Assembly (NCBI GenBank): GCA_963741565.1
Contig: CAVUIK010000014.1
Location: 10,550 to 74,549, forward strand
Direction of reading: 5' to 3'
Source: an uncultured Alphaproteobacteria bacterium
GTDB taxonomy: Bacteria; Pseudomonadota; Alphaproteobacteria; Rhizobiales; Hyphomicrobiaceae
DNA length: 64,000 nucleotides
In this document: positions 1 through 64,000 of the stretch, one piece after another
How the letters are laid out: each line of letters opens with the position of its first letter
Numbering within the stretch: the first letter of the stretch is position 1
The notes under the pieces: model-generated
Databases searched by the model: none
What the model was told of the DNA's origin: nothing
What the model saw: only the letters and a program-made list of their open reading frames with translations
Translations under genes and position numbers: made by a program

Positions 1-573
1 GCGGGCAATCTGTACCAGCCAGTCCTGCATCAGCGGCTGCTGAGTTTTGATTAGGAACTTGTGCAGGACCTCGGTGTCTTCGATCTTGCCCCGCTTGATG
101 ACTTGGGCGCTGAACTCATCGTCGAAAATGCGCGATGGCGACGGTGGCGTGAAACCCTTGGCCTCGAGCCAGTGTGCGGTGGCCTTCATCACGCCTTCGG
201 GGTTCACGTCGCGCGGGCAGATGTGTGTGCACTTGTGGCACGACACGCACTGCCAGATGATGTCCTTGTCGCGCAGCAGCTCGCTCTCGTAACCCATGCG
301 GATCAGATAAATCCAGTAACGCGGATTGAACCGTGGCTCGATAGCGTTAATGGTGCACGCGTTTGTGCAACTGCCACACTGGAAGCAGCGATGAATGTCC
401 TCGCCGCCCGGCATTGCCGCGATCTCTTCCTCCATGCGTTCGTTGTAGTCGGTGACGACGCGCGGCTCGATGAAGGTTGACCAGTGCCCCGACACATCGA
501 TGCCATCGATAACGAGGTTGTCGTGGGTTTTCAGGTCTTCTGGTCGGATCAGTGATTTCTCGTGGATTGGCAT
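1..573 (-). CDS. hdrC2: sHdr heterodisulfide-reductase-like subunit C2; N-terminal 191 codons, 3' end lies beyond the left window edge
   Basis: Absent from the ORF track because it stays open to nt 1. My reverse translation from ATG 573-571 reads MPIHEKSLIRPEDLK...IHRCFQCGSCTNACT...IIWQCVSCHKCTHICPRD...QDWLVQIAR with no stop. It has two ferredoxin-type Cys motifs as in HdrC. The ATG overlaps the TGA of the upstream hyp gene (TGATG). Confidence 0.8.
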   Translation of the reverse strand, partial: MPIHEKSLIRPEDLKTHDNLVIDGIDVSGHWSTFIEPRVVTDYNERMEEEIAAMPGGEDIHRCFQCGSCTNACTINAIEPRFNPRYWIYLIRMGYESELLRDKDIIWQCVSCHKCTHICPRDVNPEGVMKATAHWLEAKGFTPPSPSRIFDDEFSAQVIKRGKIEDTEVLHKFLIKTQQPLMQDWLVQIAR

Positions 574-1481
574 CAGCGCGTCGAGGGGAGCAAGTCCCCG
601 CCTCCCAGGCTGGCAGTGTCACCGGCAGGATGGGACCACGGCCGCAGGTCGGCGCCGCGGCCGTCGAGCCCTAATATCCGCCGCGTATGCTCCAAGGGAT
701 CGGTGGCTCCCGCGTTGAAGTCGGTCTTCAGATAAGCCCCGCCCTGGGCGTTGATGTAGTCGGCGTAGATCTGCGCGCACAGGAGATCCACGTACCACAA
801 CATGTCGCGGAAAATGCCGGTGTCCGCCAGGAACTGAGACAGCTCTTCGCGAAGCACGAGGAAGGTCTCGTGGGTGTCGGGGACGCCGATGACGATGCGG
901 TCGACATCATCGCTGCCGCTCGCCGTGTCGTGCCATATCTCGCGCAGGACGCCCGTGTTCGCATGCGCGTCCCAGACCCACCGGGTCATCAGCGGATAGT
1001 GTTCAGGGTGGGCCGCATGCAGGATCTCAGCGGCGAGATCGCGGATGAAGCGCGGTGGCAAATGCAAGCGCAAAGCATGGGGAGAGGGGGGCGTGCGCAG
1101 GGTGCCCTCGAATGCCGCCACGCGGGCGTCCGCAGTTCCGGGGACATGCGCGTCGTGGAGTAGCGTGACGATGGCGGCGCGCACCTGCGGCCAACCCTGC
1201 TGTGCGATCAAGCTGCCGACGCGACGGCGCACGGTTGGCATAAGCGGTAGGATCTCGTCGAATGCTGCGCGTTCCAACTGCCCGGCGCGGCCGTGTCCGA
1301 GCCTATCCTCCATCACCGCAGCCTTGAGCGCTACGGCTTGAGCGAACCGTTCAATGCCACCCACGTTCTCAGCCGCCGCAATCAACGTGCCCAAAGCCGC
1401 GCGCAGCTTTGGTCCGGAGAGATGGAGGGTCGGCCGTGCGACTGTCGCAGCATGGATATCCACCAGGTCACTCCGCCGCAT
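573..1481 (-). CDS. conserved hypothetical protein in the 'hyp' position of sHdr clusters (between hdrA and hdrC2)
   Basis: The ORF is 573..1556. The version starting at ATG 1481 (MRRSDLVDIH...) overlaps the hdrA stop by 14 nt. I recognise no motif; the call rests on synteny only and the start is uncertain. Confidence 0.6.
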   Translation of the reverse strand: MRRSDLVDIHAATVARPTLHLSGPKLRAALGTLIAAAENVGGIERFAQAVALKAAVMEDRLGHGRAGQLERAAFDEILPLMPTVRRRVGSLIAQQGWPQVRAAIVTLLHDAHVPGTADARVAAFEGTLRTPPSPHALRLHLPPRFIRDLAAEILHAAHPEHYPLMTRWVWDAHANTGVLREIWHDTASGSDDVDRIVIGVPDTHETFLVLREELSQFLADTGIFRDMLWYVDLLCAQIYADYINAQGGAYLKTDFNAGATDPLEHTRRILGLDGRGADLRPWSHPAGDTASLGGGDLLPSTR

Positions 1482-2523
1482 GCGCGTGAGCACTGCCGCG
1501 CGCTGCGGCCAAGGCCGAAAGCGCCGCTGCATTCGCCTGCGCAATGCTGTCGTCAATCGTCTCGGGGCCGATTGCCGCGCCGGCGACGAACACGCCGGGG
1601 CGCGATGTGGCGCCCATAATGCCGTAGGAGTCCTTGCGTGCGATGAAGCCGTGCTTGTGCAGCTCGACGCCGAAGACAGCCGACAGCGTCATGTTGTCGA
1701 CGTTGGGATCCATGCCAATTGCGTGCACGACCATGTCAAAGGGGATCGTGATCGGCCGCTTCACGAGGGTATCTTCGCCCTTCACGATCAGCTGGCGGCC
1801 GTCGCTCGTCACTTCGGCGATCCGGGCCTTGATGTACTTGACCTTGAACTCCTCCTGGCTGCGCCAATAGTAATCGGTCTCGTAGTGGCCGTAGGTGCGG
1901 ATATCCATGTAGTAGATGTAGACATGAGCGTCGGGCAGCTCTTCGCGGATCTCCATGGCCATGTTGGCCGACACAGTGCAGCAGATCTTGGAGCACCATT
2001 CGCGACCGATCTGGCGGTCGCGCGAGCCGACGCACAGCAGGATTGCGACGCGCTTCGGTTTTCGCCCGTCGCTAGGGCATCGCACGCCTGCTCCTGTCGA
2101 GATCATCTGCTCGACTTGCGTCGTCGTCACGACGTCGGGATAGGTGCCGAAGCCCCACTCCGGTTTGTTGTTGCTGTCGAAATGCGTGAAGCCGGTGGCA
2201 AGGATAGCAGCGCCGGCCTCGACGGATTGCCCGTTCGACAGAACCACGCGAAAGGCGCCTGGCGCACCATCGAAGGTCTGCACCTTGGTGTTGAGTGAGA
2301 TCGAAATGGCGGGATCAGACTGGACGCGCGCGACCATGCCGCCGATCGCATCCTTGGCCCACAAGCCGGACGGCACCAGCTTCGCGTACCCCGACAGAAT
2401 GGGAGCGCCGCCGATCTGGTCCATCTTTTCTATGAGCATGCTCGGCTGCCCGACTTGCGACAAGGCATGCGCTGCTGCGAGGCCTGCCGGTCCGCCTCCG
2501 ACGATGAGAATGGGTTTGGTCAT
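1468..2523 (-). CDS. hdrA: sHdr subunit A, FAD/FeS flavoprotein (HdrA-like)
   Basis: 351 aa. N-terminal ILIVGGGPAGLAAA dinucleotide fold. CVGSRD...CSKICC cysteine cluster and C-terminal GVFVAGAAIGP motif, typical of HdrA. Confidence 0.85.
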   Translation of the reverse strand: MTKPILIVGGGPAGLAAAHALSQVGQPSMLIEKMDQIGGAPILSGYAKLVPSGLWAKDAIGGMVARVQSDPAISISLNTKVQTFDGAPGAFRVVLSNGQSVEAGAAILATGFTHFDSNNKPEWGFGTYPDVVTTTQVEQMISTGAGVRCPSDGRKPKRVAILLCVGSRDRQIGREWCSKICCTVSANMAMEIREELPDAHVYIYYMDIRTYGHYETDYYWRSQEEFKVKYIKARIAEVTSDGRQLIVKGEDTLVKRPITIPFDMVVHAIGMDPNVDNMTLSAVFGVELHKHGFIARKDSYGIMGATSRPGVFVAGAAIGPETIDDSIAQANAAALSALAAARGSAHAHAAE

Positions 2524-2533
2524 TGTGCTCTAC

Positions 2534-2654
2534 TCCCTCTCCCGATTGTCTGCATTCCAATGGAGAGGGTCGGGGTGAGGGGCGGCAAAGGGCTCCGAGC
2601 AAGCGGCCACCCTAACCCTCTCCCCGCACAAGTGCAGAGTGCGGAGAGAGGGGA
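2534..2654. repeat. two REP-like imperfect hairpins in the hdrB1-hdrA spacer
   Basis: Hairpin 1: CCCTCTCC (2535-2542) pairs with GGAGAGGG (2572-2579). Hairpin 2: CCCTCTCCCCGCA (2616-2628) pairs imperfectly with TGCGGAGAGAGGGG (2640-2653). They resemble the CCCTCTCCCC/GGGGAGAGGG intergenic palindromes common in Rhizobiales genomes. Confidence 0.6.
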
Positions 2655-2656
2655 TA

Positions 2657-4036
2657 TCATTGCGGCGGCGGCGGGATGACTTCCCGTGTCACCGGCTTGA
2701 ACCCGGGTCCGCTGGTCAGCCGAAGACGTGGATCGTAGAGCTGGTCAGGCTTGGTGCCAGACTGGATCTGGCGCAGATAGGCCTCGAACCCGGCCTTGCT
2801 GGTTTGCCAGTCGATGCCAAGTTTCTCGAGTAAGCCTTCGATGGGTGAGGCGTGCCAGTGCGTCTGCACGATCTTGTAGGGATCGGCGCCACACAGCAGC
2901 GCCGCCATCTGGCAGTCTGCCAAGACGGGCAGCGCCACCTCTTTGCCGTCGCCTTGCGCCTTCGAGATCCACTGGTTCTTGTCGAGGGTGGTGATACAGC
3001 CGGTGTCGTGGCCGATCATCACGTCGGCCTTGGCCTCTTCGACAGCGACGCGAATTTTTCGGTCGATGGCGAACGAGCGCGTGAATTCGCGCTCCGAGAT
3101 GATGTGGCGGAATCCAAAGCCGCAGCAGTCGTACCAGGTCTTGTAGTCGATCACCTGGACGCCCATGGCCTGCATCAGGCCCGTGGAGACGGCGACGCGG
3201 TTGCCGTCAAGAACGCTGTCGTCATAGATCGCATCTTCCGGCACCATCTTGTAGACATGGCAAGCGGGATGGATGGTGGCGCGAACCTGCGAGGCGTCGA
3301 TGATCTGATGCTTTGCAATGTCGCCGCGCACGACATGCAACCATTCGGAATAGTGAACGATCTCTTCGGGAATCAGCAGCTTGCCGTCGACCAGACGTCC
3401 GAGCTTGGCCAGGATCTTCTTCACACTCTCGCGCAGCTTCGCGGAGTGGATCAGATACTGGCGGACCTCCTTGTAGTTGCCGAAGCTCGTGCCGCAGTGA
3501 ACCAGCGGGTAGTAGTGTCCTGCGGTGCCGCCGTGCGCTTTCGCCGAAACGTAGGCCTGATGGAAATTGCGAAGGAATACGGCCGCCAGGCTTTCCAGAT
3601 TGCCGATGCCGGAGCCGTGATAGTTCCACGCCGTGCAGCTGGTCTGGTCGGTCTCGTCGAGGTAGTCGGTGCCAAGCTTGTTCTGCAGCCAGAGGAGCGA
3701 GACTGGATAGCCTGGAATGTTGCCGCACTGACCGCAGCTTTTGTGATGCCAGAGCGCGGTGGTCGGGATCTTCTTGTCCCAGCCATAGAGTGTTTTCACG
3801 GTGACGGGTTTGTGCGCGTCGGTGACGCGGTGGACAACGATCTCGCCATCCTTTTCCAGTTGCCACATGGCGTCGCGGACGTCGGCGACGCGATCCTTGT
3901 TGGTCGCCATCGAGCGCCGGTCGATCCGCTGCTCGACCCATTGCGTCGCGAGCTGCGCCTCGGTGGTCGATAAATTGGCTGGCTTCCATTCGGTACCATG
4001 GCCGGTGAAGCGCTCGCCGTTGGTTGTCTCTGTCAT
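2657..4036 (-). CDS. hdrB1: sHdr subunit B1 (CCG-domain protein, HdrB-like)
   Basis: 459 aa with Cys-rich CCG-type motifs (HKSCGQCGN, WYDCCGFGFRH, GHDTGCITT). It sits between hdrC1 and hdrA as in hdrC1B1A-hyp-hdrC2B2 loci. Confidence 0.85.
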   Translation of the reverse strand: MTETTNGERFTGHGTEWKPANLSTTEAQLATQWVEQRIDRRSMATNKDRVADVRDAMWQLEKDGEIVVHRVTDAHKPVTVKTLYGWDKKIPTTALWHHKSCGQCGNIPGYPVSLLWLQNKLGTDYLDETDQTSCTAWNYHGSGIGNLESLAAVFLRNFHQAYVSAKAHGGTAGHYYPLVHCGTSFGNYKEVRQYLIHSAKLRESVKKILAKLGRLVDGKLLIPEEIVHYSEWLHVVRGDIAKHQIIDASQVRATIHPACHVYKMVPEDAIYDDSVLDGNRVAVSTGLMQAMGVQVIDYKTWYDCCGFGFRHIISEREFTRSFAIDRKIRVAVEEAKADVMIGHDTGCITTLDKNQWISKAQGDGKEVALPVLADCQMAALLCGADPYKIVQTHWHASPIEGLLEKLGIDWQTSKAGFEAYLRQIQSGTKPDQLYDPRLRLTSGPGFKPVTREVIPPPPQ

Positions 4037-4040
4037 GCCG

Positions 4041-4547
4041 TCAGCCCTTCTTCTTCGCCGCCTTCTTCGCCGGCGCCGATTCGGTTTGCGCCATCATCGC
4101 GTCGAGCCGCTTCTGCATTTCTTTTGGGGACACGTCCTCAATATGCTGTTGGAGCATCCAGACATGACCGAAAGGATCCTCGATCTGACCGGAACGATCG
4201 CCGTAGAACTCGTCCGTTGGGGGGCGTGTCAATTTCGCGCCGGCGGCGACAGCTTTCTTGATGGCCGCGTCGCAGTCCTTGACCATGATGGCCATCGCGA
4301 ACGTGGTGCCTTTCAATGACTTCGGTCCGAGAACTTTCATCTCGGGGAATTCATCGGATAGCATCACCACACAGCCGTTGATGTCGAGTTCCGCATGCCC
4401 AAGACGGTTGCCCATGGTGAGCCGGAACCGTTCCTTCGCGCCAAACGCCTTCTTATAGAACGCCACGGCATCCGCTGCTCCCTTCACACGCAGATAGGGC
4501 ATCACGGCTTGGTAGCCGGCGGGGACGTTTGATTTCTTGGCTGGCAT
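4041..4547 (-). CDS. VOC/glyoxalase-fold protein (PhnB-like) with a Lys/Ala-rich tail, inserted between hdrC1 and hdrB1
   Basis: The ORF is 4041..4631. ATG 4547 is preceded by GGAGAC, giving 168 aa. The pattern YQAVMPYLRV...LGHAELDING...YGDRSGQIEDPFGHVWML fits the VOC fold. The stop is only 4 nt from the hdrB1 ATG. Confidence 0.7.
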   Translation of the reverse strand: MPAKKSNVPAGYQAVMPYLRVKGAADAVAFYKKAFGAKERFRLTMGNRLGHAELDINGCVVMLSDEFPEMKVLGPKSLKGTTFAMAIMVKDCDAAIKKAVAAGAKLTRPPTDEFYGDRSGQIEDPFGHVWMLQQHIEDVSPKEMQKRLDAMMAQTESAPAKKAAKKKG

Positions 4548-4652
4548 TGGCGTCTCCGTTTCCGTAGGGCGCAATAGGCCAATGGCCGTATTGCGCCGTC
4601 TCTGTGAGGCGGCGGCGTGCTCCCGGTGCAATGCGCCGCCGGCTATTGCACC

Positions 4653-5393
4653 CTACGCATCCTCCTGCTCTTCGAGGAAGTCTTTCCAGTCGTCGCGCTT
4701 TTCCTGCATGATATCGGTGATGACGTCGAACAAGTTTTCGTCGATACCTTCGAGCTGGTCGAGAACACCGGTCATCTCCCAGATCGTATAGAGTTCGACG
4801 GATGTCTTCAGGTTGACCTCCCAAGCGGTCGCCGTCGTATTCAGGGTTGCCATCGGGATCGCTTGGCGCAGCAACTTCAACGGCGCCTCGACCTTCGATA
4901 TATTCGGACCCCAGTCCGCAAATGCCTGAGCGTTGATCATATCGGGGGCCAGCTGGTTGCCGGTCGAGATCAGCTTCAACATGACACGGCTGAACGGGCG
5001 CAGCACGTCCTTGGCGCTTTGCATTTGATGTTTGATCGCGACTTCGCGCATCAGCATCACGAGGCCGCCGGGCGAATTCTTGAATGGGCAGCGGGCGGCG
5101 CATGTGTAGCACTGCGCGCAGGACCAGATTTTCTCCTGCATCGCGTCGTAGATGCCTTCGAGATTTTCGGTCCACAACAGCTGGACGATCTCGCGCGGGG
5201 AAAAGTCGTAATAGTGGGCGGCGGGGCACGTGGCGGTACAGATGCCGCAGTTCAGGCAGCCATTCAGTTCGTGATCGAAGCGCATGTCGTCTTGCAGATC
5301 GCGGAAGATCGCCTCGAGCTTGGCGCGCGGCACGACGGGCGCCTCGGAGATCGGATCGCCAATGAAATCCTGCACGCGCGTATATGCGCTCAT
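4653..5393 (-). CDS. hdrC1: sHdr subunit C1 (2x[4Fe-4S] ferredoxin-like, HdrC-like)
   Basis: 246 aa. Motifs CLNCGICTATCP and CAQCYTCAARCP. Acidic C-terminus. Confidence 0.85.
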   Translation of the reverse strand: MSAYTRVQDFIGDPISEAPVVPRAKLEAIFRDLQDDMRFDHELNGCLNCGICTATCPAAHYYDFSPREIVQLLWTENLEGIYDAMQEKIWSCAQCYTCAARCPFKNSPGGLVMLMREVAIKHQMQSAKDVLRPFSRVMLKLISTGNQLAPDMINAQAFADWGPNISKVEAPLKLLRQAIPMATLNTTATAWEVNLKTSVELYTIWEMTGVLDQLEGIDENLFDVITDIMQEKRDDWKDFLEEQEDA

Positions 5394-5494
5394 GCGGCCC
5401 TCTCAGCCCAGGCTTGGTCGATTTACCGGCGCGAGCGTAGTCATCAGATTGGGGGTGAGCAAGTAGATATTCAAATTATCGAATATTCTGATCT

Positions 5495-6199
5495 TCAGGT
5501 CGATGATGTGATCCAACCCGTCGCGGAAACGAGGCCTGTCATGATGGGTATCAGCGCGTCCTCAATCGATCGAGTGGCTTGCGCGATCGCTTCGAGGGCG
5601 TCGACTGAGTTGGCGGGCGCGTCCTCGGCTTCCATGATGAGATCCTCAATCATGGCGCGCCGGATGCCCGGATGCCCAGCGAAGCCGAAGGCATTGCGGC
5701 CGATTTGGAAGACGGCGGGTCGATCGGCTGCGTCGATGGCCAGAATTGAGGCATAGGCCGGGGGGCACGGCCGGTCCCGCATGTAGACGGCCATCGGAAA
5801 CGCATCCGGCAGGAAGCCGCCGAGAGCGTCGGGCGTCGAGCGCCGCATCATGGCGAGGTCGAGCACCAGTGGGCTTTGCTCGGCAGTGCCCTCGGCCGCG
5901 AGCGAAAGGATCTGCGCGCCGAGGCCGAATGCGACGACAGGTTTGTCCAGCATCAGGCAGGCGCGAGCGAGGCGAACTTCGGCGTCGAGCGTCGGCAGTA
6001 CGTGATCTGGTGTGGCGGCACCCCAAGGTCCGCCTCCGAGCAATATCAGGCCGTCACCCAGCGTTTCGATGCTCGGTAAATTGCCGCCAGGGGTGAACGG
6101 GCGCGCATAGCCGAAGCGAACGCCCCGCCCTTCGAGATGATCCTCGATGGCGCCGAGCCATTCGGACTGCGTGTGCTGGACGACGGAGACGTACTTCAT
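5495..6199 (-). CDS. class-I glutamine-amidotransferase-like protein, apparently lacking the nucleophilic Cys
   Basis: The ORF is 5495..6223 (GTG). ATG 6199 (MKYVSVVQH...) is the alternative start. It has a GATase1-like fold (LILLGGGPWGA, FGFAGHPG). The usual G-x-C-x-G-x-Q elbow reads AFGLGAQ. Confidence 0.6.
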   Translation of the reverse strand: MKYVSVVQHTQSEWLGAIEDHLEGRGVRFGYARPFTPGGNLPSIETLGDGLILLGGGPWGAATPDHVLPTLDAEVRLARACLMLDKPVVAFGLGAQILSLAAEGTAEQSPLVLDLAMMRRSTPDALGGFLPDAFPMAVYMRDRPCPPAYASILAIDAADRPAVFQIGRNAFGFAGHPGIRRAMIEDLIMEAEDAPANSVDALEAIAQATRSIEDALIPIMTGLVSATGWITSST

Positions 6200-6219
6200 G
6201 GGTTGGCTGGTGCGGGCAT

Positions 6220-7509
6220 TCACACGTCCAGTTCTTCGCCGTCGACGTAGGGGGCACCGGGCTTTTCGCGGCCGAGCTGGTGGCGGATCTTGCGCAGGTC
6301 GGATGGCTTGGGCTGGAACGGATAGCTCGCGATGTTCGATGGCGGGCTGTCACCATAGGGCCGATCGCAGGCTGAGAGATCTTCGCGCACTTTGCCGGGA
6401 CAGCCGGATGTCCTGAACGCGAGACCTTGGTCAATGATCGTATCGAGTTCTGAACCTGGAATACCGAAGTCGGTAATGCGGCCGAGGTCGTCGAAGCGCA
6501 TCTGATCGACGCGCACACCTCGGTAGTCGATGAGATAGCGGGCGAGCTGCACACGCCGCCACTGATCGCGCGGGGTCGCTGGCAGATGATCCATCAGCGA
6601 TCCCTTCTCGGGAAAGAAACAGAACATGTGGCTGTGGCCGCCCATATCGACGAGGCGTTGCACCAGATGTAGGGTCTCTGCCTCGGTTTCGCCCATACCG
6701 ACGATCAGATGCGCGCCGAACTTCTCGCGACCAAAAATGTCGCGCGCGTCCTCCAGGATTTCCCAGTATTTGGCCCACGAATGCGGCGACTGCACCCCCT
6801 TGCCACGCGTGCGGTCGAAGATGTCGGGCGTCACGGCATCGAGCGCCACGGTGAAGATGTCGGCACCAAGCTCATGCAGGCGTTTGACGTCGGCGCGCGA
6901 CATGGTGGTGGGGTTGGACAAGATGGATACCGGCACCGTGGCAGGATCGATGCGGTCCGTCCAATGCTTGAGGACGGTAACCGTATCGGCATCCGAGTTG
7001 GGATGCGTAATCATCGAGATGCACATGCGGTGGAATGGTGTCTTGTTGCCGTCGGCCGCCACCTTCTCGACGATTTCGGCCATCGGAACCGCGGGCCAAT
7101 CGACGCGGATGAAGTTGCGGTCGGCATAGTCGCGATCGGCTTCACGGTGACGCGCCAGTCCGCAGTACGCGCAGTTCGCGCGACAACCTTCGGGATAGGT
7201 CAGCAGCAGGTTGAGACAGCGTGTGCACGCGCAGCCGTACATCTTGCCGGGCATCAGGCCGAGTGTAATCGCGGCCGCGGTCGATATCTGCACGTAGTCG
7301 GGCGAGCGCATGTGGGGCGTCAGGCGGTTATTGTTTGGGAGGTAGACGCCTGCAGGCGGCACGTTCGCGTGTTTGACGCGCGCCCCGTTCTTGGCGTCGC
7401 GCGGCGTGACGCCGGGCTGGCGTGGCTGCATCGCGTCGCTCGCGTTGTGGTCGGCGCCGTGCCGTCCGCTGCGCGAGGGGAGCGCCGCTTCTTGCTTCAA
7501 GCACGACAT
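6220..7509 (-). CDS. radical-SAM protein, candidate LipS1/LipS2-type lipoyl synthase
   Basis: 429 aa. ATG 7509 has a GAGGTGA SD. The CX3CX2C motif is CRANCAYC within a BioB/LipA-like core. It is adjacent to a second radical-SAM gene inside an sHdr cluster. Confidence 0.65.
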   Translation of the reverse strand: MSCLKQEAALPSRSGRHGADHNASDAMQPRQPGVTPRDAKNGARVKHANVPPAGVYLPNNNRLTPHMRSPDYVQISTAAAITLGLMPGKMYGCACTRCLNLLLTYPEGCRANCAYCGLARHREADRDYADRNFIRVDWPAVPMAEIVEKVAADGNKTPFHRMCISMITHPNSDADTVTVLKHWTDRIDPATVPVSILSNPTTMSRADVKRLHELGADIFTVALDAVTPDIFDRTRGKGVQSPHSWAKYWEILEDARDIFGREKFGAHLIVGMGETEAETLHLVQRLVDMGGHSHMFCFFPEKGSLMDHLPATPRDQWRRVQLARYLIDYRGVRVDQMRFDDLGRITDFGIPGSELDTIIDQGLAFRTSGCPGKVREDLSACDRPYGDSPPSNIASYPFQPKPSDLRKIRHQLGREKPGAPYVDGEELDV

Positions 7510-7524
7510 CGATCACCTCATACG

Positions 7525-8598
7525 TCAGGCGGCGCAGGACGATTTCGCCCGGTCTTCGAAGGGGCCGCCGACCTTGATCGAGCAGCAGGCGTGCTGCTGC
7601 ACGTAAGGGCGGCCGATTGCATTTGCCAACGCGACGGCACCGTCGGCCGGGAAGGCAATGCCGTCGAGACCCGCCATGACGGCGTAAGCGTCAGTGACGC
7701 GCTTGTGCATGCCAGCCGGCCGCGCGCAACCGAGCAGGACTTGTTTTTCAGGCAACCGGCAGCGCGCTTCGAGAAAGAACCGGCCGATGTCGCCAGTGGC
7801 GGGCGTCACATACGTGCCAGGCCGGGCATAGAACGGCATGACGACGACCAGGACGAGTGAATGGATGCCGTGCCGAGCGCAAATGTCGAGCGCGTTGGCC
7901 TCGCCGAGGATGCGGCCATAATGCAGGCCGATCACGATGTGCGGGACGACCTCCATGCGCGTCGCGCACAGTGCAGCAAGCGTTGCCTCGAAATCGTCGA
8001 CGGAGCGGTCGAGATGATAGACGTCGCGGATCGTCTCGGTGGCGCCGATGACGTCCATCATAGCCGTGTCGACACCGGCGCTTTCCATCTGCCGCGCGCG
8101 CGGCGCGTCGGTCAGCGCCGAATGGATTGCGATCTTGAGGTGCGGGAAGTCGCGCTTCAGGCCTTCGACGACCGGGAGATAACGCTCGTACTTGATTTCG
8201 TTGCGTCGGTTGGAGCCACCCGAGAGGAGAAATCCCTGGAGGTCCTGCAGCAGGATCAGATCGCGGACCTTCCGATCGAGCATCTCGGGTGACGTCGCGG
8301 GGATCATCGGTTCCAGGATCTTGGCCTGGCAGTGGTCGCAGTCGAGCGCGCAGGCGCCAGCCGTTACCGAGAATGCGGGAAACGAATTCTTGGCGCAAGC
8401 CGAGAGCTCGGACGAGCTATAGTCCTTGAAAGTCGGCGTCGAGAAGCGAATCGATGGTAGCGGCGCGCGTTCGGCGCGGGACTGCAGTTCGGCAACGAGT
8501 GCCGGTTCGAATGTGGCGTCTTCCAGTGGTTCAATGGCGGCGATGTGCCGATGCCAGGGCGTCGACCGGTGTGTGCTCAAAGTTGGTTGTGCCGTCAT
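7525..8598 (-). CDS. radical-SAM protein, second member of the LipS-type pair
   Basis: The ORF is 7525..8724. The internal ATG 8598 (MTAQPTLSTH...) forms an ATGA overlap with the soxB stop (8595-8598). The CX3CX2C motif is CALDCDHC. Confidence 0.65.
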   Translation of the reverse strand: MTAQPTLSTHRSTPWHRHIAAIEPLEDATFEPALVAELQSRAERAPLPSIRFSTPTFKDYSSSELSACAKNSFPAFSVTAGACALDCDHCQAKILEPMIPATSPEMLDRKVRDLILLQDLQGFLLSGGSNRRNEIKYERYLPVVEGLKRDFPHLKIAIHSALTDAPRARQMESAGVDTAMMDVIGATETIRDVYHLDRSVDDFEATLAALCATRMEVVPHIVIGLHYGRILGEANALDICARHGIHSLVLVVVMPFYARPGTYVTPATGDIGRFFLEARCRLPEKQVLLGCARPAGMHKRVTDAYAVMAGLDGIAFPADGAVALANAIGRPYVQQHACCSIKVGGPFEDRAKSSCAA

Positions 8599-10311
8599 GC
8601 TCGGCTCCGGACAACTTTCACGGCGGTTGCCGTATTCGATCTGATAACCTGACGCTTCTTGAGATGGTTGCCGACCACGTCCCAGATCGGCGGGCCTTGC
8701 GTCGCCTCGTTCACCGAGGCCCAACCCGCGACGACATAGACTTTGGCCGGATCGATTGGTGTGCCGGTCTTCAAGTGCGTCATCCCCGAAATACGCTGGC
8801 CCATCGGTTTGTCTACGTTGATCGTATAACCCATTCCGGCAACGCGAACCATGTCACCGCCCTGTTGATAGTAGGGATCGGGATTGAAGAGGTTGTCGGC
8901 GACGTCTTCGAGGATCATTTTGATCATCTCGCCGGTCATCGGCGTCCGATAGGTGCTGGGATAGCTGATCGCGGTGGCGTTGTAGACCTCCTCCCAGTGG
9001 ATGGACTGACCGGGCAGGATCGAGGTGCCCCAACGGAAGCCGGGCGAGAAGGAAATCTCGGCATCACGCTCGGCCAGCAGTGCGTCGCCGATCATATCGT
9101 CGAGCGTTCCATTAAAGTTGCCGCGCCGATAGAGCAGCGTCTCGGCGCGGGCCAGCTCGGTCTTGAGCATGGCCTCGTGTGGTGCGCGGACGCTGGCAAT
9201 CAACGCGGCCATCTCCGGGTCCGGGGTGATGGCGTCCGTCAAGACGGGAATCAAAGCATAGCTATGATCGGACATTCGGCCATCGCGCATCTCGATGTCG
9301 AGCCGAGAGAGAAATTTTGTGTGCGAGCCGGAGGCGACAAGCAACGTCTGGCGAACCTTGACGGGGACCGGGAGAGCGTCATGGGTGTGGCCGGTGAGGA
9401 TAATGTCGATGCCATCAACGCGGCCGGCGAGCTTGCGGTCGACGTCAAATCCATTATGCGACAGCAAGACCACGAGTTGCGCGCCACCTGCGCGGGCGGC
9501 CTTCACGCTCTTTCGAATGTCACTCTCACGAATTCCGAACGACCAGTTGGGCATCATCCATCGCGGGTTCGCGATTGGCGTGAACGGGAAGGCTTGGCCG
9601 ATGACGGCGATCTTGATCCCGGCCTTTTCGATCAGCTTGGTAGATTGGAATACCGGCTCGTCGAATTCGGTGTCACGGATATTGTTGGCGAGGAATGTCG
9701 TGCGGAGCTGACCCGGGCGATACTTGTCGCCGAACAGGGCCCGCATGCGCTCGTGACCGAGGGTGAACTCCCAGTGGCCGGTCGTTGCCTCGAAGCCAAG
9801 CGTGTCGAGGACGGCGGCCATATCTGCGCCGCCTGACTTCATGACCGTGTAGGAGCCGTGAAGTGTATCGCCACCATCGAGTAGCAAGGTCCGGTCGGCG
9901 CCGCGCTCGGCCCGGATCGCCTTGATCAGGGTCGCCATACGGTCCATGCCGCCGACGCGGCCATACGTCTTCGCGAGCTCAGAAAAATCGACGTCCGTCA
10001 GTGCGTACTGGAGATGCGAGCCGGGTGCGATGCCGAAGGCTGAGAGATAGTCCGCGCCGGTGATATGCGGCGGGTGGCCGTAGACGTCGCCGACCCCGAG
10101 ATTGACGGACGGCTCGCGGAAGTAATGCGGCATCAGCTGACCATGACAATCCGTCATGTGCAGGATGGTCAGCTGGCCCTTCGAACTCGAAACGCAAGAG
10201 ATCGGCTTGCGTGATGCGCTGCTGCGCCGCCAAACGGGCCACGCCGCCGGTTAACCCAGTGAGCGCACCTGTGGCGATCGCGACCTGCAGAAAATCCCGA
10301 CGGGAAAGCAT
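8595..10311 (-). pseudogene. soxB: soxB (thiosulfohydrolase) split by a 1-nt frameshift between the Tat signal and the catalytic body
   Basis: The frame from 10311 encodes MLSRRDFLQVAIATGALTG...ADLLRFEFEG (twin-arginine signal). A frame offset by 1 nt encodes QLTILHMTDCHGQLMPHYFREPS...DGGDTLHG...GHWEFT... down to 8595. The switch is at the CCC run 10177-10179. It could be a sequencing indel. Confidence 0.8.
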
Positions 10312-10437
10312 CCAGCGCCTTGCTCATTAGTCCAGGATGGACCCGCGACCATCCACAACTCGCAGACACTAGCATATTTGCACAACAGGCAACACGCATC
10401 GGTGTCGCCAACGAGGTGGGGTAGGCGAAGTCATTCG

Positions 10438-11997
10438 CTACATGGCGACCTGGATCAGATTGGGTCCTCCGGAAGCCAACCCGGCATCCAATGCTTTGGC
10501 GAGTTGCTCAGCAGTATCGACACGGGACGCCTTCACGCCCATGCCGCGAGCCATCGCGACCCAGTCGAGATCAGGACGGGCGAGCGACAGCATATCCACG
10601 GCGCGCGGACCCGGGTTGCGGACGCCGACGTTCGTCAGCTCGCCGCGCAAAATATTGTAGGTTCCGTTGGCGAAGATCAACGTCGTGATGTCGAGGCCCT
10701 CGCGCGCCATCGTCCACAGCGCCTGCAATGTATACATGGCACTGCCGTCACCGATCATGGCGATGACCTTGCGGTTGGGGCAGGCGATGGCAGCACCAAT
10801 GGCAACCGGCATGCCGTAGCCGATCGAACCGCCGCGGTTATTGATCCAGTCGTGGGGAGGGGCTCCCGCGGTCTCGGGGAAAAACTCGCGACCGGTCGTG
10901 ACACTTTCGTCGACGATAATCGCGTTTTCCGGGATTTTGGCGCCAAGCACGGAGGCGATCGAGGTGGGCGAGATCGCGCCCGTGGGGAGCGCGGGCCGGC
11001 GCGATGCGGCGATCCGGGCTGGCGGTGTCTTCATGGCGTCGAGTTCGATTGCCAGCGCTTCGAGGGCTGCCTCCATGTCGTCCTCGAGGCCGGCAAGCTT
11101 TGTCGACGTCGCGCCCTTCGGCATCAAGAGGCTTGGTTTTTCGGGATAGGCAAAGAACGCAACGGGCTCTCGCGCGCCAACCAGAACGAGATTGCCGGCG
11201 GCCTGCATCACGCGCAGCGCCTGTTCGACGACATAGGGAATGCGTTCGACCTGGACCCGGCCGGCGCCCCGTTCGAGGCGGGTGTTGGCGCCTTCCGTCA
11301 GGATGCCACAACCGGTCTTGGCGGCGATCCGCCCCGCAAGTTCGAGCGTGCGATGCCGCAAGGCTGTTCCGCCCATGAGCAAGGTTGCCTTTTCGCCGCT
11401 GCGCAACATGGCGGCGGCGGCCTTGACGGCGCCGTCCGAAACCTTGTTGGGAGCCGGCGCAGCAGCCGTCTCGGCGATGCCATCGGCGGGGCCCCATGCG
11501 GTGTCGGCAGGCAGGATCAGGGTTGCGATCTGTCCGGGTGTATGCCGCGCGGCATGAATGGCAAGCGCACCGTCGGCCGCGATGGTGCGCGAGTTCGGCG
11601 ACGTTTTTACCCAGTGTGACATAGGCCGCGCCACGCCCTCGATGTCGGAGGTGAGCGGCGCGTCGTGAGCGATGTGATAGGTCGCGTGTTCGCCGACAAT
11701 ATTCACGATCCCAGAGTTCGCTTTCTTGGCGTTGTGCAGGTTTGCGAGGCCGTTCGCAAGGCCGGGGCCGAGATGAAGTAGTGTCGATGCTGGTTTGTCC
11801 AGCATGCGGTAGTATCCGTCTGCGGCGCCCGTGACGACGCCCTCGAAGAGACCGAGGATGCAGCGCATGCCCGGCACCTTGTCGAGTGCCGCAACAAAGT
11901 GCATCTCGGATGTGCCAGGATTGGTGAAGCAGACATTCACATCGCCGGCGAGCAGTGTGCGCACCAGGCTCTCGGCTCCATTCATTTGCTCGGCCAT
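10438..11997 (-). CDS. thiamine-diphosphate-dependent enzyme, acetolactate-synthase large-subunit family
   Basis: 519 aa. ThDP motif IGDGSAMYTLQALWT...FANGTYN. N-terminal Pyr domain (NPGTSEMH). Confidence 0.8.
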   Translation of the reverse strand: MAEQMNGAESLVRTLLAGDVNVCFTNPGTSEMHFVAALDKVPGMRCILGLFEGVVTGAADGYYRMLDKPASTLLHLGPGLANGLANLHNAKKANSGIVNIVGEHATYHIAHDAPLTSDIEGVARPMSHWVKTSPNSRTIAADGALAIHAARHTPGQIATLILPADTAWGPADGIAETAAAPAPNKVSDGAVKAAAAMLRSGEKATLLMGGTALRHRTLELAGRIAAKTGCGILTEGANTRLERGAGRVQVERIPYVVEQALRVMQAAGNLVLVGAREPVAFFAYPEKPSLLMPKGATSTKLAGLEDDMEAALEALAIELDAMKTPPARIAASRRPALPTGAISPTSIASVLGAKIPENAIIVDESVTTGREFFPETAGAPPHDWINNRGGSIGYGMPVAIGAAIACPNRKVIAMIGDGSAMYTLQALWTMAREGLDITTLIFANGTYNILRGELTNVGVRNPGPRAVDMLSLARPDLDWVAMARGMGVKASRVDTAEQLAKALDAGLASGGPNLIQVAM

Positions 11998-12095
11998 CGC
12001 GAGATCGCTCCATCGTCAGGTTGCAGGATTGAAGGCGCGACCGCCCGGTCGATCGCCGCGAGCCGCTGGATTGCAGATTGTCTGTGCCACCGATC

Positions 12096-12113
12096 TTGCC
12101 CGAAAGTGGGCAA
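12096..12113. promoter_or_regulatory. palindrome TTGCCC-N6-GGGCAA in the divergent ThDP-enzyme/SDR promoter region
   Basis: Read directly from the sequence: TTGCCCGAAAGTGGGCAA. It lies between gene starts 11997 (-) and 12217 (+). The binding regulator is unknown. Confidence 0.3.
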
Positions 12114-12216
12114 AAGTCCAACGTCGGCCGCGCATGAACCCCGGAACAATTGACTAGGCTCCGGGGATGACCAGCCCTAACCTCCGACCGGACTTGGCCC
12201 CAAGAGGAAATGCGAG

Positions 12217-13011
12217 ATGATGCCAGCGGAATACGATGTGACGGGCAAGGTCGTTCTCGTTACGGGTGCGGGGCGCGGCATCGGCAAGGGGATTGCCCAG
12301 GTGCTTGCGGAGGCCGGTGCGGATGTTGCGATCAACGCACTGACGCCGACGTATGTCGAGGGGCTTGCCGCTGAGATGTCGGCGGCGACGGGACGGCGGG
12401 TCATTCCGGTGATCGCGGACGTGACCAAGTCGGACGGCGCCAATCGTGCGGTCGCGGACGTGATCGCCAAGCTCGGACGGGTGGATGTGCTGGTCAACGC
12501 GCTTGGCGACTCGATCAGAAAACCTCTCGTTGCGCTTCCTGGCACCGCGGGCAGTGGCACACCGATCTCCGACGACGATCTGCGCTTCATCATGGACATC
12601 AACTTGACCGAGGCGTTGTTGTGCACGCGCGCGGTCGGTCCGCACATGCTCACGCGCAAATCCGGCAAGGTAATCAATGTCGCGGCGTGGACCGCGCATC
12701 AAGGTGGACGGGAGATCGTGCTCTACACGACGGCAAAGACGGCGCTCGCCGGCTTCACACGCGCTCAGGCGCTGGAGTGGGCGCCATTCGGAGTGCAGGT
12801 GAACTGCATAGCGCCGGGGCTGTTTCCCGATGTCGTCACCTCCGGCGAGCAGCGCGTGCGCGAAACCGCGGAGCGGGCGAAGACGGCCGTGCCACTTGGC
12901 CGGCCGGGAAAGCTGCGCGAGGCCGGGCTGCTGGCGCTTTACCTTGCGTCTGGAGCGTCAGACTACATGACCGGCCAAACCATCCTGCTCGATGGCGGAA
13001 TGGGGCTGTAA
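12217..13011 (+). CDS. short-chain dehydrogenase/reductase (FabG-like)
   Basis: 264 aa. TGAGRGIGKG cofactor motif and YTTAK active-site motif. AAGAGGAAA SD upstream. Confidence 0.85.
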   Translation: MMPAEYDVTGKVVLVTGAGRGIGKGIAQVLAEAGADVAINALTPTYVEGLAAEMSAATGRRVIPVIADVTKSDGANRAVADVIAKLGRVDVLVNALGDSIRKPLVALPGTAGSGTPISDDDLRFIMDINLTEALLCTRAVGPHMLTRKSGKVINVAAWTAHQGGREIVLYTTAKTALAGFTRAQALEWAPFGVQVNCIAPGLFPDVVTSGEQRVRETAERAKTAVPLGRPGKLREAGLLALYLASGASDYMTGQTILLDGGMGL

Positions 13012-13045
13012 AGAGCCAGGACGCTGATGGCGGGACGAGCTTGAT

Positions 13046-14185
13046 TTAGAGCAACTGGTCCTGCTGGAGCTGCCAACCGTTGAAGGTCACATCGGCAAAC
13101 GGCACCTGGTCGACGGGAAGGTCTGCGTCGAAGGTGTTCTCGAAGACCGGCACCGAAGGGTGCTCGCCGAGGATGTCGCCGGCAACGAGATCGGCCTCGC
13201 CATTCACGACAGCAAGGGCTGTGAATTCCATCAGTTCCGTTGTGTCGTCACCGCCAAGCAGCGCCGCATCGAACGACGCGAGATCTGCGAGTGCGTCATT
13301 GACGACGGGGTTCAGGGCCACGATGTCCTGTGTGCCGTCGTCGTTGTCGATCGTCTGAGCGATCGCGCGGCCTTGGTTGTCGTAGGTCGTCGTGATCCGT
13401 GCCCATGGCATGCGATTGTCAGGATCGAGGCCGACGGCCGAAGAGACGATCCCGTTGGTGAATTCAATGGTCCAGGTTGTCGTGTCGTCGTCGACGCGGG
13501 TCTGGGAAACCGGAGTCCAGTTGGCATCGTACTGGGTCGTGAGCGTCGTCCAATAGCTGGCACCCGACGGATCCCAGTTGACGATCTGGTGCGTGCCGTC
13601 GTCGTTGTCGGTCATCTGCGTGACGAGGCGGCCCTGGTCATCATAAAAAGTTGCGACCTGCGACCACGTCATCCTGTTTTCTGGGTCGAGCCCAATCGCG
13701 GACTCCGGGCGCCCGTCGACGAACTGGATTGCCCAGACCGTCGTATCGTCGTCGGTCCGGGTTTGCGAGGTCGGGGTCCAGTTGGCATCATAGTTCGTGG
13801 TGAGGGACGTCCAATACTCGGTGTTGCCGGTGTCCCAGGTCACGATCTGGTGTGTGCCGTCGTCGTTGTCGATCGTCAGGGCGGCGGCAATACCTGCACT
13901 GTCATAGGTCGTCGTTGCCGTCGACCAGTCGACGCCATTGTCTGGGTCGACGCCAACCGCGGAGGCCGGCTTGCCGTTCGCGAAGTCGATCGTCCAGGTC
14001 GCGCCGGTGTCGTCGACTCGGGTTTGCGAGATCGGCTCCCAACTGCTGTTGTAGACGGTCGCATACGACGACCAGTACGCGCTGTTGGCGGGGTCCCAGT
14101 TGACGATCCGGTGCGTGCCATCGGGATTGTCGATGAGCTCGGAAATGGGGCGGCCTTGGCCGTCGTAGGTGATCGTCATAGTCAC
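13046..14185 (-). CDS. repeat protein: three full copies plus one partial copy of an 87-aa YD-like unit, then an acidic ~90-aa C-terminal region
   Basis: 379 aa. Units are aa 6-92, 93-179 and 180-266, plus a partial one. The consensus is roughly YDxQGR....DNDDGTHQIVNWD....YWT.LTT.YDANWTP.SQTR.DDDTT.W.I.F..G...SA.GLDP.NRM.W....T. No signal peptide. No family recognised. Confidence 0.7.
   Translation of the reverse strand: MTMTITYDGQGRPISELIDNPDGTHRIVNWDPANSAYWSSYATVYNSSWEPISQTRVDDTGATWTIDFANGKPASAVGVDPDNGVDWSTATTTYDSAGIAAALTIDNDDGTHQIVTWDTGNTEYWTSLTTNYDANWTPTSQTRTDDDTTVWAIQFVDGRPESAIGLDPENRMTWSQVATFYDDQGRLVTQMTDNDDGTHQIVNWDPSGASYWTTLTTQYDANWTPVSQTRVDDDTTTWTIEFTNGIVSSAVGLDPDNRMPWARITTTYDNQGRAIAQTIDNDDGTQDIVALNPVVNDALADLASFDAALLGGDDTTELMEFTALAVVNGEADLVAGDILGEHPSVPVFENTFDADLPVDQVPFADVTFNGWQLQQDQLL
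13316..14170 (-). repeat. diverged 261-bp coding tandem repeat (about 3.3 copies)
   Basis: Coordinates derived from the 87-aa periodicity of ORF 13046..14185. Copies are clearly related at the protein level but diverged at the DNA level. Confidence 0.7.
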
Positions 14186-14855
14186 GGGCTCGCTTGGATC
14201 GCTGGATCGAATTCAAAAGACGTCGAGGCGAGCGCAACGGTCCGGCACCGGGGGCGTGACTGTCCGCGAACGCTCATACAACTGAAAGGCGGTCGTCATT
14301 GCATGTGGGACTTCTTCCAAACGCCAATGTCGCTGAGAAATGTAACGCGACCGCTAAGATCGAAGTCAGCGGCGCTGGATTTGGCTTGGGGGAGAGCCGA
14401 TTTTCGAAGCTGAATTGTAGGGCTGACATCGAGCCGGCCGTGATCGGCGAGGGATGTCTCAAAATGTGCCGAGATTTCTGAAAAAATTCAGGTGTTGCCG
14501 TGGATCGATTGGAGCGGGCGATCAGGATTGTTCCGCAGGCTGGCAACATCAATGGCACAGCTCGGTTACGGGATTGAGCGCATGGGGCGAGCGAACCAAG
14601 GGTACCGGTTGCGGATTGTGAAGCTGACGGCGCCCAACCAGTCAAAACGGTAAGGGGATCGGCGGGCCGGAATGGGATCGTGCGCCACGCCCATTATGCC
14701 TATCGGGGGGCAAAATCGCCTGGATCACCAAGCCGGCTGGCGGGCTGTTTGCAAGCATTAGCATCGCGATCAGCCCCGGGCACTTGTTGCTGTCTGAGGC
14801 TTCCACTTCACACCTACTCGAGGTCCACCTGCAACACGATAGGATTTGAGCATGA

Positions 14856-15030
14856 CCCATCGAAACGCTGCTGATCGCATACCTCGGCACCTTTCTCGGT
14901 GCCCTTGGCCTTCCCACTGGCCTTCCTGGCGGCCCACCACGTGATGGCAAGCCACATTGTCCGATTCATGTCGCGCCGCTTCTTTGAAGCGATCCGTGGC
15001 GTCGACACGCTGATCTGGGCGTTGCTCTGG
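14856..15030 (+). pseudogene. internal fragment of a phnE-like phosphonate ABC permease (scar, one frameshift)
   Basis: Two frames read PIETLLIAYLGTFLGA, then LAFPLAFLAAHHVMASHIVRFMSRRFFEAIRGVDTLIWALLW. This resembles the PhnE permease core. There is no start, and similarity ends at 15030. Confidence 0.35.
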
Positions 15031-15047
15031 TCCCTGCCGCGTCGTCT

Positions 15048-15263
15048 CAGGAGAAACGCACCGTACGCCTTGGCCGTATTGAACTCGCTTTGCGTCAGAG
15101 CAATGCGGCTCTCGGGATCACCGACCACGGGCCGCGTAATGTCTCGGCGCGGGAAGCGGAAACGAAGATCTCCGGCAAGCAAGGTTCTCGCTCGCGCGAT
15201 GGGGCTATCCTTGCCGACGACGGATGGACCGACAATCAACGCGAGTATCCCGCGTTCGATCAT
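15048..15263 (-). pseudogene. 5' fragment of phnN-like ribose-1,5-bisphosphokinase (scar)
   Basis: The first 72 aa of ORF 14814..15263 (MIERGILALIVGPSVVGKDS...FPRRDITRPVVGDPESRIALTQSEFNTAKAYGAFLL) match the PhnN P-loop and RxITR pattern. The remainder of the ORF is unrelated low-complexity sequence. Confidence 0.45.
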
Positions 15264-15832
15264 GACGCCTCCGATCTCCGCTCGCGGTTCGTCTCCACGC
15301 TCATCGTGACAGTTCCGTGAATCTGCGGTCGCCTGCCAGCGCCAAACTTATTCACCCGTGGCCGAACCGCCCTATGTGCTCGAGCGTATTGATTTCGAGT
15401 CCAGCCAAGCGACCGTCCGCATGTTGCTCCTCACGAATCGATGGCCACCTCGGCGGCAACCAACCCTTTGCCTAGCGGGCCAGCGGAGGAGCCGCCCACA
15501 GCATCAGCCGGTGCCATCGCTCGGCCGATGAAGGAGTTGTGGACTTTCAGGTTCTTGGTAGGATGCAGGTTCTGTATAGGATAGTCGAATGTAGAGGGGA
15601 CGAGACGACGGCAACATCGTGGAGATTTGTCGGACGCTGGACTGATCGTGTCCGCCGCGTGCAGCGGGCCAGTGCCGGAGACGCGTCAAGGCACGACGTC
15701 GCGGGACGTAAGAAACTGGGGCGAAGCGAACTCTTCTATGGCGAATTGGCTGGGAAAGCGATGATCAGACCGAAATTTCATGCCTGCGGCAGCCGGCGCA
15801 GCTGGTTTGGCCTGTGCTGATCGGGCGACCGT

Positions 15833-17347
15833 ATGCGTCTTGAGCCTGTAGCCTCGATGACAATGCCCCGTCCCCTGCTCGAACTTCGAGGCCTCGGAAA
15901 GTACTACGGTGGCAGGGCGGCGATCAGCGATGTTTCGCTCTCCGTATTGAAGGGCGAGGCCCACGCAATCGTCGGCGAGAATGGCGCCGGCAAGTCGACA
16001 CTGATCAACATCCTGTCGGGAAACCTGCGACCTGACACGGGCAGCCTTCAGCTTGATGGGGCGCCGCTGAAACTCGCGAGCCCGGCGGCGGCGCGCCGCC
16101 ACGGCATTGCGGTGGTTCACCAGGAACTCACAATTATTCCGGCATTGACAGTGGCTGAGAACATTTGTCTTGGTCGGTTGCCCTCGCGCCGCTTTGGCTT
16201 CGTGGATTTTGCAGCCCTGCGTCAGACTGCTGCCGAGGCGCTTCGCCGGCTACACCTCGACATCGACCCGGACACGCTTGCCGGCGTGTTGCCGATTGCG
16301 CAGCAGCAGATGGTCGAGATCGCCAAAGGCGTCGCGAGCGGAGCCCGCATCCTGGTCATGGATGAACCAACCTCATCACTTGGGCCACGGGAGGCCGAGC
16401 GTCTATGGGTCGTAACGGCCGAACTTCGGCGTCAAGGCACGACCGTTCTGTTTGTCTCGCATAAGCTCGACGAAGTGTTGGCCAATGCTCAAACGGTGAG
16501 CGTTATGCGCGACGGCCGTCTGATCGCGAGCGAGGCGGCCGCCGGCTACGATATAACGCGTCTCGTCGCACTGATGGTTGGTCGCAACATCCCTGAGCAG
16601 GTTCAGCGTCGCACGGTTTCGACCACTGATACGGTGCTCCGCGTGCGTGGGCTTTCAAAGGGAACTGAGTTCATCGACGTCGGTTTTGACGTTAAGGCCG
16701 GCGAGATCATCGGGCTTTCTGGCCTTGTGGGTTCCGGTCGGACAGAAGTGGTTCGCTGCATCTTCGGCGCAGATCGACCGGATTCCGGCGAAGTCGAGTT
16801 CGCAGGCCAACGATTGCCGGGCGGCGATCCTCGAACAGCAATTGCAGCCGGGATGGGTTTTGTGCCTGAGAGCCGGAAAGAGCAGGGCCTGTTTTCCAAT
16901 CTCGCAATCGTCGAGAACCTGTCGCTGCCAACTCGGCATACCGGTCCGTTCGGGCTGCTCCAGTCGCGCAAGGAACGGCAAGCCGGAAACGACGGAGTTC
17001 GCGCACTCAAGATTAACGCGCGTTCGCTTGACCAAAGCGTCGCAACCTTGTCCGGGGGCAATCAGCAGAAAGTGATCCTGGCGCGCTGGCTGCGGTTGGC
17101 TCCGCGCCTCCTGATTGTCGATGAGCCGACACGGGGCATTGACGTTGGCGCCAAAGCCGAAATCTACGACATCTTGAGAGCGCAAGCGGAGGCTGGCCGT
17201 GCGGTTCTGCTGGTATCCTCGGAGCTGCCGGAACTCCTCGCGCTTTCTGACCGCATTATTGTCATGCGCGAGGGCAGGATCGCCGGCGAACTCAATCGCG
17301 CGGATGCAAACGAGGAGAGGCTCGGCAGACTTGCAATGGGATACTGA
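15833..17347 (+). CDS. sugar ABC transporter ATP-binding protein with two ABC domains (RbsA/MglA type)
   Basis: 504 aa. Walker A motifs GENGAGKST and GLVGSGRTE, signature LSGGNQQK. The start could instead be the ATG at 15857. Confidence 0.9.
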   Translation: MRLEPVASMTMPRPLLELRGLGKYYGGRAAISDVSLSVLKGEAHAIVGENGAGKSTLINILSGNLRPDTGSLQLDGAPLKLASPAAARRHGIAVVHQELTIIPALTVAENICLGRLPSRRFGFVDFAALRQTAAEALRRLHLDIDPDTLAGVLPIAQQQMVEIAKGVASGARILVMDEPTSSLGPREAERLWVVTAELRRQGTTVLFVSHKLDEVLANAQTVSVMRDGRLIASEAAAGYDITRLVALMVGRNIPEQVQRRTVSTTDTVLRVRGLSKGTEFIDVGFDVKAGEIIGLSGLVGSGRTEVVRCIFGADRPDSGEVEFAGQRLPGGDPRTAIAAGMGFVPESRKEQGLFSNLAIVENLSLPTRHTGPFGLLQSRKERQAGNDGVRALKINARSLDQSVATLSGGNQQKVILARWLRLAPRLLIVDEPTRGIDVGAKAEIYDILRAQAEAGRAVLLVSSELPELLALSDRIIVMREGRIAGELNRADANEERLGRLAMGY

Positions 17348-17375
17348 AAATCGCGCCTTGCGCGGTGACAAGGCG

Positions 17376-18335
17376 ATGTCTGGCCGCGCCACGTACGCGA
17401 CCGGGCGCCGCGTCATGCGCCATATGGTCTGGGTCATTCTGGCTGCAGTCGTCCTTGTTCTTGCCGTCTCGCTTGACGCCTTCTGGACGCTGCCGAATAT
17501 TCTCAACATTCTCAATCAAACATCCATCGTTGCGTTGCTTGCGATCGGCATCACGCTGGTGTTGGTGACGGGCCATTTCGATCTATCTGTCGGGGCGATT
17601 GTGACGCTCGCGGCCGTTGTTGCGATCCAAATGCAGCCGGTCGATGCGGCAGGCACGCTCTCGGCAATTGCGGTGCCCTTGTTGCTGGGAATGATGGCTG
17701 GCGCAATCAATGGCGCGTTTGTCGGGGGTCTTGGCGCGAACTCGATCGTAACCACGGTCGGCATGCAACTCGCGCTTGGTGGCCTCACCCTGGTCCTCGT
17801 TGCCGGCCAACATGTGCGGGTCGACAATGCGTCGGCAGCCTTCGTTGCGATCGGCGGTCGCGTGCTGGGCGTTCCGGTGTCCGTGATGATACTTGTGGCG
17901 ATTGTCGCGCTCGCACATCTGCTGTTGGCTTACACGCTGCTCGGGCGGCATGTTCGGGCCATTGGCGGCAGTCCAGCAGCGGCAACGCTGGTCGGGATCC
18001 CGATCGCGCTCCGTGTGATCCAGATGTTCATGATCTCCGGCGTATTGGCGGCGCTCGCGGGCATAATCATGGCGGCGCGTGTGCGCAATCTCGATCCAAC
18101 GTCGGGGGCCGGCTTGGAGCTGGCGGCGCTCACGGCGGCGGTGCTTGGGGGCACGAGGTTGACGGGAGGGCATGGCGATGTGCTGGCCACACTGGGCGGC
18201 GCACTCATTCTCGGTGTTGTCGCCAATGCGATGCGCTTACTGGATTTCTCCTACAGTCTGCAGTTGCTGTTGCAGGGCCTGGTGTTGCTCACAGCGGTCG
18301 CCCTCGATGCGCGCTACAGGGCGACCGATCGATGA
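17376..18335 (+). CDS. sugar ABC transporter permease (RbsC/AraH type)
   Basis: The ORF is 17199..18335. ATG 17376 (MSGRATY...) precedes about 10 hydrophobic segments (NQTSIVALLAIGITLVLVTGHFDLSVGA). Confidence 0.85.
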   Translation: MSGRATYATGRRVMRHMVWVILAAVVLVLAVSLDAFWTLPNILNILNQTSIVALLAIGITLVLVTGHFDLSVGAIVTLAAVVAIQMQPVDAAGTLSAIAVPLLLGMMAGAINGAFVGGLGANSIVTTVGMQLALGGLTLVLVAGQHVRVDNASAAFVAIGGRVLGVPVSVMILVAIVALAHLLLAYTLLGRHVRAIGGSPAAATLVGIPIALRVIQMFMISGVLAALAGIIMAARVRNLDPTSGAGLELAALTAAVLGGTRLTGGHGDVLATLGGALILGVVANAMRLLDFSYSLQLLLQGLVLLTAVALDARYRATDR

Positions 18336-19315
18336 GTGATGTCTCTGTGCATCTCCGGCGCAATCGCGTGACCTTGCTGGCATTGTTGCCACTTGTCGCG
18401 TCGCTTGTCCTCGGGGCATCGTTCTGGTCCCCGGCCAACTTGCAGAGCCTGGTCGCGGCGGTCGCCGTCGAAGGCATCGCCTGTGTCGGGATGACGATCG
18501 TGATGGTGGCGGGGGGCTTCGACCTGTCGATCGGTTCGGTGATGGCGCTCGCAGGTTGCATTGTCGTTGGAGCTGAACAACTCGGACTGCCATTCGCTAT
18601 TCTGCTTTCTCTCGGTGCCGCAGCGCTGGTTGGCCTGGCGAACGGATTGTTGGTTGGCGTACTGCGGATCAATCCATTCATTGCAACACTTGCCACGATG
18701 ATCATCGTGCGCGCGCTGGTGCTGACCGCCACGGCTTCTGAGCCTGTGTCGGGAAACGAGACAGCGCTCATGGAATTTGCGCGTGGCAGCATCGCGGGCG
18801 TCCCGCAGGTTGGCTTAATTCTGCTGGGCTTGGCATCGATCGGTCATGTCTTTCTCACGCATCACGCATTTGGTCGCGATGTATTTGCTCTTGGAGGCAA
18901 TGAGGCGGCGGCGCGAGCATCCGGCATCGAGACAGTCCGCTTGAAAGTCATCTGTTACACCGCATGTGGTTTTTGCGCAGGCGTTGCCGGAGTTCTGCTG
19001 GCCGGCCGCCTCAATACTGGCTCCCCCATCATCGGCGAGCAGGCCGCACTCAACGTCATAACGGCAGTCCTGCTCGGCGGCACCAGCATGACGGGCGGCG
19101 CCGGGTCGATTTGGGGCTCGATTGCCGGATTGCTTTGTATCGGCGTACTCGAGAGCGTGATGCGCTTATTGGACATCCCGGCTTACTGGCAACGGGTCTT
19201 GCAGGGTGGACTGTTGCTGGCGATCATCGCTGCAGATAGGCTTGCTGCCAAAAGGGTGGGTCGACGGGCACGAAACGTTGCCGACGAGGCCGGAGATAAA
19301 GGGAGGGTTTCATGA
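18332..19315 (+). CDS. second sugar ABC transporter permease (RbsC/AraH type)
   Basis: 327 aa. ATGA overlap with the upstream permease (18332-18335). It is a paralogue of the preceding gene. Confidence 0.85.
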   Translation: MSDVSVHLRRNRVTLLALLPLVASLVLGASFWSPANLQSLVAAVAVEGIACVGMTIVMVAGGFDLSIGSVMALAGCIVVGAEQLGLPFAILLSLGAAALVGLANGLLVGVLRINPFIATLATMIIVRALVLTATASEPVSGNETALMEFARGSIAGVPQVGLILLGLASIGHVFLTHHAFGRDVFALGGNEAAARASGIETVRLKVICYTACGFCAGVAGVLLAGRLNTGSPIIGEQAALNVITAVLLGGTSMTGGAGSIWGSIAGLLCIGVLESVMRLLDIPAYWQRVLQGGLLLAIIAADRLAAKRVGRRARNVADEAGDKGRVS

Positions 19316-20274
19316 CCGTCATCGATCGGCGCGTTGCACTCGGCACCGGCCTATTTGCGGTCGTGTCGTATTGCTCTGGAGCAGGCCTAGTGGCCGCCCA
19401 AAGCAAGGTCACGATTGGCCTATCACAGCCCAATCTTGGCTGGCCCTATATTGCGGCCTACACTAAGGCATTCCAGGCCGCCGTAGCACAGAACCCGAAC
19501 GTCGCAGTTGTCATCACCAGCGCCGACAGCGACATCGCCAAGCAGTCCCGCGACATGGAAAGCCTCGTCGCGCGCAAAGTCGATATTATTCTGGTCTGCT
19601 CGCTTGACGGCAACGCCATAGTTCCATCGATCAAGGCGGCGCGCGATGGGAAGATTCCGGTTCTCGCCGTATCGAACGAGCCGGCGGCTGCGGGACAGGC
19701 GCTGATCTCCGGCTATTCCGGCCCGGACGACCATCTGCAGGGGGTACTCGCGGCCGAACTCATGCACGACGCACTCGGCGGCAAAGGCAACATCGTGATG
19801 ATCGAGGGTACCCCCGGGCAGAGCACGACGCTTGCGCGGCGCAAGGGCTTCGAGGAGCGCCTGAAGGCTCTCAACTCCGGCATCAAGATTATCGCGCGCC
19901 AGTCTGCCAGCTGGGATCCCTTGAAGGCTAAGGCGATCATGGAGGATTTTCTGACGACGCATGGCGAGCGGATCAACGGTCTGTTCAGCCAGGATGACAA
20001 TACCGCGGCGTCGGCTGCGGAGGTGGCGAAGGCGGCAGGCAAGTTGCAGAATATCAAGATCGTCGGCGTCGGCGGCAGCAAGAATGGCGTTGCCGCGATC
20101 AAGAGCGGGCTGTTGCATGCGACGGTCGATCAGTCGCCGACTGCGGATGCCACGCAAGGCCTGCGGTTGGCGCTCGAAATCGTGGGTGGGAAAGCACCGG
20201 CCCAGAAGCGTAACATCATTCCGATGCCAAAGATCACGGCTGCCAACGTCGCGCAGTTCCAAGGTGAATGGTGA
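19312..20274 (+). CDS. periplasmic sugar-binding protein (type I PBP, RbsB-like)
   Basis: 320 aa. ATGA overlap at 19312-19315. N-terminal signal peptide, followed by a VTIGLSQPNLGWPY...PBP fold. Confidence 0.85.
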   Translation: MTVIDRRVALGTGLFAVVSYCSGAGLVAAQSKVTIGLSQPNLGWPYIAAYTKAFQAAVAQNPNVAVVITSADSDIAKQSRDMESLVARKVDIILVCSLDGNAIVPSIKAARDGKIPVLAVSNEPAAAGQALISGYSGPDDHLQGVLAAELMHDALGGKGNIVMIEGTPGQSTTLARRKGFEERLKALNSGIKIIARQSASWDPLKAKAIMEDFLTTHGERINGLFSQDDNTAASAAEVAKAAGKLQNIKIVGVGGSKNGVAAIKSGLLHATVDQSPTADATQGLRLALEIVGGKAPAQKRNIIPMPKITAANVAQFQGEW

Positions 20275-20275
20275 C

Positions 20276-21463
20276 GTGAGCGCAACCTGGCATACTGGCG
20301 ATCTGGGCGGCCGCGATCCCGCCTTCGCGCTCGGGATGAAGATCTACGACAATGACTGGTATTTGCGTTTCGGCCTCGACTATGCCGACGCGGCCAATCT
20401 CCTGGCCGACTGGGGCGTGACGTTCGTGCTTTCGCAGAGCCGCTTCCTGCCGATGCCGAACACCGCCGTTGCAAGCGCGGTCGCGCCCGAGCATGCAGCG
20501 CGCTACGCAAGCTATGACGATCACCGCTTTCGGGAGGCTTTGGCTCGGCGCGGCATCAAATATGTTGCAAGCTGCTTGATGATGTTCGATCCCGAAGCGC
20601 TGGCCGCCAATCCTGAGTGGAACGCGGTCGATGCTGATGGCCGGATCCAGGACAAGATCGACTGGTACATTGGCATTCCTCCGATCCACGCACGCTACGT
20701 CGCCAGCAAGATCGCACAGATAGAAAAGGCGGTGCGCGCGCTGGAACCTGACGGCATTCATCTGGGCTTCATGCGTTGGCCCGGCTTCTGGGAGCTGTGG
20801 ATGCCACATCATGGACGGCACGATTTTCCCGAGTATAGTTTTGATCGAGAAACGCTTCAGGCGTTCGAGCGTGCAACCGGCGTTACATTGCCGTCTCATA
20901 TGCCGGCGACTGCGGCTGCCTGGATCAAGGCCCATGCTCACGTGGCCTGGATTGACTGGAAATGCAGCGTGACCGTCGACGTCGTGCGCCGTGTGCGTGA
21001 TGCTGCTCGCGCCATAAAGTCTGATGTCCAGATGGTTCTAAATACCCTGCCATTTGGGCAGTCCGACTACGACAATGCCGCCACAACTGTGTTCGGGCAG
21101 AACTTCGAAGCTCTTCGCGACGTGATCGATGTCTACGAGGTGATGACCTACCACCAGATCTTGAAGCGCCCTGTCGAATGGCCTGCGGCCATCGGAACCG
21201 AGGTTAAAAGACGTACGGGCCGGACAACCGTGTGTACATTGCAGGCAGCTCCGCTCTATCTCGATGGGATGCATGCCCGCGAAGGTCGCGCGGCCGCGCT
21301 CGACGCCAGCGAAATGGGGGCGATGAGTGGCCATGTGGCTCGATCGCCTGTGGATGGGCAGGTCTTTTTCCTCTGGAGCGATTTCCTGCGCCAGACCGTC
21401 GAGCAGAACGACTGGTCGCGCGTCGACGTTATCCGAAGGCTCGCCCGCGCGAGACGCGCATGA
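20276..21463 (+). CDS. hypothetical protein, possibly a GHL10/DUF187-like TIM-barrel hydrolase
   Basis: ORF 19961..21463 overlaps the SBP gene. Plausible starts are GTG 20276 (2 nt after the SBP stop) or ATG 20336. The motif GIHLGFMRWPGFWE is reminiscent of glycosyl-hydrolase-like 10 proteins. The function call is weak. Confidence 0.5.
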   Translation: MSATWHTGDLGGRDPAFALGMKIYDNDWYLRFGLDYADAANLLADWGVTFVLSQSRFLPMPNTAVASAVAPEHAARYASYDDHRFREALARRGIKYVASCLMMFDPEALAANPEWNAVDADGRIQDKIDWYIGIPPIHARYVASKIAQIEKAVRALEPDGIHLGFMRWPGFWELWMPHHGRHDFPEYSFDRETLQAFERATGVTLPSHMPATAAAWIKAHAHVAWIDWKCSVTVDVVRRVRDAARAIKSDVQMVLNTLPFGQSDYDNAATTVFGQNFEALRDVIDVYEVMTYHQILKRPVEWPAAIGTEVKRRTGRTTVCTLQAAPLYLDGMHAREGRAAALDASEMGAMSGHVARSPVDGQVFFLWSDFLRQTVEQNDWSRVDVIRRLARARRA

Positions 21464-22359
21464 GCCCGAAGCGAACAGCTATCGGCATCGATCTTGGCGG
21501 CACGAATCTCCGCGTTGCCTTGATCGATAGCGAGGGACGGCGCCTCGCCGAGTATTTCGCGGCAACGCCTTCAGGCGTGGCGGCGGAAGCGCTGCTGGGC
21601 CGTATCGCCGGCGTTGTGCAGAGAGTGCGGGGCGACGAGCAACCGATCGGTGTGGGCATCGGCGTGCCCGGGGCGCTCGACGCCGAGGATCGTTTGATTC
21701 CGGGCATGTCGAATATTTCCGAGCTTGCTGGCGTGCCGATCGGCGCACTTCTCGGCGCCGCGCTGGGGATGCCCATCCGGATCGAGAACGATGCTCGCGT
21801 CGCCATGCTTGGCGAAGCGCGTTTCGGCGCCGCGAGAGGCGCTCGCAACGTCCTGATGCTGACACTTGGAACAGGAATTGGCGGCGGTCTCCTTCTCGAC
21901 GGTTGCGTGAGGGCGGGCCCGCGCCGCATGGCCGGCGAGATCGGCCTGTCGCTGGTTCCAACAGCAACCGGGAACGGTTGGCAATCGCTGGAGGATGCAG
22001 CCTCTCCTGGTGGACTACGGCGGACTGAGGGCTTAGATCTTGCTGCGATCGCGCATGCAGCGGCCAGCGGCGCGGCGAACCCGAAAGCGAGGCTCGCGAA
22101 GATCGCCGAACTGCTGGGCGTGTCGATCAGCAATGCGCACGCTATACTCGATCTCGAGATGGTTCTGTTGTCTGGCGGATTGACGCGTGCAGGTACTGAG
22201 TTCCTGGCCGCAGTGCAAGACGCAGTGCGGCGCCTCTGCCCACCGCTGCTAGAGCGCCAGTTGACCATTGCGTATGCTGAGCTAGGCGAATGGGCCGGAG
22301 CCGTGGGTGCCGGCGCCTTGTGGTTGGCCCCGGATCATCGTCGGACGGAGCTGCTGTGA
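21460..22359 (+). CDS. ROK-family sugar kinase lacking the usual Cys zinc motif
   Basis: ATG 21460 forms an ATGA overlap with the upstream stop. The sequence reads MSPKRTAIGIDLGGTNLRVAL...LTLGTGIGGG...AGEIG. The segment after GEIG contains no Cys, whereas canonical ROK proteins have CxCGxxGC. Confidence 0.75.
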   Translation: MSPKRTAIGIDLGGTNLRVALIDSEGRRLAEYFAATPSGVAAEALLGRIAGVVQRVRGDEQPIGVGIGVPGALDAEDRLIPGMSNISELAGVPIGALLGAALGMPIRIENDARVAMLGEARFGAARGARNVLMLTLGTGIGGGLLLDGCVRAGPRRMAGEIGLSLVPTATGNGWQSLEDAASPGGLRRTEGLDLAAIAHAAASGAANPKARLAKIAELLGVSISNAHAILDLEMVLLSGGLTRAGTEFLAAVQDAVRRLCPPLLERQLTIAYAELGEWAGAVGAGALWLAPDHRRTELL

Positions 22360-23102
22360 AACTGCTGATTGCGGATGATTACGACGAACTGAGTACCAAG
22401 GCATTTGCGCTCGCCGAGGAGCTGCTGGCTGGCAAAGGCGTCCCTTGCGTCGTGCTCCCGACAGGCAATACGCCGCTCGGGTTCTTCGCGGCCTGCGTCG
22501 CGGCGGGCCGTAACAGCCGCATCAGCAAGGGGCGCTTCATCCAACTGGACGAGTATCTTGATATCGCGGCAGACGATCCGCGCTCGCTCAGTGGCTGGCT
22601 CGATCGCATCCTTCTCAAGCCCCTCGGCATTGGCCGCGAGCGTTTGCTTGCATTTGACCCGTCCGCCACGACTCCCATCGCGGAGGCGGCCCGGATGGAG
22701 CGAATGGCACGAGCGTACCAGATCGATCTCGCATTGCTGGGCCTCGGCCCCAATGGACACCTAGGGTTTAACGAGCCCGGTAGCCCGTTTGATAGTGAGA
22801 CGCGACAGGTGTCGCTGACGCCTGCGTCGATCACAAGCAATGCTGTGTACTGGGGAGGCGAGGAACGCGTTCCCCATCGCGCCTTCACGCTTGGCCTCGG
22901 CACGATTGCCACCGCGCGGCATTCGATCTTGCTTGTCTCAGGATGTCACAAGGCCGGGATCTTGCGCCGCGTGCTCGAAGAGACACCCTCGACCGATGTG
23001 CCAGCGACTTGCCTGCGGTTGATCGACGGAACGACGGTCGTCGCCGACAGGGCTGCCCTGTCTGAACTTTCACCGGCGACCATTGCGGCATTGAATCGAT
23101 AG
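22356..23102 (+). CDS. glucosamine-6-phosphate deaminase / 6-phosphogluconolactonase-family protein (NagB-like)
   Basis: GTG 22356 forms a GTGA overlap with the ROK stop. The sequence reads VKLLIADDYDELS...VLPTGNTPLGFF...LLGLGPNGHLGFNEPGS. Confidence 0.75.
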   Translation: MKLLIADDYDELSTKAFALAEELLAGKGVPCVVLPTGNTPLGFFAACVAAGRNSRISKGRFIQLDEYLDIAADDPRSLSGWLDRILLKPLGIGRERLLAFDPSATTPIAEAARMERMARAYQIDLALLGLGPNGHLGFNEPGSPFDSETRQVSLTPASITSNAVYWGGEERVPHRAFTLGLGTIATARHSILLVSGCHKAGILRRVLEETPSTDVPATCLRLIDGTTVVADRAALSELSPATIAALNR

Positions 23103-23131
23103 CCATCGATCATCTGCACCGGTCGATCCGG

Positions 23132-23566
23132 GTGACCGACGCCGACGATACCCGACAGGACTTAAGGAACATTTGTCAGGCGCTTCTGCGGAGAGTTCAT
23201 CCGGCATTGACGGGTGTAGGAGGTAGAGTGAAAGCGCGCCAGAAAAGTACTCTCGCAACGCGGGACTTGGTTCATCTGAGTGAGATTGGGGATCAGGGTT
23301 CGCTCGTCAAAATCGTCGTTTATCGGCCTAAGCTGGTCAACAGGGATTGGGACGTAGATTACGAGATCATCGGCCTTCCTAAGATCGGGCCCCTGTTTCA
23401 GCATCGCGCGATACAAGTTGATTCGGTTGGCGCGGTGGCGCAGGCAATCGAATTGATTGCTGTGAAATTACTGAGCACTGCAGCGTACAAAGCGGACCGT
23501 CTGTACTGGCTGGCACCCGGAGACAAGTGCGGGTTGACAATGCCGATTTTGGCTACTTACTGTTAG
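23132..23566 (+). CDS. orphan hypothetical protein in a low-GC patch (possible immunity-type protein)
   Basis: 144-aa ORF. The region is visibly less GC-rich than its surroundings. I recognise no family. It lies immediately upstream of an RHS scar. The start is uncertain. Confidence 0.4.
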   Translation: MTDADDTRQDLRNICQALLRRVHPALTGVGGRVKARQKSTLATRDLVHLSEIGDQGSLVKIVVYRPKLVNRDWDVDYEIIGLPKIGPLFQHRAIQVDSVGAVAQAIELIAVKLLSTAAYKADRLYWLAPGDKCGLTMPILATYC

Positions 23567-24139
23567 GCGATAAACGACGACGTCTACGGCTATCCTGTGG
23601 GCTCGAACCGGCTCGCCAACGTCACGCGCGGGGTGCAAACCGTCCGCGCCTCCACTTGCGATGGCGCTGGCGATATCCTGACTGACAACCGGCCGGGCGC
23701 GACCACCACCTACACCTACAACAAGCGCAACCGGCTCACGTCGGCGACCTTGGGGGCGCTGCTGTGGAGCGGCGCCTACAATCTTGCTTGCCCGCCTCCG
23801 GCAGGACGGCCAGGAGCAGCTCGCCGTTCGCCCGCTGACCACCGGCTGCACGGGCTCGTCAGTGGCGCGCCTCCGGCGCGACGGCCACTTCAGCCGAAGG
23901 CGAGCAAGCACGAACGTGATCGCCGAGACCAAGGGCGGCGGTGAGACGGGAGAGACGAGCACGCCTTCGGCATGACGCGAGTACATCTGGCTGTGCAACG
24001 CCTGTACGCGATCAAAATGGCGCCGGAAACCGTGACGCAGTACGATTATATGGCCGCCATCACCAAATCCCGGTCCAATACAAGCTCAATGAGCAGCCTT
24101 GCATACCCGGCCACCCTTCCCGTATTCTATGGGCCGGAT
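23567..24139 (+). pseudogene. RHS/YD-repeat core fragment, frameshifted and carrying an in-frame TGA
   Basis: The first frame reads DDVYGYPVGSNRLANVTRG...TYTYNKRNRLTSATLG. The next frame reads ...RDGHF...NVIAETKGGG...TSTPSA-TGA(23973-23975)-REYIWL. A third frame runs into the tRNA. There is no start codon. Confidence 0.6.
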
Positions 24140-24214
24140 GCGGGTGTAGTTCAGTGGTAGAACGTCAGCTTCCCAAGCTGAATGTCGTCGGTTCAATCCC
24201 GATCGCCCGCTCCA
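24140..24214 (+). tRNA. tRNA-Gly (anticodon CCC)
   Basis: Hand-folded cloverleaf: acceptor GCGGGTG/CGCCCGC, D arm GTTC-AGTGGTA-GAAC, anticodon arm TCAGC-TTCCCAA-GCTGA (CCC at 24172-24174), T arm GTCGG-TTCAATC-CCGAT, discriminator T, encoded CCA. Confidence 0.9.
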
Positions 24215-24228
24215 ATAAAATCAATAAC

Positions 24229-24726
24229 TTAGCCAAGTTTGCCACAATCTAGTGAACAGGGGTAGTGACGGATTAGTGACCGAATTGGCAGGGCCAGTCG
24301 GTTGCCCCTGGGGGGGTGTGGTGGAAGCCACGACCTTCCCGTACTGGGTCGTTTTCCCTCATCAGGTGGCAGCCCGACCATCGTGCTGATAGTTTCATCG
24401 GCGAGCATCGCCTTGACGGCTTGGTGGAGCGGCATGAGGTGGACGGTCACGACGTCCCAGACCACAGCGGGATCAATCCGGTGGTACTCGTGACGTAGGT
24501 GGTTCCCGATGGCGACAATGTTGGGCCACGGAATCGTCGGGTGCTGGTTGCGTAGCTCCAGCGGGATATGACGGACGGCCTCGGCGATGATGAGAATGGC
24601 GAATTGGAGCGCGTAGCGGAGCGCACGATCGTTCATAAAATGCTTGAAGGTTCGACCCCGTAAAAGGTCGAGGGCGAGGGTGATGTTCTCGTCAATGTCA
24701 TAGAGGCGAGGGCGGGTAATACCCAA
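24229..24726 (-). CDS. HepT-like HEPN toxin (DUF86) with no adjacent MNT antitoxin gene
   Basis: The C-terminal part of ORF 24229..24927 carries the HEPN Rx4HxY motif (IGNHLRHEYHRID). The likely start is TTG 24726, 10 nt after GGAG. An unusual ~50-aa tail follows the domain. Confidence 0.6.
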   Translation of the reverse strand: MGITRPRLYDIDENITLALDLLRGRTFKHFMNDRALRYALQFAILIIAEAVRHIPLELRNQHPTIPWPNIVAIGNHLRHEYHRIDPAVVWDVVTVHLMPLHQAVKAMLADETISTMVGLPPDEGKRPSTGRSWLPPHPPRGNRLALPIRSLIRHYPCSLDCGKLG

Positions 24727-24744
24727 CCCTGTGTAACTCCTAAC

Positions 24745-25930
24745 TCGGTCTGTTGTGCTGCCGGTTCCGTCATGATTCCGTTCGCCGTGACGGGATTGAT
24801 TCGGGGGACGGGGATGCAGGGGCAGGCGGTCGAGATCTCGAGGCGGATGACGGCGGATGAGCTGCGGACTGCGGCGCGCGCGTCCCAGTGCGGCCGGGCG
24901 GCTGCCCGCATGCAGGCCATCGCCCATGCACTCGAAGGCATGCGACGCTGCGAAGCGGCACGGCTCGCAGGCTTCGAGCGGCAGGCGTTGCGCGATGCCA
25001 TTCTCGCCTATAACGCCGACGGTCTCGAAGGCCTTTACGACGCGCCGCGCCCGGGCCGGCCCTGCAAGCTCGACGAGGGCCAGCGCCGCGAACTGGTCGA
25101 GGTCATCTGCGCGGGGCCCGATATCGAGGCGGAGGGGGTCTCAGCGTACACGCTCGAAGACATCGCCGAGATCGTGCGCGATCGGTTCGGTGTCTCGTAT
25201 CATCCCGAGGCCATGTTGAAGCTGATCAAGCGCGAACGGATGTCGCGGCAGAAATGCCGACCGTTGCATCCGAAAACAGACTTGGCCTCGCAAGAGGTCT
25301 TCAAAAAACGCTCCAGGAATTCTGCAAAAAATTGCAGATACACATGAAGCTAAACGCCTGACGGTCTGGTTCCAGGACGAGGCCCGGATCGGACAGAAGG
25401 GCCGCGTGCGTCATCGCTGGTATCGGCGCGGCGAGCGGCCGCCGGGCTTGGCCGACAACCGCTTCACGTTCGCCTACATCTACGGCGCAGTGCGAGCGGG
25501 AACCGACGATGCTTTCGCGCTCGTCATGCCGGAAGTCTCGACCGCCACGATTCAAATCTTCCTCGACCAGTTCGCCGAGACGTTGGCCCCAGACGAGCAC
25601 GCCGCCATGATCCTGGATCAGGCGGGATGGCATGGCGCCAAGGCGCTCGTGGTGCCGCCCAACGTAACCTTGGTACCGCTGCCACCCTATGCGCCGCAGC
25701 TGAACCCGGTCGAGCGGGTCTGGCTCTACCTCAAGGACAAGTATCTCTCGCTGCGTCTCCACAACGACGACGACGCAATCGCCGACGCCGCCTGCGCCGC
25801 CTGGAACAAGCTCACCGCCGAAGATGGCCGCCTCGCATCACTCAGCGGTTACCCATGGATCGAGAAGATCAAAACTTAGGTGGGTCTGGTATGAGGGGGG
25901 CAACTCGATATTTAAGGTCGTCCAATTTGA
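24745..25930 (+). mobile_element. IS630-family insertion sequence (ends not resolved)
   Basis: Contains the two-frame transposase below. It is flanked by the HepT start on the left and a headless autotransporter fragment on the right. I could not define convincing terminal inverted repeats by eye. Confidence 0.6.
24772..25879 (+). CDS. IS630-family transposase encoded in two frames (orfA 24772..25347; orfB frame open from 25301 to 25879)
   Basis: orfA carries the HTH part (...LAYNADGLEGLYDAPRPGRP...). orfB reads ...LTVWFQDEARIGQKGRVRHRWYRRGERP...LDQAGWH...LPPYAPQLNPVERVW (DDE domain). orfB is +1 relative to orfA. An A6 run at 25303-25308 lies in the overlap. Confidence 0.8.
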
Positions 25931-26767
25931 ATCCGAAGGAGCACAGCTCATGGTGCCGGCGGGAAAGCTCGCCCCGGCAACTCGCCCTTCGACCTCTGGA
26001 TCGAGGGCAAGTACGGCAGCTTCCGCGACGACCGGTTCGACATCGGCCACAAAGGCCACTTCGGCCTGCTGACGGTCGGCGCCGACATCGTGCTCAATCG
26101 CTCGCTGCTGGTCGGCACGTTCGTCCAGCTCAACTCCATGCTCCAGCATTCCGGCACCGACAGCAGCCTCGCCGAAGGTACCGGCTGGATGGTCGGGCCC
26201 TAAACGACGGTTCGCCTTGACAAGAACCTCTTCCGGCAGGTCCGGGCCGGTTGGGGCCGCTCGAACAACGAGATCAGCCCAGTGCTCAACTACACCGACA
26301 AATTCGAGACCTCGCGCAGGCGCGCGGCCGCCTCGCTCACCGGCGGCCACCACTAAGGCGATCTCAAGGTTCAGCCGCGCATCTCGGCCACCCACTTCGA
26401 GGATCGGTCCGAGAGCTGTGTCGACAGTCTCGGGTTGAACATACCCTCGGTGGCGACCCGGTTTGGGTAGATCAACGCCGGTCCGCAGATCGCCAGGGTG
26501 TTCGAGGCGTCGGGCGTTATCGTCGAGCCGCCGTTCGCAGCGAACCTGATCTGGAACTTCGCCTCTGAGGCCTCGGGCGGCGGTATAGCCGGGCTCGATG
26601 GTCTGGGCTCGGGTCCGGAAGGCGTGCGAGGGCAGATCGAGTTCGGGATGAGGACGCAGGCGCCGTCCGGCAACTCGCTCGACCTCGGGGTCAGCTACGA
26701 CGGTATCGGCGCCAACGACTACAATTCGGTCACCGGGCGCGCCGGCGTGAGGTTCCCGCTGAATTGA
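25931..26767 (+). pseudogene. C-terminal autotransporter-type beta-barrel domain, headless and carrying three in-frame stop codons
   Basis: A single frame reads ...SPFDLWIEGKYGSFRDD...GLLTVGADIVLNRSLLVGTF...GWMVGP-TAA(26201)-TTVRL...TGGHH-TAA(26354)-GDLKVQP...TRFG-TAG(26468)-INAGPQI...NLIWNFAS...GVSYDGIGANDYNSVTGRAGVRFPLN. Confidence 0.6.
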
Positions 26768-27138
26768 GGCAATCGCCCAGACCCGGGTTCAGGTTATTGC
26801 AGCACGGGGGCACTCCAAAGGCTCCCGCGCTCATCGTTAAGCCGTCCTGCCAGATCTCCGGCTGCGGGCATGGGCGAGCCTGCGCCAGGCACCTGCCACG
26901 CGCGGATCCAGTTCCGGAGCACATTTTCGAGACTGGGCCGATCCACGCCTCACGCTGCAACAGAAACATGTCAGGCGGCAACCTCGCGCAACACTCAAAT
27001 TAGGATGTTGCGCGATTCGGAACGAAGGCGGTCGCGGATGCGAAGCTGCCGTGCGGGAGACTCGATTTCCTCCGACCCCAGGAATGGAGCCGCAAGAGCG
27101 GTTGGCCCTCGCGACGCCTATGGCTCGGCTCAACAGGT

Positions 27139-27402
27139 CTATTGCTTGTGGCCCTTCCCGCTGCCCGTGGCATCGAGGGCGGTCTTGCAGGCGGCTGTCA
27201 CGTCTGCCCTCTTGACCTCAAGGCAGCCGCGGACCTCGCCGTCGTTCGACTTGCCAGCGCAGAATTTGGCGATGTCATCTTCGCGCTGAGTTATGACTGG
27301 ACCTTGGCCGGTCCCCTTGCCCGGTTGTTGAGCATAGCTCAAGCCAACGGCCACAAGCACTAAGCACGAGGCGACTGCCAACATTGCGATCGGTTTCTTC
27401 AT
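27139..27402 (-). CDS. small secreted cysteine-rich-repeat protein
   Basis: ATG 27402 after GGAGAGTGAG. Signal peptide MKKPIAMLAVASCLVLVAVGLSYA. The mature part has DIAKFCAGKS..GEVRGCLEVKRADVTAACKTAL. Confidence 0.65.
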   Translation of the reverse strand: MKKPIAMLAVASCLVLVAVGLSYAQQPGKGTGQGPVITQREDDIAKFCAGKSNDGEVRGCLEVKRADVTAACKTALDATGSGKGHKQ

Positions 27403-27534
27403 CTCACTCTCCTTATATCTGTACCAGGCGCGTCGATGCGTCCGCGGCTGAACGTGCCCCCAACGCGAGATGTTACGATCAGTAGGCGCCGAAACAATAA
27501 TTGTTCTCGCGCGTTGTCGGTGCACAGCAACGGG

Positions 27535-27548
27535 TTGACGCGCCTCAA
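27535..27548. promoter_or_regulatory. near-consensus FixK/FNR-type box TTGACGCGCCTCAA (13/14)
   Basis: Read directly from the sequence. Its centre is about 81 nt upstream of the FNT-channel ATG 27623. A 6-bp-arm palindrome AACAAT-A-ATTGTT lies at 27493-27505. Confidence 0.4.
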
Positions 27549-27622
27549 AGCCGACCCCGATGCGGTCGCTCCTAATCCAGGGATGACGAGCGCCGACAAC
27601 TTGTGGCGCGAAAGGGTTGCGA

Positions 27623-28498
27623 ATGTCGAGAGACGACGAGCATGCGGGAAATCACGGTACCGATGCGCTGTTGCCAGCTGAGATCGCACGCAAGGCCGAG
27701 CAGCTTGGCGCCCAAAAAGTGCGCGTCGATACAGTGACGTTGCTCACGCTTTCTGTGCTTGCCGGTGCCTTCATTGCGCTTGGCGCCATGTTCGCGACGA
27801 CGGTCCTGGCCGGGTCGGCTGGTGTGGTCCCCTACGGTATCAGCCGGCTGCTTGCCGGTATCGCGTTCTCCCTCGGGCTGATCCTGGTGGTCGTGGGCGG
27901 AGCTGAACTCTTTACCGGCAACACCTTGATGGTGATGGCGTGGGCCGCGGGCAAGGTCCGCCTCGCCGAGATGCTGCGCGCCTGGACGATCATCTACATC
28001 GGGAACTTCATCGGAGCATTCGGAACGGCCATCCTCGTCTTTCTCTCAGGACAACCGCTCAATGCCAATGGCTCGATCTCGAAGGTGATCATGCAACTTG
28101 CGACGGAGAAGGCCACGCTGGCGATAGATCATGCCTTTTTCCTTGGCATTCTCTGCAATGTGCTTGTCTGCCTCGCGGTGTGGCTCGCGATGGGCGCCCG
28201 CACGACCAGCGACAAAGTACTCGCGGTACTGTTCCCAGTGTCGGCCTTCGTCGTTGCGGGCTTTGAGCACTCAGTCGCCGACATGCTTCTGATTCCGCTC
28301 GGGCTCCTCCTGAAAGCCTTTGCGCCAGCCATGCTCTGGTCGGAGGCTGGCATCATGCTTTCTGACCATTCTGGTCTGACTTGGCCGGCATTTCTTCTAA
28401 GCCTCATCCCGGTGACACTCGGCAACATCATCGGCGGCGGCGTTCTCGTTGGCGGCGTCTATTGGTTCGTTTACCTCCGCCAGCCGCAGCAGCATTGA
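27623..28498 (+). CDS. formate/nitrite transporter family channel (FocA/NirC-like)
   Basis: The ORF starts at TTG 27617; ATG 27623 is the likely start. FNT signatures AELFTGN and GFEHSVADM, with six or more hydrophobic segments. Confidence 0.85.
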   Translation: MSRDDEHAGNHGTDALLPAEIARKAEQLGAQKVRVDTVTLLTLSVLAGAFIALGAMFATTVLAGSAGVVPYGISRLLAGIAFSLGLILVVVGGAELFTGNTLMVMAWAAGKVRLAEMLRAWTIIYIGNFIGAFGTAILVFLSGQPLNANGSISKVIMQLATEKATLAIDHAFFLGILCNVLVCLAVWLAMGARTTSDKVLAVLFPVSAFVVAGFEHSVADMLLIPLGLLLKAFAPAMLWSEAGIMLSDHSGLTWPAFLLSLIPVTLGNIIGGGVLVGGVYWFVYLRQPQQH

Positions 28499-28499
28499 T

Positions 28500-29070
28500 C
28501 TATGCCGCGTCACGGCCCATGGCCTCCGCCTCGGCGAGCCACTGGGCCCGCGTCTCGTCGCTGGCGGTCCCGATCATTCCGTGAATGGTCGATCGGATTG
28601 ATCCGACACCGACGAACTTGAGAATGTTGCGCTTTAGCATTTTCAGTGCGTGGGCTCCATCGTGCCACGATAGATCGAGCCTGGCATACCCATCGTGAGA
28701 ATGATCCGTGCCGACTTGCCCTTAAGCGGCTTGCCGAAGGTTCCTGCTCGATCCAATTCGATGAGGTCAGGCTGCAAAACACGTTCGATAAACCCCTTGA
28801 AGATCGCTGGAAGCGTACCGATCCAAAGTGGGAAAACCAGGACGAATGATTTGCTCCACGGATAGCATCCCAGGCGCGTTGCGGATCGGGCTCGAGCGGC
28901 TGCAGTTTGGCGTAACCTTCATGCAGAATGGGGTCGGATGCCATGTCGGCAATCACAAAGAGCTCCGCCTCGTGCCCTCCCGCCTTGGCGCCTCGCATAT
29001 AGGCCTTACCGAGAGCCTCGCAGTAAGTCCCCCTACGGGAGTGGCCGACGATGATTGCAATTTTTGACAT
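28500..29070 (-). pseudogene. NAD(P)H dehydrogenase (quinone)/flavodoxin-like-fold protein with two 1-nt frameshifts
   Basis: Frame 1 reads MSKIAIIVGHSRRGTYCEALG...AIRGANH. Frame 2 reads VLVFPLWIGTLPAIFKGFIERVLQP...GKSARIILTMGMPGSIYR. Frame 3 reads HDGAHALKMLKRNILKFVGVGSIRST...EAEAMGRDAA. The shifts are near 28845 and 28667, both in T/A dinucleotide runs. Confidence 0.7.
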
Positions 29071-29128
29071 TTGATTAAACCCTGATGGCGGCGAATTGCG
29101 TACTTGCCTGGTAAAGCGACGGTCGCGA

Positions 29129-31380
29129 CTACCACCACGCCGCGTGCTCGTAAATCACCTCTTCCTGCGCGATGTAAATCCGGACAAGCGCCTCAATCGA
29201 TTCGATCGTCCTGGACGTCACGGATGAGATAGCGGTCTGCATCGCCAACATCCAGTCCATCCGCGCTACGTGCAAGCAACCGGCCGAGATGAAGGATCTC
29301 CCGATGCGCCCGGCTAATCGCCGCGAGACCATGACCGTGGGCTAGATGCGGGACCAGGCGTGGGTAAACGGTGCGTTCGTCGTCGCGCTCATGTTCCATT
29401 ATAGTCTGTTCGACGATGCGGTGCGCCTCCGCGATCAGGGATAGCGCTGCAACTGATGGCATCGTCAAGTGCATCGGCGATGGCGCGCAGGCGGTCCAGA
29501 CCGACGAACAGCGGCTCGTGGTCGTGCTGAAGGCTCAATGCCGTTGCCGCCGGTATACCCGCGGCGCTTCCCGTCGTGGCGCCAACGCCCGCAGTGCATT
29601 GAGGATGACCGCAATATCGATGCCCTCCTGCACGAGGGCACCCGCAACCGGTGTCAACCAGCCGACGGCTGCTGCTGCCATGGCAACGCCCCAGAGCGCC
29701 ATACCCGCAACAATGCTCTGCAGGGCAATCGCGCGCGTGCGCTGCGCGATGACCAGGGCCTCAGGAACTCGGTCGAGCCGGTCGACCAGGGTCGCGATGT
29801 CAGCTGCCTCTGACGAGGCTGACGCGCCGCGTGAACCCGTCGCAATCCCGACGTCAGCAGCGGCCAGCGCCGGAGCATCGTTGATGCCGTCGCCGACCAT
29901 CACCGTCGGATGGCGTCGTTGCTCTACGCTACCGCTCGACTTGTCAGAGGGGGAACGGTCGGCAAGCACGGTATCGAGATCGAGCGCGGCGCCGATCGTC
30001 TCGGCCGCGTCGGCGCGATCCCCCTTCACGACGACGATGCGTTTGATACCCGCCGTTCGGAGCGCGGCGATCGCCTGCAGCGTGTCTCGGCGCAGCTCAT
30101 CGGCAAGCACCAGCGCGCCAACGGGCCAGCCGTCCGCCGCAATCAATACGCTCAATGCGGAGCGCCAAGAAGCTCGGCGCAGCACGCGACGGCTCCAAGC
30201 GTCGGGCTGCGTCGCCCCAAACACGTAGGCGTGCGAACCAACGCGGACGACACTGGATCCATTTGTCCTTCGAGGCCGGAGCCGACCGCCTCCGTCACGC
30301 GCGACGGAATTGTAAGCGGCAACCCTCGCGCAGCGCCAGCTGATACGATGGCTGAAGCCACCACATGCAGCGAGGCCTGTTCAAGCGAGGCAGCAAGCCG
30401 CAGTACTTCATTTGCGTCGCAGCCCGGCGCAAGCTCGATCGCGATAGACGCCCCCACCGACCGTGAGCGTACCGGTCTTGTCGAATAGCAGCATGGGCCC
30501 TGGCCAGGATCTCCATGGCGCCGCTGCCTTTAACGGGGATGCCGCGTCGTGCCGCCTGCGCAATCCCCGAGATGAAGGCCACAGGCGCGGCAAAATCAGC
30601 GGACAAGGGGTCGCTGCGACCAGCACAGCCAAGCCACGAATGGCATCGCCCGAGATCAGCCATGCTGCTGCGGCGACGATCAGCGTTACTGGAAGAAGCA
30701 GCAGGGCATAGCGATCGGCAAGCCGCATAAATGGTGCTTTGGCCGCTGAGCTGCCGTCACGAGGCGCACGATGCCGGCGTAGGTGCTATCGCCTGCGCGG
30801 GCCGTCGCACTCAACTGAAAAGACTCCCCGGCATTGACCGTGCCGCTGCGGATGAGTTCGCCCTGCTGGCGCGTCACTGGCATGGGTTCGCCGGTGAGCG
30901 CTGCCTCGTCCAGGACGGCCGTTGCGCTGAGCACCACGCCATCGACAGGGATCACCTCGCCGGACCACACGACCATTCGATCCCCGATGGTTAAATCCTC
31001 GATCGCGAGGTCAGAGATCGTACCATGCAACATGCGATGTGCAGTCCGGGGCGCACGGTCGATCAGCGAGCGCAAATCGCGCTCTGCGCGGGCCACGGCA
31101 AAGTCTTCGAGCACCGTGCCACCCGCATACATGAGGGCCACGACGCACCCGCGAGCGGTTCACGAAGGATGAGCGCTGCGGTCATCGACACGAACGCGAT
31201 GGCATCTACGCCGGCCCGGCCCGCCAACAGATCGCGCGTCATCGAGATAGCCAGCATAAGTGCGACCGGCGCGGTCCCGGCAGACCAAATCCGCAGTGCG
31301 AGCCCCGACCGCCCCCATACGCTTGCTAACAGTCCGATGCCGAGGCCAGCGAGCGTGATGGCCAGCAGAGAAATATGCAC
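29129..31380 (-). pseudogene. P1B-5-type heavy-metal P-type ATPase (TPCP motif) with a C-terminal hemerythrin-like domain, broken by about nine frame disruptions
   Basis: Consecutive homologous segments lie in alternating frames: TM region (31380), TGEP actuator domain (31141), ADRYALLLLP...ATPCPLIL (30728), AAPVAFISGIAQAARRG (frame of 30663), FDKTGTLT, IELAPG...LEQASLH (30457), GDGINDAPAL (30224), then the HHE-type segments LSLQHDHEPLF / MEHERDDERTVYP / IAQEEVIYEH (29600-29129). Confidence 0.7.
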
Positions 31381-31487
31381 GTGGCGCTCGTCAAAGCACT
31401 GCCAAATGGCGGTTCTCGCAGTGACCTTGAATTGGCGTGAGGCCCCGCCGGCGGAGGCGCGGATCGCGCCGCGTCAGGCGCCTCATC

Positions 31488-31982
31488 CTAGCCAACACCG
31501 CCGCCGCCAACTTCCACCACCTGGCGGCTGAGCAACACAGAGACGCCGAGATCGATGACCACGTCGAGCAGCATTGTGTAGGCCGTCACCCAGGCAGTCC
31601 GGGCTTGGAATGGCGACAAGGTCACATAGCCGCTCATATGCTGCAGGATGACGTAGAAGATGAGGAACAGGGGAACGATCGACGTCAGCGCATCGATCCA
31701 CATCTGGTTCTTCGTCCCGGCGCCAACCAAGATGAGGCTACCCATCTGTATCCAGATATAGGTGAGAAGGATCCAGGTCACGGCAAAATCGGATTGCACC
31801 TGCCATGTCTCTGGCGGCGTCCACCCGGCGCCGGCAATGAAGAAAAGGCCGACCGCCAAAGCCATCAAAAGTGAGGAGGATATGCTTATGGCGTATCCCT
31901 TCGCGTGCCAGCGGCGCTTTGGCACCGGATGTTCGGCGGCGATAACGCCCGCAACGCGCGATGCGGCTGTCGACTGCAGCAT
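31488..31982 (-). CDS. hypothetical integral membrane protein (about 4 TM segments)
   Basis: Intact 164-aa ORF with hydrophobic segments (LLMALAVGLFFIAG, WILLTYIWIQMGSLILVGAG, IVPLFLIFYVIL, MLLDVVIDLGVSVLL). Directly upstream of the ATPase pseudogene and preceded by a perfect FixK-type box. The start is uncertain. Confidence 0.5.
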   Translation of the reverse strand: MLQSTAASRVAGVIAAEHPVPKRRWHAKGYAISISSSLLMALAVGLFFIAGAGWTPPETWQVQSDFAVTWILLTYIWIQMGSLILVGAGTKNQMWIDALTSIVPLFLIFYVILQHMSGYVTLSPFQARTAWVTAYTMLLDVVIDLGVSVLLSRQVVEVGGGGVG

Positions 31983-32063
31983 TCTGACCTCCCACGAGTT
32001 CTATACAGACGCGCAATTCCGCGACGCTCTATTTCAAGAATTCAGACGACGCGACTGGCGACC

Positions 32064-32077
32064 TTGACCGATATCAA
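32064..32077. promoter_or_regulatory. perfect FixK/FNR-type box TTGACCGATATCAA
   Basis: Read directly from the sequence. Its centre is 88 nt upstream of gene start 31982 (minus strand), consistent with a class-II (-41.5) promoter. Confidence 0.6.
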
Positions 32078-32089
32078 GCGGGGCAAAGG

Positions 32090-33178
32090 TCAATTGGGTG
32101 CCGATCCCAGATGTGACGTTGGAGCTACCGCGCCCGGAAGCAAGCCATGCCGGAGTTCGTCCGCCCGCCGCGCCGAGGCCGACCATTCAGCTATCCGGAC
32201 GTAATTGTCGGTGAACCAGTTGAGCGCACCGAGTACAATCGTAAAAGCTGCGGCAAGTTGCATGATCGCGCCAAGCGATAGCTCGCCGCTTAGGTACTTC
32301 GGGGACGCCAAGAGCAAGGGCAGGATCGGCGAGAAGAACGAATGTGAGTTGGTCAGCCATGTCAGCCGGCAATATTCTCGAATGACACGATGCCATCGAC
32401 GGGTCACTTTGGCGAATGCTGCCGCTGCAGGCTCGAACGCATCAGCGTCACTGCTCTCACGAGCCTTGAGAGCGCGGCCTTCTACTTCGCGCGTCAATTC
32501 GAACAGGAACTGTGCTTCGGACTCGTTTTTCTCCGCGACGCAACGAATCAAGGGTTGCCCAACGAGGTGCATCACCAGCGACAGAACGGCAGCGTACGCG
32601 ACTGCCGCCATTGCGAGATAGGCTGGGATCGTCAATCGAAATGATGCGAGCTCGAGTGTCATCGATCCACCGACAACAATCAGAATGCCGACGAACGTCC
32701 CTCCAAGTATTGCCGCGTTTGCAAAGCCAATCCCTAAGTCGACAACTGGATCAAGTGCCAACCGGACATCCTCTGCTAGGCGAAACGCCGGGCTTCCGTG
32801 GTTTTCGTTGGCAACGTGGAGCTGTCCGGTTCTTGATCGCGCGATCCACATGTCGATCAATTTGATGGTGACCACGCGTCTCAGTTCAAGCTGTAGCGTC
32901 ATACGGCACCACATCATCGACACGGCAAACGCGGCTCCGGAAACGATCAGACCAGAAAGAGCAACGATAGCGCCAAAGAGCTTGCCAGCCTCCCGCTGCT
33001 CAAGCATGTCAAAGAACCAGCGATGCCAATGATTAAATCCGATATTGACCGCGAGGTTGAGGACCAGGAGCCCGACCACTCCGCCCACCAGTGCTCTTGC
33101 GGTAGCAGCGCTCGACTTCGAGACGCTATCCCAGGCAAAGAACAGGAATCCCAATGCCGTGCCGCGTGGAGGCAACAC
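32090..33178 (-). CDS. SbmA/BacA-like inner-membrane transporter (ABC-type transmembrane domain without ATPase domain)
   Basis: 362 aa. The pattern WRWFFDMLEQRE...FRLAEDVRLALDPVVDL...TWLTNSHSFFSPILPLLLASPKY is typical of the SbmA_BacA / YddA TMD family. There is no Walker motif. Confidence 0.65.
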   Translation of the reverse strand: MLPPRGTALGFLFFAWDSVSKSSAATARALVGGVVGLLVLNLAVNIGFNHWHRWFFDMLEQREAGKLFGAIVALSGLIVSGAAFAVSMMWCRMTLQLELRRVVTIKLIDMWIARSRTGQLHVANENHGSPAFRLAEDVRLALDPVVDLGIGFANAAILGGTFVGILIVVGGSMTLELASFRLTIPAYLAMAAVAYAAVLSLVMHLVGQPLIRCVAEKNESEAQFLFELTREVEGRALKARESSDADAFEPAAAAFAKVTRRWHRVIREYCRLTWLTNSHSFFSPILPLLLASPKYLSGELSLGAIMQLAAAFTIVLGALNWFTDNYVRIAEWSASARRADELRHGLLPGAVAPTSHLGSAPN

Positions 33179-33379
33179 TGCGTGGCCAATTCCACTTGGC
33201 TCAGATGCGTTCTTCAGGGTGATCCCCTATTTGTCCTCTGCACAATTGTTATGCGTGAACCCAAAGCCGACACTCGCAATTGATATGTGTCATTGAAGTG
33301 AGAGCGCCCAACCGGGAGCGTAGCTGACGTCGCGCATCGTCCGGACCGCTACGCGCGCCGCAGCCGGAGGCCTATTTCC

Positions 33380-34660
33380 GTGAGTAGAACCATGCAAGAA
33401 AAAGCGCGCGTCGACCTGGAACAGATCATCGGTGCGGGCACGTCTTCGGCGCCGAGTTGGACGCAACGTCGGGACGTCAAATGGACCGCAGTGGCGGTGT
33501 TAGGGCTCTTGCTGGTGGGGCTAGCATCGTCGTTCAGCAGCAAGTCCGGGGCTGTCCGTTACCTCACTGAGCCCGCGAGCCGCGGAAGTTTGGTTGTCGT
33601 CGTAACCGCGACTGGCTCGGTGCAACCAATCAACAAGGTGGATGTCTCCAGTGAACTCTCCGGAACCGTCCGCAAGGTTCTGGTGGATTACAACTCACCT
33701 GTGGTTTTGGGGCAGACGCTCGCGGAGCTCGATGCCGATAAGTTGAAAGCGACCGCCGATAGTTCCCGCGCGAAAGTCGCTGCGGCATTGGCTAAGGTGG
33801 CGGACGCCAATGTGACGATCGTAGAAAAGCAACGTGAACTGGTCCGGAAGAAGTCGCTTTCGGCCAAGCAGTACTCTTCAACCCACGATCTCGACGTTGC
33901 GCAAGCGGCTTACGATCGCGCAGTTGCGGCGGCAGGAAGCGCACGCGCCGACATGGGCGTCGCTGAAGCTGAGTTGAAACTCAGTGAGACAAATCTTGCC
34001 AAGGCCATCATTGCGTCGCCAATCAATGGCGTGGTCTTGAAGCGCAATGTCGACCCGGGCCAGACTGTGGCCTCATCGTTTCAGGCCCCTGTCCTGTTCT
34101 CGATAGCGGAAAACCTGAAGCAGATGGAGCTGCAGGTCGACGTCGACGAAGCCGATGTCGGCAAAGTCAGAGCTGGGCAGAACGCCAGCTTCGGCGTCGA
34201 TGCGTTTCCGGACCGAAAATTCCCAGCAAGCATTCGCGACGTACGTTTCGCATCCGAGACCATCCAAGGCGTTGTCACGTACAAGGCCGTGCTGAGCGTC
34301 GACAACTCCGAGCTGTTGCTGCGGCCGGGTATGACTGCGACGGCAGAGATCAGGGTGACGGAGCTCACAAATGCGTTGTTGGTCCCGAATGCGGCGTTGC
34401 GCTACAGGCCATCGGTGGGCGACACCACGGACAACCGGAGTTTTCTGCGTCGGTTGCTGCCAGGTCCGCCCCAGTTCCGACCGGCAAGTCCGAATGAGGA
34501 AACGGGCCCGCACCGTACGGTGTGGAAGCTGCAAAATGGCGTCCCAGTGCCGGTGAAGGTGACGATTGGCATGAGCGACGGCAAGCGCACGCAAATCCTG
34601 GGCGAAGACGTGCCAACAGGCGAGGCATTGATTGTCGACCAAGCCGCCGCCAAGCTGTGA
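33380..34660 (+). CDS. HlyD-family periplasmic adaptor (MacA-like)
   Basis: 426 aa with an N-terminal TM anchor, a coiled-coil hairpin, and the barrel motifs ASPINGVVLKRNVDPGQTV and LLRPGMTATAEI. Confidence 0.85.
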   Translation: MSRTMQEKARVDLEQIIGAGTSSAPSWTQRRDVKWTAVAVLGLLLVGLASSFSSKSGAVRYLTEPASRGSLVVVVTATGSVQPINKVDVSSELSGTVRKVLVDYNSPVVLGQTLAELDADKLKATADSSRAKVAAALAKVADANVTIVEKQRELVRKKSLSAKQYSSTHDLDVAQAAYDRAVAAAGSARADMGVAEAELKLSETNLAKAIIASPINGVVLKRNVDPGQTVASSFQAPVLFSIAENLKQMELQVDVDEADVGKVRAGQNASFGVDAFPDRKFPASIRDVRFASETIQGVVTYKAVLSVDNSELLLRPGMTATAEIRVTELTNALLVPNAALRYRPSVGDTTDNRSFLRRLLPGPPQFRPASPNEETGPHRTVWKLQNGVPVPVKVTIGMSDGKRTQILGEDVPTGEALIVDQAAAKL

Positions 34661-34674
34661 AGGGCCACTTTGCT

Positions 34675-35391
34675 GTGAAAGATGCCAACGTCACGCCTCC
34701 TCTGATCGAATTCCAGGCCGTCACTAAGACGTACGGAAGTGGAGCCGCAACCGTGCACGCGCTCGATGGTGTCGATCTGACAATCGAGGAGGGGGAGTTC
34801 GTGGCTATCATGGGTCCATCGGGTTCCGGCAAGTCGACGGCCATGAATATCATCGGTTGCCTCGATACGCCGACCACAGGCGAGTACCGCTTCAACGGCG
34901 TCGACATCGGCCGCCTCGCGCGCAATCAGCGCGCATTGATCCGCCGCCATTTTCTCGGCTTCGTCTTCCAGGGATTTAATCTACTGTCGAGGACGACAGC
35001 CGCGGAGAATGTCGAGCTGCCGCTGATCTATCGGGGCTTGCCGGTCGCTGAACGGCGACAGCTTGCAGCCCGCGCGCTCGAGCGGGTTGGCCTTTCTGGA
35101 CGCGAGAGCCACACAGCATCAGCGCTTTCCGGCGGCCAACAGCAGCGGGTCGCGATTGCGCGGGCAATTGTCACCGATCCCGGAGTTCTCCTCGCTGACG
35201 AGCCGACTGGAAACCTCGATACCAAGACCAGTCGGGAGATTATGGACCTGGTACAGAGCCTAAATCGAGATCAGCGAATGACGATCGTAATGGTTACTCA
35301 CGAGACGGACATTGCCGCCTATGCACGACGGAACATTCGGTTCGTCGATGGACGGATTGAAAGCGATACCCACAACAAGCAGGTGGCGTGA
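34675..35391 (+). CDS. ABC transporter ATP-binding protein (MacB/LolD type, separate polypeptide)
   Basis: GTG 34675 lies 15 nt after the adaptor stop. Walker [10 protein letters not shown], signature LSGGQQQRV, Walker B LLADEPT. Confidence 0.85.
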
Positions 35392-36596
35392 TGCTGTTCG
35401 AAGCGGTCAAACTCGCCCTCCAAGCCATCCAACGCAATGCGCTGCGCTCGTTCTTGACAGTTCTCGGGATCGTAATTGGGGTCGGAGCCGTGATCGCAAT
35501 GGTGACGATCGGAAACGGCACAACCGCCAAGGTGACCGCTGACCTAGCAAGGCTTGGCTCAAACCTTCTGTTCGTCAGCCCGGGTCAGTTTGGCCCCGGG
35601 CGAGCCAGTTCCGATGCGAGGTCCTTCAATGCGCGGGACGTCGAGGCGATGAAGTCACAACTGAATGGCATAAAGGCGGTGGCTCCGGTCGCTCAAAAAT
35701 CGGCAACCATCGTCTATGGCACTGACAATCGCATCACGGTCGTTACCGGAACCGACAACGACTATTTCATCACCCAGGATTGGGCATTGAAGGCGGGTCG
35801 GCAGTTCTATGATGGGGAAATGCGGGGCGGTCGGACCGCTTGCATCATAGGAACGACGGTGCGGGAGAAGCTTTTTGGTCTCAGCGATCCGCTTGGACGG
35901 AGCATGCGCGTTGGCAAGGTCTCGTGTGAAATCATCGGGCTACTCGACCCTAAGGGGCAATCGAGCTTCGGTACCGACCAGGACGACATCGTGGTGATGC
36001 CGATCCGCGCCTTCCACCGGCGGCTGGCTGGCAATACCGACATCACGCGTGTGATGGTTTCGGCCAAGGATGACATTGAGACAGCCATTGTGCAGGCCGC
36101 GATTGAGCAATTGCTTCGTGAGCGCCGGAATATCTCCCCAGGAAAAGAGGATGATTTTTCTGTTCGGGATATGAAGCAGATCGTAAAGGCGACTGCTGGC
36201 ACAACTGCAATGCTGACGGGCTTGCTGGGGGCTGTTGCGGCTGTCAGCCTGCTTGTCGGCGGCATCGGTATCATGAACATTATGCTCGTGTCGGTGACTG
36301 AGCGCACACACGAAATCGGGATTCGTTTGGCGATCGGAGCTTTGGAGCGCCAAGTGCTATCGCAGTTCCTGGTCGAAGCCGTTGTCTTGTCACTCTTTGG
36401 AGGACTGGTCGGTATCGTATTGGGCTTGGGGCTCGCCGGACTGGCCACGAACGCACTGCAAGTCCCATTCATTGTGGATTCCGGCATCGTCCTCATGGCA
36501 TTCATGTTTTCGGCCATCGTCGGCGTCGTCTTCGGATTTTTTCCGGCGCGGCGGGCGGCTCGGCTAAATCCAATCGACGCATTGCGGCATGAATAA
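35391..36596 (+). CDS. FtsX-family ABC permease (MacB-type transmembrane component)
   Basis: ATG 35391 overlaps the ATPase TGA by 1 nt. It has a MacB_PCD periplasmic domain and a C-terminal FtsX domain (GGIGIMNIMLVSVTERTHEIGIRLAIGA). Confidence 0.85.
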   Translation: MLFEAVKLALQAIQRNALRSFLTVLGIVIGVGAVIAMVTIGNGTTAKVTADLARLGSNLLFVSPGQFGPGRASSDARSFNARDVEAMKSQLNGIKAVAPVAQKSATIVYGTDNRITVVTGTDNDYFITQDWALKAGRQFYDGEMRGGRTACIIGTTVREKLFGLSDPLGRSMRVGKVSCEIIGLLDPKGQSSFGTDQDDIVVMPIRAFHRRLAGNTDITRVMVSAKDDIETAIVQAAIEQLLRERRNISPGKEDDFSVRDMKQIVKATAGTTAMLTGLLGAVAAVSLLVGGIGIMNIMLVSVTERTHEIGIRLAIGALERQVLSQFLVEAVVLSLFGGLVGIVLGLGLAGLATNALQVPFIVDSGIVLMAFMFSAIVGVVFGFFPARRAARLNPIDALRHE

Positions 36597-37691
36597 TTGA
36601 ATACGATTGGAGGACGACTAGCCCGGGCTCGATGAACCGGTAGACTTTCGCTAGGGGCCAGTCCCGCAGCTTGTCGCCATCTCACCTCTCGATCGAAGGT
36701 CATCTGGCATGTCCGCTGAACGCTTCATTTGGTCCGCGACCGCGCTGATGCCGCGGATCCGATCATGATCAGCTCAGCCAGATGTTCTGAATTGATATAT
36801 CCGACAAGCTGCTTCCGGGTGTCTACGACGCCAACGAGTCTGGAAAAGAGGCACCGCCGCGAAAGTGGCATAGGAGCGAACTCGGGCTCGTGCCAACAGG
36901 CACATTGGACCAGGCTATAATGCTGAGCTCGACTGTCGCGAGATAACTTGCAAGCGCACGCTGGAATAGCGCGCCGCTCTCGTGTACCGGCACACGATCG
37001 AGGGGAGACTGCGAGGCGGCGCGGCAATCCTCCTTGTCGTAAGTTTTGGTGGCCTTGGCGAACTCGCGCCGGATCCACTGACTACGTGCGTAATTGACCG
37101 AACGAGAGCCGCCGCCACCTACGTGGCTGTGTTGCCATTGTCGATCACTGATACGCGCCTTTGATCCTGGTCATAGCCCCTTGGGTCCGAGCATGGAAAG
37201 CGTTTGGATTTTGGCATGATAGATATCAGGAGCGCAAAAATGGACAAGCCCCACAACGATGACCGCTACCGCTCAATGCCGATCATGGCGTGGCCCTCCT
37301 TCGCCACAGGACCGTCGCTAGACGTCATGCAGCCGTCCGTCGCGAGCATGACTGAATTCGACAGCACGACCATCTTGGGCTGGATTGCCCGAGACGGGTC
37401 AAAGTGATCGCCGCCGAAGGCGGGCGTCAAGCGTTGGAACGGTTGCTGCAGGCTGGTCGCATCCGGAAGCCACGCAATTGCACTAACGCAGCACACAGTT
37501 GAAGATCACCGTCGAGAAAGCCTCCACAATTGTCTTCGCTGGTGGAACGCATGGCGCTGCGAACGTCACAGCTGACCAAGACCTTGACCTGCCCCATCTC
37601 CAGCATGGCGTGGGTATAGTCGGCAGTGAGAGTGCCTTGGACCCAGGTTCCCGGAATACACACACCGACCTGGAAACAGGAATTTCCTCCA

Positions 37692-40178
37692 ATGATTGCC
37701 AACGACAACGCACCAACGCTGCACGGCCTTTCGCAGTTGGAAGCGCGGCGGCGTCTGGCCGAGCACGGGTCGAATGCCCTGCTGGAAGCGAGGTCGATTG
37801 CCCTCTGGCAGCGGCTGCTCAGTCAATTCAAGAGCGCGCTCATCTACATCCTGCTGTTCGCGCTCGCCCTTGATCTAGCTCTCTGGCTGCATGAAGGCGC
37901 AAGCCAAGTTCCCTATGAAGCCATAGCCATCGCGCTCATCCTCGTTCTCAACGCTGGTCTCGGCACCTATCAGGAAAGCAAGGCCGAGGAGGCGTTGGCG
38001 CGCCTCAAGGCTCTCGCCATGCCGTCCGTCTGTGTCATGCGCGACGGTCAGCTGGCGCAAATTCCGGCGATCGAGCTCGTTCCCGGCGATATTGCCCGGA
38101 TCGAGGCCGGCGACCGCGTGCCGGCCGACGGCCACCTTGTGGACGGCCAGGGCGTGATGGCTGACGAATCGATCCTCACCGGGGAATCCTTACCCATCGA
38201 CAAGGATCTGCAGAGCGTGTTGCTCAGCGGCACGCTAATCGTGCGCAGCAAAGGTTACATCGAGGTCACCAAGACGGGTCCTCAGAGTACGATGGGGCAG
38301 CTTGCGACCATGCTCGGTGGGATCGAAGCGGGTAAGACCCCGCTCGAGCGTCGGCTCGGCGTGTTCGGCAACCAGGTCGCAATCGCTATCCTAATGGTGG
38401 GCCTCGCCCTAACCATCGGCGGTCTGGTGGTTGAGGGGCCTGGGCGCCTCGGACAAGTCGTCCTGTTCTCTGTCGCCCTGGCTGTGGCCGCCGTACCGGA
38501 AGGTCTGCCGGCGGTCTTGACCCTGACGCTGGCGATGGGCGTCGAGCGATTGGCCAAGCGCAAAGCCATCGTTCGGCGTCTCAGCGCTGTCGAGGCTCTG
38601 GGCTCCGTCACCGTCATCGCCACGGACAAGACCGGAACCCTCACCGAGAACCGCATGCACGTGCGGGCAATCGATGCCCCCGATGCCGACCGGGCGCTAC
38701 GTGCCATGGTGCTGGCAAACGATGCCGAGATTGCAACGGGAGTGGGCGACCCGCTCGAAATCGCCCTGCTCGACTACGCAGCAAAGAACGGCGCTGATCC
38801 TGCCCATGTAGCAGCCAGCCGTCCGCGGGTCTCCAGCCGTCCTTTCGACAGCGTGACGAAGTTCATGCGCGTCACGGTGAGCGAGAGCGGCCAGGAGGTC
38901 AGCTATCTCAAGGGAGCGCCGGAGGTCCTCATCGGGCGGAGTTCGCTGTCGTTCCAGGAAAAGCGCGATTGGGAGGCCAAGGCGCTGACGCATGCGAGCG
39001 AAGGCTATCGCATTCTGGCGCTTGGCTGGCGAGAAGAGGAGCGGGACGAGGATATCACATTTCTGGGTCTGGTGATGCTGTGGGATCCGCCACGCCCTGA
39101 GGTGCCGGAAGCGCTGCGGCGCGCGAAAGCTGCGGGCATCCGTGTGGTCATGATCACGGGCGATCATCCGGCCACGGCCAAAGCTGTTGGCGAGGCCATC
39201 GGCATCACAACAGAACGCGCTGTCATCGGGTCCGAAGTCGAGCAGGCGTCGTCCGAGCAACTGCGTGAGCTTGTTCGCCACGTCAACGTGTTTGCGCGTG
39301 TGGCACCCGAGCACAAGCTCCGCCTTGTCGAGGCTCTCAAGGCTAACGGCGAGATTGTTGCTGTGACGGGAGATGGCGTCAACGACGCACCGGCACTCAA
39401 GCGTTCCGACGTCGGCGTCGCCATGGGGCAGCGCGGCAGCGATGTCGCGCGGGAGGTGTCCGACATCGTCTTGCTAGATGATAATTTCGCCACCATCGTC
39501 ACTGCCATCGAGGAAGGCCGCAGCATCTACGAGAATATCCAGAAATTCATCCGGTTCTTCTTTTCCACGGATCTGGCACTCATCGTGCTCATGGTTGCCG
39601 GCCTCGGTCTGGCCTTCCTGCTCGGCATCAAGGACCCGATCGGCGGCACATTCCTGTTGCCACTGACGGCCGCGCAGTTGCTTTGGATCAATGTCGTGGC
39701 CGATGGGCCTCCCGCGCTTGCCTTGGCCGTTGATCGCAATCCCGATGTGATGAGCAGACCACCCCGACCGCCGAGCTCGAGACTTCTTGATGCAGCCTCT
39801 CTCCGTTTCATCGTCATCTCTGGCACGGCAAAAGCCATTGGGGGTATCGCTTTCCTCGCCGCCATGCCGCAACTCGGCTACTCGCTCGAAGAGACGCGGA
39901 CATCCGTCTTTCTCTACGAATCCATGATGCAGCTGGTCTTTGTCTATCCAGCGAGGCGGATCGGCGTGGTGCCATTGCCCAACATCTGGATACACGTTGC
40001 GGTCGGGCTGGGCATGGTGCTGCAGGCATCGACTGTCATCCTGCCGCCGCTCCGCATATTGCTCGGGCTCGTTCCCGTCAGCGCTGGGGTCACTGTCGCC
40101 ATCGTCGTTGCGGTCTTGCTCACTTGGGCCATTGCGGAACTCGTTGGGCGGCAACCACGGGTGTCCCGCCATCAGTAA
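37692..40178 (+). CDS. cation-transporting P2-type (SERCA-like Ca2+/Mg2+) ATPase
   Basis: ATG 37692 ([14 protein letters not shown]...). Motifs [24 protein letters not shown] and [11 protein letters not shown], with 10 predicted TM segments. Confidence 0.85.
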
Positions 40179-40361
40179 GAAACGCCCTACTGCGCGAACA
40201 CGCTGACCAATATCCATGATCACCGAATGATCGCTGGGCGCCGCCCGAGGATAGAGGTGCCTGGGGTTCACGTTCGCCTAAAGCTTCCCTACGCTCCAGG
40301 AGCCGATGCGCACTGTTCCGCCGCGAGGCATGGCGTCCTGAGCCCTGCTCTGTTGCGGCCC

Positions 40362-40697
40362 CTAATCGCGCAACGAAATGATGTACTCCGCGAGGTGGCT
40401 CAGATGACGCTCTTCGATCGGTAGGCCTGGCATCGGATGGCGCGGGATCGTGATGAATGCCTTTAATCGTTCCCGCGTTTGGTGCTCCCGGCGTGCAATT
40501 TCACTGAAGCTCGGCACGAAGACGCCTTGAACCAAGGTCCCCTTGGCCAAGCCAATGCCGTGGCATCCGGCGCATTCACGAGACGCAATCTGCTCACCGA
40601 GTGCGCGATCTCCGGCCTGTGCATGAGCTGGTCCGGCTGCCAGCCCACCCGAGACCACTGCACAATAGGCAATGCCGAATATTCTGGACGCTGTCAT
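40362..40697 (-). CDS. small periplasmic c-type cytochrome
   Basis: ATG 40697 lies 8 nt after GGAGG. It has a signal peptide and the haem motif CAGCH. It is a paralogue of ORF 46655..46996 (shared ...F.EIA....M....L.....P...MP......E......Y I.SLR pattern). Confidence 0.7.
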   Translation of the reverse strand: MTASRIFGIAYCAVVSGGLAAGPAHAQAGDRALGEQIASRECAGCHGIGLAKGTLVQGVFVPSFSEIARREHQTRERLKAFITIPRHPMPGLPIEERHLSHLAEYIISLRD

Positions 40698-40990
40698 CGC
40701 AGGAACCTCCGGCCATCTCTTCATTCTGCCCATGCAGGCCTTCCGCCCCGAACAATGTGCGTGGATGCCGAGGTTGACATCATGCACTCCTTGCATCGGC
40801 GTTCGTCCTATTCCTTCTCCCGACAAGTGCTCGTCATCATCTTCAGCGGCGCATGGTCATCGCGGCGCGCACCCGTCGCTCGGCCAACTGCGCGCAGAAT
40901 GCGTGTGTCGACATAGGCGTTCGGACAGCATCGCTCGACGGAGCAGAAGACACCGATCAGCCGCCACAACGAGGAGCGGTCGACGCCGGC

Positions 40991-41104
40991 ATCGTGAAGC
41001 TGATCCACAAATATCGCCGCTCTGGCTACCGCAAAATCACAACGTTGCAGCGGATAACGGGAGGCTCGGCGGTCAACGACCGCGGTGCCGAGCGGATCTG
41101 GAGA
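40991..41104 (+). pseudogene. 38-codon relic of an IS3-type transposase/integrase N-terminal region
   Basis: Part of the composite ORF 40853..41500 reads IVKLIHKYRRSGYRKITTLQRITGGSAVNDRGAERIWR. This resembles the YGYRKIT..L...G..VN.KRVERIWR segment of IS3-type OrfB proteins. Similarity is cut at the stop of the convergent gene. Confidence 0.35.
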
Positions 41105-41503
41105 CTATCGGCCGCGCGGTGGCATCTGATGGTCTGCCTTGAAGTATGCGCGGCCATGGGCGATCAATTCACCGTCGGTGAGGTCGTCGAGGGTTTCGAC
41201 GCCAGCAATCTTTGCACGCACCAGCGGCGCGTAGCGCGCCACGTGTTTGACAAATTCGTTCTTGGTCTTTGCGGGTCCCGCAACGAGAACGGCCCCAGTA
41301 TCGGCAATGGCCTCCGTCACACGTTGAAGGAAGGCATGATCCTCCGCCGCGTGGCCGCTACCAATGCTGTTGGCTTTGTGATGAATGTGTCGTTCTGGAT
41401 TGTGCGGGCGCAGTACCAGCTTCTCAACTTCGCTAAGATCGAAATGGAAAACGCGGGCTTCAAGGTGGTCGATCCAGACGATTGCATGATGGCGGCTTGA
41501 CAT
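41105..41503 (-). CDS. conserved small protein of the eRF1-like 'translational machinery'/host-attachment type
   Basis: ATG 41503 (MSSRHHAIVWIDHLEARVFHF...HHKANSIGSGHAAEDHAF...LVAGPAKTKNEFVKH...). 132 aa. A perfect FixK-type box is centred 89 nt upstream. The family assignment is from memory. Confidence 0.55.
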   Translation of the reverse strand: MSSRHHAIVWIDHLEARVFHFDLSEVEKLVLRPHNPERHIHHKANSIGSGHAAEDHAFLQRVTEAIADTGAVLVAGPAKTKNEFVKHVARYAPLVRAKIAGVETLDDLTDGELIAHGRAYFKADHQMPPRGR

Positions 41504-41585
41504 TGGGGCCTCGGCTTCAAGGCTGCCACATGGACAGCTACGGATTGATTGGATCGTCACATAGCGCCTGTCGGGTTCGTCGCGC

Positions 41586-41599
41586 TTGATACCGGTCAA
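41586..41599. promoter_or_regulatory. perfect FixK/FNR-type box TTGATACCGGTCAA
   Basis: Read directly from the sequence. It is intergenic, upstream of the minus-strand gene starting at 41503. Confidence 0.6.
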
Positions 41600-42010
41600 T
41601 CGTTTGGTCGCGACGCTGGGCTGTCTGGGGACTGCGGTACCGATGGTTCGAGCAGATGTTTACTGCGTCGCGCCCTCTGCAATTGTCAGGCTGCCGCATT
41701 AACTTTCAGGCTGCCGCATTCGCCGCCGCCCGCGATCCCCGGATCTGCGCAACGGCAAACGTTGATCACGAAGTCGGCGGTCAGCCGGAGTGCCGCGCGG
41801 CCCTGGAACGTCTTTGGTAACGGCGAACAACGCCAGAACCGCACCTTCACGGATCAACTCCTCTCTTGCTGGCGCGCTGATTGGTAGTCATGCCGACGCC
41901 GGCTTGGGTTGATCGACATCAACGCGCAGGCTCTGGCTCTGAGGAAGTAATTCAAAGCGAGGTTTCGGATCGCCGCCGATGCCAACCGGAGCGCCAGTCC
42001 GAAGTCTGTA

Positions 42011-42162
42011 GATGCGGGGATCATCGACCCGACCGAAGTGGTGCGCATCGTACTTGAGAATGCCTCTTGGTTGCGAGCGTATTGCTCCTGACCGCGGCGA
42101 CGATGGCCGATCTGCCGGTGTCGAAATCTCAAGCGCCAGGCACTGCCAGCGTGTCGATGTGA
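42011..42162 (+). pseudogene. groEL: 3'-terminal scar of a groEL gene (one frameshift)
   Basis: Reads DAGIIDPTEVVRIVLENAS, then after a frame change LVASVLLLTAATMADLPVSKSQAPGTASVSM-stop. This matches the GroEL C-terminal AGIIDPTKVVR..L.NAASVA.LLLTTEA...E.P pattern. Weaker similarity may extend back to about 41930. Confidence 0.55.
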
Positions 42163-42268
42163 AGCAAATAGGTTTAGCCGAGATCGAGCCGTCGCGCGCA
42201 TCACGACTTGCTGGCACTGCTCCACCTCCACGGTGGTGACCCGACATGACGCATCCAGAGAGGTATCT

Positions 42269-44272
42269 ATGGCAACCATGGAGCAACAGCGCGATCGGTT
42301 TGTGAGCCGGCAGGTGGAAGCCCGGGGTGTACGCGATCCACTCGTCCTTGCCGCCATGAGGGCGGTGCGGCGGGAGTTGTTCGTTCCCAAGGCACTCCGC
42401 GACGAAGCTTACGATGATACACCACTGTCCATAGGTTCCGGCCAGACGATCTCGCAGCCCTATATTGTTGCGTTCATGATCGAAGCGCTGGCGCTTCGCG
42501 GTGGCGAGAAGGTGCTCGAGATCGGCGCCGGCTCCGGCTATGCCGCAGCCGTTCTTGCAGAGATCGGACGGGAGGTCTTCACAATCGAGCGGATTGGCCA
42601 ACTTGCCGAGAGAGCAGCGCGGAATCTGGAGGCGGCCGGCTGCGCCAATGTCCATGTTCGCCATGCTGATGGGACTGAAGGCTGGATCGATGAGGCTCCA
42701 TTCGATGCGATTTTGGTATCGGCTGGCGCGCCCAACGTTCCGAGGTCGCTGATGCAGCAGCTTAAAATTGGTGCGCACATGGTGGTGCCTGTCGGAAGCG
42801 ATCCAAAATCCCAGGAGCTTGTTCGGATTACACGCGTGGATGACCAGGAGTACGACCGCGAGGATATCGCAGACGTGCGGTTCGTGCCGCTGATCGGCAA
42901 GGAAGGCTGGGAGAGCGACGACGGCGATTGGCAAACAAAACCACCTCGCGTGGTGCAGTCACGACCCGCCGTCAGCGTGTCGTTGCCTGGCCTTATCGCC
43001 AAGCATGCAGAAACCTTCGGCAGGCTCGAAGACGCAGATCTCGAGCCACTATTGGGGCGGATCGGCGACGCGCGTGTCGTGCTGATCGGCGAGGCAAGTC
43101 ACGGAACATCCGAGTTCTACCGCATGCGGGCGCGGATCACGCAGCGGCTCATCGAAGCCAAAGGCTTCAGCATCGTTACCGCCGAAGCTGACTGGCCCGA
43201 CGCCGCGCGAATCGATCATTACGTTCGCCACCGCGAGGTACCGCCGTCCGAATGGACGGCCTTCGCACGCTTCCCGACCTGGATGTGGCGCAACGAGGAG
43301 ACACGCAGCTTCATCGACTGGTTACATAAGAGAAACTCGTCTCTGGAGGTTCGCCAGCGCACCGCCTTCTACGGTCTAGATCTCTACAGCCTCTATACGT
43401 CGGCCCGCGCTGTCATCGATTATTTGGAGTCGGTCGATCCAGCACTCGCTGCCATCGCGAGGCAGCGATATGGCTGTCTGTCGCCTTGGGAAGCCGACCC
43501 AGCCGCGTATGGCCGCGCGGCACTGCGGGGGACCTATCACAAATGTGAGCAGGCGGTGGCCCACATTCTCGTCGAGCTGCTCCAGAAACGACAGGCGTAC
43601 GTATTGCGCGACGGCGAACGGTTCTTCGATGCCTCGCAGAACGCGAGGCTGGTGGCCAACGCGGAGCAGTACTACCGGATCATGTATTACGGCTCGCGAG
43701 CCTCCTGGAACCACCGTGATTCTCACATGTTCGTGACGTTGAAGAACGTCCTTGCGCACCACGGGCCCGCGGCAAAGGCCGTAATCTGGGCACACAACTC
43801 TCACATCGGTGACGCCTCAGCCACAGAAATGGGTCGGCGTGGCGAGCACAACATCGGGCAGCTCTGCCGCAAGCAATTCGGCGAGGCGTGCTTCTCGATA
43901 GGTTTTGGAACCAACGACGGAAAAGTCGCCGCGGCCTCAGGCTGGGACGAACCGATGCAAGTCATGGACGTGCGGCCCGCGCATCCTCAGAGCTACGAGC
44001 GGCACTTCCATATGACCAGCGCGCCGGGCCTGCTGCTGCCGCTGAGGGAGCCGAGAAGCGCGGAACTGTGCGAGAAACTTGAGAAACCACGGCTCCAGCG
44101 CGCGATCGGTGTGATTTACCGCCCAGACAGTGAGCTCGCGAGCCATTACTTCGAAGTCGTTCTCCCGAAGCAATTCGATGAGTACATCTGGATCGACCGG
44201 ACCAGTGCCGTGAAGCCGTTCGATGTGGCTGAGCTTCAGGGCTTGCCGGATACATATCCATTCGGGCTCTAG
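42269..44272 (+). CDS. pcm: fusion protein: protein-L-isoaspartate O-methyltransferase (N-terminal) plus erythromycin-esterase-like domain (C-terminal)
   Basis: ATG 42269. The N-terminal ~215 aa carry [13 protein letters not shown]...[16 protein letters not shown]...[10 protein letters not shown]. The C-terminal ~430 aa carry [15 protein letters not shown]...TAEADWPDA...WAHNSHIGD (EreA/PF05139-like). Confidence 0.8.
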
Positions 44273-44324
44273 GCCAGCATCTCAGAACCGTTGCGGTGAT
44301 TGCCGCGTCCTCATGCGAGGCTTC

Positions 44325-45272
44325 ATGGAATTCAAAGATTACTACAAGGTATTGGGGCTGGAGCGCAATGCAACCCAGGACGAGGTCAAGAAGACCTATC
44401 GCAAGCTTGCCCGCACATATCACCCCGACATCAACAAGGATGTCGGTGCCGAGGCCAGGTTCAAGGAGATCGGTGAGGCCAACGAGGTGCTTTCCGACGC
44501 CGGCAAGCGCGCCGCCTACGATCAATTGGGTCAGCAATGGCAGCCCGGTCAGGAGTTCCGTCCACCGCCGGACTGGGACGCGGGGTTCGAGTTCTCCGGC
44601 GCGACATCGCAACGTGCAGGAGGTGAGTTCAGTGATTTCTTCGAGACCCTATTCAGCAGAATGCAGCGGGGTGAGGAGCCATCGCGCGGCCGAGCCGAGT
44701 TCCATGCACGCGGCGAAGACCACCATGCCAAGATTTTGATCGATCTGCGCGATTCTCTCGAGGGGGCCACTCGGAAATTATCACTGCGCATGCCGGCGGT
44801 TGATGCCGACGGACACGTCATTCTGAAGGACCACACGCTTAACGTCACGATCCCGAAAGGCGTTACGGAAGGTCAGAGTATTCGGCTGAAAGGCCAGGGG
44901 GCCCCAGGAACCGGACGGTTGCCGGCTGGTGATTTGTATCTGGAGATCCATTTCAACCGGGATCCCCTGTATCGTGCCGCCGGAAGCGATCTCTATGTCG
45001 AGTTCCCCGTCGCCCCGTGGGAAGCAGCGCTCGGCGCCACCGTCAAGTTCCCGACACCGGTAGGGCCGATTATGCTCAAGATCCCAGCAGGCTCGTCGCA
45101 GGGTCGTGAATTGCGCATTAAGGGCCGCGGCATACCTGCGGCCAAGCCGGGAGATCTCTACGCCGTTCTGAAGATCGTCTTGCCGCCAGCCGATACCGAA
45201 AAGGCCAGACAGATCTACGCGGACATGGCGCACGAGCTTGCTTTTGATCCCAGGTCAGATTTTGGAGTCTAG
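44325..45272 (+). CDS. cbpA: curved-DNA-binding protein / DnaJ-class co-chaperone without zinc finger
   Basis: ATG 44325 ([38 protein letters not shown]). J domain with HPD, no CxxCxGxG repeats, and DnaJ C-terminal domains. Confidence 0.85.
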
Positions 45273-45278
45273 ATTGCC

Positions 45279-45614
45279 ATGACGGACGACAGCAAAATCT
45301 GCGTGACCGCTGAGATTGTTGATGCAGAAAGTCTCCTCACCATCGACGACCTATGTCTTGCCTGCAATGTCGATGTCAATTGGCTCGTTGAGCTAGTCGC
45401 TCATGGCGTGATCGAGCCTATCGGCCAGGCGAGAGCGGACTGGAAATTCACCAGCCTCACAATTGTTCGCGTCGCCAAGGCAAGGCGTCTCGAACGGGAT
45501 CTCAGCCTTAATCCTCCTGGCGTTGCGCTGGTGCTCGACCTGCTTGACGAGATCGACGGCCTTCACGCTCAACTCCAGTCGGTTCGCGGGCACATGACGA
45601 AGCACGAACGATAG
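45279..45614 (+). CDS. cbpM: chaperone-modulator protein CbpM (MerR-like fold)
   Basis: 111 aa, starting 6 nt after cbpA. The pattern LTIDDLC..C.V...WLVELV..GVIEP...W.F......R...A.RL..DL is typical of CbpM. Confidence 0.75.
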   Translation: MTDDSKICVTAEIVDAESLLTIDDLCLACNVDVNWLVELVAHGVIEPIGQARADWKFTSLTIVRVAKARRLERDLSLNPPGVALVLDLLDEIDGLHAQLQSVRGHMTKHER

Positions 45615-45840
45615 CTCAACGGGAATTCTCTCGTTCAGCAATGGTTCGCTTGCTCGGTTGCTGGCGTCCTCACTAAGCGTGCCGACCCTATCGGTCCACA
45701 CAGCGCCGGCGCGAGCGGATTCGATTTGCGACCGGTTGGGTCACCCGGCCGACGGAAGCCATCAAATCCTCCGACCGCCGGCATAGGCACCCTGACCAAT
45801 GCTTCTGCCAATGCGCGGCACGCCTCGAACGTAAGTCACC

Positions 45841-45854
45841 TTGATTGCGGTCAA
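45841..45854. promoter_or_regulatory. perfect FixK/FNR-type box TTGATTGCGGTCAA
   Basis: Read directly from the sequence. Its centre is 73 nt upstream of ATG 45921 of the CBS-BON gene. Confidence 0.6.
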
Positions 45855-45920
45855 TGACTCAACTCGCAAGAAGCTGGCTAGATCCAGCCAAATATGGCTG
45901 TCAAGGCAAGGAGCGTTGCC

Positions 45921-46613
45921 ATGCTTGCGAACCAGATCATGACATCCCCCGTGACGACGATTGCGGCGACGACGCCGGTTCGCGAGATTGCGGCGCTCAT
46001 GGCCAAGCGCAGTTTCAGCGGCGTGCCCGTCGTCGATGCAAAAGGCCAGTTGCTCGGCATCGTCAGTGAGTCCGATCTGATGCGCGGCCTCACTCGAGAT
46101 GCAGGCGCGACCAGCAAATGGTGGCTGATTGGTCTTTCGCGCTCCGACGACATGGCGCGTGCCTACACCAAGAGCCATGGCTCCACGGCTGCTGATTTGA
46201 TGACTCGACACGTTGCGACGATCCGCGACGATGCAACACTGCCGGAAGTCGCGGAAAGTCTGGCCGCGCACGGTATCAAGCGGCTTCCCGTGATGCGCGA
46301 CGGCAGGCTCGTCGGTATCATCACCCGCCGCGATCTTGTCCATGCGTTGGCGCGGAGCGCGGCCACGCCGACTGCGAGCATGAGCAATGCGTCTTTGCAG
46401 AAGCAGCTTCTCGAGCGCATGGCACGGGAGCGGTGGCTCGATGCGAGCTATGTCAATGTCCTCGTTAGCGACGATGTCATAGAACTCAACGGTTACATTG
46501 CATCCTCTGAGCAGAAGCGGGCGCTCGAGGTCTTGGCCTCCGAGTTCGGCTCGAAACATCGGCTCCTCAACAAGCTTGAGATTGGACTGCCACTTGTCAG
46601 TGATTTCGCGTGA
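45921..46613 (+). CDS. CBS-pair plus BON domain protein
   Basis: ATG 45921 after AAGGAG. Two CBS motifs (GVPVVDAKGQLLGIVSESDL; RLPVMRDGRLVGIITRRDL) and a C-terminal BON-like segment (VNVLVSDDVIELNGYIASSEQKRALEVLA). Confidence 0.8.
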   Translation: MLANQIMTSPVTTIAATTPVREIAALMAKRSFSGVPVVDAKGQLLGIVSESDLMRGLTRDAGATSKWWLIGLSRSDDMARAYTKSHGSTAADLMTRHVATIRDDATLPEVAESLAAHGIKRLPVMRDGRLVGIITRRDLVHALARSAATPTASMSNASLQKQLLERMARERWLDASYVNVLVSDDVIELNGYIASSEQKRALEVLASEFGSKHRLLNKLEIGLPLVSDFA

Positions 46614-46654
46614 CTCTTCGGGCGACTTAACGAACCCGTCAGGGGAGGCGACAC

Positions 46655-46996
46655 ATGCACTGTTGGCGTTTTCACGGCTCGGCAGTCGCAGTGCTGCTGC
46701 TGATGCTTTTTAGTTCGCAGGCTTGGAGTGAAGAACCCGGGAATGCGCAACGCGGGCTCACCTACACTCAAGTGCATTGTGCGGGCTGCCATGCGGTCGA
46801 TGGCCGACAGCCCCAGCGGCCGCCAGTGCTCGGAATCGCGACATTCACTGAGATCGCTAATACCCCAGGCATGACGCCGATCGCTCTCGTGGTCTGGTTC
46901 CAGAGCCCTCATCCGAATATGCCGAACCTCGTGCTTGAGCGGGCGGACCGGGACGATGTTATCGCCTACATCACCAGTCTGCGCAGTGCGCAATAA
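46655..46996 (+). CDS. small periplasmic c-type cytochrome
   Basis: 113 aa with a signal peptide ending AWS and the haem motif CAGCH. It is a paralogue of 40362..40697. Confidence 0.75.
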   Translation: MHCWRFHGSAVAVLLLMLFSSQAWSEEPGNAQRGLTYTQVHCAGCHAVDGRQPQRPPVLGIATFTEIANTPGMTPIALVVWFQSPHPNMPNLVLERADRDDVIAYITSLRSAQ

Positions 46997-47046
46997 GCCC
47001 AAATATCGCCACCTACGGCGCAATTGAACTGAAACAGAGAGCGATC

Positions 47047-47397
47047 ATGACTATCCCAAATGCATCAGCGAGCCGGCGAGACAAGACGCCATATGCGCGT
47101 CACCTGGATGCCGTTGCTTGGTCCCTCTTGTTGATCTGGATCGGTTTTACCGCACTCGCCGATGTTGGATGGGGATGGGCCTTGCTTGGCACGAGCGGGA
47201 TTACTCTTGGGGCACAACTCACTCTCTGGCGACGAGGCGAGACAATCGACGCCTTCCCGGTTGCCTGCGGTGTGGTGTTCCTTGTCGGCGGCGTCTGGGC
47301 GTTGCTCGGCCTGACGTGGCCGCTTGCCCCAGTCTTGCTCGTCCTGCTTGGCGCGGCAATGCTTTGGAACGCCATGTTTGGCACGCAAGCACAATAG
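47047..47397 (+). CDS. small hypothetical membrane protein (3 TM segments)
   Basis: 116 aa with hydrophobic segments WSLLLIWIGFTALA, GWALLGTSGITLGAQL and VVFLVGGVWALLGLTWPLAPVLLVLLGAAML. Confidence 0.55.
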   Translation: MTIPNASASRRDKTPYARHLDAVAWSLLLIWIGFTALADVGWGWALLGTSGITLGAQLTLWRRGETIDAFPVACGVVFLVGGVWALLGLTWPLAPVLLVLLGAAMLWNAMFGTQAQ

Positions 47398-47541
47398 TGT
47401 GATCGACGGCGGCTTCATGCGCGTCTGAAGCTTGAGTTGCGCCACGCAGAAGCGGCAATTGCGCTCCAGCCGAATGTCTGCGCTCTTGCCTCATGCGTCA
47501 ATTCAAGCATGTCCAGCAACATGAACGTGATCGACGGACCG

Positions 47542-48315
47542 TTAGGAGTGAAGCTCCGAGGGCTTGAAGTCGGCCTTATGCGCACGCCCCATCGTCTGGT
47601 CCCGCTCGAGCCGACCGTCGCGCAGCTGGAAGATCCGGTCGAAGCGGTCGAAGATCTTCTCGTCGTGTGTCACGGCGATGATGGCCGCCTCCTGCTCAGT
47701 CGCCAGCTTGCGCAACATATCCATGACGATGCCGGCGCGTTTGGAATCGAGGGCTGCCGTCGGCTCGTCGGCGAGAATGATGCGCGGGCGATTGGCGAGT
47801 GCGCGGGCGATCGCGACGCGCTGTGCCTCGCCACCCGAGAGCTTCGCGGGCATCGAGGTCTTGCGATGGCCAACCTCCAGGTACTCCAGCAGATCGATTG
47901 CCCGGCGTCTCGCCTCTGACCATTCGAAGCCAGCAAGTTGCAGCACGACGGCGACATTGTCGGTCGCGTCGAGGAACGGCAACAGATTGTGGAACTGGAA
48001 GATGAAGCCAATCTTGTCGAGGCGCAGCTTGCGCAAATCGGTTCGGAGCCAGTCTCCGTCATAGACCACGTCGCCGTCGAGGCTCATCCAACCGGAGGAC
48101 GGATCGAGGATGCAGCCGATGACGTTGAGCAGCGTCGTCTTACCGGAACCGGAAGGGCCCAGGAGGGCCACAACCTCGCCAGGAAACACGTCGAGTGTGA
48201 CCTCTCGCAAGGCATCGACCCGGGTCTCGCCCTCACCGAAGTGCTTTGAGATGTCGCGCACGGCGACAAGGGGCGCGCGACCAATTACAGAGGTGTCGTC
48301 CGGAGCCATGCTCAT
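47542..48315 (-). CDS. ABC transporter ATP-binding protein (DevA/LolD type)
   Basis: 257 aa. Walker A GPSGSGKTT, signature LSGGEAQRV, Walker B ILADEPT. Confidence 0.85.
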   Translation of the reverse strand: MSMAPDDTSVIGRAPLVAVRDISKHFGEGETRVDALREVTLDVFPGEVVALLGPSGSGKTTLLNVIGCILDPSSGWMSLDGDVVYDGDWLRTDLRKLRLDKIGFIFQFHNLLPFLDATDNVAVVLQLAGFEWSEARRRAIDLLEYLEVGHRKTSMPAKLSGGEAQRVAIARALANRPRIILADEPTAALDSKRAGIVMDMLRKLATEQEAAIIAVTHDEKIFDRFDRIFQLRDGRLERDQTMGRAHKADFKPSELHS

Positions 48316-49445
48316 CCCCCGAGAGCCGTTGCTGGATCGACCCGCAAGGCGGCCCTCACGCCGAGCCCGCTCGCCAGAATGCAGACGGCAAAGACGATAC
48401 CTGCCAACGTCAACGCATTGTCGGGCTCGAGCACCACACGCCGCGGGAAGTAGTCCTTGATGGTGAGGATGAGCAGAACTCCGGAGAAGAAGCCCGTGAA
48501 GCCGAGCGCGAGTGCCTGCTGCACGATCATGGCGACGATCGTGCGGTCGGGAGCGCCGATCAGTTTCAGCGTCGCGATCTGGCGGATCTTCTCCATGGTC
48601 ATCGTGTAGATAATGAGTGCGATGATGACGGTCGAGACCAGCAGCAGGATCGACGTAAACAGGCCGATCTGCCGTCGAGCCCGATCGACCACGGACTGGG
48701 TGAGGATGGACTCCTGTTCGGTTTGTGTCATAGCTGCGAGATGCTTCCAGCGCCGCGCCGTCTCGACAACGCTCTGCGGCGCCACATTCGGATGAACGCG
48801 CGCGATGACCGCGTTGACCGTGTCCCGGCCGGCGCCGCTTGCTCCTCGTGCCAGCTGCACGCGTGCAGCCGGCGGCGCGAGATCGAACTGCAACTTCTGG
48901 GAATCGAGAAGCGAGATGTAGACGACGGGATCGCCGCCCGATGCGACCTGTTCCTCAGTCAGGCCCACCACGTGGAAACGGTTGCGGCCGAGTTCGATGC
49001 GGTCGCCGGATACGAGGCCGGTGCGCCGGTCGGCAACCATCTCGAAGTGGCTGCTTCCGATCGAGCGTCCTTCTGATATCCGCTCCGGGCCGCCCACTCG
49101 GCCGGGCTCATAGCCGGTGATGTAGAGCCGGAGCTTGGCCGTGCCATGTGTGGCCTCCGCCGATTGAAATGTCACGGCACCTGCCGCCGTAACGCCCGCA
49201 AGCCGCGCGATGGCTTCGCGCGTGTCGCCGGGAATGCGGGACGCCTCGGCGAACGGCCCGCGCGTGCCGGCCTCCACCACCCAGACATCGACGGCCGGAC
49301 TGCGGACCACGGACAGGGCTTCGACGACAAGTCCGCGATAGATGCCCATCATGGCCAACACGACACCGAGCAGCAGTCCGAGCCCAACGCAGGTCAAGAT
49401 GAACCGGAAGAGATTGTGGCGCACATCCCGCCAGGCGAGGTTCAT
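48312..49445 (-). CDS. FtsX-family permease (DevC-like)
   Basis: ATG 49445 (MNLAWRDVRHNLFRF...) forms an ATGA overlap with the adaptor stop. The 3' end overlaps the ATPase start by 4 nt. Confidence 0.8.
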   Translation of the reverse strand: MNLAWRDVRHNLFRFILTCVGLGLLLGVVLAMMGIYRGLVVEALSVVRSPAVDVWVVEAGTRGPFAEASRIPGDTREAIARLAGVTAAGAVTFQSAEATHGTAKLRLYITGYEPGRVGGPERISEGRSIGSSHFEMVADRRTGLVSGDRIELGRNRFHVVGLTEEQVASGGDPVVYISLLDSQKLQFDLAPPAARVQLARGASGAGRDTVNAVIARVHPNVAPQSVVETARRWKHLAAMTQTEQESILTQSVVDRARRQIGLFTSILLLVSTVIIALIIYTMTMEKIRQIATLKLIGAPDRTIVAMIVQQALALGFTGFFSGVLLILTIKDYFPRRVVLEPDNALTLAGIVFAVCILASGLGVRAALRVDPATALGG

Positions 49446-50644
49446 GGCTTGCCACTTTCGATGATCCGGGCGGCACGCCCCTCCCAAAAATCCTTGCCGG
49501 TAGAGGTGACGGGGCGCGCGCCTTCAGGCACGCCGCCTGCCACGACGACGCGACCATCGAGAGTGCGGGGTCCGAATTGCACCAAACGCTTGCGGAAGCG
49601 CCCGCCTTCGACAGTCCACACGCGCCCTGAGGCACCGTCGAAGCCCTGGATCGCGTGCTCCGGCACCAGCACAGCTTGATCCAGAACGCCGGTTGTAACG
49701 AACACCTCCACTTGCTCGCCAAGATGGACGCTCGCAGGACATTGCTCGCACATGACGTAGACCCGCCGCTCTTCGCTGACGCGATCGCTCTCGATCCCGA
49801 TGCGCGCCACGCGAGCTCGGTAGACATCCTGGGGACGAGACCGCAGCTTCACCTCCGCGGGCTGCCCCAGGCGAATCTCGCCGGCCCTGCCCTCGTCGAT
49901 GTAGGCGAGCGCCCACACCGAGGTCGCGTCGATCAGCGTGAACAATGTCTCGCCCGCCTTCAGGACGGCACCAAGCTCCTTGTGCCGCTTGACGACGAGG
50001 GCATCGTAAGGCGCCACCAGAACGTGGTGCTCGAGCAGCACCTTCTCGTAGTCGTCTTGCGCTTTCGCATCGGCCAAACGAGCCTTGGCCACCGCTATGT
50101 TCGCGATCGCCGACGCCACGTCCGTACGCGCGACGACCTCCTCCTTCTCGGATTCGCCGGCCACTTCGACCGAGGTGATCTGCCGCCCAAGGAGTGCCTG
50201 CTTGCGGCGATTGATGGCTTCCTTCTGGGCAAGTATCGCCTGTGCCCGTCCGACGGCAGCCTCGGCGACCTTCAGCGCGGCCTCGGCGTTGAGGACACCC
50301 GCCTTGGCCTTGGCGATCTTGGCGTCCTGCTCCGCGCTGTGTAGTCGCGCCAGTACGCTGCCCTTTGCAACGCGGTCACCATGATCGGCCTTCAGCTCCG
50401 ACAGCGCAGCGCCAACCTCGAAGCCGACCTCCGAGAGGACTCGCGCCTCGACGGTGCCAAGTCCATAGACTTTGACAGGAACAGCGCGCTCGACCTGCGC
50501 GACGGACACGGGAATGGGGCGCCGCTGCGCGAACATGTATCCGCCAGCTACGAGCACGACGGTACCCGCCAACAGCAACGGCCATCGCCGCCGCTTGAGG
50601 ACCCACGATTGTATCGACACGGAGGCAGGGACAGACTTCTGCAT
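49442..50644 (-). CDS. HlyD-family periplasmic adaptor (DevB-like)
   Basis: ATG 50644 (MQKSVPASV...), followed by a TM anchor, a long coiled coil and a beta-barrel (VLVAPYDALVVKRHKELGAVL). Confidence 0.8.
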   Translation of the reverse strand: MQKSVPASVSIQSWVLKRRRWPLLLAGTVVLVAGGYMFAQRRPIPVSVAQVERAVPVKVYGLGTVEARVLSEVGFEVGAALSELKADHGDRVAKGSVLARLHSAEQDAKIAKAKAGVLNAEAALKVAEAAVGRAQAILAQKEAINRRKQALLGRQITSVEVAGESEKEEVVARTDVASAIANIAVAKARLADAKAQDDYEKVLLEHHVLVAPYDALVVKRHKELGAVLKAGETLFTLIDATSVWALAYIDEGRAGEIRLGQPAEVKLRSRPQDVYRARVARIGIESDRVSEERRVYVMCEQCPASVHLGEQVEVFVTTGVLDQAVLVPEHAIQGFDGASGRVWTVEGGRFRKRLVQFGPRTLDGRVVVAGGVPEGARPVTSTGKDFWEGRAARIIESGKP

Positions 50645-50706
50645 CGACAGCCTTTGCGATCGAGAGAAAGAGCATGTGTTTGGAACATGGTGCGATGCCG
50701 CGCTCA

Positions 50707-50720
50707 TTGACGAGCGTCAA
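50707..50720. promoter_or_regulatory. perfect FixK/FNR-type box TTGACGAGCGTCAA in the divergent DevBCA-like/RND promoter region
   Basis: Read directly from the sequence. Its centre is 69 nt from ATG 50644 (minus strand) and 94 nt from ATG 50808 (plus strand). Confidence 0.55.
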
Positions 50721-50807
50721 CGTAGCCATGTCGCCGCCAGCGGAGAATAACACGCAGCGGCGAGCGGCAGTTGCACGCGGTGCGACCGTCTTTGGAGAGT
50801 TGTGTTC

Positions 50808-51878
50808 ATGCAAGCGCCCGGCCGGCACACGTGGACTTGCCTTATGGTGCTCACTGCAATCGCGGTTTATTCCGTCGGCTGGGCGCAGTCCTTGTGGGCC
50901 CAGCAATCGGCCGTGGCAACAGCTATTGCGCCACAAACGTTCCAGGTGGTCGAGCTTGAGGTCGATGATTTCAAGGCCGTGTTCGCAACGGTGCGCAGCA
51001 AGGACCGCATTGATGCGCGCGTTCGCACGCCCGGTACGGTGGTCTCGCTGAAGGTCGACGAGGGCGCCCACGTCGAGGCCGGACAGGTGCTGGCCGTTCT
51101 AGCCGATCCCAAGATCGCACTGAAGATCAAGGCGTTGGATGCCCAGATCCTCGGGCTCGAGTCGCGGGTCGCCAACGCCAAGCTCGATTACGACCGCGCC
51201 GAGCAGCTTCGGCAACGCGGCGTCAGCCCTCAAGCTCGCGTCGATCAGCTCAAAACGGCCCACGACCTTGCGGCCAACGAGCTCAAGTCCCTGCGCGCGG
51301 AAAGGCAGGTCGCCGAGGAGCAGGTTGCTGAAGGACGGGTGCTGGCACCGGCCGCCGGCCGCGTGCTCAAAGTACCGGTCACGACCGGCACCGTCATGAT
51401 GGCCGGAGAGAGTGTCGCCACGATTGCCGCCAACCTCTACTTGCTCCGCCTCGAGTTGCCGGAGCGGCATGCCCGTTTCATGAAGAAGGGTGACACAATC
51501 AAGCTCGGCGCCCGTGGACTTTCTCTGGATCAGCAGGTGATCGGTGAGGGCCGCATCGTGCAGGTGTATCCTGAGCTGCAGGGCGGTCGTGTGATTGCAG
51601 ACGCTGAAGCGCCGAAGCTCGGCGACTACTTCGTCGGTGAGCGAGCCCTCGTTTGGATCTCCGCCGGCAAGCGCAAAACGATGGTCATTCCCGCAAGCTT
51701 CACGTTCCGGCGCTTCGGCCTCGATTACGTGCGCGTCGCACGCATGGACGGGGCGACGCAAGACATCGTCGTGCAACTTGGCCAAGCCGCGCCGATCGAC
51801 AATGGTACCGACGGCATCGAGGTTCTGGCCGGCCTGGTTGCCGGTGACGCCATCGTTCGCGTTGGAGCGCAGCCATGA
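50808..51878 (+). CDS. RND efflux periplasmic adaptor (membrane fusion protein)
   Basis: The ORF starts at GTG 50802. ATG 50808 lies 8 nt after GGAGAG. It has a signal/anchor, a lipoyl-like motif (VDEGAHVEAGQVLAVL) and a coiled coil. Confidence 0.85.
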   Translation: MQAPGRHTWTCLMVLTAIAVYSVGWAQSLWAQQSAVATAIAPQTFQVVELEVDDFKAVFATVRSKDRIDARVRTPGTVVSLKVDEGAHVEAGQVLAVLADPKIALKIKALDAQILGLESRVANAKLDYDRAEQLRQRGVSPQARVDQLKTAHDLAANELKSLRAERQVAEEQVAEGRVLAPAAGRVLKVPVTTGTVMMAGESVATIAANLYLLRLELPERHARFMKKGDTIKLGARGLSLDQQVIGEGRIVQVYPELQGGRVIADAEAPKLGDYFVGERALVWISAGKRKTMVIPASFTFRRFGLDYVRVARMDGATQDIVVQLGQAAPIDNGTDGIEVLAGLVAGDAIVRVGAQP

Positions 51879-54800
51879 CGGTCGAGAACGGAGCGTCCGG
51901 GCCAGAGCGGGTCGGCGAGACTTCGCTCGGCCTCTCCGGACACCTGACACGTTTTTTCATCGGTTCGCCGCTGACGCCGTTGCTTCTGCTCGCCGCGTTT
52001 GCGCTCGGCGTCGTCGCGCTGTTTGCGCTGCCGCGTGAGGAGGAACCGCAAATCTCGGTACCGATGGTCGATATCTTCGTGCGCACTGATGGTCTCAGAG
52101 CCGAGGACGGCGTGCGCCTCGTCACCGAGCCGTTGGAGACCATTGTCAAGGCCATCAACGGCGTCGAGCACGTCTACTCCAACTCGGCCGACGATCGCGT
52201 GGTGGTGACGGCCCGCTTCCTGGTCGGCACCAAGGTGGACGAGGCCATTCTCCGCGTGCACGAGAAGGTGCGTGGCAACCTCGACCGCATCCCGACCGGC
52301 ATCCCGGAGCCTCTGATCGTGGGTCGCGGTATCGACGACGTCGCGATCGTCACCCTGACCCTCGCACCGACCGCGGCAGCGGCGCCCCGTTATCACGACA
52401 ACGCCCTCTATCACCTGGCTGAGAACTTGCAGATCGAGCTTGCCAAGCTCGATGATGTCGGCCTGTCCTACATTGTCGGTGGCCGCCCCGATCAGATCCG
52501 CGTGGAGCCCGATCCGGAGAAGCTGGCGCTCTATGGCGTCACGCTGGCCCAGCTCACTGCCAAGGTGCGCGACGCCAACCGCTCGTTCCAGGCCGGCCGC
52601 ATTCGCGATCGCAACCGGAGCATTGTCGTTACCGCTGGTCAGACGTTGCGTGGTGTGCCCGACATCGGCCTGCTGCTCATCGCGACGCGCGACGGTCGCG
52701 CCGTCTACGTTCGTGACGTCGCCAATGTCGTCATCGGCGCCAAGCCACTGGAGCGGCAAGCGTGGCACTTCCGCAAAACCGTCGACGGCAAGCTCGAGCG
52801 CGTACCCGCCGTGACGATCGCGCTGGCCAAACGCGCCGGGGCCAATGCCGTCGTGATCGCCGAGCGCATCCGGCATCGCCTCGCCGCTCTCACGGGGACG
52901 ATGGTACCGAGGGACATCGAGGTCGTCGTCACGCGCGACTATGGCGAAACGGCCAATGAGAAGGCCAATGAGCTTCTTCTGCATCTCGGCCTCGCCACGG
53001 TCTCGATCGTGCTCTTGATGGGGATCGTGATCGGGTGGCGCGAAGGCCTCGTCGTCTTGATCGTGATCCCGACGACGATCCTGCTGACGTTGTTTGCGTC
53101 CTACGCCATGGGCTACACGATCAATCGCGTCAGCCTGTTCGCGCTCATTTTTTCGATCGGTATCCTGGTCGACGACGCCATCGTCGTCATTGAAAACATC
53201 GCCCGGCACTGGGCCATGGGTGACGGACGCAGCCGGACGCAGGCTGCGGTCGAGGCTGTGGCCGAGGTCGGTAACCCCACCATCGTGGCGACGCTGACCG
53301 TCGTTGCCGCACTGCTGCCGATGCTGTTCGTGTCAGGCTTGATGGGGCCCTACATGGCCCCCATTCCGGCCAATGCGTCCGCGGCAATGGTGCTTTCGTT
53401 CTTCGTGGCTGTCATGGTGACACCGTGGCTGATGCTGCGGCTGGCGGGGGGCGCACCCGTGCACGCCGCGCACCACACGGGGGACGAAGGCGGCTGGCTC
53501 GGTCGCGCTTATGTGCGCGTCGCGCAACCAATCGTGGCGACGCGACGGACGGCGTGGCGTTTTCTCGTCATCGTCGGCGTGGCCACGCTTGCCTCCCTGC
53601 TGATGTTCGCCACCAAATCGGTGACGGTCAAGTTGCTGCCCTTCGACAACAAATCGGAGTTGCAGGTTGTCCTTGATCTACCGCGCGGCGCCTCGCTCGA
53701 GGCCACGGATCGGGCACTGCTGGCGGCGACCGAGCGGCTTGGCGGGCTGCCCGAGCTGTCCTCGATCCAGGCCTACGTCGGCACGGCCGCGCCATTCAAT
53801 TTCAATGGGCTCGTACGGCATTCCTATCTGCGGTCCGATCCGGAGCAGGGCGATCTCCAGATCAATCTGACGCCGAAGGTCGCACGCAAGCGGACAAGCC
53901 ACGAAATTGCGCTTGACGTGCGCCGTCGCCTGAAGGATCTGGGCCTACCCGACGGTACCGCGCTCAAGGTCGTCGAAGTGCCGCCCGGCCCGCCGGTCCT
54001 CGCGACCCTCCTCGCCGAGATCTACGGGCCCGATGCCGAGACGCGGCGCGCCATCGCCCGCGAAGTCCGCAGCATTTTTCGCGGCATTCCCTTCATCGTC
54101 GATGACGACGACAGTTTTGGAGTCGAGGCGCCTCGCCTCAAAGTCTCGATCGACCAGGACAATCTCGAATTCCACAAGGTCGAGGAGCGCGATGTCTATG
54201 ACGCGATCCAGGCCTACATGGGCGGCGTTGCCGTCGGCTATTCACATCGCGGCGGCGGGCGGCATCCCGTCGAGATCGCCATTCAATTGCCCAAGCCCAA
54301 GCTCGCCGTATCAGCCCAAACGCTGACAACACCGGTGCCAGCCAATGCGCTACCGGGCGAACGCGGCATCGTCGAGCTTGGCGACGTTGTCAGCCTCAAG
54401 CTTGAGAAGGCCTCGTTTCCGATCTTCCGGCACAACGGCCGCCCCGCCGAAATGGTGATGGCCGAGCTTGCTGGCGCATACGAGGCGCCACTCTACGGCA
54501 TGCTCGCGGTCGGCGACGCCATCAAGAAGAAGGACTGGGGAACGCTCGCCCGGCCCGAGATCCGTTTTCATGGGCAGCCCGAGAGCGAGGCAAAACCCGT
54601 GCTGCTCTGGGACGGAGAGTGGGAGGTGACCTGGGTCACCTTCCGCGACATGGGTGCAGCATTTGGCGTGGCCCTGCTCGGCATCTACATTCTCGTCGTC
54701 GCTCAGTTCGGTTCGTTCAAGCTGCCGCTCGTGATCCTAACGCCCGTGCCGCTGACGCTGATCGGCATCATGCTCGGCCACTGGATGTTCCGGGCGCCGT

Positions 54801-55162
54801 TCTCGGCGACGTCGATGATCGGGTTCATTGCACTCGCCGGCATCATCGTGCGCAACTCGATCCTGCTCGTCGACTTCATCCGGCAGCGCAGCTTCGCCGA
54901 CTTGCCCTTGCGTCAAGTCCTGCTCGAGGCCGGCGCCATCCGCTTCAAGCCAATCCTGCTCACCGCTATCGCTGCCATGATCGGCGCCGCCGTCATCCTG
55001 TTCGATCCGATCTTCCAGGGTCTCGCGATATCGCTGCTGTTCGGCCTTGCCTCGTCGACGATGCTAACGGTGCTGGTGATTCCAGCCATATACATCGCGC
55101 TCCGCGATGACGGACGTCTTTTAGTCGCTGAGGAGGTTCCAGAGCCTCCGGCTCAGGGATGA
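51875..55162 (+). CDS. RND efflux transporter permease (AcrB/CzcA superfamily)
   Basis: 1095 aa. ATGA overlap with the adaptor. Twelve TM segments and two large periplasmic loops. Confidence 0.9.
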   Translation: MTVENGASGPERVGETSLGLSGHLTRFFIGSPLTPLLLLAAFALGVVALFALPREEEPQISVPMVDIFVRTDGLRAEDGVRLVTEPLETIVKAINGVEHVYSNSADDRVVVTARFLVGTKVDEAILRVHEKVRGNLDRIPTGIPEPLIVGRGIDDVAIVTLTLAPTAAAAPRYHDNALYHLAENLQIELAKLDDVGLSYIVGGRPDQIRVEPDPEKLALYGVTLAQLTAKVRDANRSFQAGRIRDRNRSIVVTAGQTLRGVPDIGLLLIATRDGRAVYVRDVANVVIGAKPLERQAWHFRKTVDGKLERVPAVTIALAKRAGANAVVIAERIRHRLAALTGTMVPRDIEVVVTRDYGETANEKANELLLHLGLATVSIVLLMGIVIGWREGLVVLIVIPTTILLTLFASYAMGYTINRVSLFALIFSIGILVDDAIVVIENIARHWAMGDGRSRTQAAVEAVAEVGNPTIVATLTVVAALLPMLFVSGLMGPYMAPIPANASAAMVLSFFVAVMVTPWLMLRLAGGAPVHAAHHTGDEGGWLGRAYVRVAQPIVATRRTAWRFLVIVGVATLASLLMFATKSVTVKLLPFDNKSELQVVLDLPRGASLEATDRALLAATERLGGLPELSSIQAYVGTAAPFNFNGLVRHSYLRSDPEQGDLQINLTPKVARKRTSHEIALDVRRRLKDLGLPDGTALKVVEVPPGPPVLATLLAEIYGPDAETRRAIAREVRSIFRGIPFIVDDDDSFGVEAPRLKVSIDQDNLEFHKVEERDVYDAIQAYMGGVAVGYSHRGGGRHPVEIAIQLPKPKLAVSAQTLTTPVPANALPGERGIVELGDVVSLKLEKASFPIFRHNGRPAEMVMAELAGAYEAPLYGMLAVGDAIKKKDWGTLARPEIRFHGQPESEAKPVLLWDGEWEVTWVTFRDMGAAFGVALLGIYILVVAQFGSFKLPLVILTPVPLTLIGIMLGHWMFRAPFSATSMIGFIALAGIIVRNSILLVDFIRQRSFADLPLRQVLLEAGAIRFKPILLTAIAAMIGAAVILFDPIFQGLAISLLFGLASSTMLTVLVIPAIYIALRDDGRLLVAEEVPEPPAQG

Positions 55163-55541
55163 TGCGGTTGCAATTGCGTTTAAATGTCATTTGCGTTCCG
55201 TGCGCTGTTTTCAGGTTTCGGTGCTTGGGGGCAATACTCAGCAATGAATTCAAATTGCGCAATTGTTGAGGTTTTCGGAGTCCGGTCCCTCTGTCTGTCG
55301 CCCGTGTAATCAATCTGTCGGGACGCGCGGCGAGCGTTCCAGAAGCACTTCGGGTACCGTGCCGTCCACGCGCACGCCAACCTGCCCATTGCAGAACAGG
55401 ATGCTAGCGTTCGGGGAACTTCCAAGGCGTGCACTGCGTCGTTGGAATGTGTGCAAAGTCGATCGTTGCGCCTGTCCGTCGTCAACATCGGCGCGTCGAG
55501 TAAACGTCCGGCAGACTTGCCGGACGTGACTGGAGACCAAG

Positions 55542-55555
55542 TTGATCCGGATCAA
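55542..55555. promoter_or_regulatory. perfect palindromic FixK/FNR box TTGATCCGGATCAA upstream of ccoN
   Basis: Read directly from the sequence. Its centre is 78 nt upstream of ATG 55627. This is the classical arrangement for fixNOQP/ccoNOQP promoters. Confidence 0.8.
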
Positions 55556-55626
55556 ATCCCCCGCGATCGACTTTGGTTAGGTGACCTCCGCGTAGGCAGC
55601 GCGTGTTGAACGGCCACGGGGGCATC

Positions 55627-57282
55627 ATGCCGGATACGACGGCGGAGAAGGAAGCGCTTGGCGACAGCGGGGCCGTTTTAGTGGCCGCAATTGTCGGAAT
55701 GATCGGCCTCATCCTGGCGCTTGGATCCCAGGACACCGCGATGATCTTTCATGGGTCACTGTTGGCCGTCGCAGGCAGTCTCGGTGCAATTGCGATCCTT
55801 GGCCATTCGGCAGGCCGCCCGGCAAGTGATCAGACAGCGACATACTTCGATGGGCCAATCAAGGTGGCGACGATCGCCGCTATCGTGTGGGGCATTGCGG
55901 GCTTCGTCGTCGGCGACGTGCTGGCTTGGCAGCTTGCGTTTCCCGCACTCAATCTCGATCTGCCATGGACGAGTTTCGGACGTTTGCGCCCCCTGCACAC
56001 GTCCGCGGTGATCTTTGCGTTTGGCGGAAACGTCCTGATCGCGACCTCATTCTATGTCGTGCAGCGTACGAGCCACGCGCGCCTCGCCGGCCGCTGGTCT
56101 CCGTGGTTCGTCGTCTGGGGCTACCAGCTGTTCATTACCATTGCCGGTACTGGTTACTTGCTCGGGGTCACGCAAAGCAAGGAATACGCCGAGCCCGAAT
56201 GGTACGCTGACCTTCTGCTGACCGTCGTGTGGGTCCTCTATCTGCTTGTGTTTCTCGGAACGCTGGCGCGGCGCCGGGAGCCTCACATCTACGTCGCCAA
56301 CTGGTTCTTCCTGGCGTTCATAGTAACGGTGGCGATGCTGCATCTCGTGAACAATGCGAGCATCCCGGTTTCGCTGACGGGCAGCAAGAGCTACATCGTC
56401 TACGCTGGCGTACAGGATGCCATGACGCAATGGTGGTATGGCCACAACGCCGTTGGCTTCTTCCTCACCGCTGGGTTCCTCGGCATCATGTACTACTTTA
56501 TTCCGAAGCGTGTAGAGCGGCCGGTTTATTCCTATCGTCTCTCCATCGTGCACTTCTGGACATTGATCTTCCTCTACATCTGGGCCGGGCCGCACCATCT
56601 CCATTATACGGCGCTACCGGACTGGGCGCAGACGCTCGGCATGGTGTTCTCGATCATGCTGTGGATGCCGTCGTGGGGTGGCATGATCAATGGCCTCATG
56701 ACGCTCGCTGGCGCCTGGGACAAACTCAGAACCGATCCGGTCGTCCGCCTGCTCGTTGTGTCGGTGGCGTTCTACGGCATGTCTACATTCGAGGGACCGT
56801 TGATGAGCATCAAAGCCGTCAACTCGCTCTCGCATTACACGGACTGGACCATCGGTCACGTGCACTCGGGGGCGCTCGGCTGGGTGGCTATGGTTTCGTT
56901 CGGCGCCATCTATTGCCTGGTGCCGTGGCTCTGGAATCGGCGCGGGCTCTACTCCTTGAAACTCGTCGAGTGGCACTTCTGGATCTCGACCATCGGTATC
57001 CTGCTGTACATCACGGCCATGTGGGTTTCCGGGATCACGCAGGGCCTGATGTGGCGCGCCTACGACAAGCTCGGCTTCCTGCAGTATTCGTTCATCGAGA
57101 CGGTCGAAGCGATGAAGCCGTATTACGTGATCCGCGCCATTGGCGGGCTCCTTTTTATCATCGGCTCGCTGATCATGGCCTACAATGCCTGGCGCACAAT
57201 TCGGGGTGATGCCCTGCAGGACGAGGCGGACCAGCCGCGCGTTGCGGCGGCACCGGCATTGCGCCTCCAGCCAGCCGAATGA
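55627..57282 (+). CDS. ccoN: cbb3-type cytochrome c oxidase subunit I
   Basis: The ORF starts at GTG 55603; ATG 55627 is the likely start. A haem-copper oxidase core with many TM segments and the conserved segments [29 protein letters not shown] and HHLHYT. Confidence 0.9.
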
Positions 57283-57297
57283 CAGGGAAGTCGCAAT

Positions 57298-58026
57298 ATA
57301 AATCACGCTGTTTTCGAGAGGAATTCTCTGATTCTTCTGATCGGGATTCTTGTCGTCGTATCGATCGGCGGAATGGTGCAGATCGCCCCGCTGTTCTGGG
57401 TCGATAGTACCATCGAAAAGGTCAGAGGCATGCGGCCCTACACGCCACTCGAGCAGGCTGGCCGCGACATTTACGTGCGTGAAGGCTGCTACGGTTGCCA
57501 CAGCCAAATGATCCGAACGCTGCGCGACGAGGTCGAGCGCTACGGGCACTACAGTCTTGCCGCCGAAAGCATGTACGACCATCCCTTTCAATGGGGCTCG
57601 AAGCGCACGGGACCAGATTTGGCGCGCGTCGGTGGCAAGTATTCAGATCAATGGCAGGCTGATCACATCGTCAATCCACGTGCGCTCGTGCCGGAAAGCA
57701 TCATGCCAGGCTATCCTTGGATGGCCAATACACCTCTCAGAACGGATGACATTGCGGCAAAGCTCAAGACGCTCCGCATGGTCGGTGTGCCTTATAGCGA
57801 CGAAATGATCGCAAAGGTCCAGGCCGATCTGAAAGCCCAACTTGATCCGGACAGTCGTGCAGCCCGTGAACTTTTGGGGCGTTACCCCAAGGCAAAAGTG
57901 CTGCGTTACGACCGGTCGGCGGCAGTCGGGCCGACCGAACTCGATGCACTGATCGCCTACCTTCAGATCCTCGGCCAGATGGTGGACTTCGCCACCTTCG
58001 ATGCGGTCGGGCCGAACCTGCGCTGA
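57298..58026 (+). CDS. ccoO: cbb3-type oxidase subunit II (monohaem); no canonical start codon for its conserved N-terminal TM helix
   Basis: The track ORF begins at ATG 57373 (MVQIAPLF...). The frame is open from 57283 and encodes [24 protein letters not shown], the conserved CcoO membrane anchor. There is no ATG, GTG or TTG in 57283-57372. ATA 57298 lies 8 nt after GGGAAG. Haem motif CYGCHSQ. Confidence 0.8.
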
Positions 58027-58033
58027 GGCCACC

Positions 58034-58222
58034 ATGACTTACACGACCATCGCCACCATCAGTCAGGTAGCGTCCCTGTTGATGTTTATCGCCATGTTCG
58101 CGGCGGTACTCGCCTACGCCCTCCGGCCCGCAAACGGCAAGCGTTTCGACGATATTCAACGTCGCTCGCTTGATCTGGAGGGGATGGACACCAAAGCCGG
58201 GGGCGGCCATGAGCAAGCCTGA
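58034..58222 (+). CDS. ccoQ: cbb3-type oxidase small subunit
   Basis: ATG 58034. 62 aa with a single TM segment (IATISQVASLLMFIAMFAAVLAYAL). It sits between ccoO and ccoP. Confidence 0.75.
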   Translation: MTYTTIATISQVASLLMFIAMFAAVLAYALRPANGKRFDDIQRRSLDLEGMDTKAGGGHEQA

Positions 58223-59075
58223 GATTGATGACGTCACCGGCGTCGCGACGACGGGACACGAATGGGACGGCATCAAGGAATTGAACAAGCCGTTGCCGCG
58301 GTGGTGGCTCCTGACATTTTACGCCTGCATTGTGTGGGCCGTCGGGTACATGATTGCCTATCCCACTTGGCCTACAATCGCCGGTTACACCAAAGGCGTG
58401 CTCGGCTATAGCCAACGTGAGGCCGTGGCGAAAGAGATCGCCGACGCGAGCCGTGCCCAGGCCGGCATGCGTGAGCAGCTGGCGAAGACGCCGTTTATCG
58501 AGATCAAAGCCAATTCAGAGTTGTTGCGCTTTGCGATGGCCGGCGGTCTGGTCGCATTCCAGGCCAACTGCGCGCCCTGTCACGGACGTGGCGCGCAGGG
58601 GTTTGTCGGCTATCCAAACCTCAACGACGACGACTGGATCTGGGGTGGCGCGGTCGACCAAATCCACAAAACAATCTTGTACGGTGTCCGCTCGGAACAC
58701 AAGGATACGCGCAACAGCCAGATGCCGCGCTACGGCATCGACAAGCTGTTGACCGACGCACAAATCAACGACGCCGCCGAATACATACTCTCAATCTCTG
58801 GCCGGGCAGCAGACACTGCAGCCGTCACGCGCGGAGCCGCGGTATTTAAAGAGCAGTGCGCTCTCTGCCATAGCGACGAGGGCCGGGGCAAGATTGAGCA
58901 GGGCGCGCCAAACCTGACTGACGGTATTTGGCTCTATGGCGGCGACAAAGCGGCCATTGTCGAGAGTATCCGCACCGGTCGCGGCGGTGCCATGCCGGCG
59001 TGGGCAGGGCGACTTGATCCGGTAACGCTCAAAGCGCTGGCGATTTACGTGCACAGCCTCGGTGGCGGCAAGTAG
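58209..59075 (+). CDS. ccoP: cbb3-type oxidase subunit III (dihaem)
   Basis: ATG 58209 overlaps ccoQ by 14 nt. N-terminal HEWDGIKELNKPLPRWW motif. Two haem motifs, CAPCH and CALCH. Confidence 0.9.
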   Translation: MSKPEIDDVTGVATTGHEWDGIKELNKPLPRWWLLTFYACIVWAVGYMIAYPTWPTIAGYTKGVLGYSQREAVAKEIADASRAQAGMREQLAKTPFIEIKANSELLRFAMAGGLVAFQANCAPCHGRGAQGFVGYPNLNDDDWIWGGAVDQIHKTILYGVRSEHKDTRNSQMPRYGIDKLLTDAQINDAAEYILSISGRAADTAAVTRGAAVFKEQCALCHSDEGRGKIEQGAPNLTDGIWLYGGDKAAIVESIRTGRGGAMPAWAGRLDPVTLKALAIYVHSLGGGK

Positions 59076-59173
59076 GAGGCCCCGGCTCAGGAGATACGCC
59101 ATGTGTTTCTGGCCATGCGCGACCGTCGCGATGCCGCAGAAAGTTGCCCTCGGCGCCTCTGCTATTGAACCGA

Positions 59174-59187
59174 CTGATTTGGATCAA
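59174..59187. promoter_or_regulatory. near-consensus FixK/FNR-type box CTGATTTGGATCAA (13/14) upstream of ccoG
   Basis: Read directly from the sequence. It lies in the 210-nt ccoP-ccoG spacer. Confidence 0.45.
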
Positions 59188-59285
59188 TTCACGTCCCCCG
59201 GGTCTCGACCAAGGTTACGCTCGGAGTTGCTGTGGTGGCAGATTAAGCGGGTTGCGGGAATGGCAAGCGATGGAAACCAAACACG

Positions 59286-60342
59286 GTGACGACCCTTCTC
59301 GATAGGCGCCGTGACCCCAAGGCCGAACCGGCATTGGGCACGACTATGCAGGATGTCGCGGCCGTCAACCGCGAGGCAACTCGTGCTCACTACGCCACCC
59401 GACAGAAAATCTATCCGAAGCTTGCACACGGCCGTTTCCGCCGGCTCAAGTGGGCTGTTATGGCAATCACTCTCGGCATCTATTACGTGCTGCCGTGGCT
59501 GCGCTGGAATCGCGGTCCTGATCTGCCTGATCAGGCCGTTCTGCTCGACATCGCCAACAATCGTTTCTTCGTTTTCTTCCTCGAGATCTGGCCGCAGGAA
59601 TTCTACTACGTTACTGGCCTGCTGGTTCTCGGGACTATGGCTTTGTTCCTCGCGACGTCCATGGCGGGCCGCGTTTGGTGCGGCTATACCTGCCCTCAAA
59701 CGGTCTGGACCGACTTAATGATCACCATCGAGCGGTTCTGGCAGGGGGACCGCAATCAACGCATCCGCCTCGATAAGGAGCCTTGGGGTCCGGCCAAGAT
59801 TTTCAAGAAAGTCATGACGCATCTCTCGTGGCTCGCCGTTGGTGTGCTCACAGGTGGCGCCCTCGTGTTCTACTTCCAAGACGCACCGACGTTGGCGCGA
59901 GGGTTGGCAACCGGCACGGCACCGGCCATTGCATACTTGTTTCTCGGCATCTTTTCGCTCACCACCTATGTCCTTGGCGGCATTGCGCGCGAGCAGGTGT
60001 GCACCTACATGTGCCCATGGCCGCGCATCCAAGGCGCCATGACGGATCGGCACACGCTGCTGGTCAGCTACAAGCCGGAGCGCGGCGAGCCACGCGGACC
60101 GGCCCGCAAAGGTGTGGACGGTCTGGTCGACTGGGCGAAACGCGGCGATTGCATCGATTGCAAGGCATGCGTCGTAGTCTGTCCGGCCGGTATCGATATT
60201 CGCGAGGGCTCGCAGCTCGAGTGCATCCAATGTGCGCTCTGCATCGACGCGTGCAACGAGATAATGGACAAGATAGGCCGTCCGCGCAACCTCATCGGCT
60301 ACGATACGGTCGCGAGACAGGAAGCGAAAATCGACGGCCGTT
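59286..60342 (+). CDS. ccoG: cbb3 oxidase accessory ferredoxin CcoG/FixG, C-terminally truncated at the ~60,340 junction
   Basis: Motifs CGYTCPQ, CTYMCPW, CIDCKACVVVCP and CIQCALCIDAC. Similarity ends near ...NLIGYDTVARQEAKIDG. The ORF tail to 60380 is unrelated, and roughly 130 or more C-terminal residues expected for FixG are missing. The start (GTG 59286 or ATG 59346) is uncertain. Confidence 0.75.
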
Positions 60343-61056
60343 CGAATCGGAGACCGCCACGATCCGGTACCCCATGCTGATGCGCGAGGATCGCGAACCA
60401 TGACCCAGCGTTGCCGTACCCCTCGACCGCGATGTTGATCTGCTCGCGCGTCCAGCCGCGATGGTGCGCGACACGGTCCAGGCAGAGGAGGCCGCCACGT
60501 CCCGTCGCCGAGTCACGTCCGAGCGAACCGCCCATCGCGATCGGCTTGCCGGTGATCACGCCGGGCGAGTCGCCGTGATCTTCGAGTACTCGTCGTACAT
60601 CCACGCCATCTCACGCGGTCCGGTGTTGACGTCGGGGGCGGGGATGTCTGGGTACGGACCGACGATCATGGCGATGGCCGCGAAGAACGCGCGGGACAGC
60701 CGCTCGATCTCGCCCTCCGATAGCTGCTTGGGGTCGACCTTCACGCCGCCCTTGCCGCCGCCGAACGGCACGTCGAGCAGCGCCGTCTTCCACGTCATCA
60801 GCGCGGCGAAGCAGCGGAACTCGTCGAGCGAAGCGTTCTGGTGGAACCGGAGACCGCCTTTGAACGGGCCGCGCGCGGCGTTGTACTGGATGCGCCAGCC
60901 CGGGTAGACGTTGAGCCTGCCATCGTCCATCGGAACGCGGACCTGCACGGCGACCTCCCGCCGCGGCGTCGAGAGCACCGTGCGCGTCGCGTCGTCCAGC
61001 CCCAGCCGGTCGGCGGCGCGATCGAAGAATCCCTGGACCGCCTCGAACATCTCCAT
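60343..61056 (-). pseudogene. gdhA: glutamate dehydrogenase, N-terminal ~240 codons only, with two frameshifts
   Basis: From ATG 61056 the sequence reads MEMFEAVQGFFDRAADRLGL...GGLRFH...DVPFGGGKGGV...WMYDEYSK. After a shift near 60578 it reads HGDSPGVITGKPIAMGGSLGR..ATGRG...AVEGYGNAG. After a shift in the CCCC run 60370-60373 it reads GYRIVAVSDSNG. Similarity stops at about 60343. Confidence 0.75.
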
Positions 61057-61176
61057 CGTCGGACCCCTTTCACGACGCGGTGCGTCAGGCGGGCAGGACC
61101 ATCGTAGACCCCTCCGGGTGCACGCCGGGAGGGGCCGAACGGCGGGTGGTGATAGCCCCGATGCTACGGTTGGCTC

Positions 61177-61626
61177 GTGCCCACCTGGCTGCTGATCCTC
61201 ACCGCGATCCTGCTCGGCCTGTTGATCTGGCGACTCGGCATCGGGATGCTCCGATCGATCACGAGCGGCGCCGGACGCGAGCGACCGGAGGTCGAGGACG
61301 TCGAGGAGCTCGAGGTCTTCCTGGTGTGCGGCGAATGCGGGACCGAGTTCCGCGTCACGCGCCTGGGTGAGCTCCAGATCCCGCGCCACTGCGGGGAGCC
61401 CATGCTGGTGGTCCGTCGCCCGGCCGCAGGGCGATCGCGCGGTTTTCCACCGCTCCCGCACCGCTGTTCCACAGGTTATCCACACCCGTGGGGCGAAGGA
61501 GGCCGTTTCCTCACAGCTGTGGATATCGCTGTGGAAGGATCACATCCGTGTGATTCGTTGAAGGGATGGCGGTGCGACTCAGCGGATCATGGTGGTGCCG
61601 AGGAAGCCCACCCCGATCAGCCCTAG
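61177..61626 (+). CDS. small membrane-anchored zinc-ribbon-like hypothetical protein (3' end doubtful)
   Basis: GTG start. N-terminal TM segment WLLILTAILLGLLIW, then CGECGTEFRV...PRHCGEPM. The last ~55 codons run through a DnaA-box-like cluster and overlap crgA, so the true stop is probably earlier or lost to an indel. Confidence 0.35.
   Translation: MPTWLLILTAILLGLLIWRLGIGMLRSITSGAGRERPEVEDVEELEVFLVCGECGTEFRVTRLGELQIPRHCGEPMLVVRRPAAGRSRGFPPLPHRCSTGYPHPWGEGGRFLTAVDIAVEGSHPCDSLKGWRCDSADHGGAEEAHPDQP
61465..61538. promoter_or_regulatory. cluster of four DnaA-box-like 9-mers
   Basis: TGTTCCACA (61465-61473), perfect TTATCCACA (61476-61484), TGTGGATAT (61518-61526, reverse complement ATATCCACA) and TGTGGAAGG (61530-61538, reverse complement CCTTCCACA). 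The function is unverified. Confidence 0.3.
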
Positions 61627-61842
61627 GCCCACGAGCAGCGCGATCGGGCTCGTCTGGTTGTGCGTGAACGGCAGGATCCCCATGTAGTTCAGCACGATGA
61701 CGAGCACGCCGATCCCCATGAGCCCGAGCACGAGCGGCGAATACCACCGCGGGCTGGGCTTCTGGCGTTCCTTCTTCGGTGTGGGGCCGAGCTGGTAGCG
61801 CCGTTTGGCGTTGCTCTGGTTCCGAGAGCGGGACTTCGGCAT
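61579..61842 (-). CDS. crgA: actinobacterial cell-division membrane protein CrgA
   Basis: 87 aa. MPKSRSR... basic N-terminus followed by two TM segments (WYSPLVLGLMGIGVLVIVLNYMG; IALLVGLGLIGVGFLGTTMI), matching CrgA architecture. Confidence 0.7.
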   Translation of the reverse strand: MPKSRSRNQSNAKRRYQLGPTPKKERQKPSPRWYSPLVLGLMGIGVLVIVLNYMGILPFTHNQTSPIALLVGLGLIGVGFLGTTMIR

Positions 61843-61852
61843 GGTGCCGATG

Positions 61853-64000
61853 TTACCCGGGGAGCAGGCGTAACGCGGCGACCGCGACGGCCTCGACCGC
61901 GGGGCGCGTGAACGGCAGGGGGTGCGTCTCTCCGGCGCTCCAGAGCGATGCTTGGTCGTTCCAGTGCGCCGACGCGGGGTTGCCCGAGACGCCGGCGGGG
62001 AGCACGCCGACCGACCGGTCCAGGTCGCCGAGGTCGTAGACGGCCCGCCAGGAGGCGATCACCGCGGCCGGGTATCCATCACGCCCGTCGAACCCGCCCT
62101 GCATGACGGTCTGTTCGTCGCCTCCGAGCTCGACGTCGACGGCGGTGAAAAGCGGTTCCAGCCCTGGGAGGGCGCCGAGGGGATGGACGAGCCGGAGCCG
62201 GTGCAGCGCGCCCCAGCGCCACGAAGGAAGGTCGTCGCCCAGGTGCTCGCGGAGGTCCCTGAGAGCATCCAAGAGCGCCGCGCGCAGCAGATCGTGGTCG
62301 AGCCAGTCGCGCGGTTCGCGCAGAAGGGCCGGCAACGCCTCGCACTGCCAGACCTCCCGCCAGGCGTGGTAGCGGCGGAAAAGCTCGTGGCCCAGACGTG
62401 GCTCCAGCACTGCGCGTGCTACCTGCCGCGACCAGGCGTTGTAGATCGCGGCCGCGGTGGAGTCCGCCGCCATGTCCCCGTCCCATAACCGCAAGACGTC
62501 GATCGCCCGGCGTTCATCGTCCGTGTGAGGCTCGACCTCGAGCAGCATCGGAAGCGTCGTCCGGGCCGGGATCGACATCGTGTCCATCTGGATCGCCGCG
62601 GATGAGCCGACGTCGTGTGCCAGCACGTCGTCGAGGCGCTCGATGATCCGGCGGGCTCGGTACGAGGTGTGGAAATCGTGCCCGATCAGATGCGGGTAAT
62701 CGACGTCGTGGATCCGGTTGTTCGCCGTCACCAGGTAGCCGCGCTCGGGGTTGGTCGCCCACGGCAGCTCTGCGAACGGGACCCATCCGTCCCACTCGTG
62801 CTCGTCGGTCCACCCAGGGACGGGCGCGGTCCCATCTCCGCGGCGCCGAACCGGGTACCGGCCAGTGCACTGGTACCCGATCGTCCCGTCGATGTCCGCG
62901 TATACGAAGTTCTGGCCGGGACACTCGACGCCCCATGCCGCTCGCCGGAACTCCTCGAAGCTGCCGGCGGCGGCCGCCTCGAGCGCGAGGGACGGACGGA
63001 TGCCGCACTCGAGTCCGGTCCATCGCAGCGCGTAGGTCTCGGTCGGAGCGAGCGCCACGTACTCGGGGTCGCGCACTCCCTCCACGGCGGATTCCAGGAT
63101 GGGACCGTGTCGCGTCTCTCGGACGTCGACGACGATCGGTTCGGTGGACCCGCGGACGTGGATATCTTCGCGGTGGATCGTGGCGGTCCCAGGTACCGTC
63201 GTGCTCGGCGGCGCTGCCGTCCTCGTTCAGGCGTTCGACGTAAAGGTCTTGGACGTCACCCGTCACGTTGGTCACGCCCCATGCGTGGTGCGCTGTGGTT
63301 CCCAGCAGGATGCCCGGCGAGAACGTGAGCGCGACGCCGCGGCCTCGTACCCGGGCGCGCGCAGGTGATCTCGATCAGGCGCCCGGCTGTTGCGCGAGGA
63401 GGTGCGGGTCGTTCGCGAGAGGGGGCCACCGCTCTTCGTTCGCGAACCGGCGACCACCCAGTCGTTGGAACCCTGCGACTTCGGACGGGGCAGGTCGTCG
63501 AGGAGCCGTCCACCGAGCGAGCCGGTCGCTACGGACGGCGGATCGACCGGGAGTGGCGGGAGCAGCGTCTCGACCGCCTCGCGTCCCAAGCGTTCGGCGA
63601 TCGCGAGGCGGAGCAGCTCGGTGTCCCAGTTCCCCGAGAGTCCCCACGCGAGGAAGACGTACGCGGCGGCCCAGGCGCCCTCGTCGTCGATCGGCAGTGT
63701 CGGCGTGAGGTCGAGCAACGTGTACTCGACGGGCATCGCCGGTGTCGTCGCGATCCACGCGGCGACCCCTTCCCGGAACCGGGCATGCATCTCGTGCGAG
63801 GTGTCGTCCCAGTCCGCCGCGAGGCGGGCGCCGACGCGGTGGAAGCCGATCGTCCGTGCGAACCGGTCGTCGGGCACCGTGCGGTCGGCGAAGACCTCTG
63901 AGAGCCGGCCCGTGGCCGCTCGGAGCGCAAGGTCGATGTGGAACAGTCGTTCGCCGGCCGTCACGAATCCCTGCGTGAACCACAGGTCGGAGAGCGAGGT
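61853..64000 (-). pseudogene. penicillin-acylase (Ntn hydrolase S45) family gene, 5' end beyond the window, at least four frameshifts
   Basis: Segments lie in different frames. (1) ...DLWFTQGFVTAGERLFHIDLALRAATG...PKSQGSNDWVVAGSRTKSGGPL, ORF 63272..63964 and open to 64000. (2) LANDPHLLAQQPGA. (3) IEITCARPG. (4) TNVTGDVQDLYVERLNEDG. (5) The 410-aa body 61853..63085 (GVRDPEYVAL...VTANNRI...SGNPASAHWNDQ). Confidence 0.7.

Follow-up and report, generated by a model that had tools for sequence, protein, structure and literature searches.

Why does a soxB gene overlap a gene for lipoate assembly ahead of a set of shdr genes? In the preliminary description of the window (the whole 64-kb stretch of DNA analyzed), this arrangement was read as a possible single-unit hybrid of Sox and sHdr. 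SoxB, tied to lipoate maturation, might then hydrolyze a thiosulfonate bound to some carrier besides SoxYZ. The genes, junctions, and absences on which this reading was built were all found again, with the exception of an intact soxB, and both the gene identities and the recurrence of the tight junction were upheld, whereas the hybrid inference was not. We consider it very likely that the region carries, in rearranged and compacted form, the sulfur-oxidation island already known from Hyphomicrobiaceae, which comprises a type I sHdr-LbpA system, LipS1/LipS2 lipoate assembly, and a truncated Sox system.

All ten genes were real and co-directional on the minus strand (Table 1), with family searches backing every assignment, and they form two modules, soxB-lipS1-lipS2-lipX (8595-10311 down to 5495) and shdrC1-VOC-shdrB1-shdrA-shdrH-shdrC2 (5393 to the left edge). 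The junctions described earlier were present, namely the ATGA overlap of soxB and lipS1 at 8595-8598, the gaps of 15 nt between the radical-SAM genes lipS1 and lipS2 and of 4 nt between VOC and hdrB1, the 14-nt overlap of hdrA and shdrH, and the TGATG junction at which the shdrC2 ATG shares one base with the shdrH stop. To these we add a GTGA overlap of lipS2 and lipX. Wider spacers separated lipX from hdrC1 (101 nt), hdrC1 from VOC (105 nt), and hdrB1 from hdrA (133 nt), the last having a minimum free energy of -62.4 kcal/mol (z -3.1; 0 of 200 shuffles as stable).

Table 1. Features of the sulfur-oxidation island in the window
Feature	Positions	Strand	Basis
shdrC2, 5' part, 191 codons; cut off by the window's left edge	1..573	-	Fer4 dicluster domain, HdrC/QmoC-type matches
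shdrH, conserved hypothetical between shdrA and shdrC2	573..1481	-	position in related loci
shdrA, FAD/Fe-S flavoprotein	1468..2523	-	HdrA models, Pyr_redox_2
hdrB1-hdrA spacer, nested GGAGAGGG/CCCTCTCC inverted repeats giving stable hairpins	2524..2656	-	
shdrB1, CCG-domain catalytic subunit	2657..4036	-	HdrB model, CCG domain
VOC / glyoxalase-fold protein, separating shdrC1 from shdrB1	4041..4547	-	PF00903
shdrC1, di-[4Fe-4S] ferredoxin-like subunit	4653..5393	-	HdrC models, Fer4_8
Palindrome ATATTCGATAATTTGAATAT, probable SoxR/sHdrR-type operator by a promoter-like site	5467..5486	.	conservation and position
lipX, GATase1-like, probably non-catalytic	5495..6223	-	weak glutamine-amidotransferase matches; lipX position
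lipS2, radical-SAM lipoyl synthase subunit	6220..7509	-	NF053743
lipS1, radical-SAM lipoyl synthase subunit	7525..8598	-	NF053742
soxB body, 520 codons from first ATG	8595..10157	-	TIGR04486 on repaired protein
soxB N-terminal ORF, Tat signal and first ~43 residues in frame, then out-of-frame tail	9979..10311	-	

The shdr core has counterparts in related loci. The shdrA product (HdrA models, E 8e-66) was 74 to 89% identical to those of 80 loci from genomes in GTDB, most of them Hyphomicrobiaceae and other Alphaproteobacteria; in related loci, identities were 71 to 93% for shdrB1 (HdrB model, E 2e-31), 74 to 95% for shdrC1 (HdrC models, E 1e-24), and 64 to 90% between shdrC2 and the gene following shdrH. 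The shdrH product matched no Pfam or NCBIfam family and was 42 to 72% identical to the gene in the same position. The VOC gene (PF00903, 59 bits), whose product has TioX, At5g48480, and PhnB as solved relatives, was flanked by hdrC1 and hdrB1 in 10 of 74 loci. hdrB2 came next after hdrC2 in 75 of 75 loci and lbpA2 was no more than 3.6 kb away in 66 of 67, and the shdr module almost certainly continues past the left edge with shdrB2 and lbpA, judging from this synteny.

Family models also agreed with the assignment of the radical-SAM pair to LipS1 and LipS2. NF053742 was the sole NCBIfam match of the lipS1 product (E 2e-52), which carries the motif CALDCDHC and is 56 to 82% identical to syntenic LipS1; a GGAG lies 6 to 9 nt ahead of its ATG. 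NF053743 was the top match of the lipS2 product (E 7e-56), which has a Radical_SAM domain with CRANCAYC and is 57 to 92% identical to its syntenic counterparts, the BioB model being far weaker (E 7e-06, 25 bits for LipS2). Both scores fall under the curated NCBI cut-offs (178 vs. 230 bits for LipS1 and 190 vs. 270 bits for LipS2), which counts against our preferred reading. The GATase1-like gene is the one called lipX in the Hyphomicrobium cluster of PMC10332631, and Hyphomicrobium sp. GJ21 carries, in the lipX position, a gene with a 62% identical product. The glutamine-amidotransferase matches of the window protein were weak (49 bits, cut-off 250), and in eight of eight aligned members GLGAQ stands in place of the Cys elbow and HPG in place of HPE; LipX is probably not catalytic.

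The preliminary description took soxB to be one intact gene over 8595-10311, but three-frame translation divided it between two ORFs in different frames. The Tat-signal N terminus (MLSRRDFLQ...) lies in ORF 9979-10311 and the enzyme body (...LTILHMTDCHGQL...) in ORF 8595-10157; the frame of the body is open back to 10250 and lacks the signal peptide. Alignment of soxB DNA with six relatives located one extra nucleotide in 'gagTTcgaag', at ~10,184-10,185, and in the deposited source contig (77,004 nt) the predicted protein is truncated to the same 520 aa (P0001). Once repaired, SoxB scored 799 bits against TIGR04486 (cut-off 550) and was 74 to 80% identical to the intact SoxB (570 to 571 aa) of relatives. 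By sequence it is an ordinary member of its clade, which argues against the hybrid reading. The N terminus has an SRRDFL Tat motif (TAT_signal 22.0 bits, cut-off 22.7), and this twin-arginine export signal predicts a periplasmic SoxB. LipS1, LipS2, and the sHdr proteins have no signal peptides and act in the cytoplasm in the published model (PMC10451225, PMC11094781), so that SoxB would be sent to a compartment other than theirs, contrary to the proposal that it serves a carrier besides SoxYZ.

The context of soxB in relatives whose SoxB is 74 to 80% identical bears further on the hybrid unit. Four contigs from related uncultured Hyphomicrobiaceae share the tight junction, with the orders soxA, soxX, soxB, lipS1, (GNAT), lipS2, lipX, dsrE3C, shdr..., hdrB2, hyp, lbpA2, soxT, soxY, soxZ (JBJXDZ010000105.1; L001/L081), soxAXB, lipS1, lipT, lipS2, lipX, dsrE3C, shdr (JGI Ga0394878_0003874; L088), soxAXB, lipS1, lipT, lipS2 (ERZ25039524 contig_3399; L083), and soxAXB, lipS1 (contig_17334; L082). 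All four place lipS1 directly behind soxB, with a stop-start overlap of 1 to 4 nt in L082, L083, and L088, and L081 and L088 share the downstream lipS2, lipX, and shdr genes with the window (SoxB 76 to 80%, HdrA 85 to 89%, and LipS2 up to 92% identical). Unlike in the window, soxA-soxX precedes soxB in each of them, dsrE3C is retained in L081 and L088 and lipT in L088 and L083, none has a VOC gene inside shdr, and soxB is broken only in the error-rich L083. Elsewhere, soxAXB is followed by the operator and shdrC1 (L016, L087) or directly by the VOC gene (L084/L085). In nine of nine distinct related contexts, soxA-soxX sat directly upstream of soxB. The soxB-linked LipS1 sequences were not cleanly monophyletic in a rough neighbor-joining tree, which therefore does not support one single origin of the junction.

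The preliminary description also reported no soxYZ, soxXA, tusA, dsrE3, lbpA, or lipoate ligase in its 10 kb, and tblastn with validated reference proteins and a motif scan extended this absence, together with that of lipT, to the whole 64-kb window; soxAX, lipT, slpl(AB), and dsrE3C were likewise found nowhere in it. The gene 126 nt upstream of soxB encodes an unrelated TPP enzyme (PRK07586 family, 775 bits). No SoxY from the source contig was among the best 120 SoxY homologues, and soxYZ may thus be absent there. Absence of soxYZ and soxXA would suit a hybrid unit, as would the ATGA overlap and its counterparts in three relatives, but in relatives that share the junction soxAX immediately precedes soxB, and in the closest syntenic one, L001, lbpA2, soxT, and soxYZ follow downstream of hdrB2. 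These neighbors point to a compacted version of the known island in which Sox genes adjoin sHdr genes, although soxXA, soxYZ, and lbpA are missing from the window itself and the ordinary neighborhood is read from relatives whose proteins are 57 to 92% identical.

Regulatory sequence further argues against one unit. The palindrome, 74 to 93 nt upstream of shdrC1, is the sole exact match to ATTC-N8-GAATRT in 64 kb and overlaps the one minus-strand promoter-like match (5503-5475). Of 68 related loci, 45 have its core at the equivalent place, ahead of dsrE3C or shdrC1, and these account for 45 of the 72 core sites in 1.62 Mb. In H. denitrificans the lipX-dsrE3C fragment is bound by SoxR and sHdrR (PMC10451225, PMC12423496), and position and conservation make the palindrome a probable SoxR/sHdrR-type operator. 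A conserved operator and promoter between lipX and shdrC1 suggests at least two regulated transcription units rather than one. With soxB frameshifted as well, a hybrid unit encoded as one is highly improbable.

The frameshift reflects either recent inactivation or an assembly error, at roughly even chances, and either is accommodated by our preferred reading. True decay, in which soxAX was lost, soxB is a fresh pseudogene, and sHdr-LbpA and the lipoate synthases are kept, for instance for oxidizing sulfane sulfur of organosulfur compounds (DMS, methanethiol), is possible if somewhat doubtful. The soxA-soxX pair present in all related contexts is replaced by the TPP enzyme, lipT, slpl(AB), and dsrE3C are missing too, the extra base sits in a TT dinucleotide and no long homopolymer, and no break occurs in the nine other genes or in the window's large ORFs outside the string, which reach 1,096 aa. 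The first link of sHdr, as cited in PMC11094781, was to DMS degradation in Hyphomicrobium. However, soxXA and soxYZ could lie elsewhere in the genome, and the SoxB body is open over 520 codons with no surplus of private substitutions (10 at otherwise invariant columns, 2 to 17 among relatives), so any inactivation must be very recent. Metagenome assemblies do carry single-base indel errors. Such an error, leaving SoxB intact, exported, and functional with soxXA and soxYZ elsewhere, has close to an even chance: removing one base yields a 571-aa protein that can be aligned with its relatives over the whole length, soxB has no further lesions, the source is a metagenome-type contig (NCBI/ENA), and many such errors occur in related long-read-style contigs (soxA, soxB, and lipS2 are all split in L083, and likewise L013, L025, L031, and L073 are affected). 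Against it, the site is no homopolymer run, and soxB is the only broken gene of ten, coinciding with loss of its usual partners soxAX. Alternatively, a real frameshift could yield a signal-less cytoplasmic SoxB from ATG 10157, acting on TusA, DsrE, or LbpA; this ATG is in frame ahead of the first metal-binding motif (M-T-D-C-H-G), the ORF is intact onward, and gene callers predicted the truncated ORF. We judge this exceedingly improbable, as no Shine-Dalgarno sequence was found before ATG 10157, the intact Tat signal in the neighboring frame indicates a recent accident rather than an adapted start, and no relative has such a form except the error-rich L083, shifted at a different site.

For the compacted island, function would follow H. 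denitrificans, where the scheme is established: periplasmic SoxXA, SoxYZ, and SoxB would convert thiosulfate to SoxY-bound sulfane sulfur, which would be imported and oxidized to sulfite by cytoplasmic sHdr with lipoylated LbpA, whose bound octanoate would receive its sulfur atoms via LipS1/LipS2. A small clade of uncultured Hyphomicrobiaceae has the soxA-soxX-soxB unit directly upstream of lip or shdr genes. In the window, the shdr module would start behind the conserved operator and promoter (5467-5503). What sets the source genome apart is that soxAX, lipT, slpl(AB), and dsrE3C do not occupy their usual positions and that one extra base breaks the soxB frame. In H. denitrificans, sox, lip, and shdr genes are under joint control by thiosulfate and SoxR (PMC10451225); since all these genes respond to thiosulfate, the soxB-lipS1 junction would reflect co-expression and not a biochemical tie between SoxB and lipoate maturation. 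Placed by inherited gene order and broken in frame, soxB is no pointer to new biochemistry.

Beyond the four contigs above, the island can be set against three known systems. With archaeal and bacterial LipS1/LipS2 lipoyl synthases (Tanabe et al. 2023, PMC10332631) it shares the top models, the radical-SAM CX3CX2C motif, gene pairing, and the place beside shdr, but scores are below cut-off and no genes for the partner ligase sLpl(AB) or the reductase LipT lie close by. VOC-containing shdr clusters (Hyphomicrobium sp. CS1BSMeth3 = L018, L011, L017, L022, L050, L087, L090, L092) share the order shdrC1-VOC-shdrB1-shdrA-shdrH-shdrC2, with VOC 57 to 82% identical; in most of them, however, no lip gene lies within 10 kb, shdrC1 is usually preceded by dsrE3C, and only L087 has soxAXB directly upstream. 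The H. denitrificans locus Hden_0678-0706 has the order lipS1-lipT-lipS2-slpl(AB)-lipX, dsrE3C-shdrC1B1AHC2B2-hyp-lbpA2, tusA, soxT1B, soxR, soxS, soxXA, soxYZB (PMC10451225, PMC10332631, PMC12423496), matched by the Pfam-validated locus of Hyphomicrobium sp. GJ21 (L005: lipS1, lipT, lipS2, slpl(AB), lipX, dsrE3C, shdrC1B1AHC2B2, hyp, lbpA2, P450, tusA, soxT1B, soxR, soxS, soxXA, soxYZ(B)). There, soxB ends a separate soxYZB unit, whereas in the window a frameshifted soxB overlaps lipS1 from directly upstream, a VOC gene separates shdrC1 from shdrB1, neither the cluster nor the rest of the window has lipT, slpl(AB), or dsrE3C, and no soxXA, soxYZ, soxR, shdrR, tusA, or soxT is visible. Common to both are the families lipS1, lipS2, lipX, shdrC1, B1, A, H, C2, and soxB, the order and orientation of the shdr core, GTGA/ATGA-type overlaps between lip genes, a spacer with an operator separating lipX from the shdr unit, and sox genes nearby.

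The ten co-directional minus-strand genes that the preliminary description placed in positions 1 to 10,311 are all present, and every junction it listed is exact in the sequence. soxB and lipS1 overlap by ATGA, lipS1 and lipS2 are 15 nt apart, the VOC gene and hdrB1 are 4 nt apart, hdrA and the following conserved hypothetical gene (shdrH) overlap by 14 nt, and TGATG is common to the latter and hdrC2; a further GTGA overlap, absent from that list, joins lipS2 to lipX. A type I sHdr system is defined as shdrC1B1AHC2B2 within one syntenic cluster (PMC11094781). Based on family matches and tblastn synteny across ~90 loci, shdrC1, shdrB1, shdrA, shdrH, and shdrC2 follow this order on a single strand, the sole departure in the tested order being the VOC gene between C1 and B1. 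Two spacers, hdrB1-hdrA (2524-2656) and hdrC1-VOC (4548-4660), contain nested inverted repeats (GGAGAGGG/CCCTCTCC and CTATTGCRCCCTACG) that form unusually stable hairpins (z about -3.1 and -3.0). These repeats are local, with no further copies in the window, and an Rfam search of the region returned no match.

Genes of the sHdr, lipoate-assembly, and soxB string, with the family evidence for each
Gene	Position	Strand	Evidence
shdrC2, cut by window edge	1-573	-	Fer4 dicluster domain
shdrH, conserved hypothetical	573-1481	-	no family match
shdrA	1468-2523	-	HdrA models, E 8e-66
shdrB1	2657-4036	-	HdrB E 2e-31, CCG domain
VOC / glyoxalase-fold protein	4041-4547	-	PF00903
shdrC1	4653-5393	-	HdrC E 1e-24
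GATase1-like protein (lipX)	5495-6223	-	weak amidotransferase matches
radical-SAM protein (lipS2)	6220-7509	-	top model LipS2, E 7e-56; BioB only 7e-06
radical-SAM protein (lipS1)	7525-8598	-	LipS1 sole match, E 2e-52
soxB (two frames)	8595-10311	-	TIGR04486 SoxB match after one-base removal

The first radical-SAM protein matched only the NF053742-type LipS1 model (E 2.4e-52; 178 bits, below the curated cut-off of 230), while the second scored 190 bits against the LipS2 model (E 6.6e-56; below the curated cut-off of 270) versus 25.5 bits for BioB, and neither matched LipA in the family search. Both have a PF04055 domain and the radical-SAM CX3CX2C motif, CALDCDHC in LipS1 and CRANCAYC in LipS2. 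Identity to the syntenic genes of Hyphomicrobium sp. GJ21 is 73% for lipS1 and 82% for lipS2, and this synteny-based orthology supports their predicted membership of the LipS1 and LipS2 families. LipS1/LipS2 genes are usually accompanied by one for a dedicated ligase, sLpl(AB) or LipM (PMC10332631). Neither slpl(AB) nor lipT had a match at E<=1e-6 in the entire window, and both could be elsewhere in the genome. In the Hyphomicrobium denitrificans cluster, lipX is annotated as a putative glutamine amidotransferase (PMC10332631). LipX from the window had no Pfam match and reached 49 bits in NCBIfam, where the cut-off is 250. In all eight aligned members (window 5495-6223 and the related loci L005, L081, L088, L002, L035, L055, and L027), the motif at the catalytic Cys elbow is G-[LVI]-G-[ASC]-Q and H-P-G stands for H-P-E. 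On this motif reading, the elbow Cys and His-Glu pair of class I glutamine amidotransferases are missing, and LipX is probably not an amidotransferase.

The identification of soxB stands, but not its description as one gene, as the Tat signal and the body of the protein occupy different frames. ORF 9979-10311 supplies the twin-arginine signal (MLSRRDFLQ...) together with the first ~43 residues, and the remainder (...LTILHMTDCHGQL... to the stop at 8595) is in the other frame. DNA alignment with six relatives located one extra nucleotide in 'gagTTcgaag', at ~10,184-10,185. Minus one base, soxB encodes a 571-aa protein that scores 799 bits on TIGR04486 (cut-off 550) and covers model positions 1-554 of 556, full length being reached only in this repaired form. 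The identical 520-aa truncated SoxB product is found on the publicly deposited source contig (77,004 nt; NCBI, ENA). The frameshift may be real and soxB a recent pseudogene, in keeping with the absence here of its invariable partners soxAX, an insertion site that is no homopolymer run, and the uninterrupted state of the other nine genes and of long ORFs elsewhere in the window. Alternatively, it may be an assembly error, since the lesion is single, comparable contigs are full of such errors (soxA, soxB, and lipS2 are all split in the Hyphomicrobiaceae contig L083), and private substitutions show no excess (10 here, 2-17 among relatives); by the same count, relaxed selection on soxB was not seen. 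Programmed frameshifting is unlikely, given the lack of a slippery or stop-codon context here and of any shift at this site in relatives. It is highly improbable that the frameshift is genuine and that a signal-less 520-aa SoxB, translated from ATG 10157 and co-expressed with LipS1, LipS2, and LipX, acts in the cytoplasm on the thiosulfonate or persulfide of a non-SoxYZ carrier (TusA, DsrE, or LbpA); if true, this protein would be a cytoplasmic Sox offshoot supplying sHdr directly. Besides soxB, the window has a second possibly damaged gene, a 149-aa ORF at 14814-15263 that matches only residues 1-69 of 179 in the PhnN (ribose 1,5-bisphosphokinase) model. No frame extends this match, hence the gene looks truncated or degenerate.

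With sHdrA as the query, 80 loci at 74-89% identity were recovered from GTDB species genomes, nearly all from Hyphomicrobiaceae or other Alphaproteobacteria. The canonical order, exemplified by Hyphomicrobium sp. GJ21, is lipS1, lipT, lipS2, slpl(AB), lipX, dsrE3C, shdrC1B1AHC2B2, hyp, lbpA2, P450, tusA, soxT1B, soxR, soxS, soxXA, soxYZ(B), an arrangement identical to the one published for H. denitrificans (Hden_0683 to Hden_0706; PMC10451225). The closest relative, a Hyphomicrobiaceae MAG (L001/L081; HdrA 89%), is arranged soxA, soxX, soxB, lipS1, (GNAT), lipS2, lipX, dsrE3C, shdrC1, (DUF3368), shdrB1, (x), shdrA, shdrH, shdrC2, shdrB2, hyp, lbpA2, soxT, soxY, soxZ. We surveyed the genes around the SoxB homologues most similar to that of the window (74-80% identity), and soxA-soxX lay immediately upstream of soxB in 9/9 distinct related contexts. 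Downstream, soxB was followed by lipS1, lipT, lipS2, lipX, dsrE3C, and shdr in L088, by lipS1, lipT, and lipS2 in L083, by lipS1 and then unrelated genes in L082, by a palindromic candidate operator and shdrC1 in L016 and L087, immediately by a VOC gene in L084/L085, and by unrelated genes in L086 and L089. The tight soxB-lipS1 junction also occurs in four other contigs, with a 1-4 nt overlap in three, and this recurrence indicates that it is real. In a rough neighbor-joining tree, soxB-linked LipS1 sequences all fell in one sub-clade, without clean monophyly. Compared with its kin, the window is reduced, with soxAX gone, lipT, slpl(AB), and dsrE3C absent, and soxB interrupted, and it also differs in having the VOC gene inside shdr. 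Various small insertions separate conserved genes in the soxAXB-lip-shdr arrays of L081 (12998-13573, 17239-18067, and 19491-20249) and L088 (20272-20664), namely genes for a GNAT acetyltransferase, a DUF3368/PIN-like protein, a 252-aa unknown, and an OsmC protein. Frequent gene insertion is tolerated by the sulfur island.

Upstream of the window's soxB, a 126-nt spacer leads to an unrelated TPP enzyme, beyond which genes for an SDR and for a sugar ABC transporter come next; assignment of the TPP enzyme as sulfoacetaldehyde acetyltransferase was rejected in favor of the acetolactate-synthase-like PRK07586 family. For tblastn against the window, Pfam-validated reference queries were taken from Hyphomicrobium sp. 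GJ21, with soxA and soxX also drawn from closer relatives. None of soxA, soxX, soxY, soxZ, soxT, soxR/shdrR, tusA, dsrE3C, lipT, slpl(AB), or lbpA was found in the whole 64 kb, so that the absence of soxYZ, soxXA, tusA, lbpA, and a ligase, previously noted for 10 kb, holds across the full length. The best E-values for soxXA and soxYZ in the 64 kb were 0.15-0.7, leaving neither pair beside soxB, and the SoxY GGCGG motif was at the end of no ORF in the window. Among the best 120 SoxY homologues, none was on the 77,004-nt source contig, which weakly suggests that soxY is not encoded there. The best 120 LbpA2 homologues were all at least 82% identical, with none of those listed coming from the source contig, a saturated list and hence an uninformative result, and a metagenome scan with sHdrH recovered relatives at <=69% identity only. 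Across related loci, hdrB2 directly follows hdrC2 in 75/75 and lbpA2 is no more than 3.6 kb away in 66/67; by analogy, both genes would almost certainly be found just past the window's left edge.

The lipX-shdrC1 spacer (101 nt, AT-rich) contains a perfect palindrome, ATATTCGATAATTTGAATAT, at 5467-5486, which is the sole exact ATTC-N8-GAATRT match in the window and overlaps the one minus-strand promoter-like hit. Promoter and terminator scans covered 1-12.5 kb with hits at or below chance (2 versus 2.9 expected and 5 versus 8.6), and only the hit coinciding with the palindrome was used. The core occurs at the equivalent position in 45/68 related loci, representing 45 of 72 sites in 1.62 Mb, and sits ~90-130 nt upstream of dsrE3C or, where dsrE3C is absent, ~90 nt upstream of shdrC1. 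The palindrome, whose pattern is ATATTC-N8-GAATAT and then CTTG, was also found upstream of lipS1 in L005 (GJ21; 1878) and L002 (1861). In H. denitrificans, SoxR and sHdrR each bind DNA fragments from upstream of dsrE3C and of lipS1 (PMC10451225, PMC12423496), and the consensus ATATTC-N8-GAATAT is not spelled out in the SoxR/sHdrR literature consulted. From its sequence and position, we infer that the palindrome is a candidate SoxR/sHdrR operator, and its conservation makes it a concrete one across many genomes. The shdr genes would then be under their own regulated promoter and hence the ten genes would fall into two or more units, with soxB, lipS1, lipS2, and lipX in one and shdrC1 onwards in the other, between which read-through may occur. 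A remnant of the soxA promoter or operator was also sought upstream of soxB; local alignments with eight relatives did not outperform shuffled controls (best p ~0.04-0.08), and the idea was abandoned.

VOC genes were found within the shdr clusters of 10/74 loci (L011, L017, L018, L022, L038, L042, L050, L087, L090, and L092). The VOC protein of the window (4041-4547) has a Lys-rich C-terminal tail, and the relatives with solved structures are TioX, At5g48480, and PhnB. No mention of a VOC protein inside shdr clusters was found in the sHdr literature searched, and this recurrent VOC-fold protein is a candidate accessory factor of these clusters.

Elsewhere in the window, a tRNA-Gly(CCC) gene (24140-24214) is followed by an IS630-like transposase (24664-25879) split into HTH and DDE_3 ORFs in overlapping frames (24664-25347 and 25226-25879), to the right of which G+C is lower (~0.58 at 32-38 kb). 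An island may have inserted beside this tRNA gene. At 55603-59075, a 560-aa ORF precedes ORFs with one and two CxxCH haem motifs (57487, 58569, and 58857), likely a putative cbb3-type cytochrome oxidase cluster.

In the known pathway, periplasmic SoxXA, SoxYZ, and SoxB act first, cytoplasmic sHdr-LbpA then oxidizes the imported sulfur, and sLpl(AB) with LipS1/LipS2 lipoylates LbpA (PMC10451225, PMC10332631, PMC11094781). The components and roles in the region are those of this pathway. Given its Tat signal, SoxB works in a different compartment than LipS1, LipS2, and sHdr. The hybrid Sox/sHdr wiring proposed earlier, with SoxB possibly serving a carrier other than SoxYZ, is not supported; in relatives, soxXAYZ and lbpA are adjacent. 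The most likely reading of the soxB-lipS1 adjacency is that co-regulated genes were consolidated into an operon, with no new carrier relationship. Our data indicate that, in the Hyphomicrobium-type island, modules for Sox, lipoate assembly, and sHdr are freely reshuffled among uncultured Hyphomicrobiaceae and, in one small clade, joined as soxAXB-lip-shdr arrays. This pattern supports the published view of one thiosulfate-responsive regulon and does not require new biochemistry. The genome may offer a natural example of Sox being lost while sHdr and its lipoate synthases are retained. Descriptions of soxAXB-lip-shdr arrays were not found in the sHdr literature searched; these arrays and the internal VOC gene are rearrangements of known parts. 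The region belongs to a Hyphomicrobiaceae family of islands that combine type I sHdr-LbpA, LipS1/S2, and truncated Sox, within which its gene order is new.

Follow-up and report, generated by a model that had tools for sequence, protein, structure and literature searches.

The window (the whole stretch of 64,000 nucleotides that was analyzed) is a part of contig C14 of genome G000 (5.1 Mb, 19 contigs), and the MAGs that carry close relatives of the locus described here are labeled Hyphomicrobiaceae. The ORF list and the raw sequence gave, on the minus strand, the gene order lipS1, lipS2, a GATase-like gene, shdrC1, a VOC-fold gene, shdrB1, shdrA and 'hyp'. The row starts with lipS1 (7525-8724, minus strand; NCBIfam LipS1, 2.4e-52), lipS2 (6220-7509, minus strand; NCBIfam LipS2, 6.6e-56) and, directly upstream of shdrC1, the GATase-like gene (5495-6223, minus strand; NCBIfam glutamine-amidotransferase-like, 4.5e-13). 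NCBIfam and Pfam also placed SoxB upstream of the shdr genes.

The product of shdrC1 (4653..5393, minus strand, 246 aa) matched the Pfam 4Fe-4S dicluster domain and the NCBIfam HdrC-like model and was 92-94% identical to its relatives; the gene ends 105 nt upstream of the VOC ATG. For shdrB1 (2657..4036, minus strand, 459 aa) we found the CCG domain and an HdrB-like match, with an identity to relatives of 83-93%. Next come shdrA (1468..2523, minus strand, 351 aa), with Pyr_redox_2 and HdrA-like matches, and the shdr 'hyp' gene (573..1556, minus strand), whose start codon is uncertain. On the same contig, just beyond the window start, 'hyp' is followed by shdrC2 (G000:C14:10322-11122) and then by shdrB2 (G000:C14:9285-10313).

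Directly downstream of shdrB2 (G000:C14:4488-9221) there are three genes, which we labeled by eye from their translations. The first, a 1005-aa ORF, looks like a molybdopterin oxidoreductase, the second is Cys-rich and looks like a 4Fe-4S subunit, while the third is hydrophobic and looks like a membrane anchor. As read from the translations, the three genes resemble a module of the polysulfide/thiosulfate/tetrathionate-reductase type.

The VOC-fold gene (4041..4547, minus strand) starts with the ATG at 4547, stops with the TGA at 4043-4041 and codes for 168 aa plus stop, including a short Lys/Ala-rich C-terminal tail. A 105-nt spacer (4548..4652, minus strand) separates it from shdrC1 and holds the Shine-Dalgarno-like GGAGAC (4552..4557, minus strand), read from the sequence 4 nt before the VOC ATG (the GGAG is 6 nt before). 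At the other end, the ATG of shdrB1 (4036) is located 4 nt past the VOC stop, and the last three VOC codons, AAG AAG GGC (KKG; 4044..4052, minus strand), double as an SD-like sequence for shdrB1. The original prediction had described both the own SD and the 4-nt distance, and both were found in the sequence. Its placement of a VOC/glyoxalase-fold gene between shdrC1 and shdrB1 was borne out as well, by the ORF, the PF00903 match, the AF2 model and Foldseek for the gene itself and by NCBIfam and Pfam for its neighbors.

In relatives, at loci without an extra inserted gene, the length of the shdrC1-VOC spacer varied from an overlap of 4-8 nt to 105 nt. A scan of positions 400-10400 detected no sigma-70-like promoter and no terminator-like site in this spacer, with the total number of sites in the scan not exceeding that in shuffled sequence. 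The co-transcription of the VOC gene with shdr, as claimed in the original prediction, is very probable, because the genes share a strand, the junction measures 4 nt and the SD of shdrB1 falls within the last VOC codons. The distance from the VOC stop to the shdrB1 start was +4 or -4 nt (+8 in one case) in 13 of 19 loci, with an A/G-rich, SD-like ending of the VOC gene. Since the VOC gene, with its stop and final codons, borders on or runs into the start and the ribosome-binding site of shdrB1, it is predicted to be translationally coupled to shdrB1.

The pairwise dN/dS ratios (NG86) of the VOC gene were in the range from 0.06 to 0.2, in operon and free copies alike, compared to 0.03-0.18 when shdrC1 and shdrB1 were taken from the same pairs of genomes; the dN of the VOC gene was about 3-6 times the dN of shdrC1 and shdrB1. 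Such ratios point to a functional VOC gene under purifying selection. A value of about 1, which the original prediction had named as a sign of a non-conserved ORF, is far from the value of about 0.1 observed.

The VOC protein matched Pfam PF00903 (Glyoxalase) at residues 19-132 with E=4.3e-16 and 59.8 bits (cut-off 20.6). The AlphaFold2 model, with a mean pLDDT of 92.3, has two beta-alpha-beta-beta-beta modules (E18-21 H24-35 E38-45 E48-56 E59-65 and E84-88 H92-101 E105-112 E117-123 E129-135) and a C-terminal helix. When this model was submitted to Foldseek, the best matches were all VOC proteins, with a probability of 1.0 to many VOC structures. By both the PF00903 match and the tandem modules, the protein belongs to the VOC superfamily.

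The nearest solved structures by sequence are TioX (3ITW), At5g48480 (1XY7) and the PhnB-type proteins (5KEF, 3L20, 3OMS, 1U6L); by fold, TnmS1, FosB/FosX and GlxI also came up as near (Foldseek). The family is very large, with 7435 proteins at E<=1e-30, the close ones of which carry the JGI label 'PhnB protein'. Many phyla, among them Acidobacteriota, Myxococcota and Planctomycetota, have homologues at 45-55% identity. Within G000, only two distant VOC matches (E 2e-5 and 7e-4) and no second copy of the gene were found.

Glyoxalase I of E. coli (GloA, 1F9Z) has the same superfamily fold, with a Foldseek TM-score of about 0.59 when normalized by the query and 0.75 when normalized by the target. 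To compare the metal ligands, the VOC family alignment was aligned by hhalign with E. coli GloA (probability 72%); the ligand numbering of the GloA sequence was consistent. In this alignment, the ligands H5, E56, H74 and E122 of E. coli GlxI correspond to M16, L63, A84 and M131 of the VOC protein, while D65 and E66 lie 2-3 residues after L63, the position equivalent to E56. Three canonical glyoxalase-I ligands, and probably all four, are thus missing from the aligned positions, which argues that the VOC protein is not a canonical Ni/Zn glyoxalase I. The metal-dependent chemistry that had been proposed for it loses its footing, with M, A and M at three ligand positions and the fourth aligned to L63. 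The family alignment has 14 invariant columns, with E39, D93 and D124 as the invariant polar residues, and H51, D65, E66, D117 and R118 are near-invariant. A non-canonical metal site may be formed by the conserved H51, D65, E66, D117 and D124.

To see how widespread the insertion is, we scanned 401 genomes of the family Hyphomicrobiaceae with HdrB1 and the VOC protein as queries and compared the contig coordinates of the matches. Among the family genomes, 51 out of 401 were sHdr-positive, and 18 of these 51, from five genera, had the VOC gene directly upstream of shdrB1; the loci inspected by tblastn agreed. The insertion is therefore not a one-off. In 13 of 16 shdr loci without the VOC gene, the gap between shdrC1 and shdrB1 was 6-123 nt, as expected from the earlier statement that the two genes are normally adjacent; the other three loci hold a different insert.

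The closest metagenome homologues (74-82% identity) showed the same pattern: six of the seven contigs examined were arranged as shdrC1-..-VOC-..-shdrB1, and on the seventh the VOC homologue adjoins a GAPDH gene. Among species genomes, the search with the VOC protein gave hdr genes nearby in only one of the best 80 loci, that of the G019 MAG. Therefore, the association of the VOC gene with shdr is confined to the family Hyphomicrobiaceae. No mention of a VOC gene in shdr loci was found in the literature, also when full texts were searched for sHdr combined with glyoxalase, and no described role for such a gene came up, as the original prediction had stated. The synteny comparison that it had called for has come out divided: the insertion is widespread in the family, yet unreported in published descriptions of shdr loci.

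One sHdr-positive genome, G218 (L160, G218:C13:6800-14847), has adjacent shdrC1 and shdrB1 genes with an 11-nt gap, and its VOC gene is located elsewhere. There it directly follows an lplA-looking gene (lipoate-protein ligase), itself preceded by a dapB-looking gene. The lplA and dapB labels were derived from the N-terminal sequence and from the parallel with L120, where the same dapB-lplA neighborhood lies upstream of shdr.

Besides the VOC gene, the junctions C1|B1, B1|A, A|hyp and C2|B2 of the sister loci hold varied cargo. We observed DUF3368 plus a small ORF, AHSA1/SRPBCC, LysE, OsmC, DUF3303, Uma2, a metallophosphatase (Metallophos), Anthrone_oxy, GT87 (on the opposite strand), small membrane ORFs and a small ORF that is DUF1330-like by eye. 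A 137-aa ORF (MPRKSWSEKFADKRP...) without a Pfam match, at L034 1005-1418 and also in L123, L128 and L129, is an immediate neighbor of the VOC gene, on one side or the other, in at least four shdr loci. Of all the cargo genes, the VOC gene has the highest frequency and the widest distribution. So many unrelated genes in the same slots of sister genomes count against the interpretation of the original prediction.

The 133-nt spacer between shdrB1 and shdrA folds into strong hairpins (-62 kcal/mol) and contains a G+C-rich element of about 49 nt (window 2564-2612). A second copy, 88% identical, lies where shdrC2 meets shdrB2 (G000:C14:10267-10315), and there is one more at G000:C13:20995-21037. 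The element may be a small repeat, or cargo turnover may have left it behind as a scar.

Two lineages kept the VOC gene in place after every shdr gene had been lost, which weakens the functional tie to persulfide handling that the original prediction had implied. The first case is the genome G165 (98% complete, no HdrB1 match), which is collinear with the sHdr-positive genome G186 of the same genus at 79-87% nucleotide identity. The order in G186 (L168, G186:C2:2666001-2686000) is dsrE3-shdrC1-VOC-shdrB1-LysE-shdrA-OsmC-hyp-shdrC2-DUF3303-shdrB2-..-146aa-lbpA. At the matching place in G165 (L158, G165:C6:297800-308300) we found VOC-LysE-OsmC-DUF3303-..-146aa, with order and strand as in G186. 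The genes dsrE3, shdrC1, B1, A, hyp, C2, B2 and lbpA are absent, so that this locus is a gene-by-gene 'negative image' of the G186 operon: the four genes kept are exactly the four cargo genes that interleave it.

The second case is the genus of the window, where most genomes are without sHdr, yet the VOC orthologue was kept (57-67% identity). In the sHdr-less genome G009 of this genus, the orthologue has a divergent EamA gene and a gene for thiolase as neighbors, and six further sHdr-less genomes of the genus gave the same EamA-like flank matches. The equivalent site in G000 (C8:352738-358327) reads lbpA-146aa-dsrE3 | EamA | thioesterase-lplA-thiolase. The sulfur-oxidation locus of G000 is thus split, with the shdr core and the VOC gene on C14 and with lbpA, the conserved 146-aa ORF, dsrE3 and the lplA-like ligase gene on C8.

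The free-standing VOC orthologues of sHdr-less genomes of this genus (L008-L019, L166) have low-complexity C-terminal tails rich in Lys, Ala, Pro and Arg, often 50-100 aa long, and reach 263 aa in total. The tails of all operon-embedded copies are short, at roughly 10-25 residues, with the shdrB1 ribosome-binding site at their end.

SoxB was present in 21 of 21 genomes tested, with or without sHdr, and the retention of the VOC gene after the shdr loss is therefore compatible with a role in sulfur oxidation in general. As to the numbers of soxB matches, 11 of the 12 sHdr-negative genomes tested in the window's genus had two or more (G004 had one), and the sHdr-positive G000, G019 and G016 had one match each.

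The HdrB1 tree, which is poorly resolved as HdrB1 is too conserved, forced at least 3 gains or losses, with 7 on the best tree; the VOC tree required at least 7 changes of context. The simplest history would be a capture of the VOC gene into the operon before the genera split, followed by repeated loss of shdr with the VOC gene kept. We infer this direction because the order of the shdr genes is universal.

In the genome G205 (L159, G205:C6:505800-516300), we observed uncompensated 1-nt insertions relative to G186, with 11 in shdrB1, 6 in shdrA and two in dsrE3; none were seen in shdrC1, VOC, LysE and both EamA genes. The shdrB1 and shdrA genes of G205 may be decaying pseudogenes, or the assembly may be faulty at this place; the latter is possible because all 17 changes in the two genes are +1 insertions, and the locus was left out of the argument.

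With moderate confidence, we take the VOC gene to be lineage-specific cargo: it would be transcribed along with shdr and coupled in translation to shdrB1, with a function that does not depend on sHdr. The gene would encode a functional stand-alone protein of the TioX/At5g48480/PhnB-like branch, devoid of the canonical 2-His/2-Glu metal site. An ancestor shared by several Hyphomicrobiaceae genera would have taken the gene up between shdrC1 and shdrB1 of its type I shdr operon, and the gene would now be read from the shdr transcript as a cargo gene, or hitch-hiker, rather than as the gene of an sHdr subunit. By analogy with its relatives, the protein would most likely work without a canonical metal centre, binding or detoxifying a small molecule that is toxic or electrophilic. 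The basic Lys/Ala tail may anchor the protein to DNA or another polyanion.

Within this cargo reading, the selective value of the VOC gene would be independent of sHdr, because two lineages without shdr genes kept the gene at the same site. A core shdr gene should be present in shdr clusters generally, and the VOC gene occurs in the clusters of just 18 of the 51 family genomes. Nor is it co-inherited and co-lost with shdr, judging by G165 and by the genomes of the window's genus, as traced in G009. In Aquifex aeolicus, according to published work, only HdrA, B1, B2, C1 and C2 were co-purified. What speaks against the cargo reading is the position of the gene: throughout five genera it directly precedes shdrB1 or is separated from it by a single gene, an old and stable association more persistent than that of any other cargo gene. 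This persistence could reflect a benefit of co-expression with sHdr.

Such a benefit would be expected if the VOC protein of these Hyphomicrobiaceae truly assisted in sulfur oxidation and were co-expressed with sHdr, an accessory role that we regard as possible though unlikely. The protein would remove or convert a reactive by-product that arises when sulfane sulfur is oxidized in the cytoplasm, such as an electrophile damaging the lipoamide arm of LbpA or a thiol, sulfite or aldehyde adduct, and it may act with other stress-type cargo (OsmC, the LysE exporter). The slot directly upstream of shdrB1, kept in the 18 family genomes and on six metagenome contigs, would fit an accessory, as would the tight coupling to shdrB1 translation, the purifying selection and the presence of stress and export proteins (OsmC, LysE) among the co-resident cargo. 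SoxB is still encoded in all sHdr-less genomes that keep the VOC gene, and the VOC gene of G218 is located beside a lipoate-protein-ligase-like gene. However, two thirds of the shdr loci of the family, as well as the published definition shdrC1B1AHC2B2, lack the VOC gene, while it was kept where every shdr, lbpA and dsrE3 gene is gone. Close VOC homologues are also common in phyla not known as sulfur oxidizers, where, among the best 80 loci, they never adjoin hdr, and the canonical catalytic metal site appears to be missing. If an accessory role were true, it would mean a new protective function tied to cytoplasmic sulfur oxidation. A more specific and doubtful proposal is that VOC, OsmC, LysE and DUF3303 make up a lineage-specific protection module, recruited into the shdr transcript against a specific reactive by-product of cytoplasmic sulfur oxidation, with the VOC protein binding or converting this compound via a non-canonical site formed by H51, D65, E66, D117 and D124; if true, it would be the first role of the VOC fold in dissimilatory sulfur oxidation.

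The gene might also matter as a stretch of translated sequence only, delivering ribosomes to shdrB1 and setting the C1:B1 stoichiometry, with the protein itself dispensable. Such an operon spacer would produce what 13 of 19 loci show: +4/-4-nt junctions and an SD of shdrB1 that falls in the final VOC codons. We consider the spacer reading highly improbable given the strong purifying selection along the whole fold (dN/dS about 0.1; 14 invariant columns), the persistence of the free-standing gene after the loss of shdrB1 and the VOC-less loci, which express shdrB1 from a C1-B1 junction of 6-123 nt. Naturally, high-GC genomes are rich in long spurious ORFs, several of which overlap this region on the plus strand, and the VOC ORF could have been a decaying or spurious frame of the same origin. 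The Pfam match (E=4e-16), the 7435 homologues at E<=1e-30, the confident AF2 fold and the dN/dS of about 0.1 rule this out, leaving it a negligible probability.

Returning to the cargo reading, the VOC gene probably does not encode a missing component of sHdr, and a tempting false lead is thereby removed for sulfur-oxidation research. In several Hyphomicrobiaceae genera, the operon of a multi-subunit enzyme is interleaved with unrelated cargo at almost every junction, an arrangement not found in the sHdr literature searched. The cargo left as a 'negative image' once the pathway was lost makes a clean natural example of operon gene gain and shedding. The locus also calls for caution with guilt-by-association annotation and with HMM or synteny rules that demand a contiguous shdrC1B1AHC2B2. 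While the VOC protein itself is a new member of a known superfamily, the operon arrangement was not found in the literature and is widespread within one family.

Among known proteins with solved structures, TioX (PDB 3ITW) was the best sequence match, with E 1e-9 for the single sequence and 1.5e-15 with the family profile. The two proteins share the paired beta-alpha-beta-beta-beta fold and a C-terminal helix after the core (Foldseek probability 1.0); they differ in that the identity is only about 23-25% and the Lys/Ala-rich tail belongs to the VOC protein. TioX is encoded in the thiocoraline gene cluster, and TnmS1 (5UMQ) is a related antibiotic-binding VOC protein. Antibiotic-sequestering VOC proteins of the BLMA/TioX/TnmS1 type bind a natural-product toxin, and the gene is usually located in or near the biosynthetic cluster of the producer. 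The likeness of our VOC protein to them appears to be one of sequence and modeled fold only, and no natural-product biosynthetic cluster was seen among the genes neighboring the VOC gene.

The likeness to PhnB, as claimed in the original prediction, holds only loosely. The PhnB/COG2764-type proteins (S. aureus SA0856, 5KEF with zinc, and 3L20; B. cereus PhnB, 3OMS; P. aeruginosa PA1353, 1U6L) and E. coli YjdN have motifs in common with the VOC protein, around H51 (..GHAE..), FyGdR and DPFGh.W, and the family-profile search retrieved the PDB chains of PhnB type at E about 1e-13. On the other hand, the score against NCBIfam YjdN (NF007537) was 31.2 bits, below the cut-off of 122, and Pfam PF06983 gave no match at E<=0.01. 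To our knowledge, the function of the PhnB/COG2764-type group is itself unsettled; the literature on PhnB/SA0856 and TioX offered no functional lead for the VOC gene.

The published type I shdr cluster (Hyphomicrobium denitrificans and others) is a contiguous shdrC1B1AHC2B2. Compared to this cluster, the flanking genes of the locus described here are ordinary, with the canonical order and with lipS1, lipS2 and the GATase-like gene upstream. The difference lies in the VOC gene between C1 and B1, present here and in about a third of the loci of the family, and in the additional cargo of relatives, which interrupts B1|A, A|hyp and C2|B2.

What the first reader, a model, noticed from the sequence alone, without database searches (positions are those of the whole stretch)
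13046..14185. Unclassified protein made of 87-aa YD-like tandem repeats with an acidic C-terminal region
There are three full copies and one partial copy of an 87-aa unit. Each unit contains several YD/WD-type beta-hairpin-like motifs (YDxQGR, DNDDGTHQIVNWD, YWTxLTTxYDANWTP, DDDTTxWxIxF, GLDPxNRMxW). The unit is four times longer than a canonical RHS/YD repeat. The protein begins directly in the repeat, has no signal peptide, and ends in a ~90-aa Asp/Glu-rich segment with no repeat. It stands alone, convergent with the SDR gene. I recognise no family, and a non-classical (C-terminal signal) secretion route is conceivable.
Basis: seen in the sequence. Interest (0 to 1): 0.6.

Follow-up and report, generated by a model that had tools for sequence, protein, structure and literature searches.

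The report
Stand-alone YD-like beta-hairpin ribbon protein
This is a real gene for a small protein built from an uncatalogued type of beta-hairpin repeat that elsewhere forms part of secreted calcium-binding (RTX) proteins; it is probably exported and is a modest addition to a known kind of protein, not a new system.

Summary
The ORF at 13046-14185 (-), 379 aa, holds 3.3 copies of an 87-aa unit (118/293 identities at offset 87; 22 expected). An 89-aa tail follows, with 17 Asp/Glu and no Lys/Arg.

The unit splits into 38-aa and 49-aa halves. AlphaFold2 models residues 1-290 as 24 antiparallel strands (pLDDT 98) and the tail as mostly disordered.

It is not an orphan, though. An exhaustive search finds 276 clusters carrying the same repeat.

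In 66 members scanned, the repeat is fused to RTX repeats (21), cadherin/Ig domains, serralysin-type proteases, glycanases, and once a nuclease toxin.

It is not an Rhs fragment:
- The RHS_repeat model does not match.
- There is no Rhs core.
- The upstream DNA holds no decayed repeats.
- Two complete relatives also start directly in the repeat.

A type I secretion route is plausible but unproven. Family C-termini are enriched 26-fold for an acid-plus-hydrophobic end. This protein ends in DQLL, which is only a loose match. The genome has a PrtD-type exporter elsewhere. The tail has no homologue.

Verdict: a new variant of a known kind, of modest interest.

The parts
13046..14185 (-). Complete ORF, 379 aa (P0001). 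GTG start at 14185, alternative ATG at 14179, stop TAA at 13046-13048.
   Evidence: GC3 is 0.805 and the codon log-likelihood is +0.36 in this frame only. The sliding-window coding signal is positive from 13046 to about 14200.
13316..14185 (-). Repeat region, residues 1-290. It holds three 87-aa units (261 bp each: 13925-14185, 13664-13924, 13403-13663) and a 29-aa partial fourth unit. Each unit is a 38-aa half (3 strands) plus a 49-aa half (4 strands).
   Evidence: Offset identities. AF2 gives pLDDT 97-98 and 24 strands. All homologue matches fall in this part.
13049..13315 (-). Acidic non-repeat tail, residues 291-379. It has 17 D/E and 0 K/R, a predicted helix at 293-309, then a disordered stretch, and ends in QQDQLL. 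It is a candidate type I secretion signal.
   Evidence: No homologue in 155 family representatives, in the own genome, or in the 5.8-billion-protein index.
14186..14215 (-). Nine in-frame codons (IRSSDPSEP) between the upstream TGA stop (14213-14215) and the GTG start. There is no clear Shine-Dalgarno sequence.
   Evidence: Read. DPSEP faintly recalls the inter-unit loop DPDNRMPW, but this is too short to test.
14200..15830 (.). A 1.6-kb stretch upstream of the gene with no coding signal in any frame. It holds a phnN-like fragment at 14814-15263 (-). It is context, not part of the gene.
   Evidence: No remnants of family members. An earlier-scan note on phn scars also applies.

Best explanation
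The ORF is an intact, expressed-type gene for a stand-alone member of an uncurated family of YD-like beta-hairpin repeats.

What is shown:
- Residues 1-290 are modelled as one continuous antiparallel beta-meander of 24 strands, 7 strands per 87-aa unit.
- The chain reverses at YDxxGR, DDG, NG and DPxN turns.
- The sequence is rich in Thr, Asp and Trp and has no hydrophobic core. This matches the single-layer sheet architecture of Rhs/teneurin YD shells, the central sheet of OspA, and MORN proteins.
- An 89-aa, strongly acidic, mostly disordered tail follows.

What is inferred:
- In other bacteria the same repeat is a module of leaderless secreted proteins, most often placed after RTX calcium-binding repeats. 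The protein is therefore most likely exported without an N-terminal signal.
- Export would go through a type I secretion system that recognises the C-terminal tail. The genome encodes a PrtD-type exporter on another contig.
- Outside the cell it would act as a rigid binding or scaffolding ribbon, not as an enzyme or toxin.

My probabilities for the sub-claims:
- Real gene and member of this repeat family: about 0.9.
- Single-layer beta-ribbon fold: about 0.8.
- Extracellular location: about 0.5.
- Type I secretion via the tail: about 0.35.
For: Real gene:
- GC3 is 0.805 and the codon log-likelihood is positive only in this frame, tail included.
- dN/dS between the units is about 0.2-0.5.

Family:
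- phmmer over 1.84 billion representatives gives 276 clusters at E<=1e-3, 57 at <=1e-10 and 3 at <=1e-30. All matches fall within residues 1 to about 300.

Fold:
- AF2 with a 38-sequence alignment gives pLDDT 98 over residues 1-290 with 24 strands.
- The Foldseek PDB top hits are RhsA (E 1.5e-8), Tse5, Advenella Rhs, teneurins, engineered OspA sheets and MORN1. In BFVD the hits are MORN-repeat proteins.
- A profile search of PDB sequences hits only engineered OspA, at a marginal level.

Secreted context of the family:
- Of 66 members scanned with Pfam, 21 have HemolysinCabind, 7 Big_9/Cadherin, 5 CARDB, 5 Peptidase_M10_C and 3 FG-GAP. GH5, GH9, TseH-like and Tox-REase-5 also occur.
- RTX motifs lie before the repeat region in 45 representatives and after it in 2.
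- Same-genus relatives carry the repeat after RTX repeats, in one case after a serralysin-type HEIGHALGLGH protease.

A leaderless N-terminal repeat is normal in this family:
- P0002 and P0009 are complete mid-contig genes that start in the repeat.

C-terminal signal:
- 39/161 family proteins end in [DE]+2-4 hydrophobic residues, against 37/3041 background ORFs (odds ratio 26, p 3e-32).
- The window protein ends in DQLL, which fits the loose pattern only.
- The net acidic charge of its last 60 residues is 11, a value reached by 0.13% of background ORFs.

Exporter in the genome:
- A TIGR01842 (PrtD) match of 697 bits, above the cut-off, lies at C8:200766-202376.
- A second ABC exporter sits beside RTX genes at C8:816776-822670.
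Against: - The protein has no RTX nonapeptide and no HemolysinCabind hit.
- The tail has no homologue anywhere.
- The tail does not match the family's recurrent C-terminal cap YDxxxD[IV]PxEY; 963 of 2000 shuffles score as well.
- The tail does not resemble the conserved C-termini of this genome's own RTX proteins.
- No secretion gene lies near the ORF. Its neighbours are an SDR, a ThDP enzyme and a sugar ABC importer.
- The terminal DQLL fits only the loose pattern, which 6% of ordinary ORFs also fit.
- Foldseek TM-scores are low (0.12-0.38), so the similarity is local hairpin geometry and not an overall shape.
Confidence: 0.45

Rival explanations
1. Relic of a larger secreted protein. A rearrangement removed the N-terminal enzyme/adhesin and RTX parts, or the original C-terminal domains. 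What remains is a repeat-only ORF that is still open but may be non-functional or no longer exported.
For: - In 124 of 144 representatives the repeat region is C-terminal or internal and preceded by other domains.
- The ORF starts inside a repeat unit, only nine codons after a stop.
- The 1.6 kb upstream has no coding signal and holds phn gene scars, so this spot has been rearranged.
- The tail is unique to this protein.
- This is the only family member in its genome, and flanking synteny is absent in congeners.
Against: - No remnant of RTX, other domains or further repeat units is detectable in 600-1700 bp upstream in any frame.
- The ORF is uninterrupted for 379 codons and has native codon usage. 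The tail has the strongest coding score.
- The complete absence of K/R from 89 tail residues argues for selection.
- Complete relatives (P0002, P0009) also begin in the repeat.
Confidence: 0.25
2. Cytoplasmic beta-hairpin repeat protein of the MORN / YwqK-like kind. It would be an intracellular binding scaffold or immunity-type protein that is not secreted at all.
For: - There is no signal peptide, no RTX repeat and no linked secretion gene.
- Foldseek also hits MORN proteins.
- Two family members give sub-threshold MORN_2 scores (27.2 and 17.8 bits against a cut-off of 29.6).
- P0002 also sits among housekeeping genes.
Against: - P0001 has no MORN_2 hit even at E<=10.
- The family's partner domains are overwhelmingly extracellular: RTX, cadherin, CARDB, serralysin, glycanases.
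- No toxin gene is adjacent.
- The T1SS-type C-terminal ends are enriched in the family.
Confidence: 0.12
3. Fragment or miniature of an Rhs/YD polymorphic toxin. The repeats would form part of a toxin-encapsulating shell and the tail would be a small toxin.
For: - The best Foldseek hit is the T6SS effector RhsA (E 1.5e-8).
- Three YDxxGR motifs are present.
- One relative (P0008) joins the same 87-aa-type repeats to a Tox-REase-5 nuclease toxin.
- Two relatives just reach the RHS_repeat cut-off.
Against: - PF05593 does not match P0001 at E<=10, and TIGR01643 scores 7.4 bits against a cut-off of 15.8.
- There is no PF05593 hit anywhere in this genome.
- There is no Rhs core motif.
- The 290 aa / 24 strands are far too few for a closed shell, and TM-scores to Rhs are 0.12-0.18.
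- The tail is acidic, disordered and matches no toxin family.
- There is no immunity gene, VgrG or PAAR nearby. The downstream gene is a convergent SDR.
Confidence: 0.03

Closest known systems
RHS / YD repeats (Pfam PF05593, NCBIfam TIGR01643), as in T6SS Rhs effectors and teneurin YD shells
   Same: - Beta-hairpin repeats with a YDxxGR turn and a D(D/N)G turn.
- A polar single-layer antiparallel sheet.
- Best Foldseek hits (E 1e-8 to 1e-6).
- Two family members just reach the PF05593 cut-off.
- One relative carries a C-terminal polymorphic-toxin nuclease (P0008).
   Different: - The models do not recognise this protein.
- The period is 87 aa (38+49; 7 strands), not about 21 aa.
- There are only 24 strands, so no closed cocoon can form. 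There is no Rhs core, plug or toxin.
- Global TM-score is 0.12-0.18.
- The usual partners are RTX/T1SS proteins, not T6SS or Tc systems.
Leaderless type I secretion cargo with RTX repeats (serralysin-type proteases, RTX adhesins)
   Same: - The family's commonest fusion partner is RTX (21/66), including serralysin-type proteases in the same genus.
- No N-terminal signal.
- An acidic C-terminus ending in an acid followed by hydrophobic residues is enriched in the family.
- The genome has a PrtD-type exporter.
   Different: - This protein has no GGxGxD repeat at all.
- Its tail shares nothing with the C-termini of the genome's RTX proteins.
- It ends in DQLL, not the typical D-hydrophobic-hydrophobic-hydrophobic pattern.
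- It is unlinked to any exporter.
Single-layer beta-sheet of Borrelia OspA and its engineered hairpin-extension variants (e.g. 2fkj, 3cka)
   Same: - It is the only sequence-profile hit in the PDB (E 7.5e-4).
- It gives the best TM-scores in Foldseek (0.32-0.38).
- The sheet is a flat meander of polar hairpins without a hydrophobic core.
   Different: There is no homology. OspA is a lipoprotein with globular end domains. RMSD is 14-17 A, so the twist differs.
MORN and MORN_2 (YwqK-type) repeats
   Same: An elongated antiparallel hairpin sheet with G-containing turns. Foldseek hits appear in PDB and BFVD. Some relatives give weak MORN_2 scores.
   Different: P0001 has no MORN_2 match. MORN units are 22-23 aa. 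MORN proteins are intracellular, whereas this family's partners are extracellular.

Membership tests
RHS/YD repeat family (PF05593, TIGR01643) | Match to the repeat HMM above the curated cut-off | tested here: not met
   PF05593 is not listed even at E<=10. TIGR01643 scores 7.4 bits against a cut-off of 15.8, E 6.9. No PF05593 match in the whole genome.
RHS/YD repeat family (PF05593, TIGR01643) | Rhs core (PxxxxDPxGL region) with a closed shell of several hundred residues enclosing a C-terminal toxin | tested here: not met
   No core motif. The repeat region is only 290 aa / 24 strands. The tail matches no toxin family.
RHS/YD repeat family (PF05593, TIGR01643) | YD-type beta-hairpin sheet fold | tested here: inconclusive
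   Foldseek gives E 1.5e-8 to RhsA and hits to other Rhs proteins and teneurins, but TM is 0.12-0.18 and RMSD about 30 A. The resemblance is local only.
RHS/YD repeat family (PF05593, TIGR01643) | Linkage to a T6SS (VgrG/PAAR), Tc components or an immunity gene | tested here: not met
   Neighbours are a ThDP enzyme, an SDR, decayed phn fragments and a sugar ABC importer.
RTX / type I secretion substrates | GGxGxDxUx nonapeptide repeats (PF00353) | tested here: not met
   No GGxGxD. No HemolysinCabind hit.
RTX / type I secretion substrates | No N-terminal signal peptide; uncleaved acidic C-terminal signal ending in an acid plus hydrophobic residues | tested here: inconclusive
   No hydrophobic N-terminus. 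The tail has net charge -11 over the last 60 aa, and the DQLL end fits only the loose pattern that 6% of background ORFs also fit.
RTX / type I secretion substrates | A type I exporter (ABC + MFP + OMP) in the genome, often linked to the substrate gene | tested here: inconclusive
   A PrtD-type ABC above the cut-off lies at C8:200766, and a second one lies next to RTX genes. Both are on another contig, and nothing is linked to the ORF.
RTX / type I secretion substrates | Demonstrated exporter-dependent secretion | not testable with these tools
   Needs an experiment.
Uncurated W-x5-YD-x2-G ... DDGT hairpin-repeat family (this report; no database accession) | Significant sequence similarity across several repeat units to other members | tested here: met
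   phmmer E 1.7e-34 to 1e-10 for 57 representative clusters, 276 at E<=1e-3. Same-genus hits at E 3.5e-12. The same alternating 38/49-aa arrangement occurs in P0009, P0008 and P0043.
MORN_2 / YwqK-type repeats (PF07661) | Match to the repeat HMM above the cut-off | tested here: not met
   No PF07661 hit for P0001 at E<=10. Relatives reach 27.2 and 17.8 bits, below the 29.6 cut-off.

The most novel reading that the evidence does not exclude
The protein is a minimal, RTX-free cargo of type I secretion. A leaderless 24-strand single-layer beta-ribbon is exported by means of an orphan, Lys/Arg-free, disordered 89-aa tail, which would be a new kind of C-terminal secretion signal. The 7-strand (3+4) 87-aa unit would define a new class of natural single-layer beta-sheet repeat, distinct from YD, MORN and OspA. 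In the wider family this module, placed after RTX blocks, might be the first part to emerge from the exporter and fold.
Probability: 0.15. Interest if true: 0.5.

Novelty: new variant of a known kind. Interest (0 to 1): 0.3.

Why it matters
If the reading holds, it has three uses:
- It names an unmodelled repeat family of at least 276 clusters. Annotation pipelines currently leave it blank or label it only by its RTX or other domains. A Pfam-type model could be built from it.
- It offers a small (290-aa), very confidently modelled natural single-layer beta-sheet, useful for folding and protein-engineering work of the kind done on OspA.
- It provides a compact test case for whether type I secretion can handle a non-RTX beta-ribbon with an atypical tail.

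It does not point to a new biological system, and the function of the ribbon (binding partner, surface retention) remains unknown.

Tried and rejected
1. 5'-truncated Rhs gene. Rejected: no RHS_repeat match, no Rhs core, and no family or repeat remnants in 600-1700 bp upstream in any frame.

2. Tail homologous to the family's recurrent C-terminal cap (YDxxxD[IV]PxEY..., seen in 12 representatives). By eye FENTFDADLPVDQV looked similar. An HMM of the cap scores the tail 0.0 bits, and 963/2000 shuffles do as well. Rejected.

3. Tail homologous to anything else. None found by phmmer against 155 representatives, tblastn against the own genome, or a region search of 5.8 billion proteins.

4. Tail similar to the C-termini of this genome's RTX proteins. 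No shared motif.

5. Synteny in congeners, to see whether the gene is an insertion or a remnant. Only the SDR is conserved in G003 and G007, and the flanks differ. Uninformative.

6. Recent tandem amplification or copy-number variation. TRF finds no DNA repeat, units are only 62-64% identical in DNA, and dS is near saturation.

7. Phage or defence origin. The PF23887/phrog_690 matches cover about 10 residues and are below the cut-off. PADLOC gave nothing.

8. Calcium-binding DxDxDG loop. DNDDGT does not fit the DxDxDG register, by reading. In relatives the conserved motif is (N/Y/F)D(D/N)G(T/S), an ordinary hairpin turn.

9. Promoter, terminator and Rfam scans of 12900-15900. Nothing informative.

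10. The search for related loci with P0001 or with the A1 alignment in genome contigs. No relatives, or no usable conserved stretch.

11. Literature search for RTX plus YD-type repeats. No paper describing this module was found.

Full report
**1. The observation**

The ORF lies at 13046..14185 on the minus strand and encodes 379 aa. It begins with GTG at 14185, and an ATG follows two codons later. An in-frame TGA sits nine codons upstream, so the reading frame cannot extend further.

Comparing the protein with itself gives 118 identities in 293 positions at offset 87 and 70 in 206 at offset 174. Composition predicts about 22, and no unrelated offset exceeds 11.8% identity.

Offsets 38 and 49 also stand out. 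The 87-aa unit is therefore two related halves. Each half has the form W-x5-YD-xx-(G/W)-...-DDD(G)T-...-(W/F), and the second half carries an extra NG hairpin.

The units are 49-61% identical in protein and only 62-64% in DNA. Synonymous sites are close to saturation and dN/dS is about 0.2-0.5. These are old duplications kept by selection, not a recent expansion. This is why Tandem Repeats Finder sees nothing.

The last 89 residues are non-repetitive, with 17 Asp/Glu and no Lys or Arg. There is no hydrophobic N-terminus.

The frame is truly coding. GC3 is 0.805 and the codon-usage log-likelihood is positive in this frame only. The tail gives the strongest signal. The long antisense ORF at 13160-14413 is the usual high-GC shadow.

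**2. Surroundings**

Downstream, 34 bp away and convergent, is a short-chain dehydrogenase. Beyond it is a ThDP enzyme.

Upstream, from about 14200 to 15830, no frame shows coding potential. This stretch contains a phnN-like fragment. A sugar ABC import operon follows.

The gene has no paralogue in its 5.1-Mb genome, and the tail has none either.

Only the SDR is conserved near this position in two congeners, so synteny says nothing about the gene's origin. Two same-genus genomes are titled 'Rhizobiales bacterium Ga0077537' and 'Hyphomicrobiaceae bacterium JTS-AC149'.

**3. Relatives**

No Pfam, NCBIfam, PHROGs or PADLOC model reaches its cut-off. RHS_repeat is absent even at E<=10, and YD_repeat_2x scores 7.4 bits against a cut-off of 15.8.

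The word-indexed search found only five weak hits. The exhaustive phmmer search of 1.84 billion representatives found 276 clusters at E<=1e-3, 57 at <=1e-10 and 3 at <=1e-30. All the best matched stretches listed end by residue 307, so they cover the repeat region only. The family is rare. None of 400 other sampled genomes of the class matched a family profile at 1e-8, and only 3 of 23 congeners have a member.

The relatives show what the repeat is used for:
- Of 66 members scanned with Pfam, 21 carry RTX nonapeptide repeats, 7 bacterial Ig/cadherin domains, 5 CARDB, 5 the serralysin C-terminal domain and 3 FG-GAP. Single members carry GH5 or GH9 glycanases, a TseH-like effector domain or a Tox-REase-5 nuclease toxin.
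- In 144 representatives the repeat region is C-terminal in 69, internal in 55, N-terminal in 14 and the whole protein in 6.
- Where RTX motifs occur, they precede the repeat in 45 cases and follow it in 2.
- The same-genus relatives are a 419-aa RTX protein ending in five or six 38-40-aa repeats, a serralysin-type HEIGHALGLGH protease with RTX and the repeat, and a second large RTX protein.
- The alternating 38/49-aa arrangement of the window protein recurs in P0009 (repeats + FG-GAP + RTX), P0008 (repeats + Tox-REase-5) and P0043.

**4. Is it a truncated gene?**

That is excluded:
- No RHS_repeat match here or anywhere in the genome.
- No Rhs core motif.
- No T6SS or immunity neighbours.

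Truncation of some other large secreted protein cannot be excluded. The typical architecture puts other domains in front of the repeat, and the upstream DNA is a decayed, rearranged stretch.

Several results argue against truncation:
- tblastn of 155 family proteins against 14150-15850 gives nothing better than E 0.004, and that hit is far from the gene.
- A repeat-unit HMM finds nothing in any frame of the 600 bp upstream.
- Two relatives that are complete genes in the middle of long contigs (P0002 and P0009) also begin with a few residues and then the repeat, without a signal peptide.
- Several other N-terminal-type members have similar starts.

Starting in the repeat is therefore a normal family architecture.

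**5. Structure**

AlphaFold2 with a 38-sequence alignment gives pLDDT 97-98 for residues 1-290. The model has 24 beta-strands of 5-8 residues joined by short turns, seven per 87-aa unit (three in the 38-aa half, four in the 49-aa half). A helix at 293-309 follows, and then a low-confidence, apparently disordered tail.

Foldseek against the PDB returns T6SS Rhs effectors (RhsA, E 1.5e-8; Tse5; Advenella Rhs; Tse15), teneurin YD shells, engineered OspA single-layer sheets and MORN1. TM-scores are only 0.12-0.38. The viral library returns MORN-repeat proteins. A sequence profile of the family hits only engineered OspA in the PDB, and only marginally.

I read this as a polar, core-less, single-layer antiparallel ribbon of the YD/OspA/MORN class. 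It is too short to close into an Rhs-type cocoon. I could not inspect the coordinates, so the ribbon's twist is unknown.

**6. Secretion**

The family context is that of leaderless secreted proteins. Its C-termini are strongly enriched for the classical type I ending of an acidic residue followed by 2-4 hydrophobic residues: 39 of 161 family proteins against 37 of 3041 background ORFs of this genome (odds ratio 26, p 3e-32).

The window protein ends in QQDQLL. This fits only a looser pattern that 6% of background ORFs also fit. Its last 60 residues carry a net charge of -11, which only 0.13% of background ORFs reach.

The genome has a PrtD-type ABC exporter above the TIGR01842 cut-off. It has a second exporter next to RTX genes, and RTX-repeat ORFs at eight places in all. 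All are on other contigs.

Against the idea:
- The protein has no RTX repeat.
- The tail is an orphan.
- The tail does not match the family's recurrent cap motif.
- The tail does not match the conserved C-termini of the genome's own RTX proteins.

Type I export through the tail is therefore the best available mechanism. I put it at only about one in three.

**7. Verdict**

The protein belongs to a real, unmodelled, sporadically distributed family of YD-like hairpin repeats that serves as a module of secreted proteins, mostly RTX proteins. This copy is an unusual stand-alone version with a unique acidic tail.

It works like a YD/OspA-type beta-ribbon but fails the membership tests for RHS/YD, MORN_2 and RTX. 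I class it as a new variant of a known kind, of modest interest.

The main rival, at about 0.25, is that it is a surviving piece of a larger secreted protein.

One tool (look-up of sequencing runs) was closed, so expression and read-level checks could not be made.

Noticed in passing
window 14200-15830: A 1.6-kb stretch between the repeat gene and the sugar ABC operon has no coding signal in any of the six frames. It contains a phnN-like N-terminal fragment (14814-15263, minus strand). It looks like a decayed, rearranged region.
   Followed up: partly
L005 (G001:C1) 1827-3188 and L003 (G008:C243) 2181-3470: In two same-genus genomes the 419-aa RTX + hairpin-repeat gene is followed, convergently, by a conserved membrane-protein gene of about 430-450 aa (MRHVLGVLGVLAAAVLL...). 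Its function is unknown and it was not scanned.
   Followed up: no
G001: C16 (whole 609-bp contig), the start of C1, and the end of C30: Family members in the congener G001 lie at contig ends or on a tiny contig. These repeats apparently break short-read assemblies, so copy numbers in MAGs may be underestimates.
   Followed up: no
P0004, P0019, P0051, P0089, P0096, P0105, P0106, P0145, P0154, P0157 (C-termini): A recurrent C-terminal cap in the family: ...T-x-YD-x3-D-(I/V/L)-P-x-x-Y... followed by an acidic/hydrophobic end. It may be the family's usual secretion signal. The window protein does not match it significantly.
   Followed up: partly
P0008 (753 aa, metagenome): The same 87-aa-type repeats are joined to a C-terminal Tox-REase-5 nuclease domain (29.7 bits, cut-off 25). 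The ribbon is therefore also used as the carrier part of a polymorphic toxin.
   Followed up: partly
L020 5550-10145 (contig carrying P0009): The closest alternating-repeat relative (repeats + FG-GAP + RTX) overlaps the stop of an NTP_transf_8 gene. It lies just after a KilA-N/BstA_C gene, possibly on a mobile or defence island.
   Followed up: no
own genome C8:816776-822670 and C8:200766-202376: There are two type I exporter ABC genes. One scores above the PrtD cut-off (697 bits). The other lies directly beside two RTX genes whose products end in ...GLILA and ...GMILV.
   Followed up: partly
window 14186-14212: The nine codons between the upstream stop and the GTG start read IRSSDPSEP. This faintly recalls the inter-unit loop (S)SAVGLDPDNRMPW. 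It is too short to test, and could be chance or the last trace of an earlier unit.
   Followed up: partly

Follow-up and report, generated by a model that had tools for sequence, protein, structure and literature searches.

The window considered here is the whole stretch of DNA that was analyzed, 64 kb from a Hyphomicrobiaceae bacterium. It carries ccoNOQP, the only cbb3 oxidase operon of the genome, with ccoN in single copy. The region is mosaic, containing an IS630 element, a tRNA-Gly, and pseudogenes, and its GC content ranges from 0.58 to 0.65. Palindromes of the form TTGAY-N4-RTCAA, denoted boxes, stand upstream of ccoNOQP and of several other operons. The boxes (perfect, or matching at 13/14 positions) and the genes near them are as follows.

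27535..27548: 13/14 box TTGACGCGCCTCAA, 81.5 nt upstream of the FNT channel gene, unsupported
29138..31982, minus strand: 164-aa protein and P1B-5-type ATPase, with box 32064 upstream
about 31389 to 29138, minus strand: P1B-5-type ATPase with hemerythrin tail (E1-E2_ATPase, Hydrolase, and Hemerythrin fragments)
31488-31982, minus strand: 164-aa membrane protein, intact, of no assigned family
32064..32077: perfect box TTGACCGATATCAA, reading leftwards, center 88.5 nt upstream of the 164-aa protein start codon (31982, minus strand)
33280..33293: 13/14 box TTGATATGTGTCAT, 105.5 nt upstream of the MacA-like gene
33392..36596, plus strand: MacAB-like exporter of adaptor, ABC ATPase, and MacB_PCD/FtsX permease (Pfam; NCBIfam MacA-like, RND_mfp)
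40362..41503, minus strand: Dom34/eRF1-like and cytochrome c-like pair, with box 41586 upstream
40362-40826, minus strand: cytochrome c-like ORF (Pfam Cytochrome_CBB3, weak)
41105-41503, minus strand: small Dom34/eRF1-like protein, 132 aa (Pfam eRF1_2 below threshold, E 0.0086)
41586..41599: perfect box TTGATACCGGTCAA, reading leftwards, center 89.5 nt upstream of ATG 41503 (minus strand)
41909..41922: perfect box TTGATCGACATCAA, intergenic, reading rightwards, 353 nt upstream of the Pcm-EreA gene
41965..42160, plus strand: frameshifted groEL 3' remnant (scar), between box 41909 and the Pcm-EreA gene
42269..45614, plus strand: Pcm-EreA/CbpA/CbpM protein-repair/chaperone operon
42269-44272, plus strand: Pcm-EreA-like fusion (Pfam PCMT and Erythro_esteras)
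44325-45272, plus strand: CbpA-like DnaJ (Pfam DnaJ and DnaJ_C)
45279-45614, plus strand: CbpM-like MerR_2 protein (Pfam MerR_2)
45841..45854: perfect box TTGATTGCGGTCAA, center 73.5 nt upstream of the CBS-BON start codon (45921)
45921..47397, plus strand: CBS-BON/cytochrome c operon (Pfam CBS, BON, Cytochrom_C)
45921-46613, plus strand: CBS-CBS-BON protein, first gene of that operon
46655-46996, plus strand: cytochrome c, second gene
47047-47397, plus strand: 116-aa ORF, third gene, no Pfam match
47542..50644, minus strand: HlyD-ABC tripartite exporter operon (Pfam; NCBIfam RND_mfp)
47542-48309, minus strand: its ABC ATPase
48312-49445, minus strand: its FtsX/MacB permease
49442-50644, minus strand: its HlyD-family adaptor
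50707..50720: perfect box TTGACGAGCGTCAA within the 163 nt that separate the divergent HlyD-ABC and RND operons, center 69.5 nt from start codon 50644 (minus strand) and 94.5 nt from ATG 50808
50808..55162, plus strand: RND adaptor and AcrB-family pump (Pfam HlyD_3, ACR_tran)
55542..55555: perfect box TTGATCCGGATCAA, center 54.5 nt upstream of the ccoN start codon (55603)
55603..59075, plus strand: ccoNOQP (Pfam COX1, FixO, FixQ, FixP_N/Cytochrome_CBB3)
56800..56813: perfect match TTGATGAGCATCAA inside ccoN, codons for PLMSIK
59174..59187: 13/14 box CTGATTTGGATCAA, 105.5 nt upstream of ccoG
59286..60380, plus strand: ccoG (Pfam Fer4_18), cut by a contig junction at about 60338

Seven perfect boxes occur in the window against 0.19 expected from 100 dinucleotide shuffles, none of which reached seven. 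A preliminary description of this DNA had named five of them (32064, 41586, 45841, 50707, and 55542) and three 13/14 sites (27535, 33280, and 59174), all with correct coordinates, and its chance estimate of 0.25 perfect sites per 64 kb was about right. Its count of perfect sites was too low. That scan, made by eye, overlooked the perfect sites 41909 and 56800 and an additional 13/14 site at 37161. Six of the seven perfect sites are intergenic, the exception being 56800 within ccoN. Across the genome there are 28, of which 17 are intergenic (2.0 expected, about 8-fold enriched, P about 8e-11) and 11 are coding (8.3 expected, i.e., chance level), as labeled by a rough gene caller made for the analysis; against this background, the earlier supposition that the boxes favor intergenic DNA holds. 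Six of those 17 are packed into 23.5 kb of the window, where 0.08 would be expected. The 24 genomes of the genus hold 7–38 boxes each, compared with 0–8 for a reversed-pattern control.

The match at 56800 looks like chance because none of 80 ccoN loci has a box at the equivalent position and coding matches across the genome are about as frequent as chance predicts. Taken together, the 13/14 sites show no intergenic enrichment (74 observed, 51.5 expected) and are 1.8-fold above expectation in coding DNA genome-wide, and therefore every one of them requires separate support.

The geometry of the promoters is regular. Box centers lie 54.5–94.5 nt from the start codons for the five perfect sites first described, much as had been claimed. 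Among 37 box-bearing promoters, which are non-independent in that some are close orthologues, a T-A-T-A-n-T signal occupies box positions 37–42, with T at position 42 in 22. The signal puts the box center at −41.5, so the class-II spacing proposed earlier has a −10-like element where it predicts one. Class-II promoters of E. coli FNR have TTGAT half-sites, a 4-bp core, a center near −41.5, and a −10 hexamer 22 bp past the box; the palindromes here share the half-site and core, and their centers and −10 hexamers would fall at the same positions. The −10 elements are weak at several single promoters, such as 41586 and the HlyD side of 50707.

Conservation of the targets was assessed from boxes upstream of homologues in 23 same-genus genomes. 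For ccoNOQP, the expected FixK target, about 70 of 80 alphaproteobacterial ccoN loci have a perfect box a short way upstream of the gene. For the CBS-BON/cytochrome c operon, whose genes are separated by 41 and 50 nt, a TTGA-N6-TCAA box lies 65–93 nt upstream of the start at 19 of 22 homologue loci in same-genus genomes (protein identity 38–62%), which bears out its earlier listing as a target. The MacAB promoter had been offered only as a possibility and is well supported: all 10 orthologous MacA-like promoters examined carry a related box of degenerate form at the corresponding position, −84 to −108 (TTGAG-N4-ATCAA, TTGATTGAGGTCAA, or TTGCG-N4-GTCAA), 7 of them within one mismatch. Box 59174 is a plausible operator upstream of ccoG. 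Perfect boxes occur in 4 and one-mismatch boxes in 13 of 66 ccoP-ccoG intergenic regions of the order, with neither kind in the closest Hyphomicrobiaceae; Bradyrhizobium fixGHIS has an imperfect TTGAG box. The remainder of ccoG (residues 368–517), ccoH, and a frameshifted ccoI map to C3:3-3172 on contig C3.

Box 50707 had been credited with two efflux systems, and the evidence divides between them. HlyD homologues in the genus have a perfect box upstream in 4 of 9 cases, and the HlyD-ABC exporter is the putative conserved target, with no clear −10 seen on its side. RND-adaptor orthologues (60–69% identity) have a box within 1.5 kb upstream in 0 of 11. The RND pump is a possible second target; on its side a −10-like GAGAAT lies exactly 22 nt past the box, and a GGAGAG ribosome-binding site precedes ATG 50808.

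Box 41909 faces the Pcm-EreA operon, in which the fusion matches the NCBIfam protein-L-isoaspartate O-methyltransferase model (253.7 bits, cut-off 188). The order Pcm-EreA, CbpA, CbpM is identical in genomes G009 and G006, and perfect boxes precede the orthologous Pcm-EreA or Pcm operon in G009 (−408), G006 (−897), and G023 (−698), i.e., at 3 of 6 loci (L116-L120, L132). An Hsp20 gene lies between box and operon in G006 and G023. Here the interval holds the groEL scar, whose six-frame translation reads ...DAGIIDPTEVVRIVLENAS, then ...LVASVLLLTAATMADLP in another frame, which we take to be the GroEL C-terminus; in G018 the Pcm-EreA orthologue is immediately preceded by an intact groEL-like ORF, at least 488 aa long.

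The small eRF1-like protein suggested as a target belongs among over 1700 clusters of homologues about 132 aa long, named in their sources "stalled ribosome rescue protein Dom34" or "translational machinery protein". Perfect boxes precede its homologues in G012 (64% identity, −69.5) and in metagenome locus L219 (−82.5) and none is found in G016 and three other contexts; this 2 of 6 is counted as comparative support. The 164-aa protein, which has no Pfam or NCBIfam match, has a sole close homologue (G018, 55% identity), and it too has a perfect box, at −76.5 (1 of 1). Of the membrane protein and P1B-5 ATPase proposed together as a target, the boxed 164-aa gene stands, but the ATPase is a heavily frameshifted pseudogene, switching frame at least 6 times in a tblastn search with the intact 795-aa G023 orthologue. 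The suggested FNT channel target fails to find comparative support: site 27535 is followed at the expected spacing by a −10-like CCTAAT, and of the 10 FNT homologues, two of them 81% identical, none has a box with at most one mismatch at a comparable upstream position. Comparative support is likewise absent for the P2-ATPase site.

A cognate regulator is present. An HTH_Crp_2 search returns three CRP/FNR-like proteins over the cut-off, only one of which has the E--SR helix. This FixK-type protein, the single one of the genome (C8:1026668-1027402), has the recognition helix LTIETVSR and no N-terminal Cys cluster. In the PDB it matches FixK2 best (4I2O, E 1.8e-31), the alignment covering the helix GLT(I/L)ETVSR, and in NCBIfam it matches FixK best, under the equivalog cut-off. 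The FixK/FNR-type label given earlier is thus right as to FixK, but the protein is not an Fe-S FNR. Since the regulator, unlike E. coli FNR, lacks the [4Fe-4S] Cys cluster, oxygen would have to be sensed upstream, presumably via a FixL-type kinase, rather than by the DNA-binding protein.

The fixK-type gene adjoins a hybrid FixL-like kinase and an OmpR-type (FxkR-like) regulator, within a second box cluster that includes Usp genes and a CBS-BON paralogue. The kinase has a C-terminal receiver domain and a PAS domain matching FixL heme domains (E about 1e-33 to 1e-34); its NCBIfam FixL score is also under the equivalog cut-off. In the assembly its gene has an in-frame TGA inside the MASE3 domain and a +1 frameshift ahead of the heme-PAS; if these lesions are real, oxygen sensing may be broken. 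The OmpR-type regulator shares 68% identity with a protein from a Terrarubrum plasmid that has as neighbors a PAS kinase and the gene of an HTH-domain regulator, beside ccoNOQPG, and 53% identity with an S. meliloti regulator neighboring a PAS kinase and a Crp/Fnr regulator. Judged by sequence, this neighborhood is the arrangement expected of an hFixL-FxkR-FixKf module. Upstream of fixK, the canonical FxkR K-box GTTACA-N4-GTTACA was not found with up to 2 mismatches, only a looser repeat, GTTACA-ATTG-CACACA-ATTG-CTCACA.

Known systems resemble this one to different degrees. FixLJ-FixK2 of Bradyrhizobium diazoefficiens (japonicum) uses the same box, TTGA(T/C)-N4-(A/G)TCAA. Its FixK2 is the nearest solved structure, with an identical recognition helix, and its regulon shares fixNOQP, fixGHIS, a CBS-domain protein (blr6074), and Hsp20 (blr4637). 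It differs in that the FixJ-type partner is not identified here, where a hybrid kinase and OmpR-type regulator stand instead, and no symbiosis genes are seen in the window. In addition, LPMSRRD of 4I2O corresponds to LPMTRTD here. The aligned position is presumably Cys183 of FixK2, crystallized as C183S; as it is Thr in this regulator, the FixK2-type oxidation switch is probably absent.

The hFixL-FxkR-FixKf cascade is described for Rhizobium etli, R. leguminosarum, as well as S. meliloti in the literature (Zamorano-Sanchez 2012, as cited in PMC4999443; Rutten 2021, PMC7888657), and its origin was placed in Rhizobiaceae by Tsoy et al. 2016. Shared with it are a hybrid FixL-type kinase with heme-PAS and C-terminal receiver, an adjacent OmpR-type regulator, a Cys-less FixK, and the similar three-gene neighborhood on the S. 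meliloti and Terrarubrum plasmids; unlike it, the module here has only the looser repeat in place of the K-box and a kinase with an N-terminal MASE3 domain, interrupted in the assembly. Dufour, Kiley & Donohue 2010 (PMC2908626) predicted as conserved FixK targets an HlyD-family secretion protein, an ABC permease, an ABC subunit, Hsp20, a CBS-domain signal protein, and a class I cytochrome c, and cite dependence on FixK2 or FixK in B. japonicum and R. palustris for the members of the CBS, Hsp20, and cytochrome c families. The same families stand behind boxes here, packed, unlike theirs, into 24 kb. That list lacks the Pcm-EreA/CbpA/CbpM operon, the Dom34-like protein, and the 164-aa protein with P1B-5 ATPase, and "hyphomicrobi" does not occur in its text.

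Together, the intergenic enrichment, the cognate regulator, and the conservation of boxes support the central reading of the preliminary description, a low-oxygen regulon marked by FixK/FNR-type boxes. The six intergenic perfect boxes, 33280, and probably 59174 are very likely operators of a single FixK-type CRP/FNR regulator acting in class-II low-oxygen activation. The predicted pathway runs from oxygen to binding and activation. Low oxygen would act through the hybrid heme-PAS FixL-like kinase and the adjacent OmpR-type response regulator to raise the level of FixK. A FixK dimer would then bind each palindrome, centered about 41.5 bp upstream of the transcription start, and recruit RNA polymerase as a class-II activator. 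Switched on would be the cbb3 oxidase, CBS-BON/cytochrome c, and Pcm-EreA/CbpA/CbpM operons, the Dom34/eRF1-like protein, two ABC-type tripartite exporters, and the small membrane protein ahead of the now-dead P1B-5 ATPase.

Real CRP/FNR-type sites could also serve another reader or a non-oxygen signal, such as an Fe-S FNR/FnrN, an NO-responsive NnrR/DNR, or a cNMP-responsive Crp. FNR, FixK, and DNR have near-identical recognition sequences, and their regulons can overlap (Dufour 2010, PMC2908626). The two other Crp-family proteins of the genome (C11:78705-79520 and C5:120944-121654), however, read SRGNVSR and SRPKVNA in place of the E--SR helix, no regulator has an FNR-type Cys cluster, and it is the FixK-type gene that sits in the second box cluster, making this reading improbable. 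Equally improbable is that the boxes are relics of a regulon decaying in the lineage and no longer under oxygen control. The lesions of the FixL-like gene, the frameshifted ccoI, the frame changes of the ATPase, and the reduction of groEL to a scar would fit such decay. Yet the six intergenic boxes are all perfect 14-mers; ccoNOQP is intact, as are FixK, the FxkR-like regulator, and most of the target genes; FixK expression could be kinase-independent; and the lesions could be errors of an apparent metagenome assembly, as the chimeric junction suggests.

The mosaic nature of the region would suit a compositional artefact, chance, or the duplication of a single promoter segment or repeat element; on S. 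meliloti pSymA, a duplicated promoter is reportedly found for FixJ-dependent genes. Pairwise local alignments of the boxes with 100 nt on either side score at most 19, compared with a shuffled maximum of 18, so the box regions share nothing outside the box. With the shuffles, the enrichment confined to intergenic DNA, and boxes conserved upstream of homologues elsewhere with unrelated spacers, this explanation is rejected as exceedingly improbable.

For the FixK-type regulon favored here, the clustering of box promoters beside ccoNOQP is specific to the genome studied; relatives have the same box-plus-operon modules dispersed. Boxes are unusually dense beside the cbb3 genes, and the target families match known or predicted FixK regulons of related bacteria.

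A pattern scan of the window gives seven perfect matches to the FixK/FNR-type box TTGAY-N4-RTCAA, at 32064, 41586, 41909, 45841, 50707, 55542 and 56800. Six of these are intergenic, with a start codon 54–95 nt away. The preliminary description had listed five perfect sites and three with a single mismatch (13/14); its coordinates are all right, but 41909 (intergenic) and 56800 (within ccoN) had been overlooked. In 100 dinucleotide shuffles of the window, the mean is 0.19 perfect sites and the maximum is 2. When up to one mismatch is allowed, 18 sites are present versus 4.3 expected.

The assembly as a whole (5.11 Mb in 19 contigs, with the window at C14:10550–74549) contains 28 perfect sites. 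Gene calling relied on a codon-usage model built from this genome, and annotation on Pfam and NCBIfam; at 40853–41500 the automatic strand call was rejected, the real gene there being a Dom34-like ORF on the minus strand.

Perfect boxes by genome compartment, with expectations from a first-order Markov model
Intergenic, 0.81 Mb (16%): 17 sites observed versus 2.0 expected
Coding, 4.30 Mb: 11 sites observed versus 8.3 expected

The intergenic excess has a P of about 8e-11, and coding DNA has no surplus of perfect sites genome-wide (P 0.22), which means that the boxes are enriched between genes rather than being similarly dense within them. Their distribution is also uneven. Six of the 17 intergenic perfect sites lie inside 23.5 kb of the window, where 0.08 would be expected (P about 3e-10), and three further sites form a second cluster at C8:1025612–1036703. 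Sites with one mismatch, taken genome-wide as a class, show no intergenic enrichment, and each 13/14 site is therefore judged on its own evidence. Variants of the TTGAG type are mildly enriched between genes (5/15).

An origin of the boxes by chance or base composition is ruled out by the shuffles, by the Markov expectation for each compartment, and by a reversed-pattern control, which has 3 matches in this genome and 0–8 in each of the 24 genomes from the genus, where the box itself occurs 7–38 times per genome. Spread of the boxes by promoter duplication or with a repeat element would leave similarity in the flanking DNA. In local alignments, the box regions with 100 nt on each side align nowhere outside the box; because the promoter regions are alike in the box alone, they do not derive from the duplication of a single promoter or from a repeat. 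The sequence evidence supports reading the boxes as candidate operator sites of the FixK/FNR type, for regulators of the CRP/FNR family. An alignment of 37 box-bearing promoters, anchored at the box, shows a T-A-T-A-n-T signal at box positions 37–42, followed further downstream by a purine-rich ribosome-binding signal. T at position 42 is found in 22 of the 37, compared with a background of 19%. A -10 hexamer at positions 37–42 fits a box centred at -41.5, the class II geometry put forward in the preliminary description, with several of the individual -10 elements weak and the sequences partly related.

A search with HTH_Crp_2 finds three Crp-family proteins in the genome, among which only the product of C8:1026668–1027402 carries the E--SR recognition helix (GLTIETVSRTF). 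No Cys-X2-Cys-X5-Cys motif for a [4Fe-4S] centre is present at its N-terminus. Its best PDB match is B. japonicum FixK2 (4I2O, E 1.8e-31), and its best NCBIfam model is FixK, at 149.5 bits against a cut-off of 300. The protein is predicted to belong to the FixK subgroup as opposed to FNR/FnrN. A FixL-like heme-PAS kinase is encoded 6 kb from fixK, with a response regulator beside it.

Sensor genes near fixK
C8:1033644–1036458, minus strand: hybrid FixL-like gene (MASE3/heme-PAS/kinase/receiver)
C8:1032882–1033622, beside the kinase gene: OmpR-type response regulator (OmpR-like by NCBIfam)

The PAS domain of the kinase aligns with the heme domains of S. meliloti and B. japonicum FixL at E about 1e-33 to 1e-34, the HDGYL segment included. 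The protein has a MASE3 N-terminus and a C-terminal receiver, and its kinase and receiver regions are matched by hybrid-kinase models. The gene is interrupted by an in-frame TGA at C8:1035964–1035966, within the MASE3 domain, and by a +1 frameshift at "...GAMF|DITERKQ"; long homopolymers are absent at both places, and the two interruptions may be genuine or due to errors in the assembly. A plasmid of Terrarubrum flagellatum encodes a protein with 68% identity to the OmpR-type regulator, and identity is 53% to an S. meliloti plasmid regulator that adjoins a PAS kinase and a Crp/Fnr regulator. On the Terrarubrum plasmid (locus L220, NZ_CP091853.1, 159994–174704), an HTH-domain regulator, the OmpR-type regulator and a PAS kinase adjoin ccoNOQPG.

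This gene architecture matches the hFixL-FxkR-FixK cascade of Rhizobium (hybrid FixL kinase, OmpR-type FxkR, Cys-less FixK), with the OmpR-type regulator as a putative FxkR. The cascade was described for Rhizobium and placed in Rhizobiaceae only by Tsoy et al. 2016 (PMC4999443). Terrarubrum belongs to another Hyphomicrobiales family and has the hybrid-FixL/FxkR-type module on its plasmid, so that Rhizobiaceae are not its only carriers; the comparison suggests that the module extends to Hyphomicrobiaceae and Terrirubraceae. Unlike in the Rhizobium scheme, the K-box is missing near fixK: the canonical FxkR element GTTACA-N4-GTTACA has no match upstream of the gene at up to two mismatches. A looser direct repeat with 10-bp periodicity, GTTACAattgCACACAattgCTCACA, lies about 80–105 nt upstream of fixK (C8:1026560–1026605). 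It resembles the K-box without matching it, and may be a binding site of the adjacent OmpR-type regulator. Tandem boxes, TTGATCTGGCTCAA (13/14) and TTGACCATGATCAA (perfect), stand between divergent Usp genes at C8:1025554–1025625. The next gene after the right-hand Usp gene, at a distance of 117 nt, is fixK, which may therefore be under feedback from its own product.

Conservation of the individual boxes was assessed mostly in 23 genomes of the same genus, and sites are kept upstream of orthologues of ccoN, the CBS-BON gene, the MacA-like gene, the HlyD gene, the Pcm operon and the Dom34-like gene. For ccoN, whose nearest relatives are from Hyphomicrobiaceae MAGs (up to 86% identity), about 70 of the 80 alphaproteobacterial loci have a perfect box shortly upstream. 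The CBS-BON/cytochrome c operon, already proposed as a target, has TTGA-N6-TCAA 65–93 nt upstream in 19 of 22 homologue loci; these homologues are only 38–62% identical and the cores of their boxes differ. The MacAB-like promoter, which had been named only as a possible target, gains support for its 13/14 site at 33280, with a related box at -84 to -108 in all ten orthologous promoters. Seven of the ten are within one mismatch, mostly as TTGAG-N4-ATCAA, and the rest read TTGCG-N4-GTCAA.

For the Pcm-EreA operon, preceded by the box at 41909, the relative G009 has a box at -408, and in G006 and G023 Hsp20 stands between a box and the Pcm gene. The small eRF1-like protein proposed for the 41586 box corresponds to the Dom34-like gene (41503 to 41105, minus strand); the strand had been assigned correctly, and the box recurs in two of six contexts, namely G012 and one metagenome contig, and is absent from the other four. 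The Dom34-like family comprises more than 1700 clusters, named Dom34 or "translational machinery protein" at source, and has no Pfam model. The 164-aa protein downstream of 32064 has a sole close homologue, in G018, with a box at -76.5.

The box at 50707 lies between divergent operons and had been assigned to two efflux systems. The assignment holds for the HlyD adaptor of the minus-strand ABC exporter, with a perfect box at four of nine homologues, but not for the RND adaptor on the other side, with none at 11 orthologues. The RND side has the better -10 element (GAGAAT, 22 nt past the box), and it is possible that the box works in both directions. The 59174 site is a plausible ccoG box: 17 of 66 ccoP–ccoG spacers from across the order have a box at up to one mismatch, that of Bradyrhizobium (TTGAGCTGGATCAA) among them, and all nearest relatives among the 66 are without it. 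For the FNT channel, named earlier as a possible target, the box at 27535 is without conservation in homologues. This site and the one before the P2-type ATPase (37161) are unconserved even in orthologues at 81–92% identity and were left unsupported; the 37161 box is absent at the orthologous locus of G022, which is 92% identical. In the stretch 37161–37407, the 37161 site (TTGATCCTGGTCAT, 13/14) is separated by 95 nt from the start of a small downstream ORF of about 48 codons with an AGGAG ribosome-binding site and an ATG at about 37262, which precedes the P2-type cation ATPase. An internal promoter at 56800 was rejected. The match falls within ccoN codons, none of 80 other ccoN genes has it, and coding sites are at chance; it is judged to be fortuitous.

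Several genes around the boxes are fused or damaged. At 42269–44272, a single ORF joins a complete protein-isoaspartate methyltransferase to an erythromycin-esterase-like domain; this Pcm-EreA fusion is kept at 76–87% identity in G009, G006 and G018, and G009 has a second, degraded copy. Between the 41909 box and the fusion gene is a frameshifted remnant of about 55 final codons (41965–42160), which we take to be groEL from its C-terminal motif and the intact gene in G018. In that genome a groEL-like ORF lies directly upstream of Pcm-EreA, and Hsp20 takes its place in G006 and G023. A six-frame translation of 41500–42270 searched against the genome (tblastn) returned self-hits only. Non-coding DNA between the 41586 and 41909 boxes contains a 15-nt direct repeat, TCAGGCTGCCGCATT, twice, 5 nt apart (41688–41720).

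A P1B-5-type ATPase with a hemerythrin tail is encoded at 29138–31389 on the minus strand, split over three frames, with at least six frame changes relative to the intact 795-aa orthologue of G023. Upstream of it the 164-aa gene and its FixK box are intact. Of the proposed target pair, a membrane protein followed by this ATPase, the former has a box that recurs in G018, and the ATPase itself is frameshifted. Farther right, similarity to ccoG ends at about 60338 (junction 60338–60556), and the rest of ccoG (residues 368–517), ccoH and ccoI are found at the very start of contig C3 of this assembly (C3:3–3172). Beyond the junction GC rises to 0.67–0.70 and a truncated, minus-strand glutamate dehydrogenase gene follows; at this point contig C14 is probably a chimera or has been rearranged. 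In ccoI (fixI), a 1-nt frameshift at about C3:1857 falls inside the conserved ...DES-(V)LITGES... motif, and the cbb3 assembly ATPase may therefore be inactive in this assembly.

A tRNA-Gly(CCC) gene (24140–24214) and, behind it, an IS630-family transposase spread over two ORFs (together 24140–25879) likely mark the left edge of a variable, island-like region running to ccoNOQP. GC content is patchy across this region. Synteny of the entire cluster was sought in relatives and rejected; only single box-plus-operon modules are conserved, and there they are dispersed. Box clusters reach at most three sites in two genus genomes with listed positions. In G022 (its contig C3:64252–67832), the FNT and P2-type ATPase genes are divergent neighbours 255 nt apart, whereas here (27623–40178) about 9 kb separates them, occupied by NQO-like and P1B-5 pseudogenes, the 164-aa gene, a BacA-like gene and the MacAB-like operon. 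This difference argues for local rearrangement or insertion.

A broader reading, considered rather unlikely, takes the DNA from tRNA-Gly (24140) as far as ccoNOQP for a mosaic and possibly mobile "hypoxia island", which would gather a third of the FixK promoters beside the only cbb3 oxidase and would be tied to oxygen limitation through hFixL-FxkR-FixK outside Rhizobiaceae. Its oxygen-tied members would be two ABC-type tripartite exporters, the Pcm-EreA/CbpA/CbpM operon and the Dom34-like translation factor, with the RND pump perhaps joined through one bidirectional box. The reading is entertained because the clustering is statistically extreme and absent from the sampled relatives, and because the gene neighbourhood of the cascade recurs beside ccoNOQPG on the Terrarubrum plasmid.

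The FixJ regulon of S. meliloti includes Nia. This P1B-5 ATPase is described as nodule-expressed. A conserved alphaproteobacterial FixK regulon was predicted by Dufour, Kiley & Donohue 2010 (PMC2908626), with Hsp20, an HlyD-family protein, an ABC permease and ABC subunit, a CBS-domain signal protein and a class I cytochrome c among its members; the paper cites experiments in which the CBS-domain, Hsp20 and cytochrome c genes depended on FixK2 or FixK. Given this prediction and the Nia precedent, the target set is largely expected. The Pcm-EreA/CbpA/CbpM operon and the Dom34-like protein are candidate additions; further additions are the unusually dense packing of the sites and, for Hyphomicrobiaceae and Terrirubraceae, the putative hFixL/FxkR-type module.

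The results leave the accepted view of FixK regulation as it is, and are of use for annotation and promoter choice. They provide a FixK regulon derived from sequence for a genus of Hyphomicrobiaceae that is uncultivated or little studied. Independent genomes back the predictions of Dufour et al. 2010 for the HlyD/ABC exporters, the CBS-BON protein and cytochrome c. Pcm-EreA, with CbpA and CbpM, and the Dom34/eRF1-like protein are candidate members, which hints that protein repair and translation quality control may be part of the low-oxygen response.
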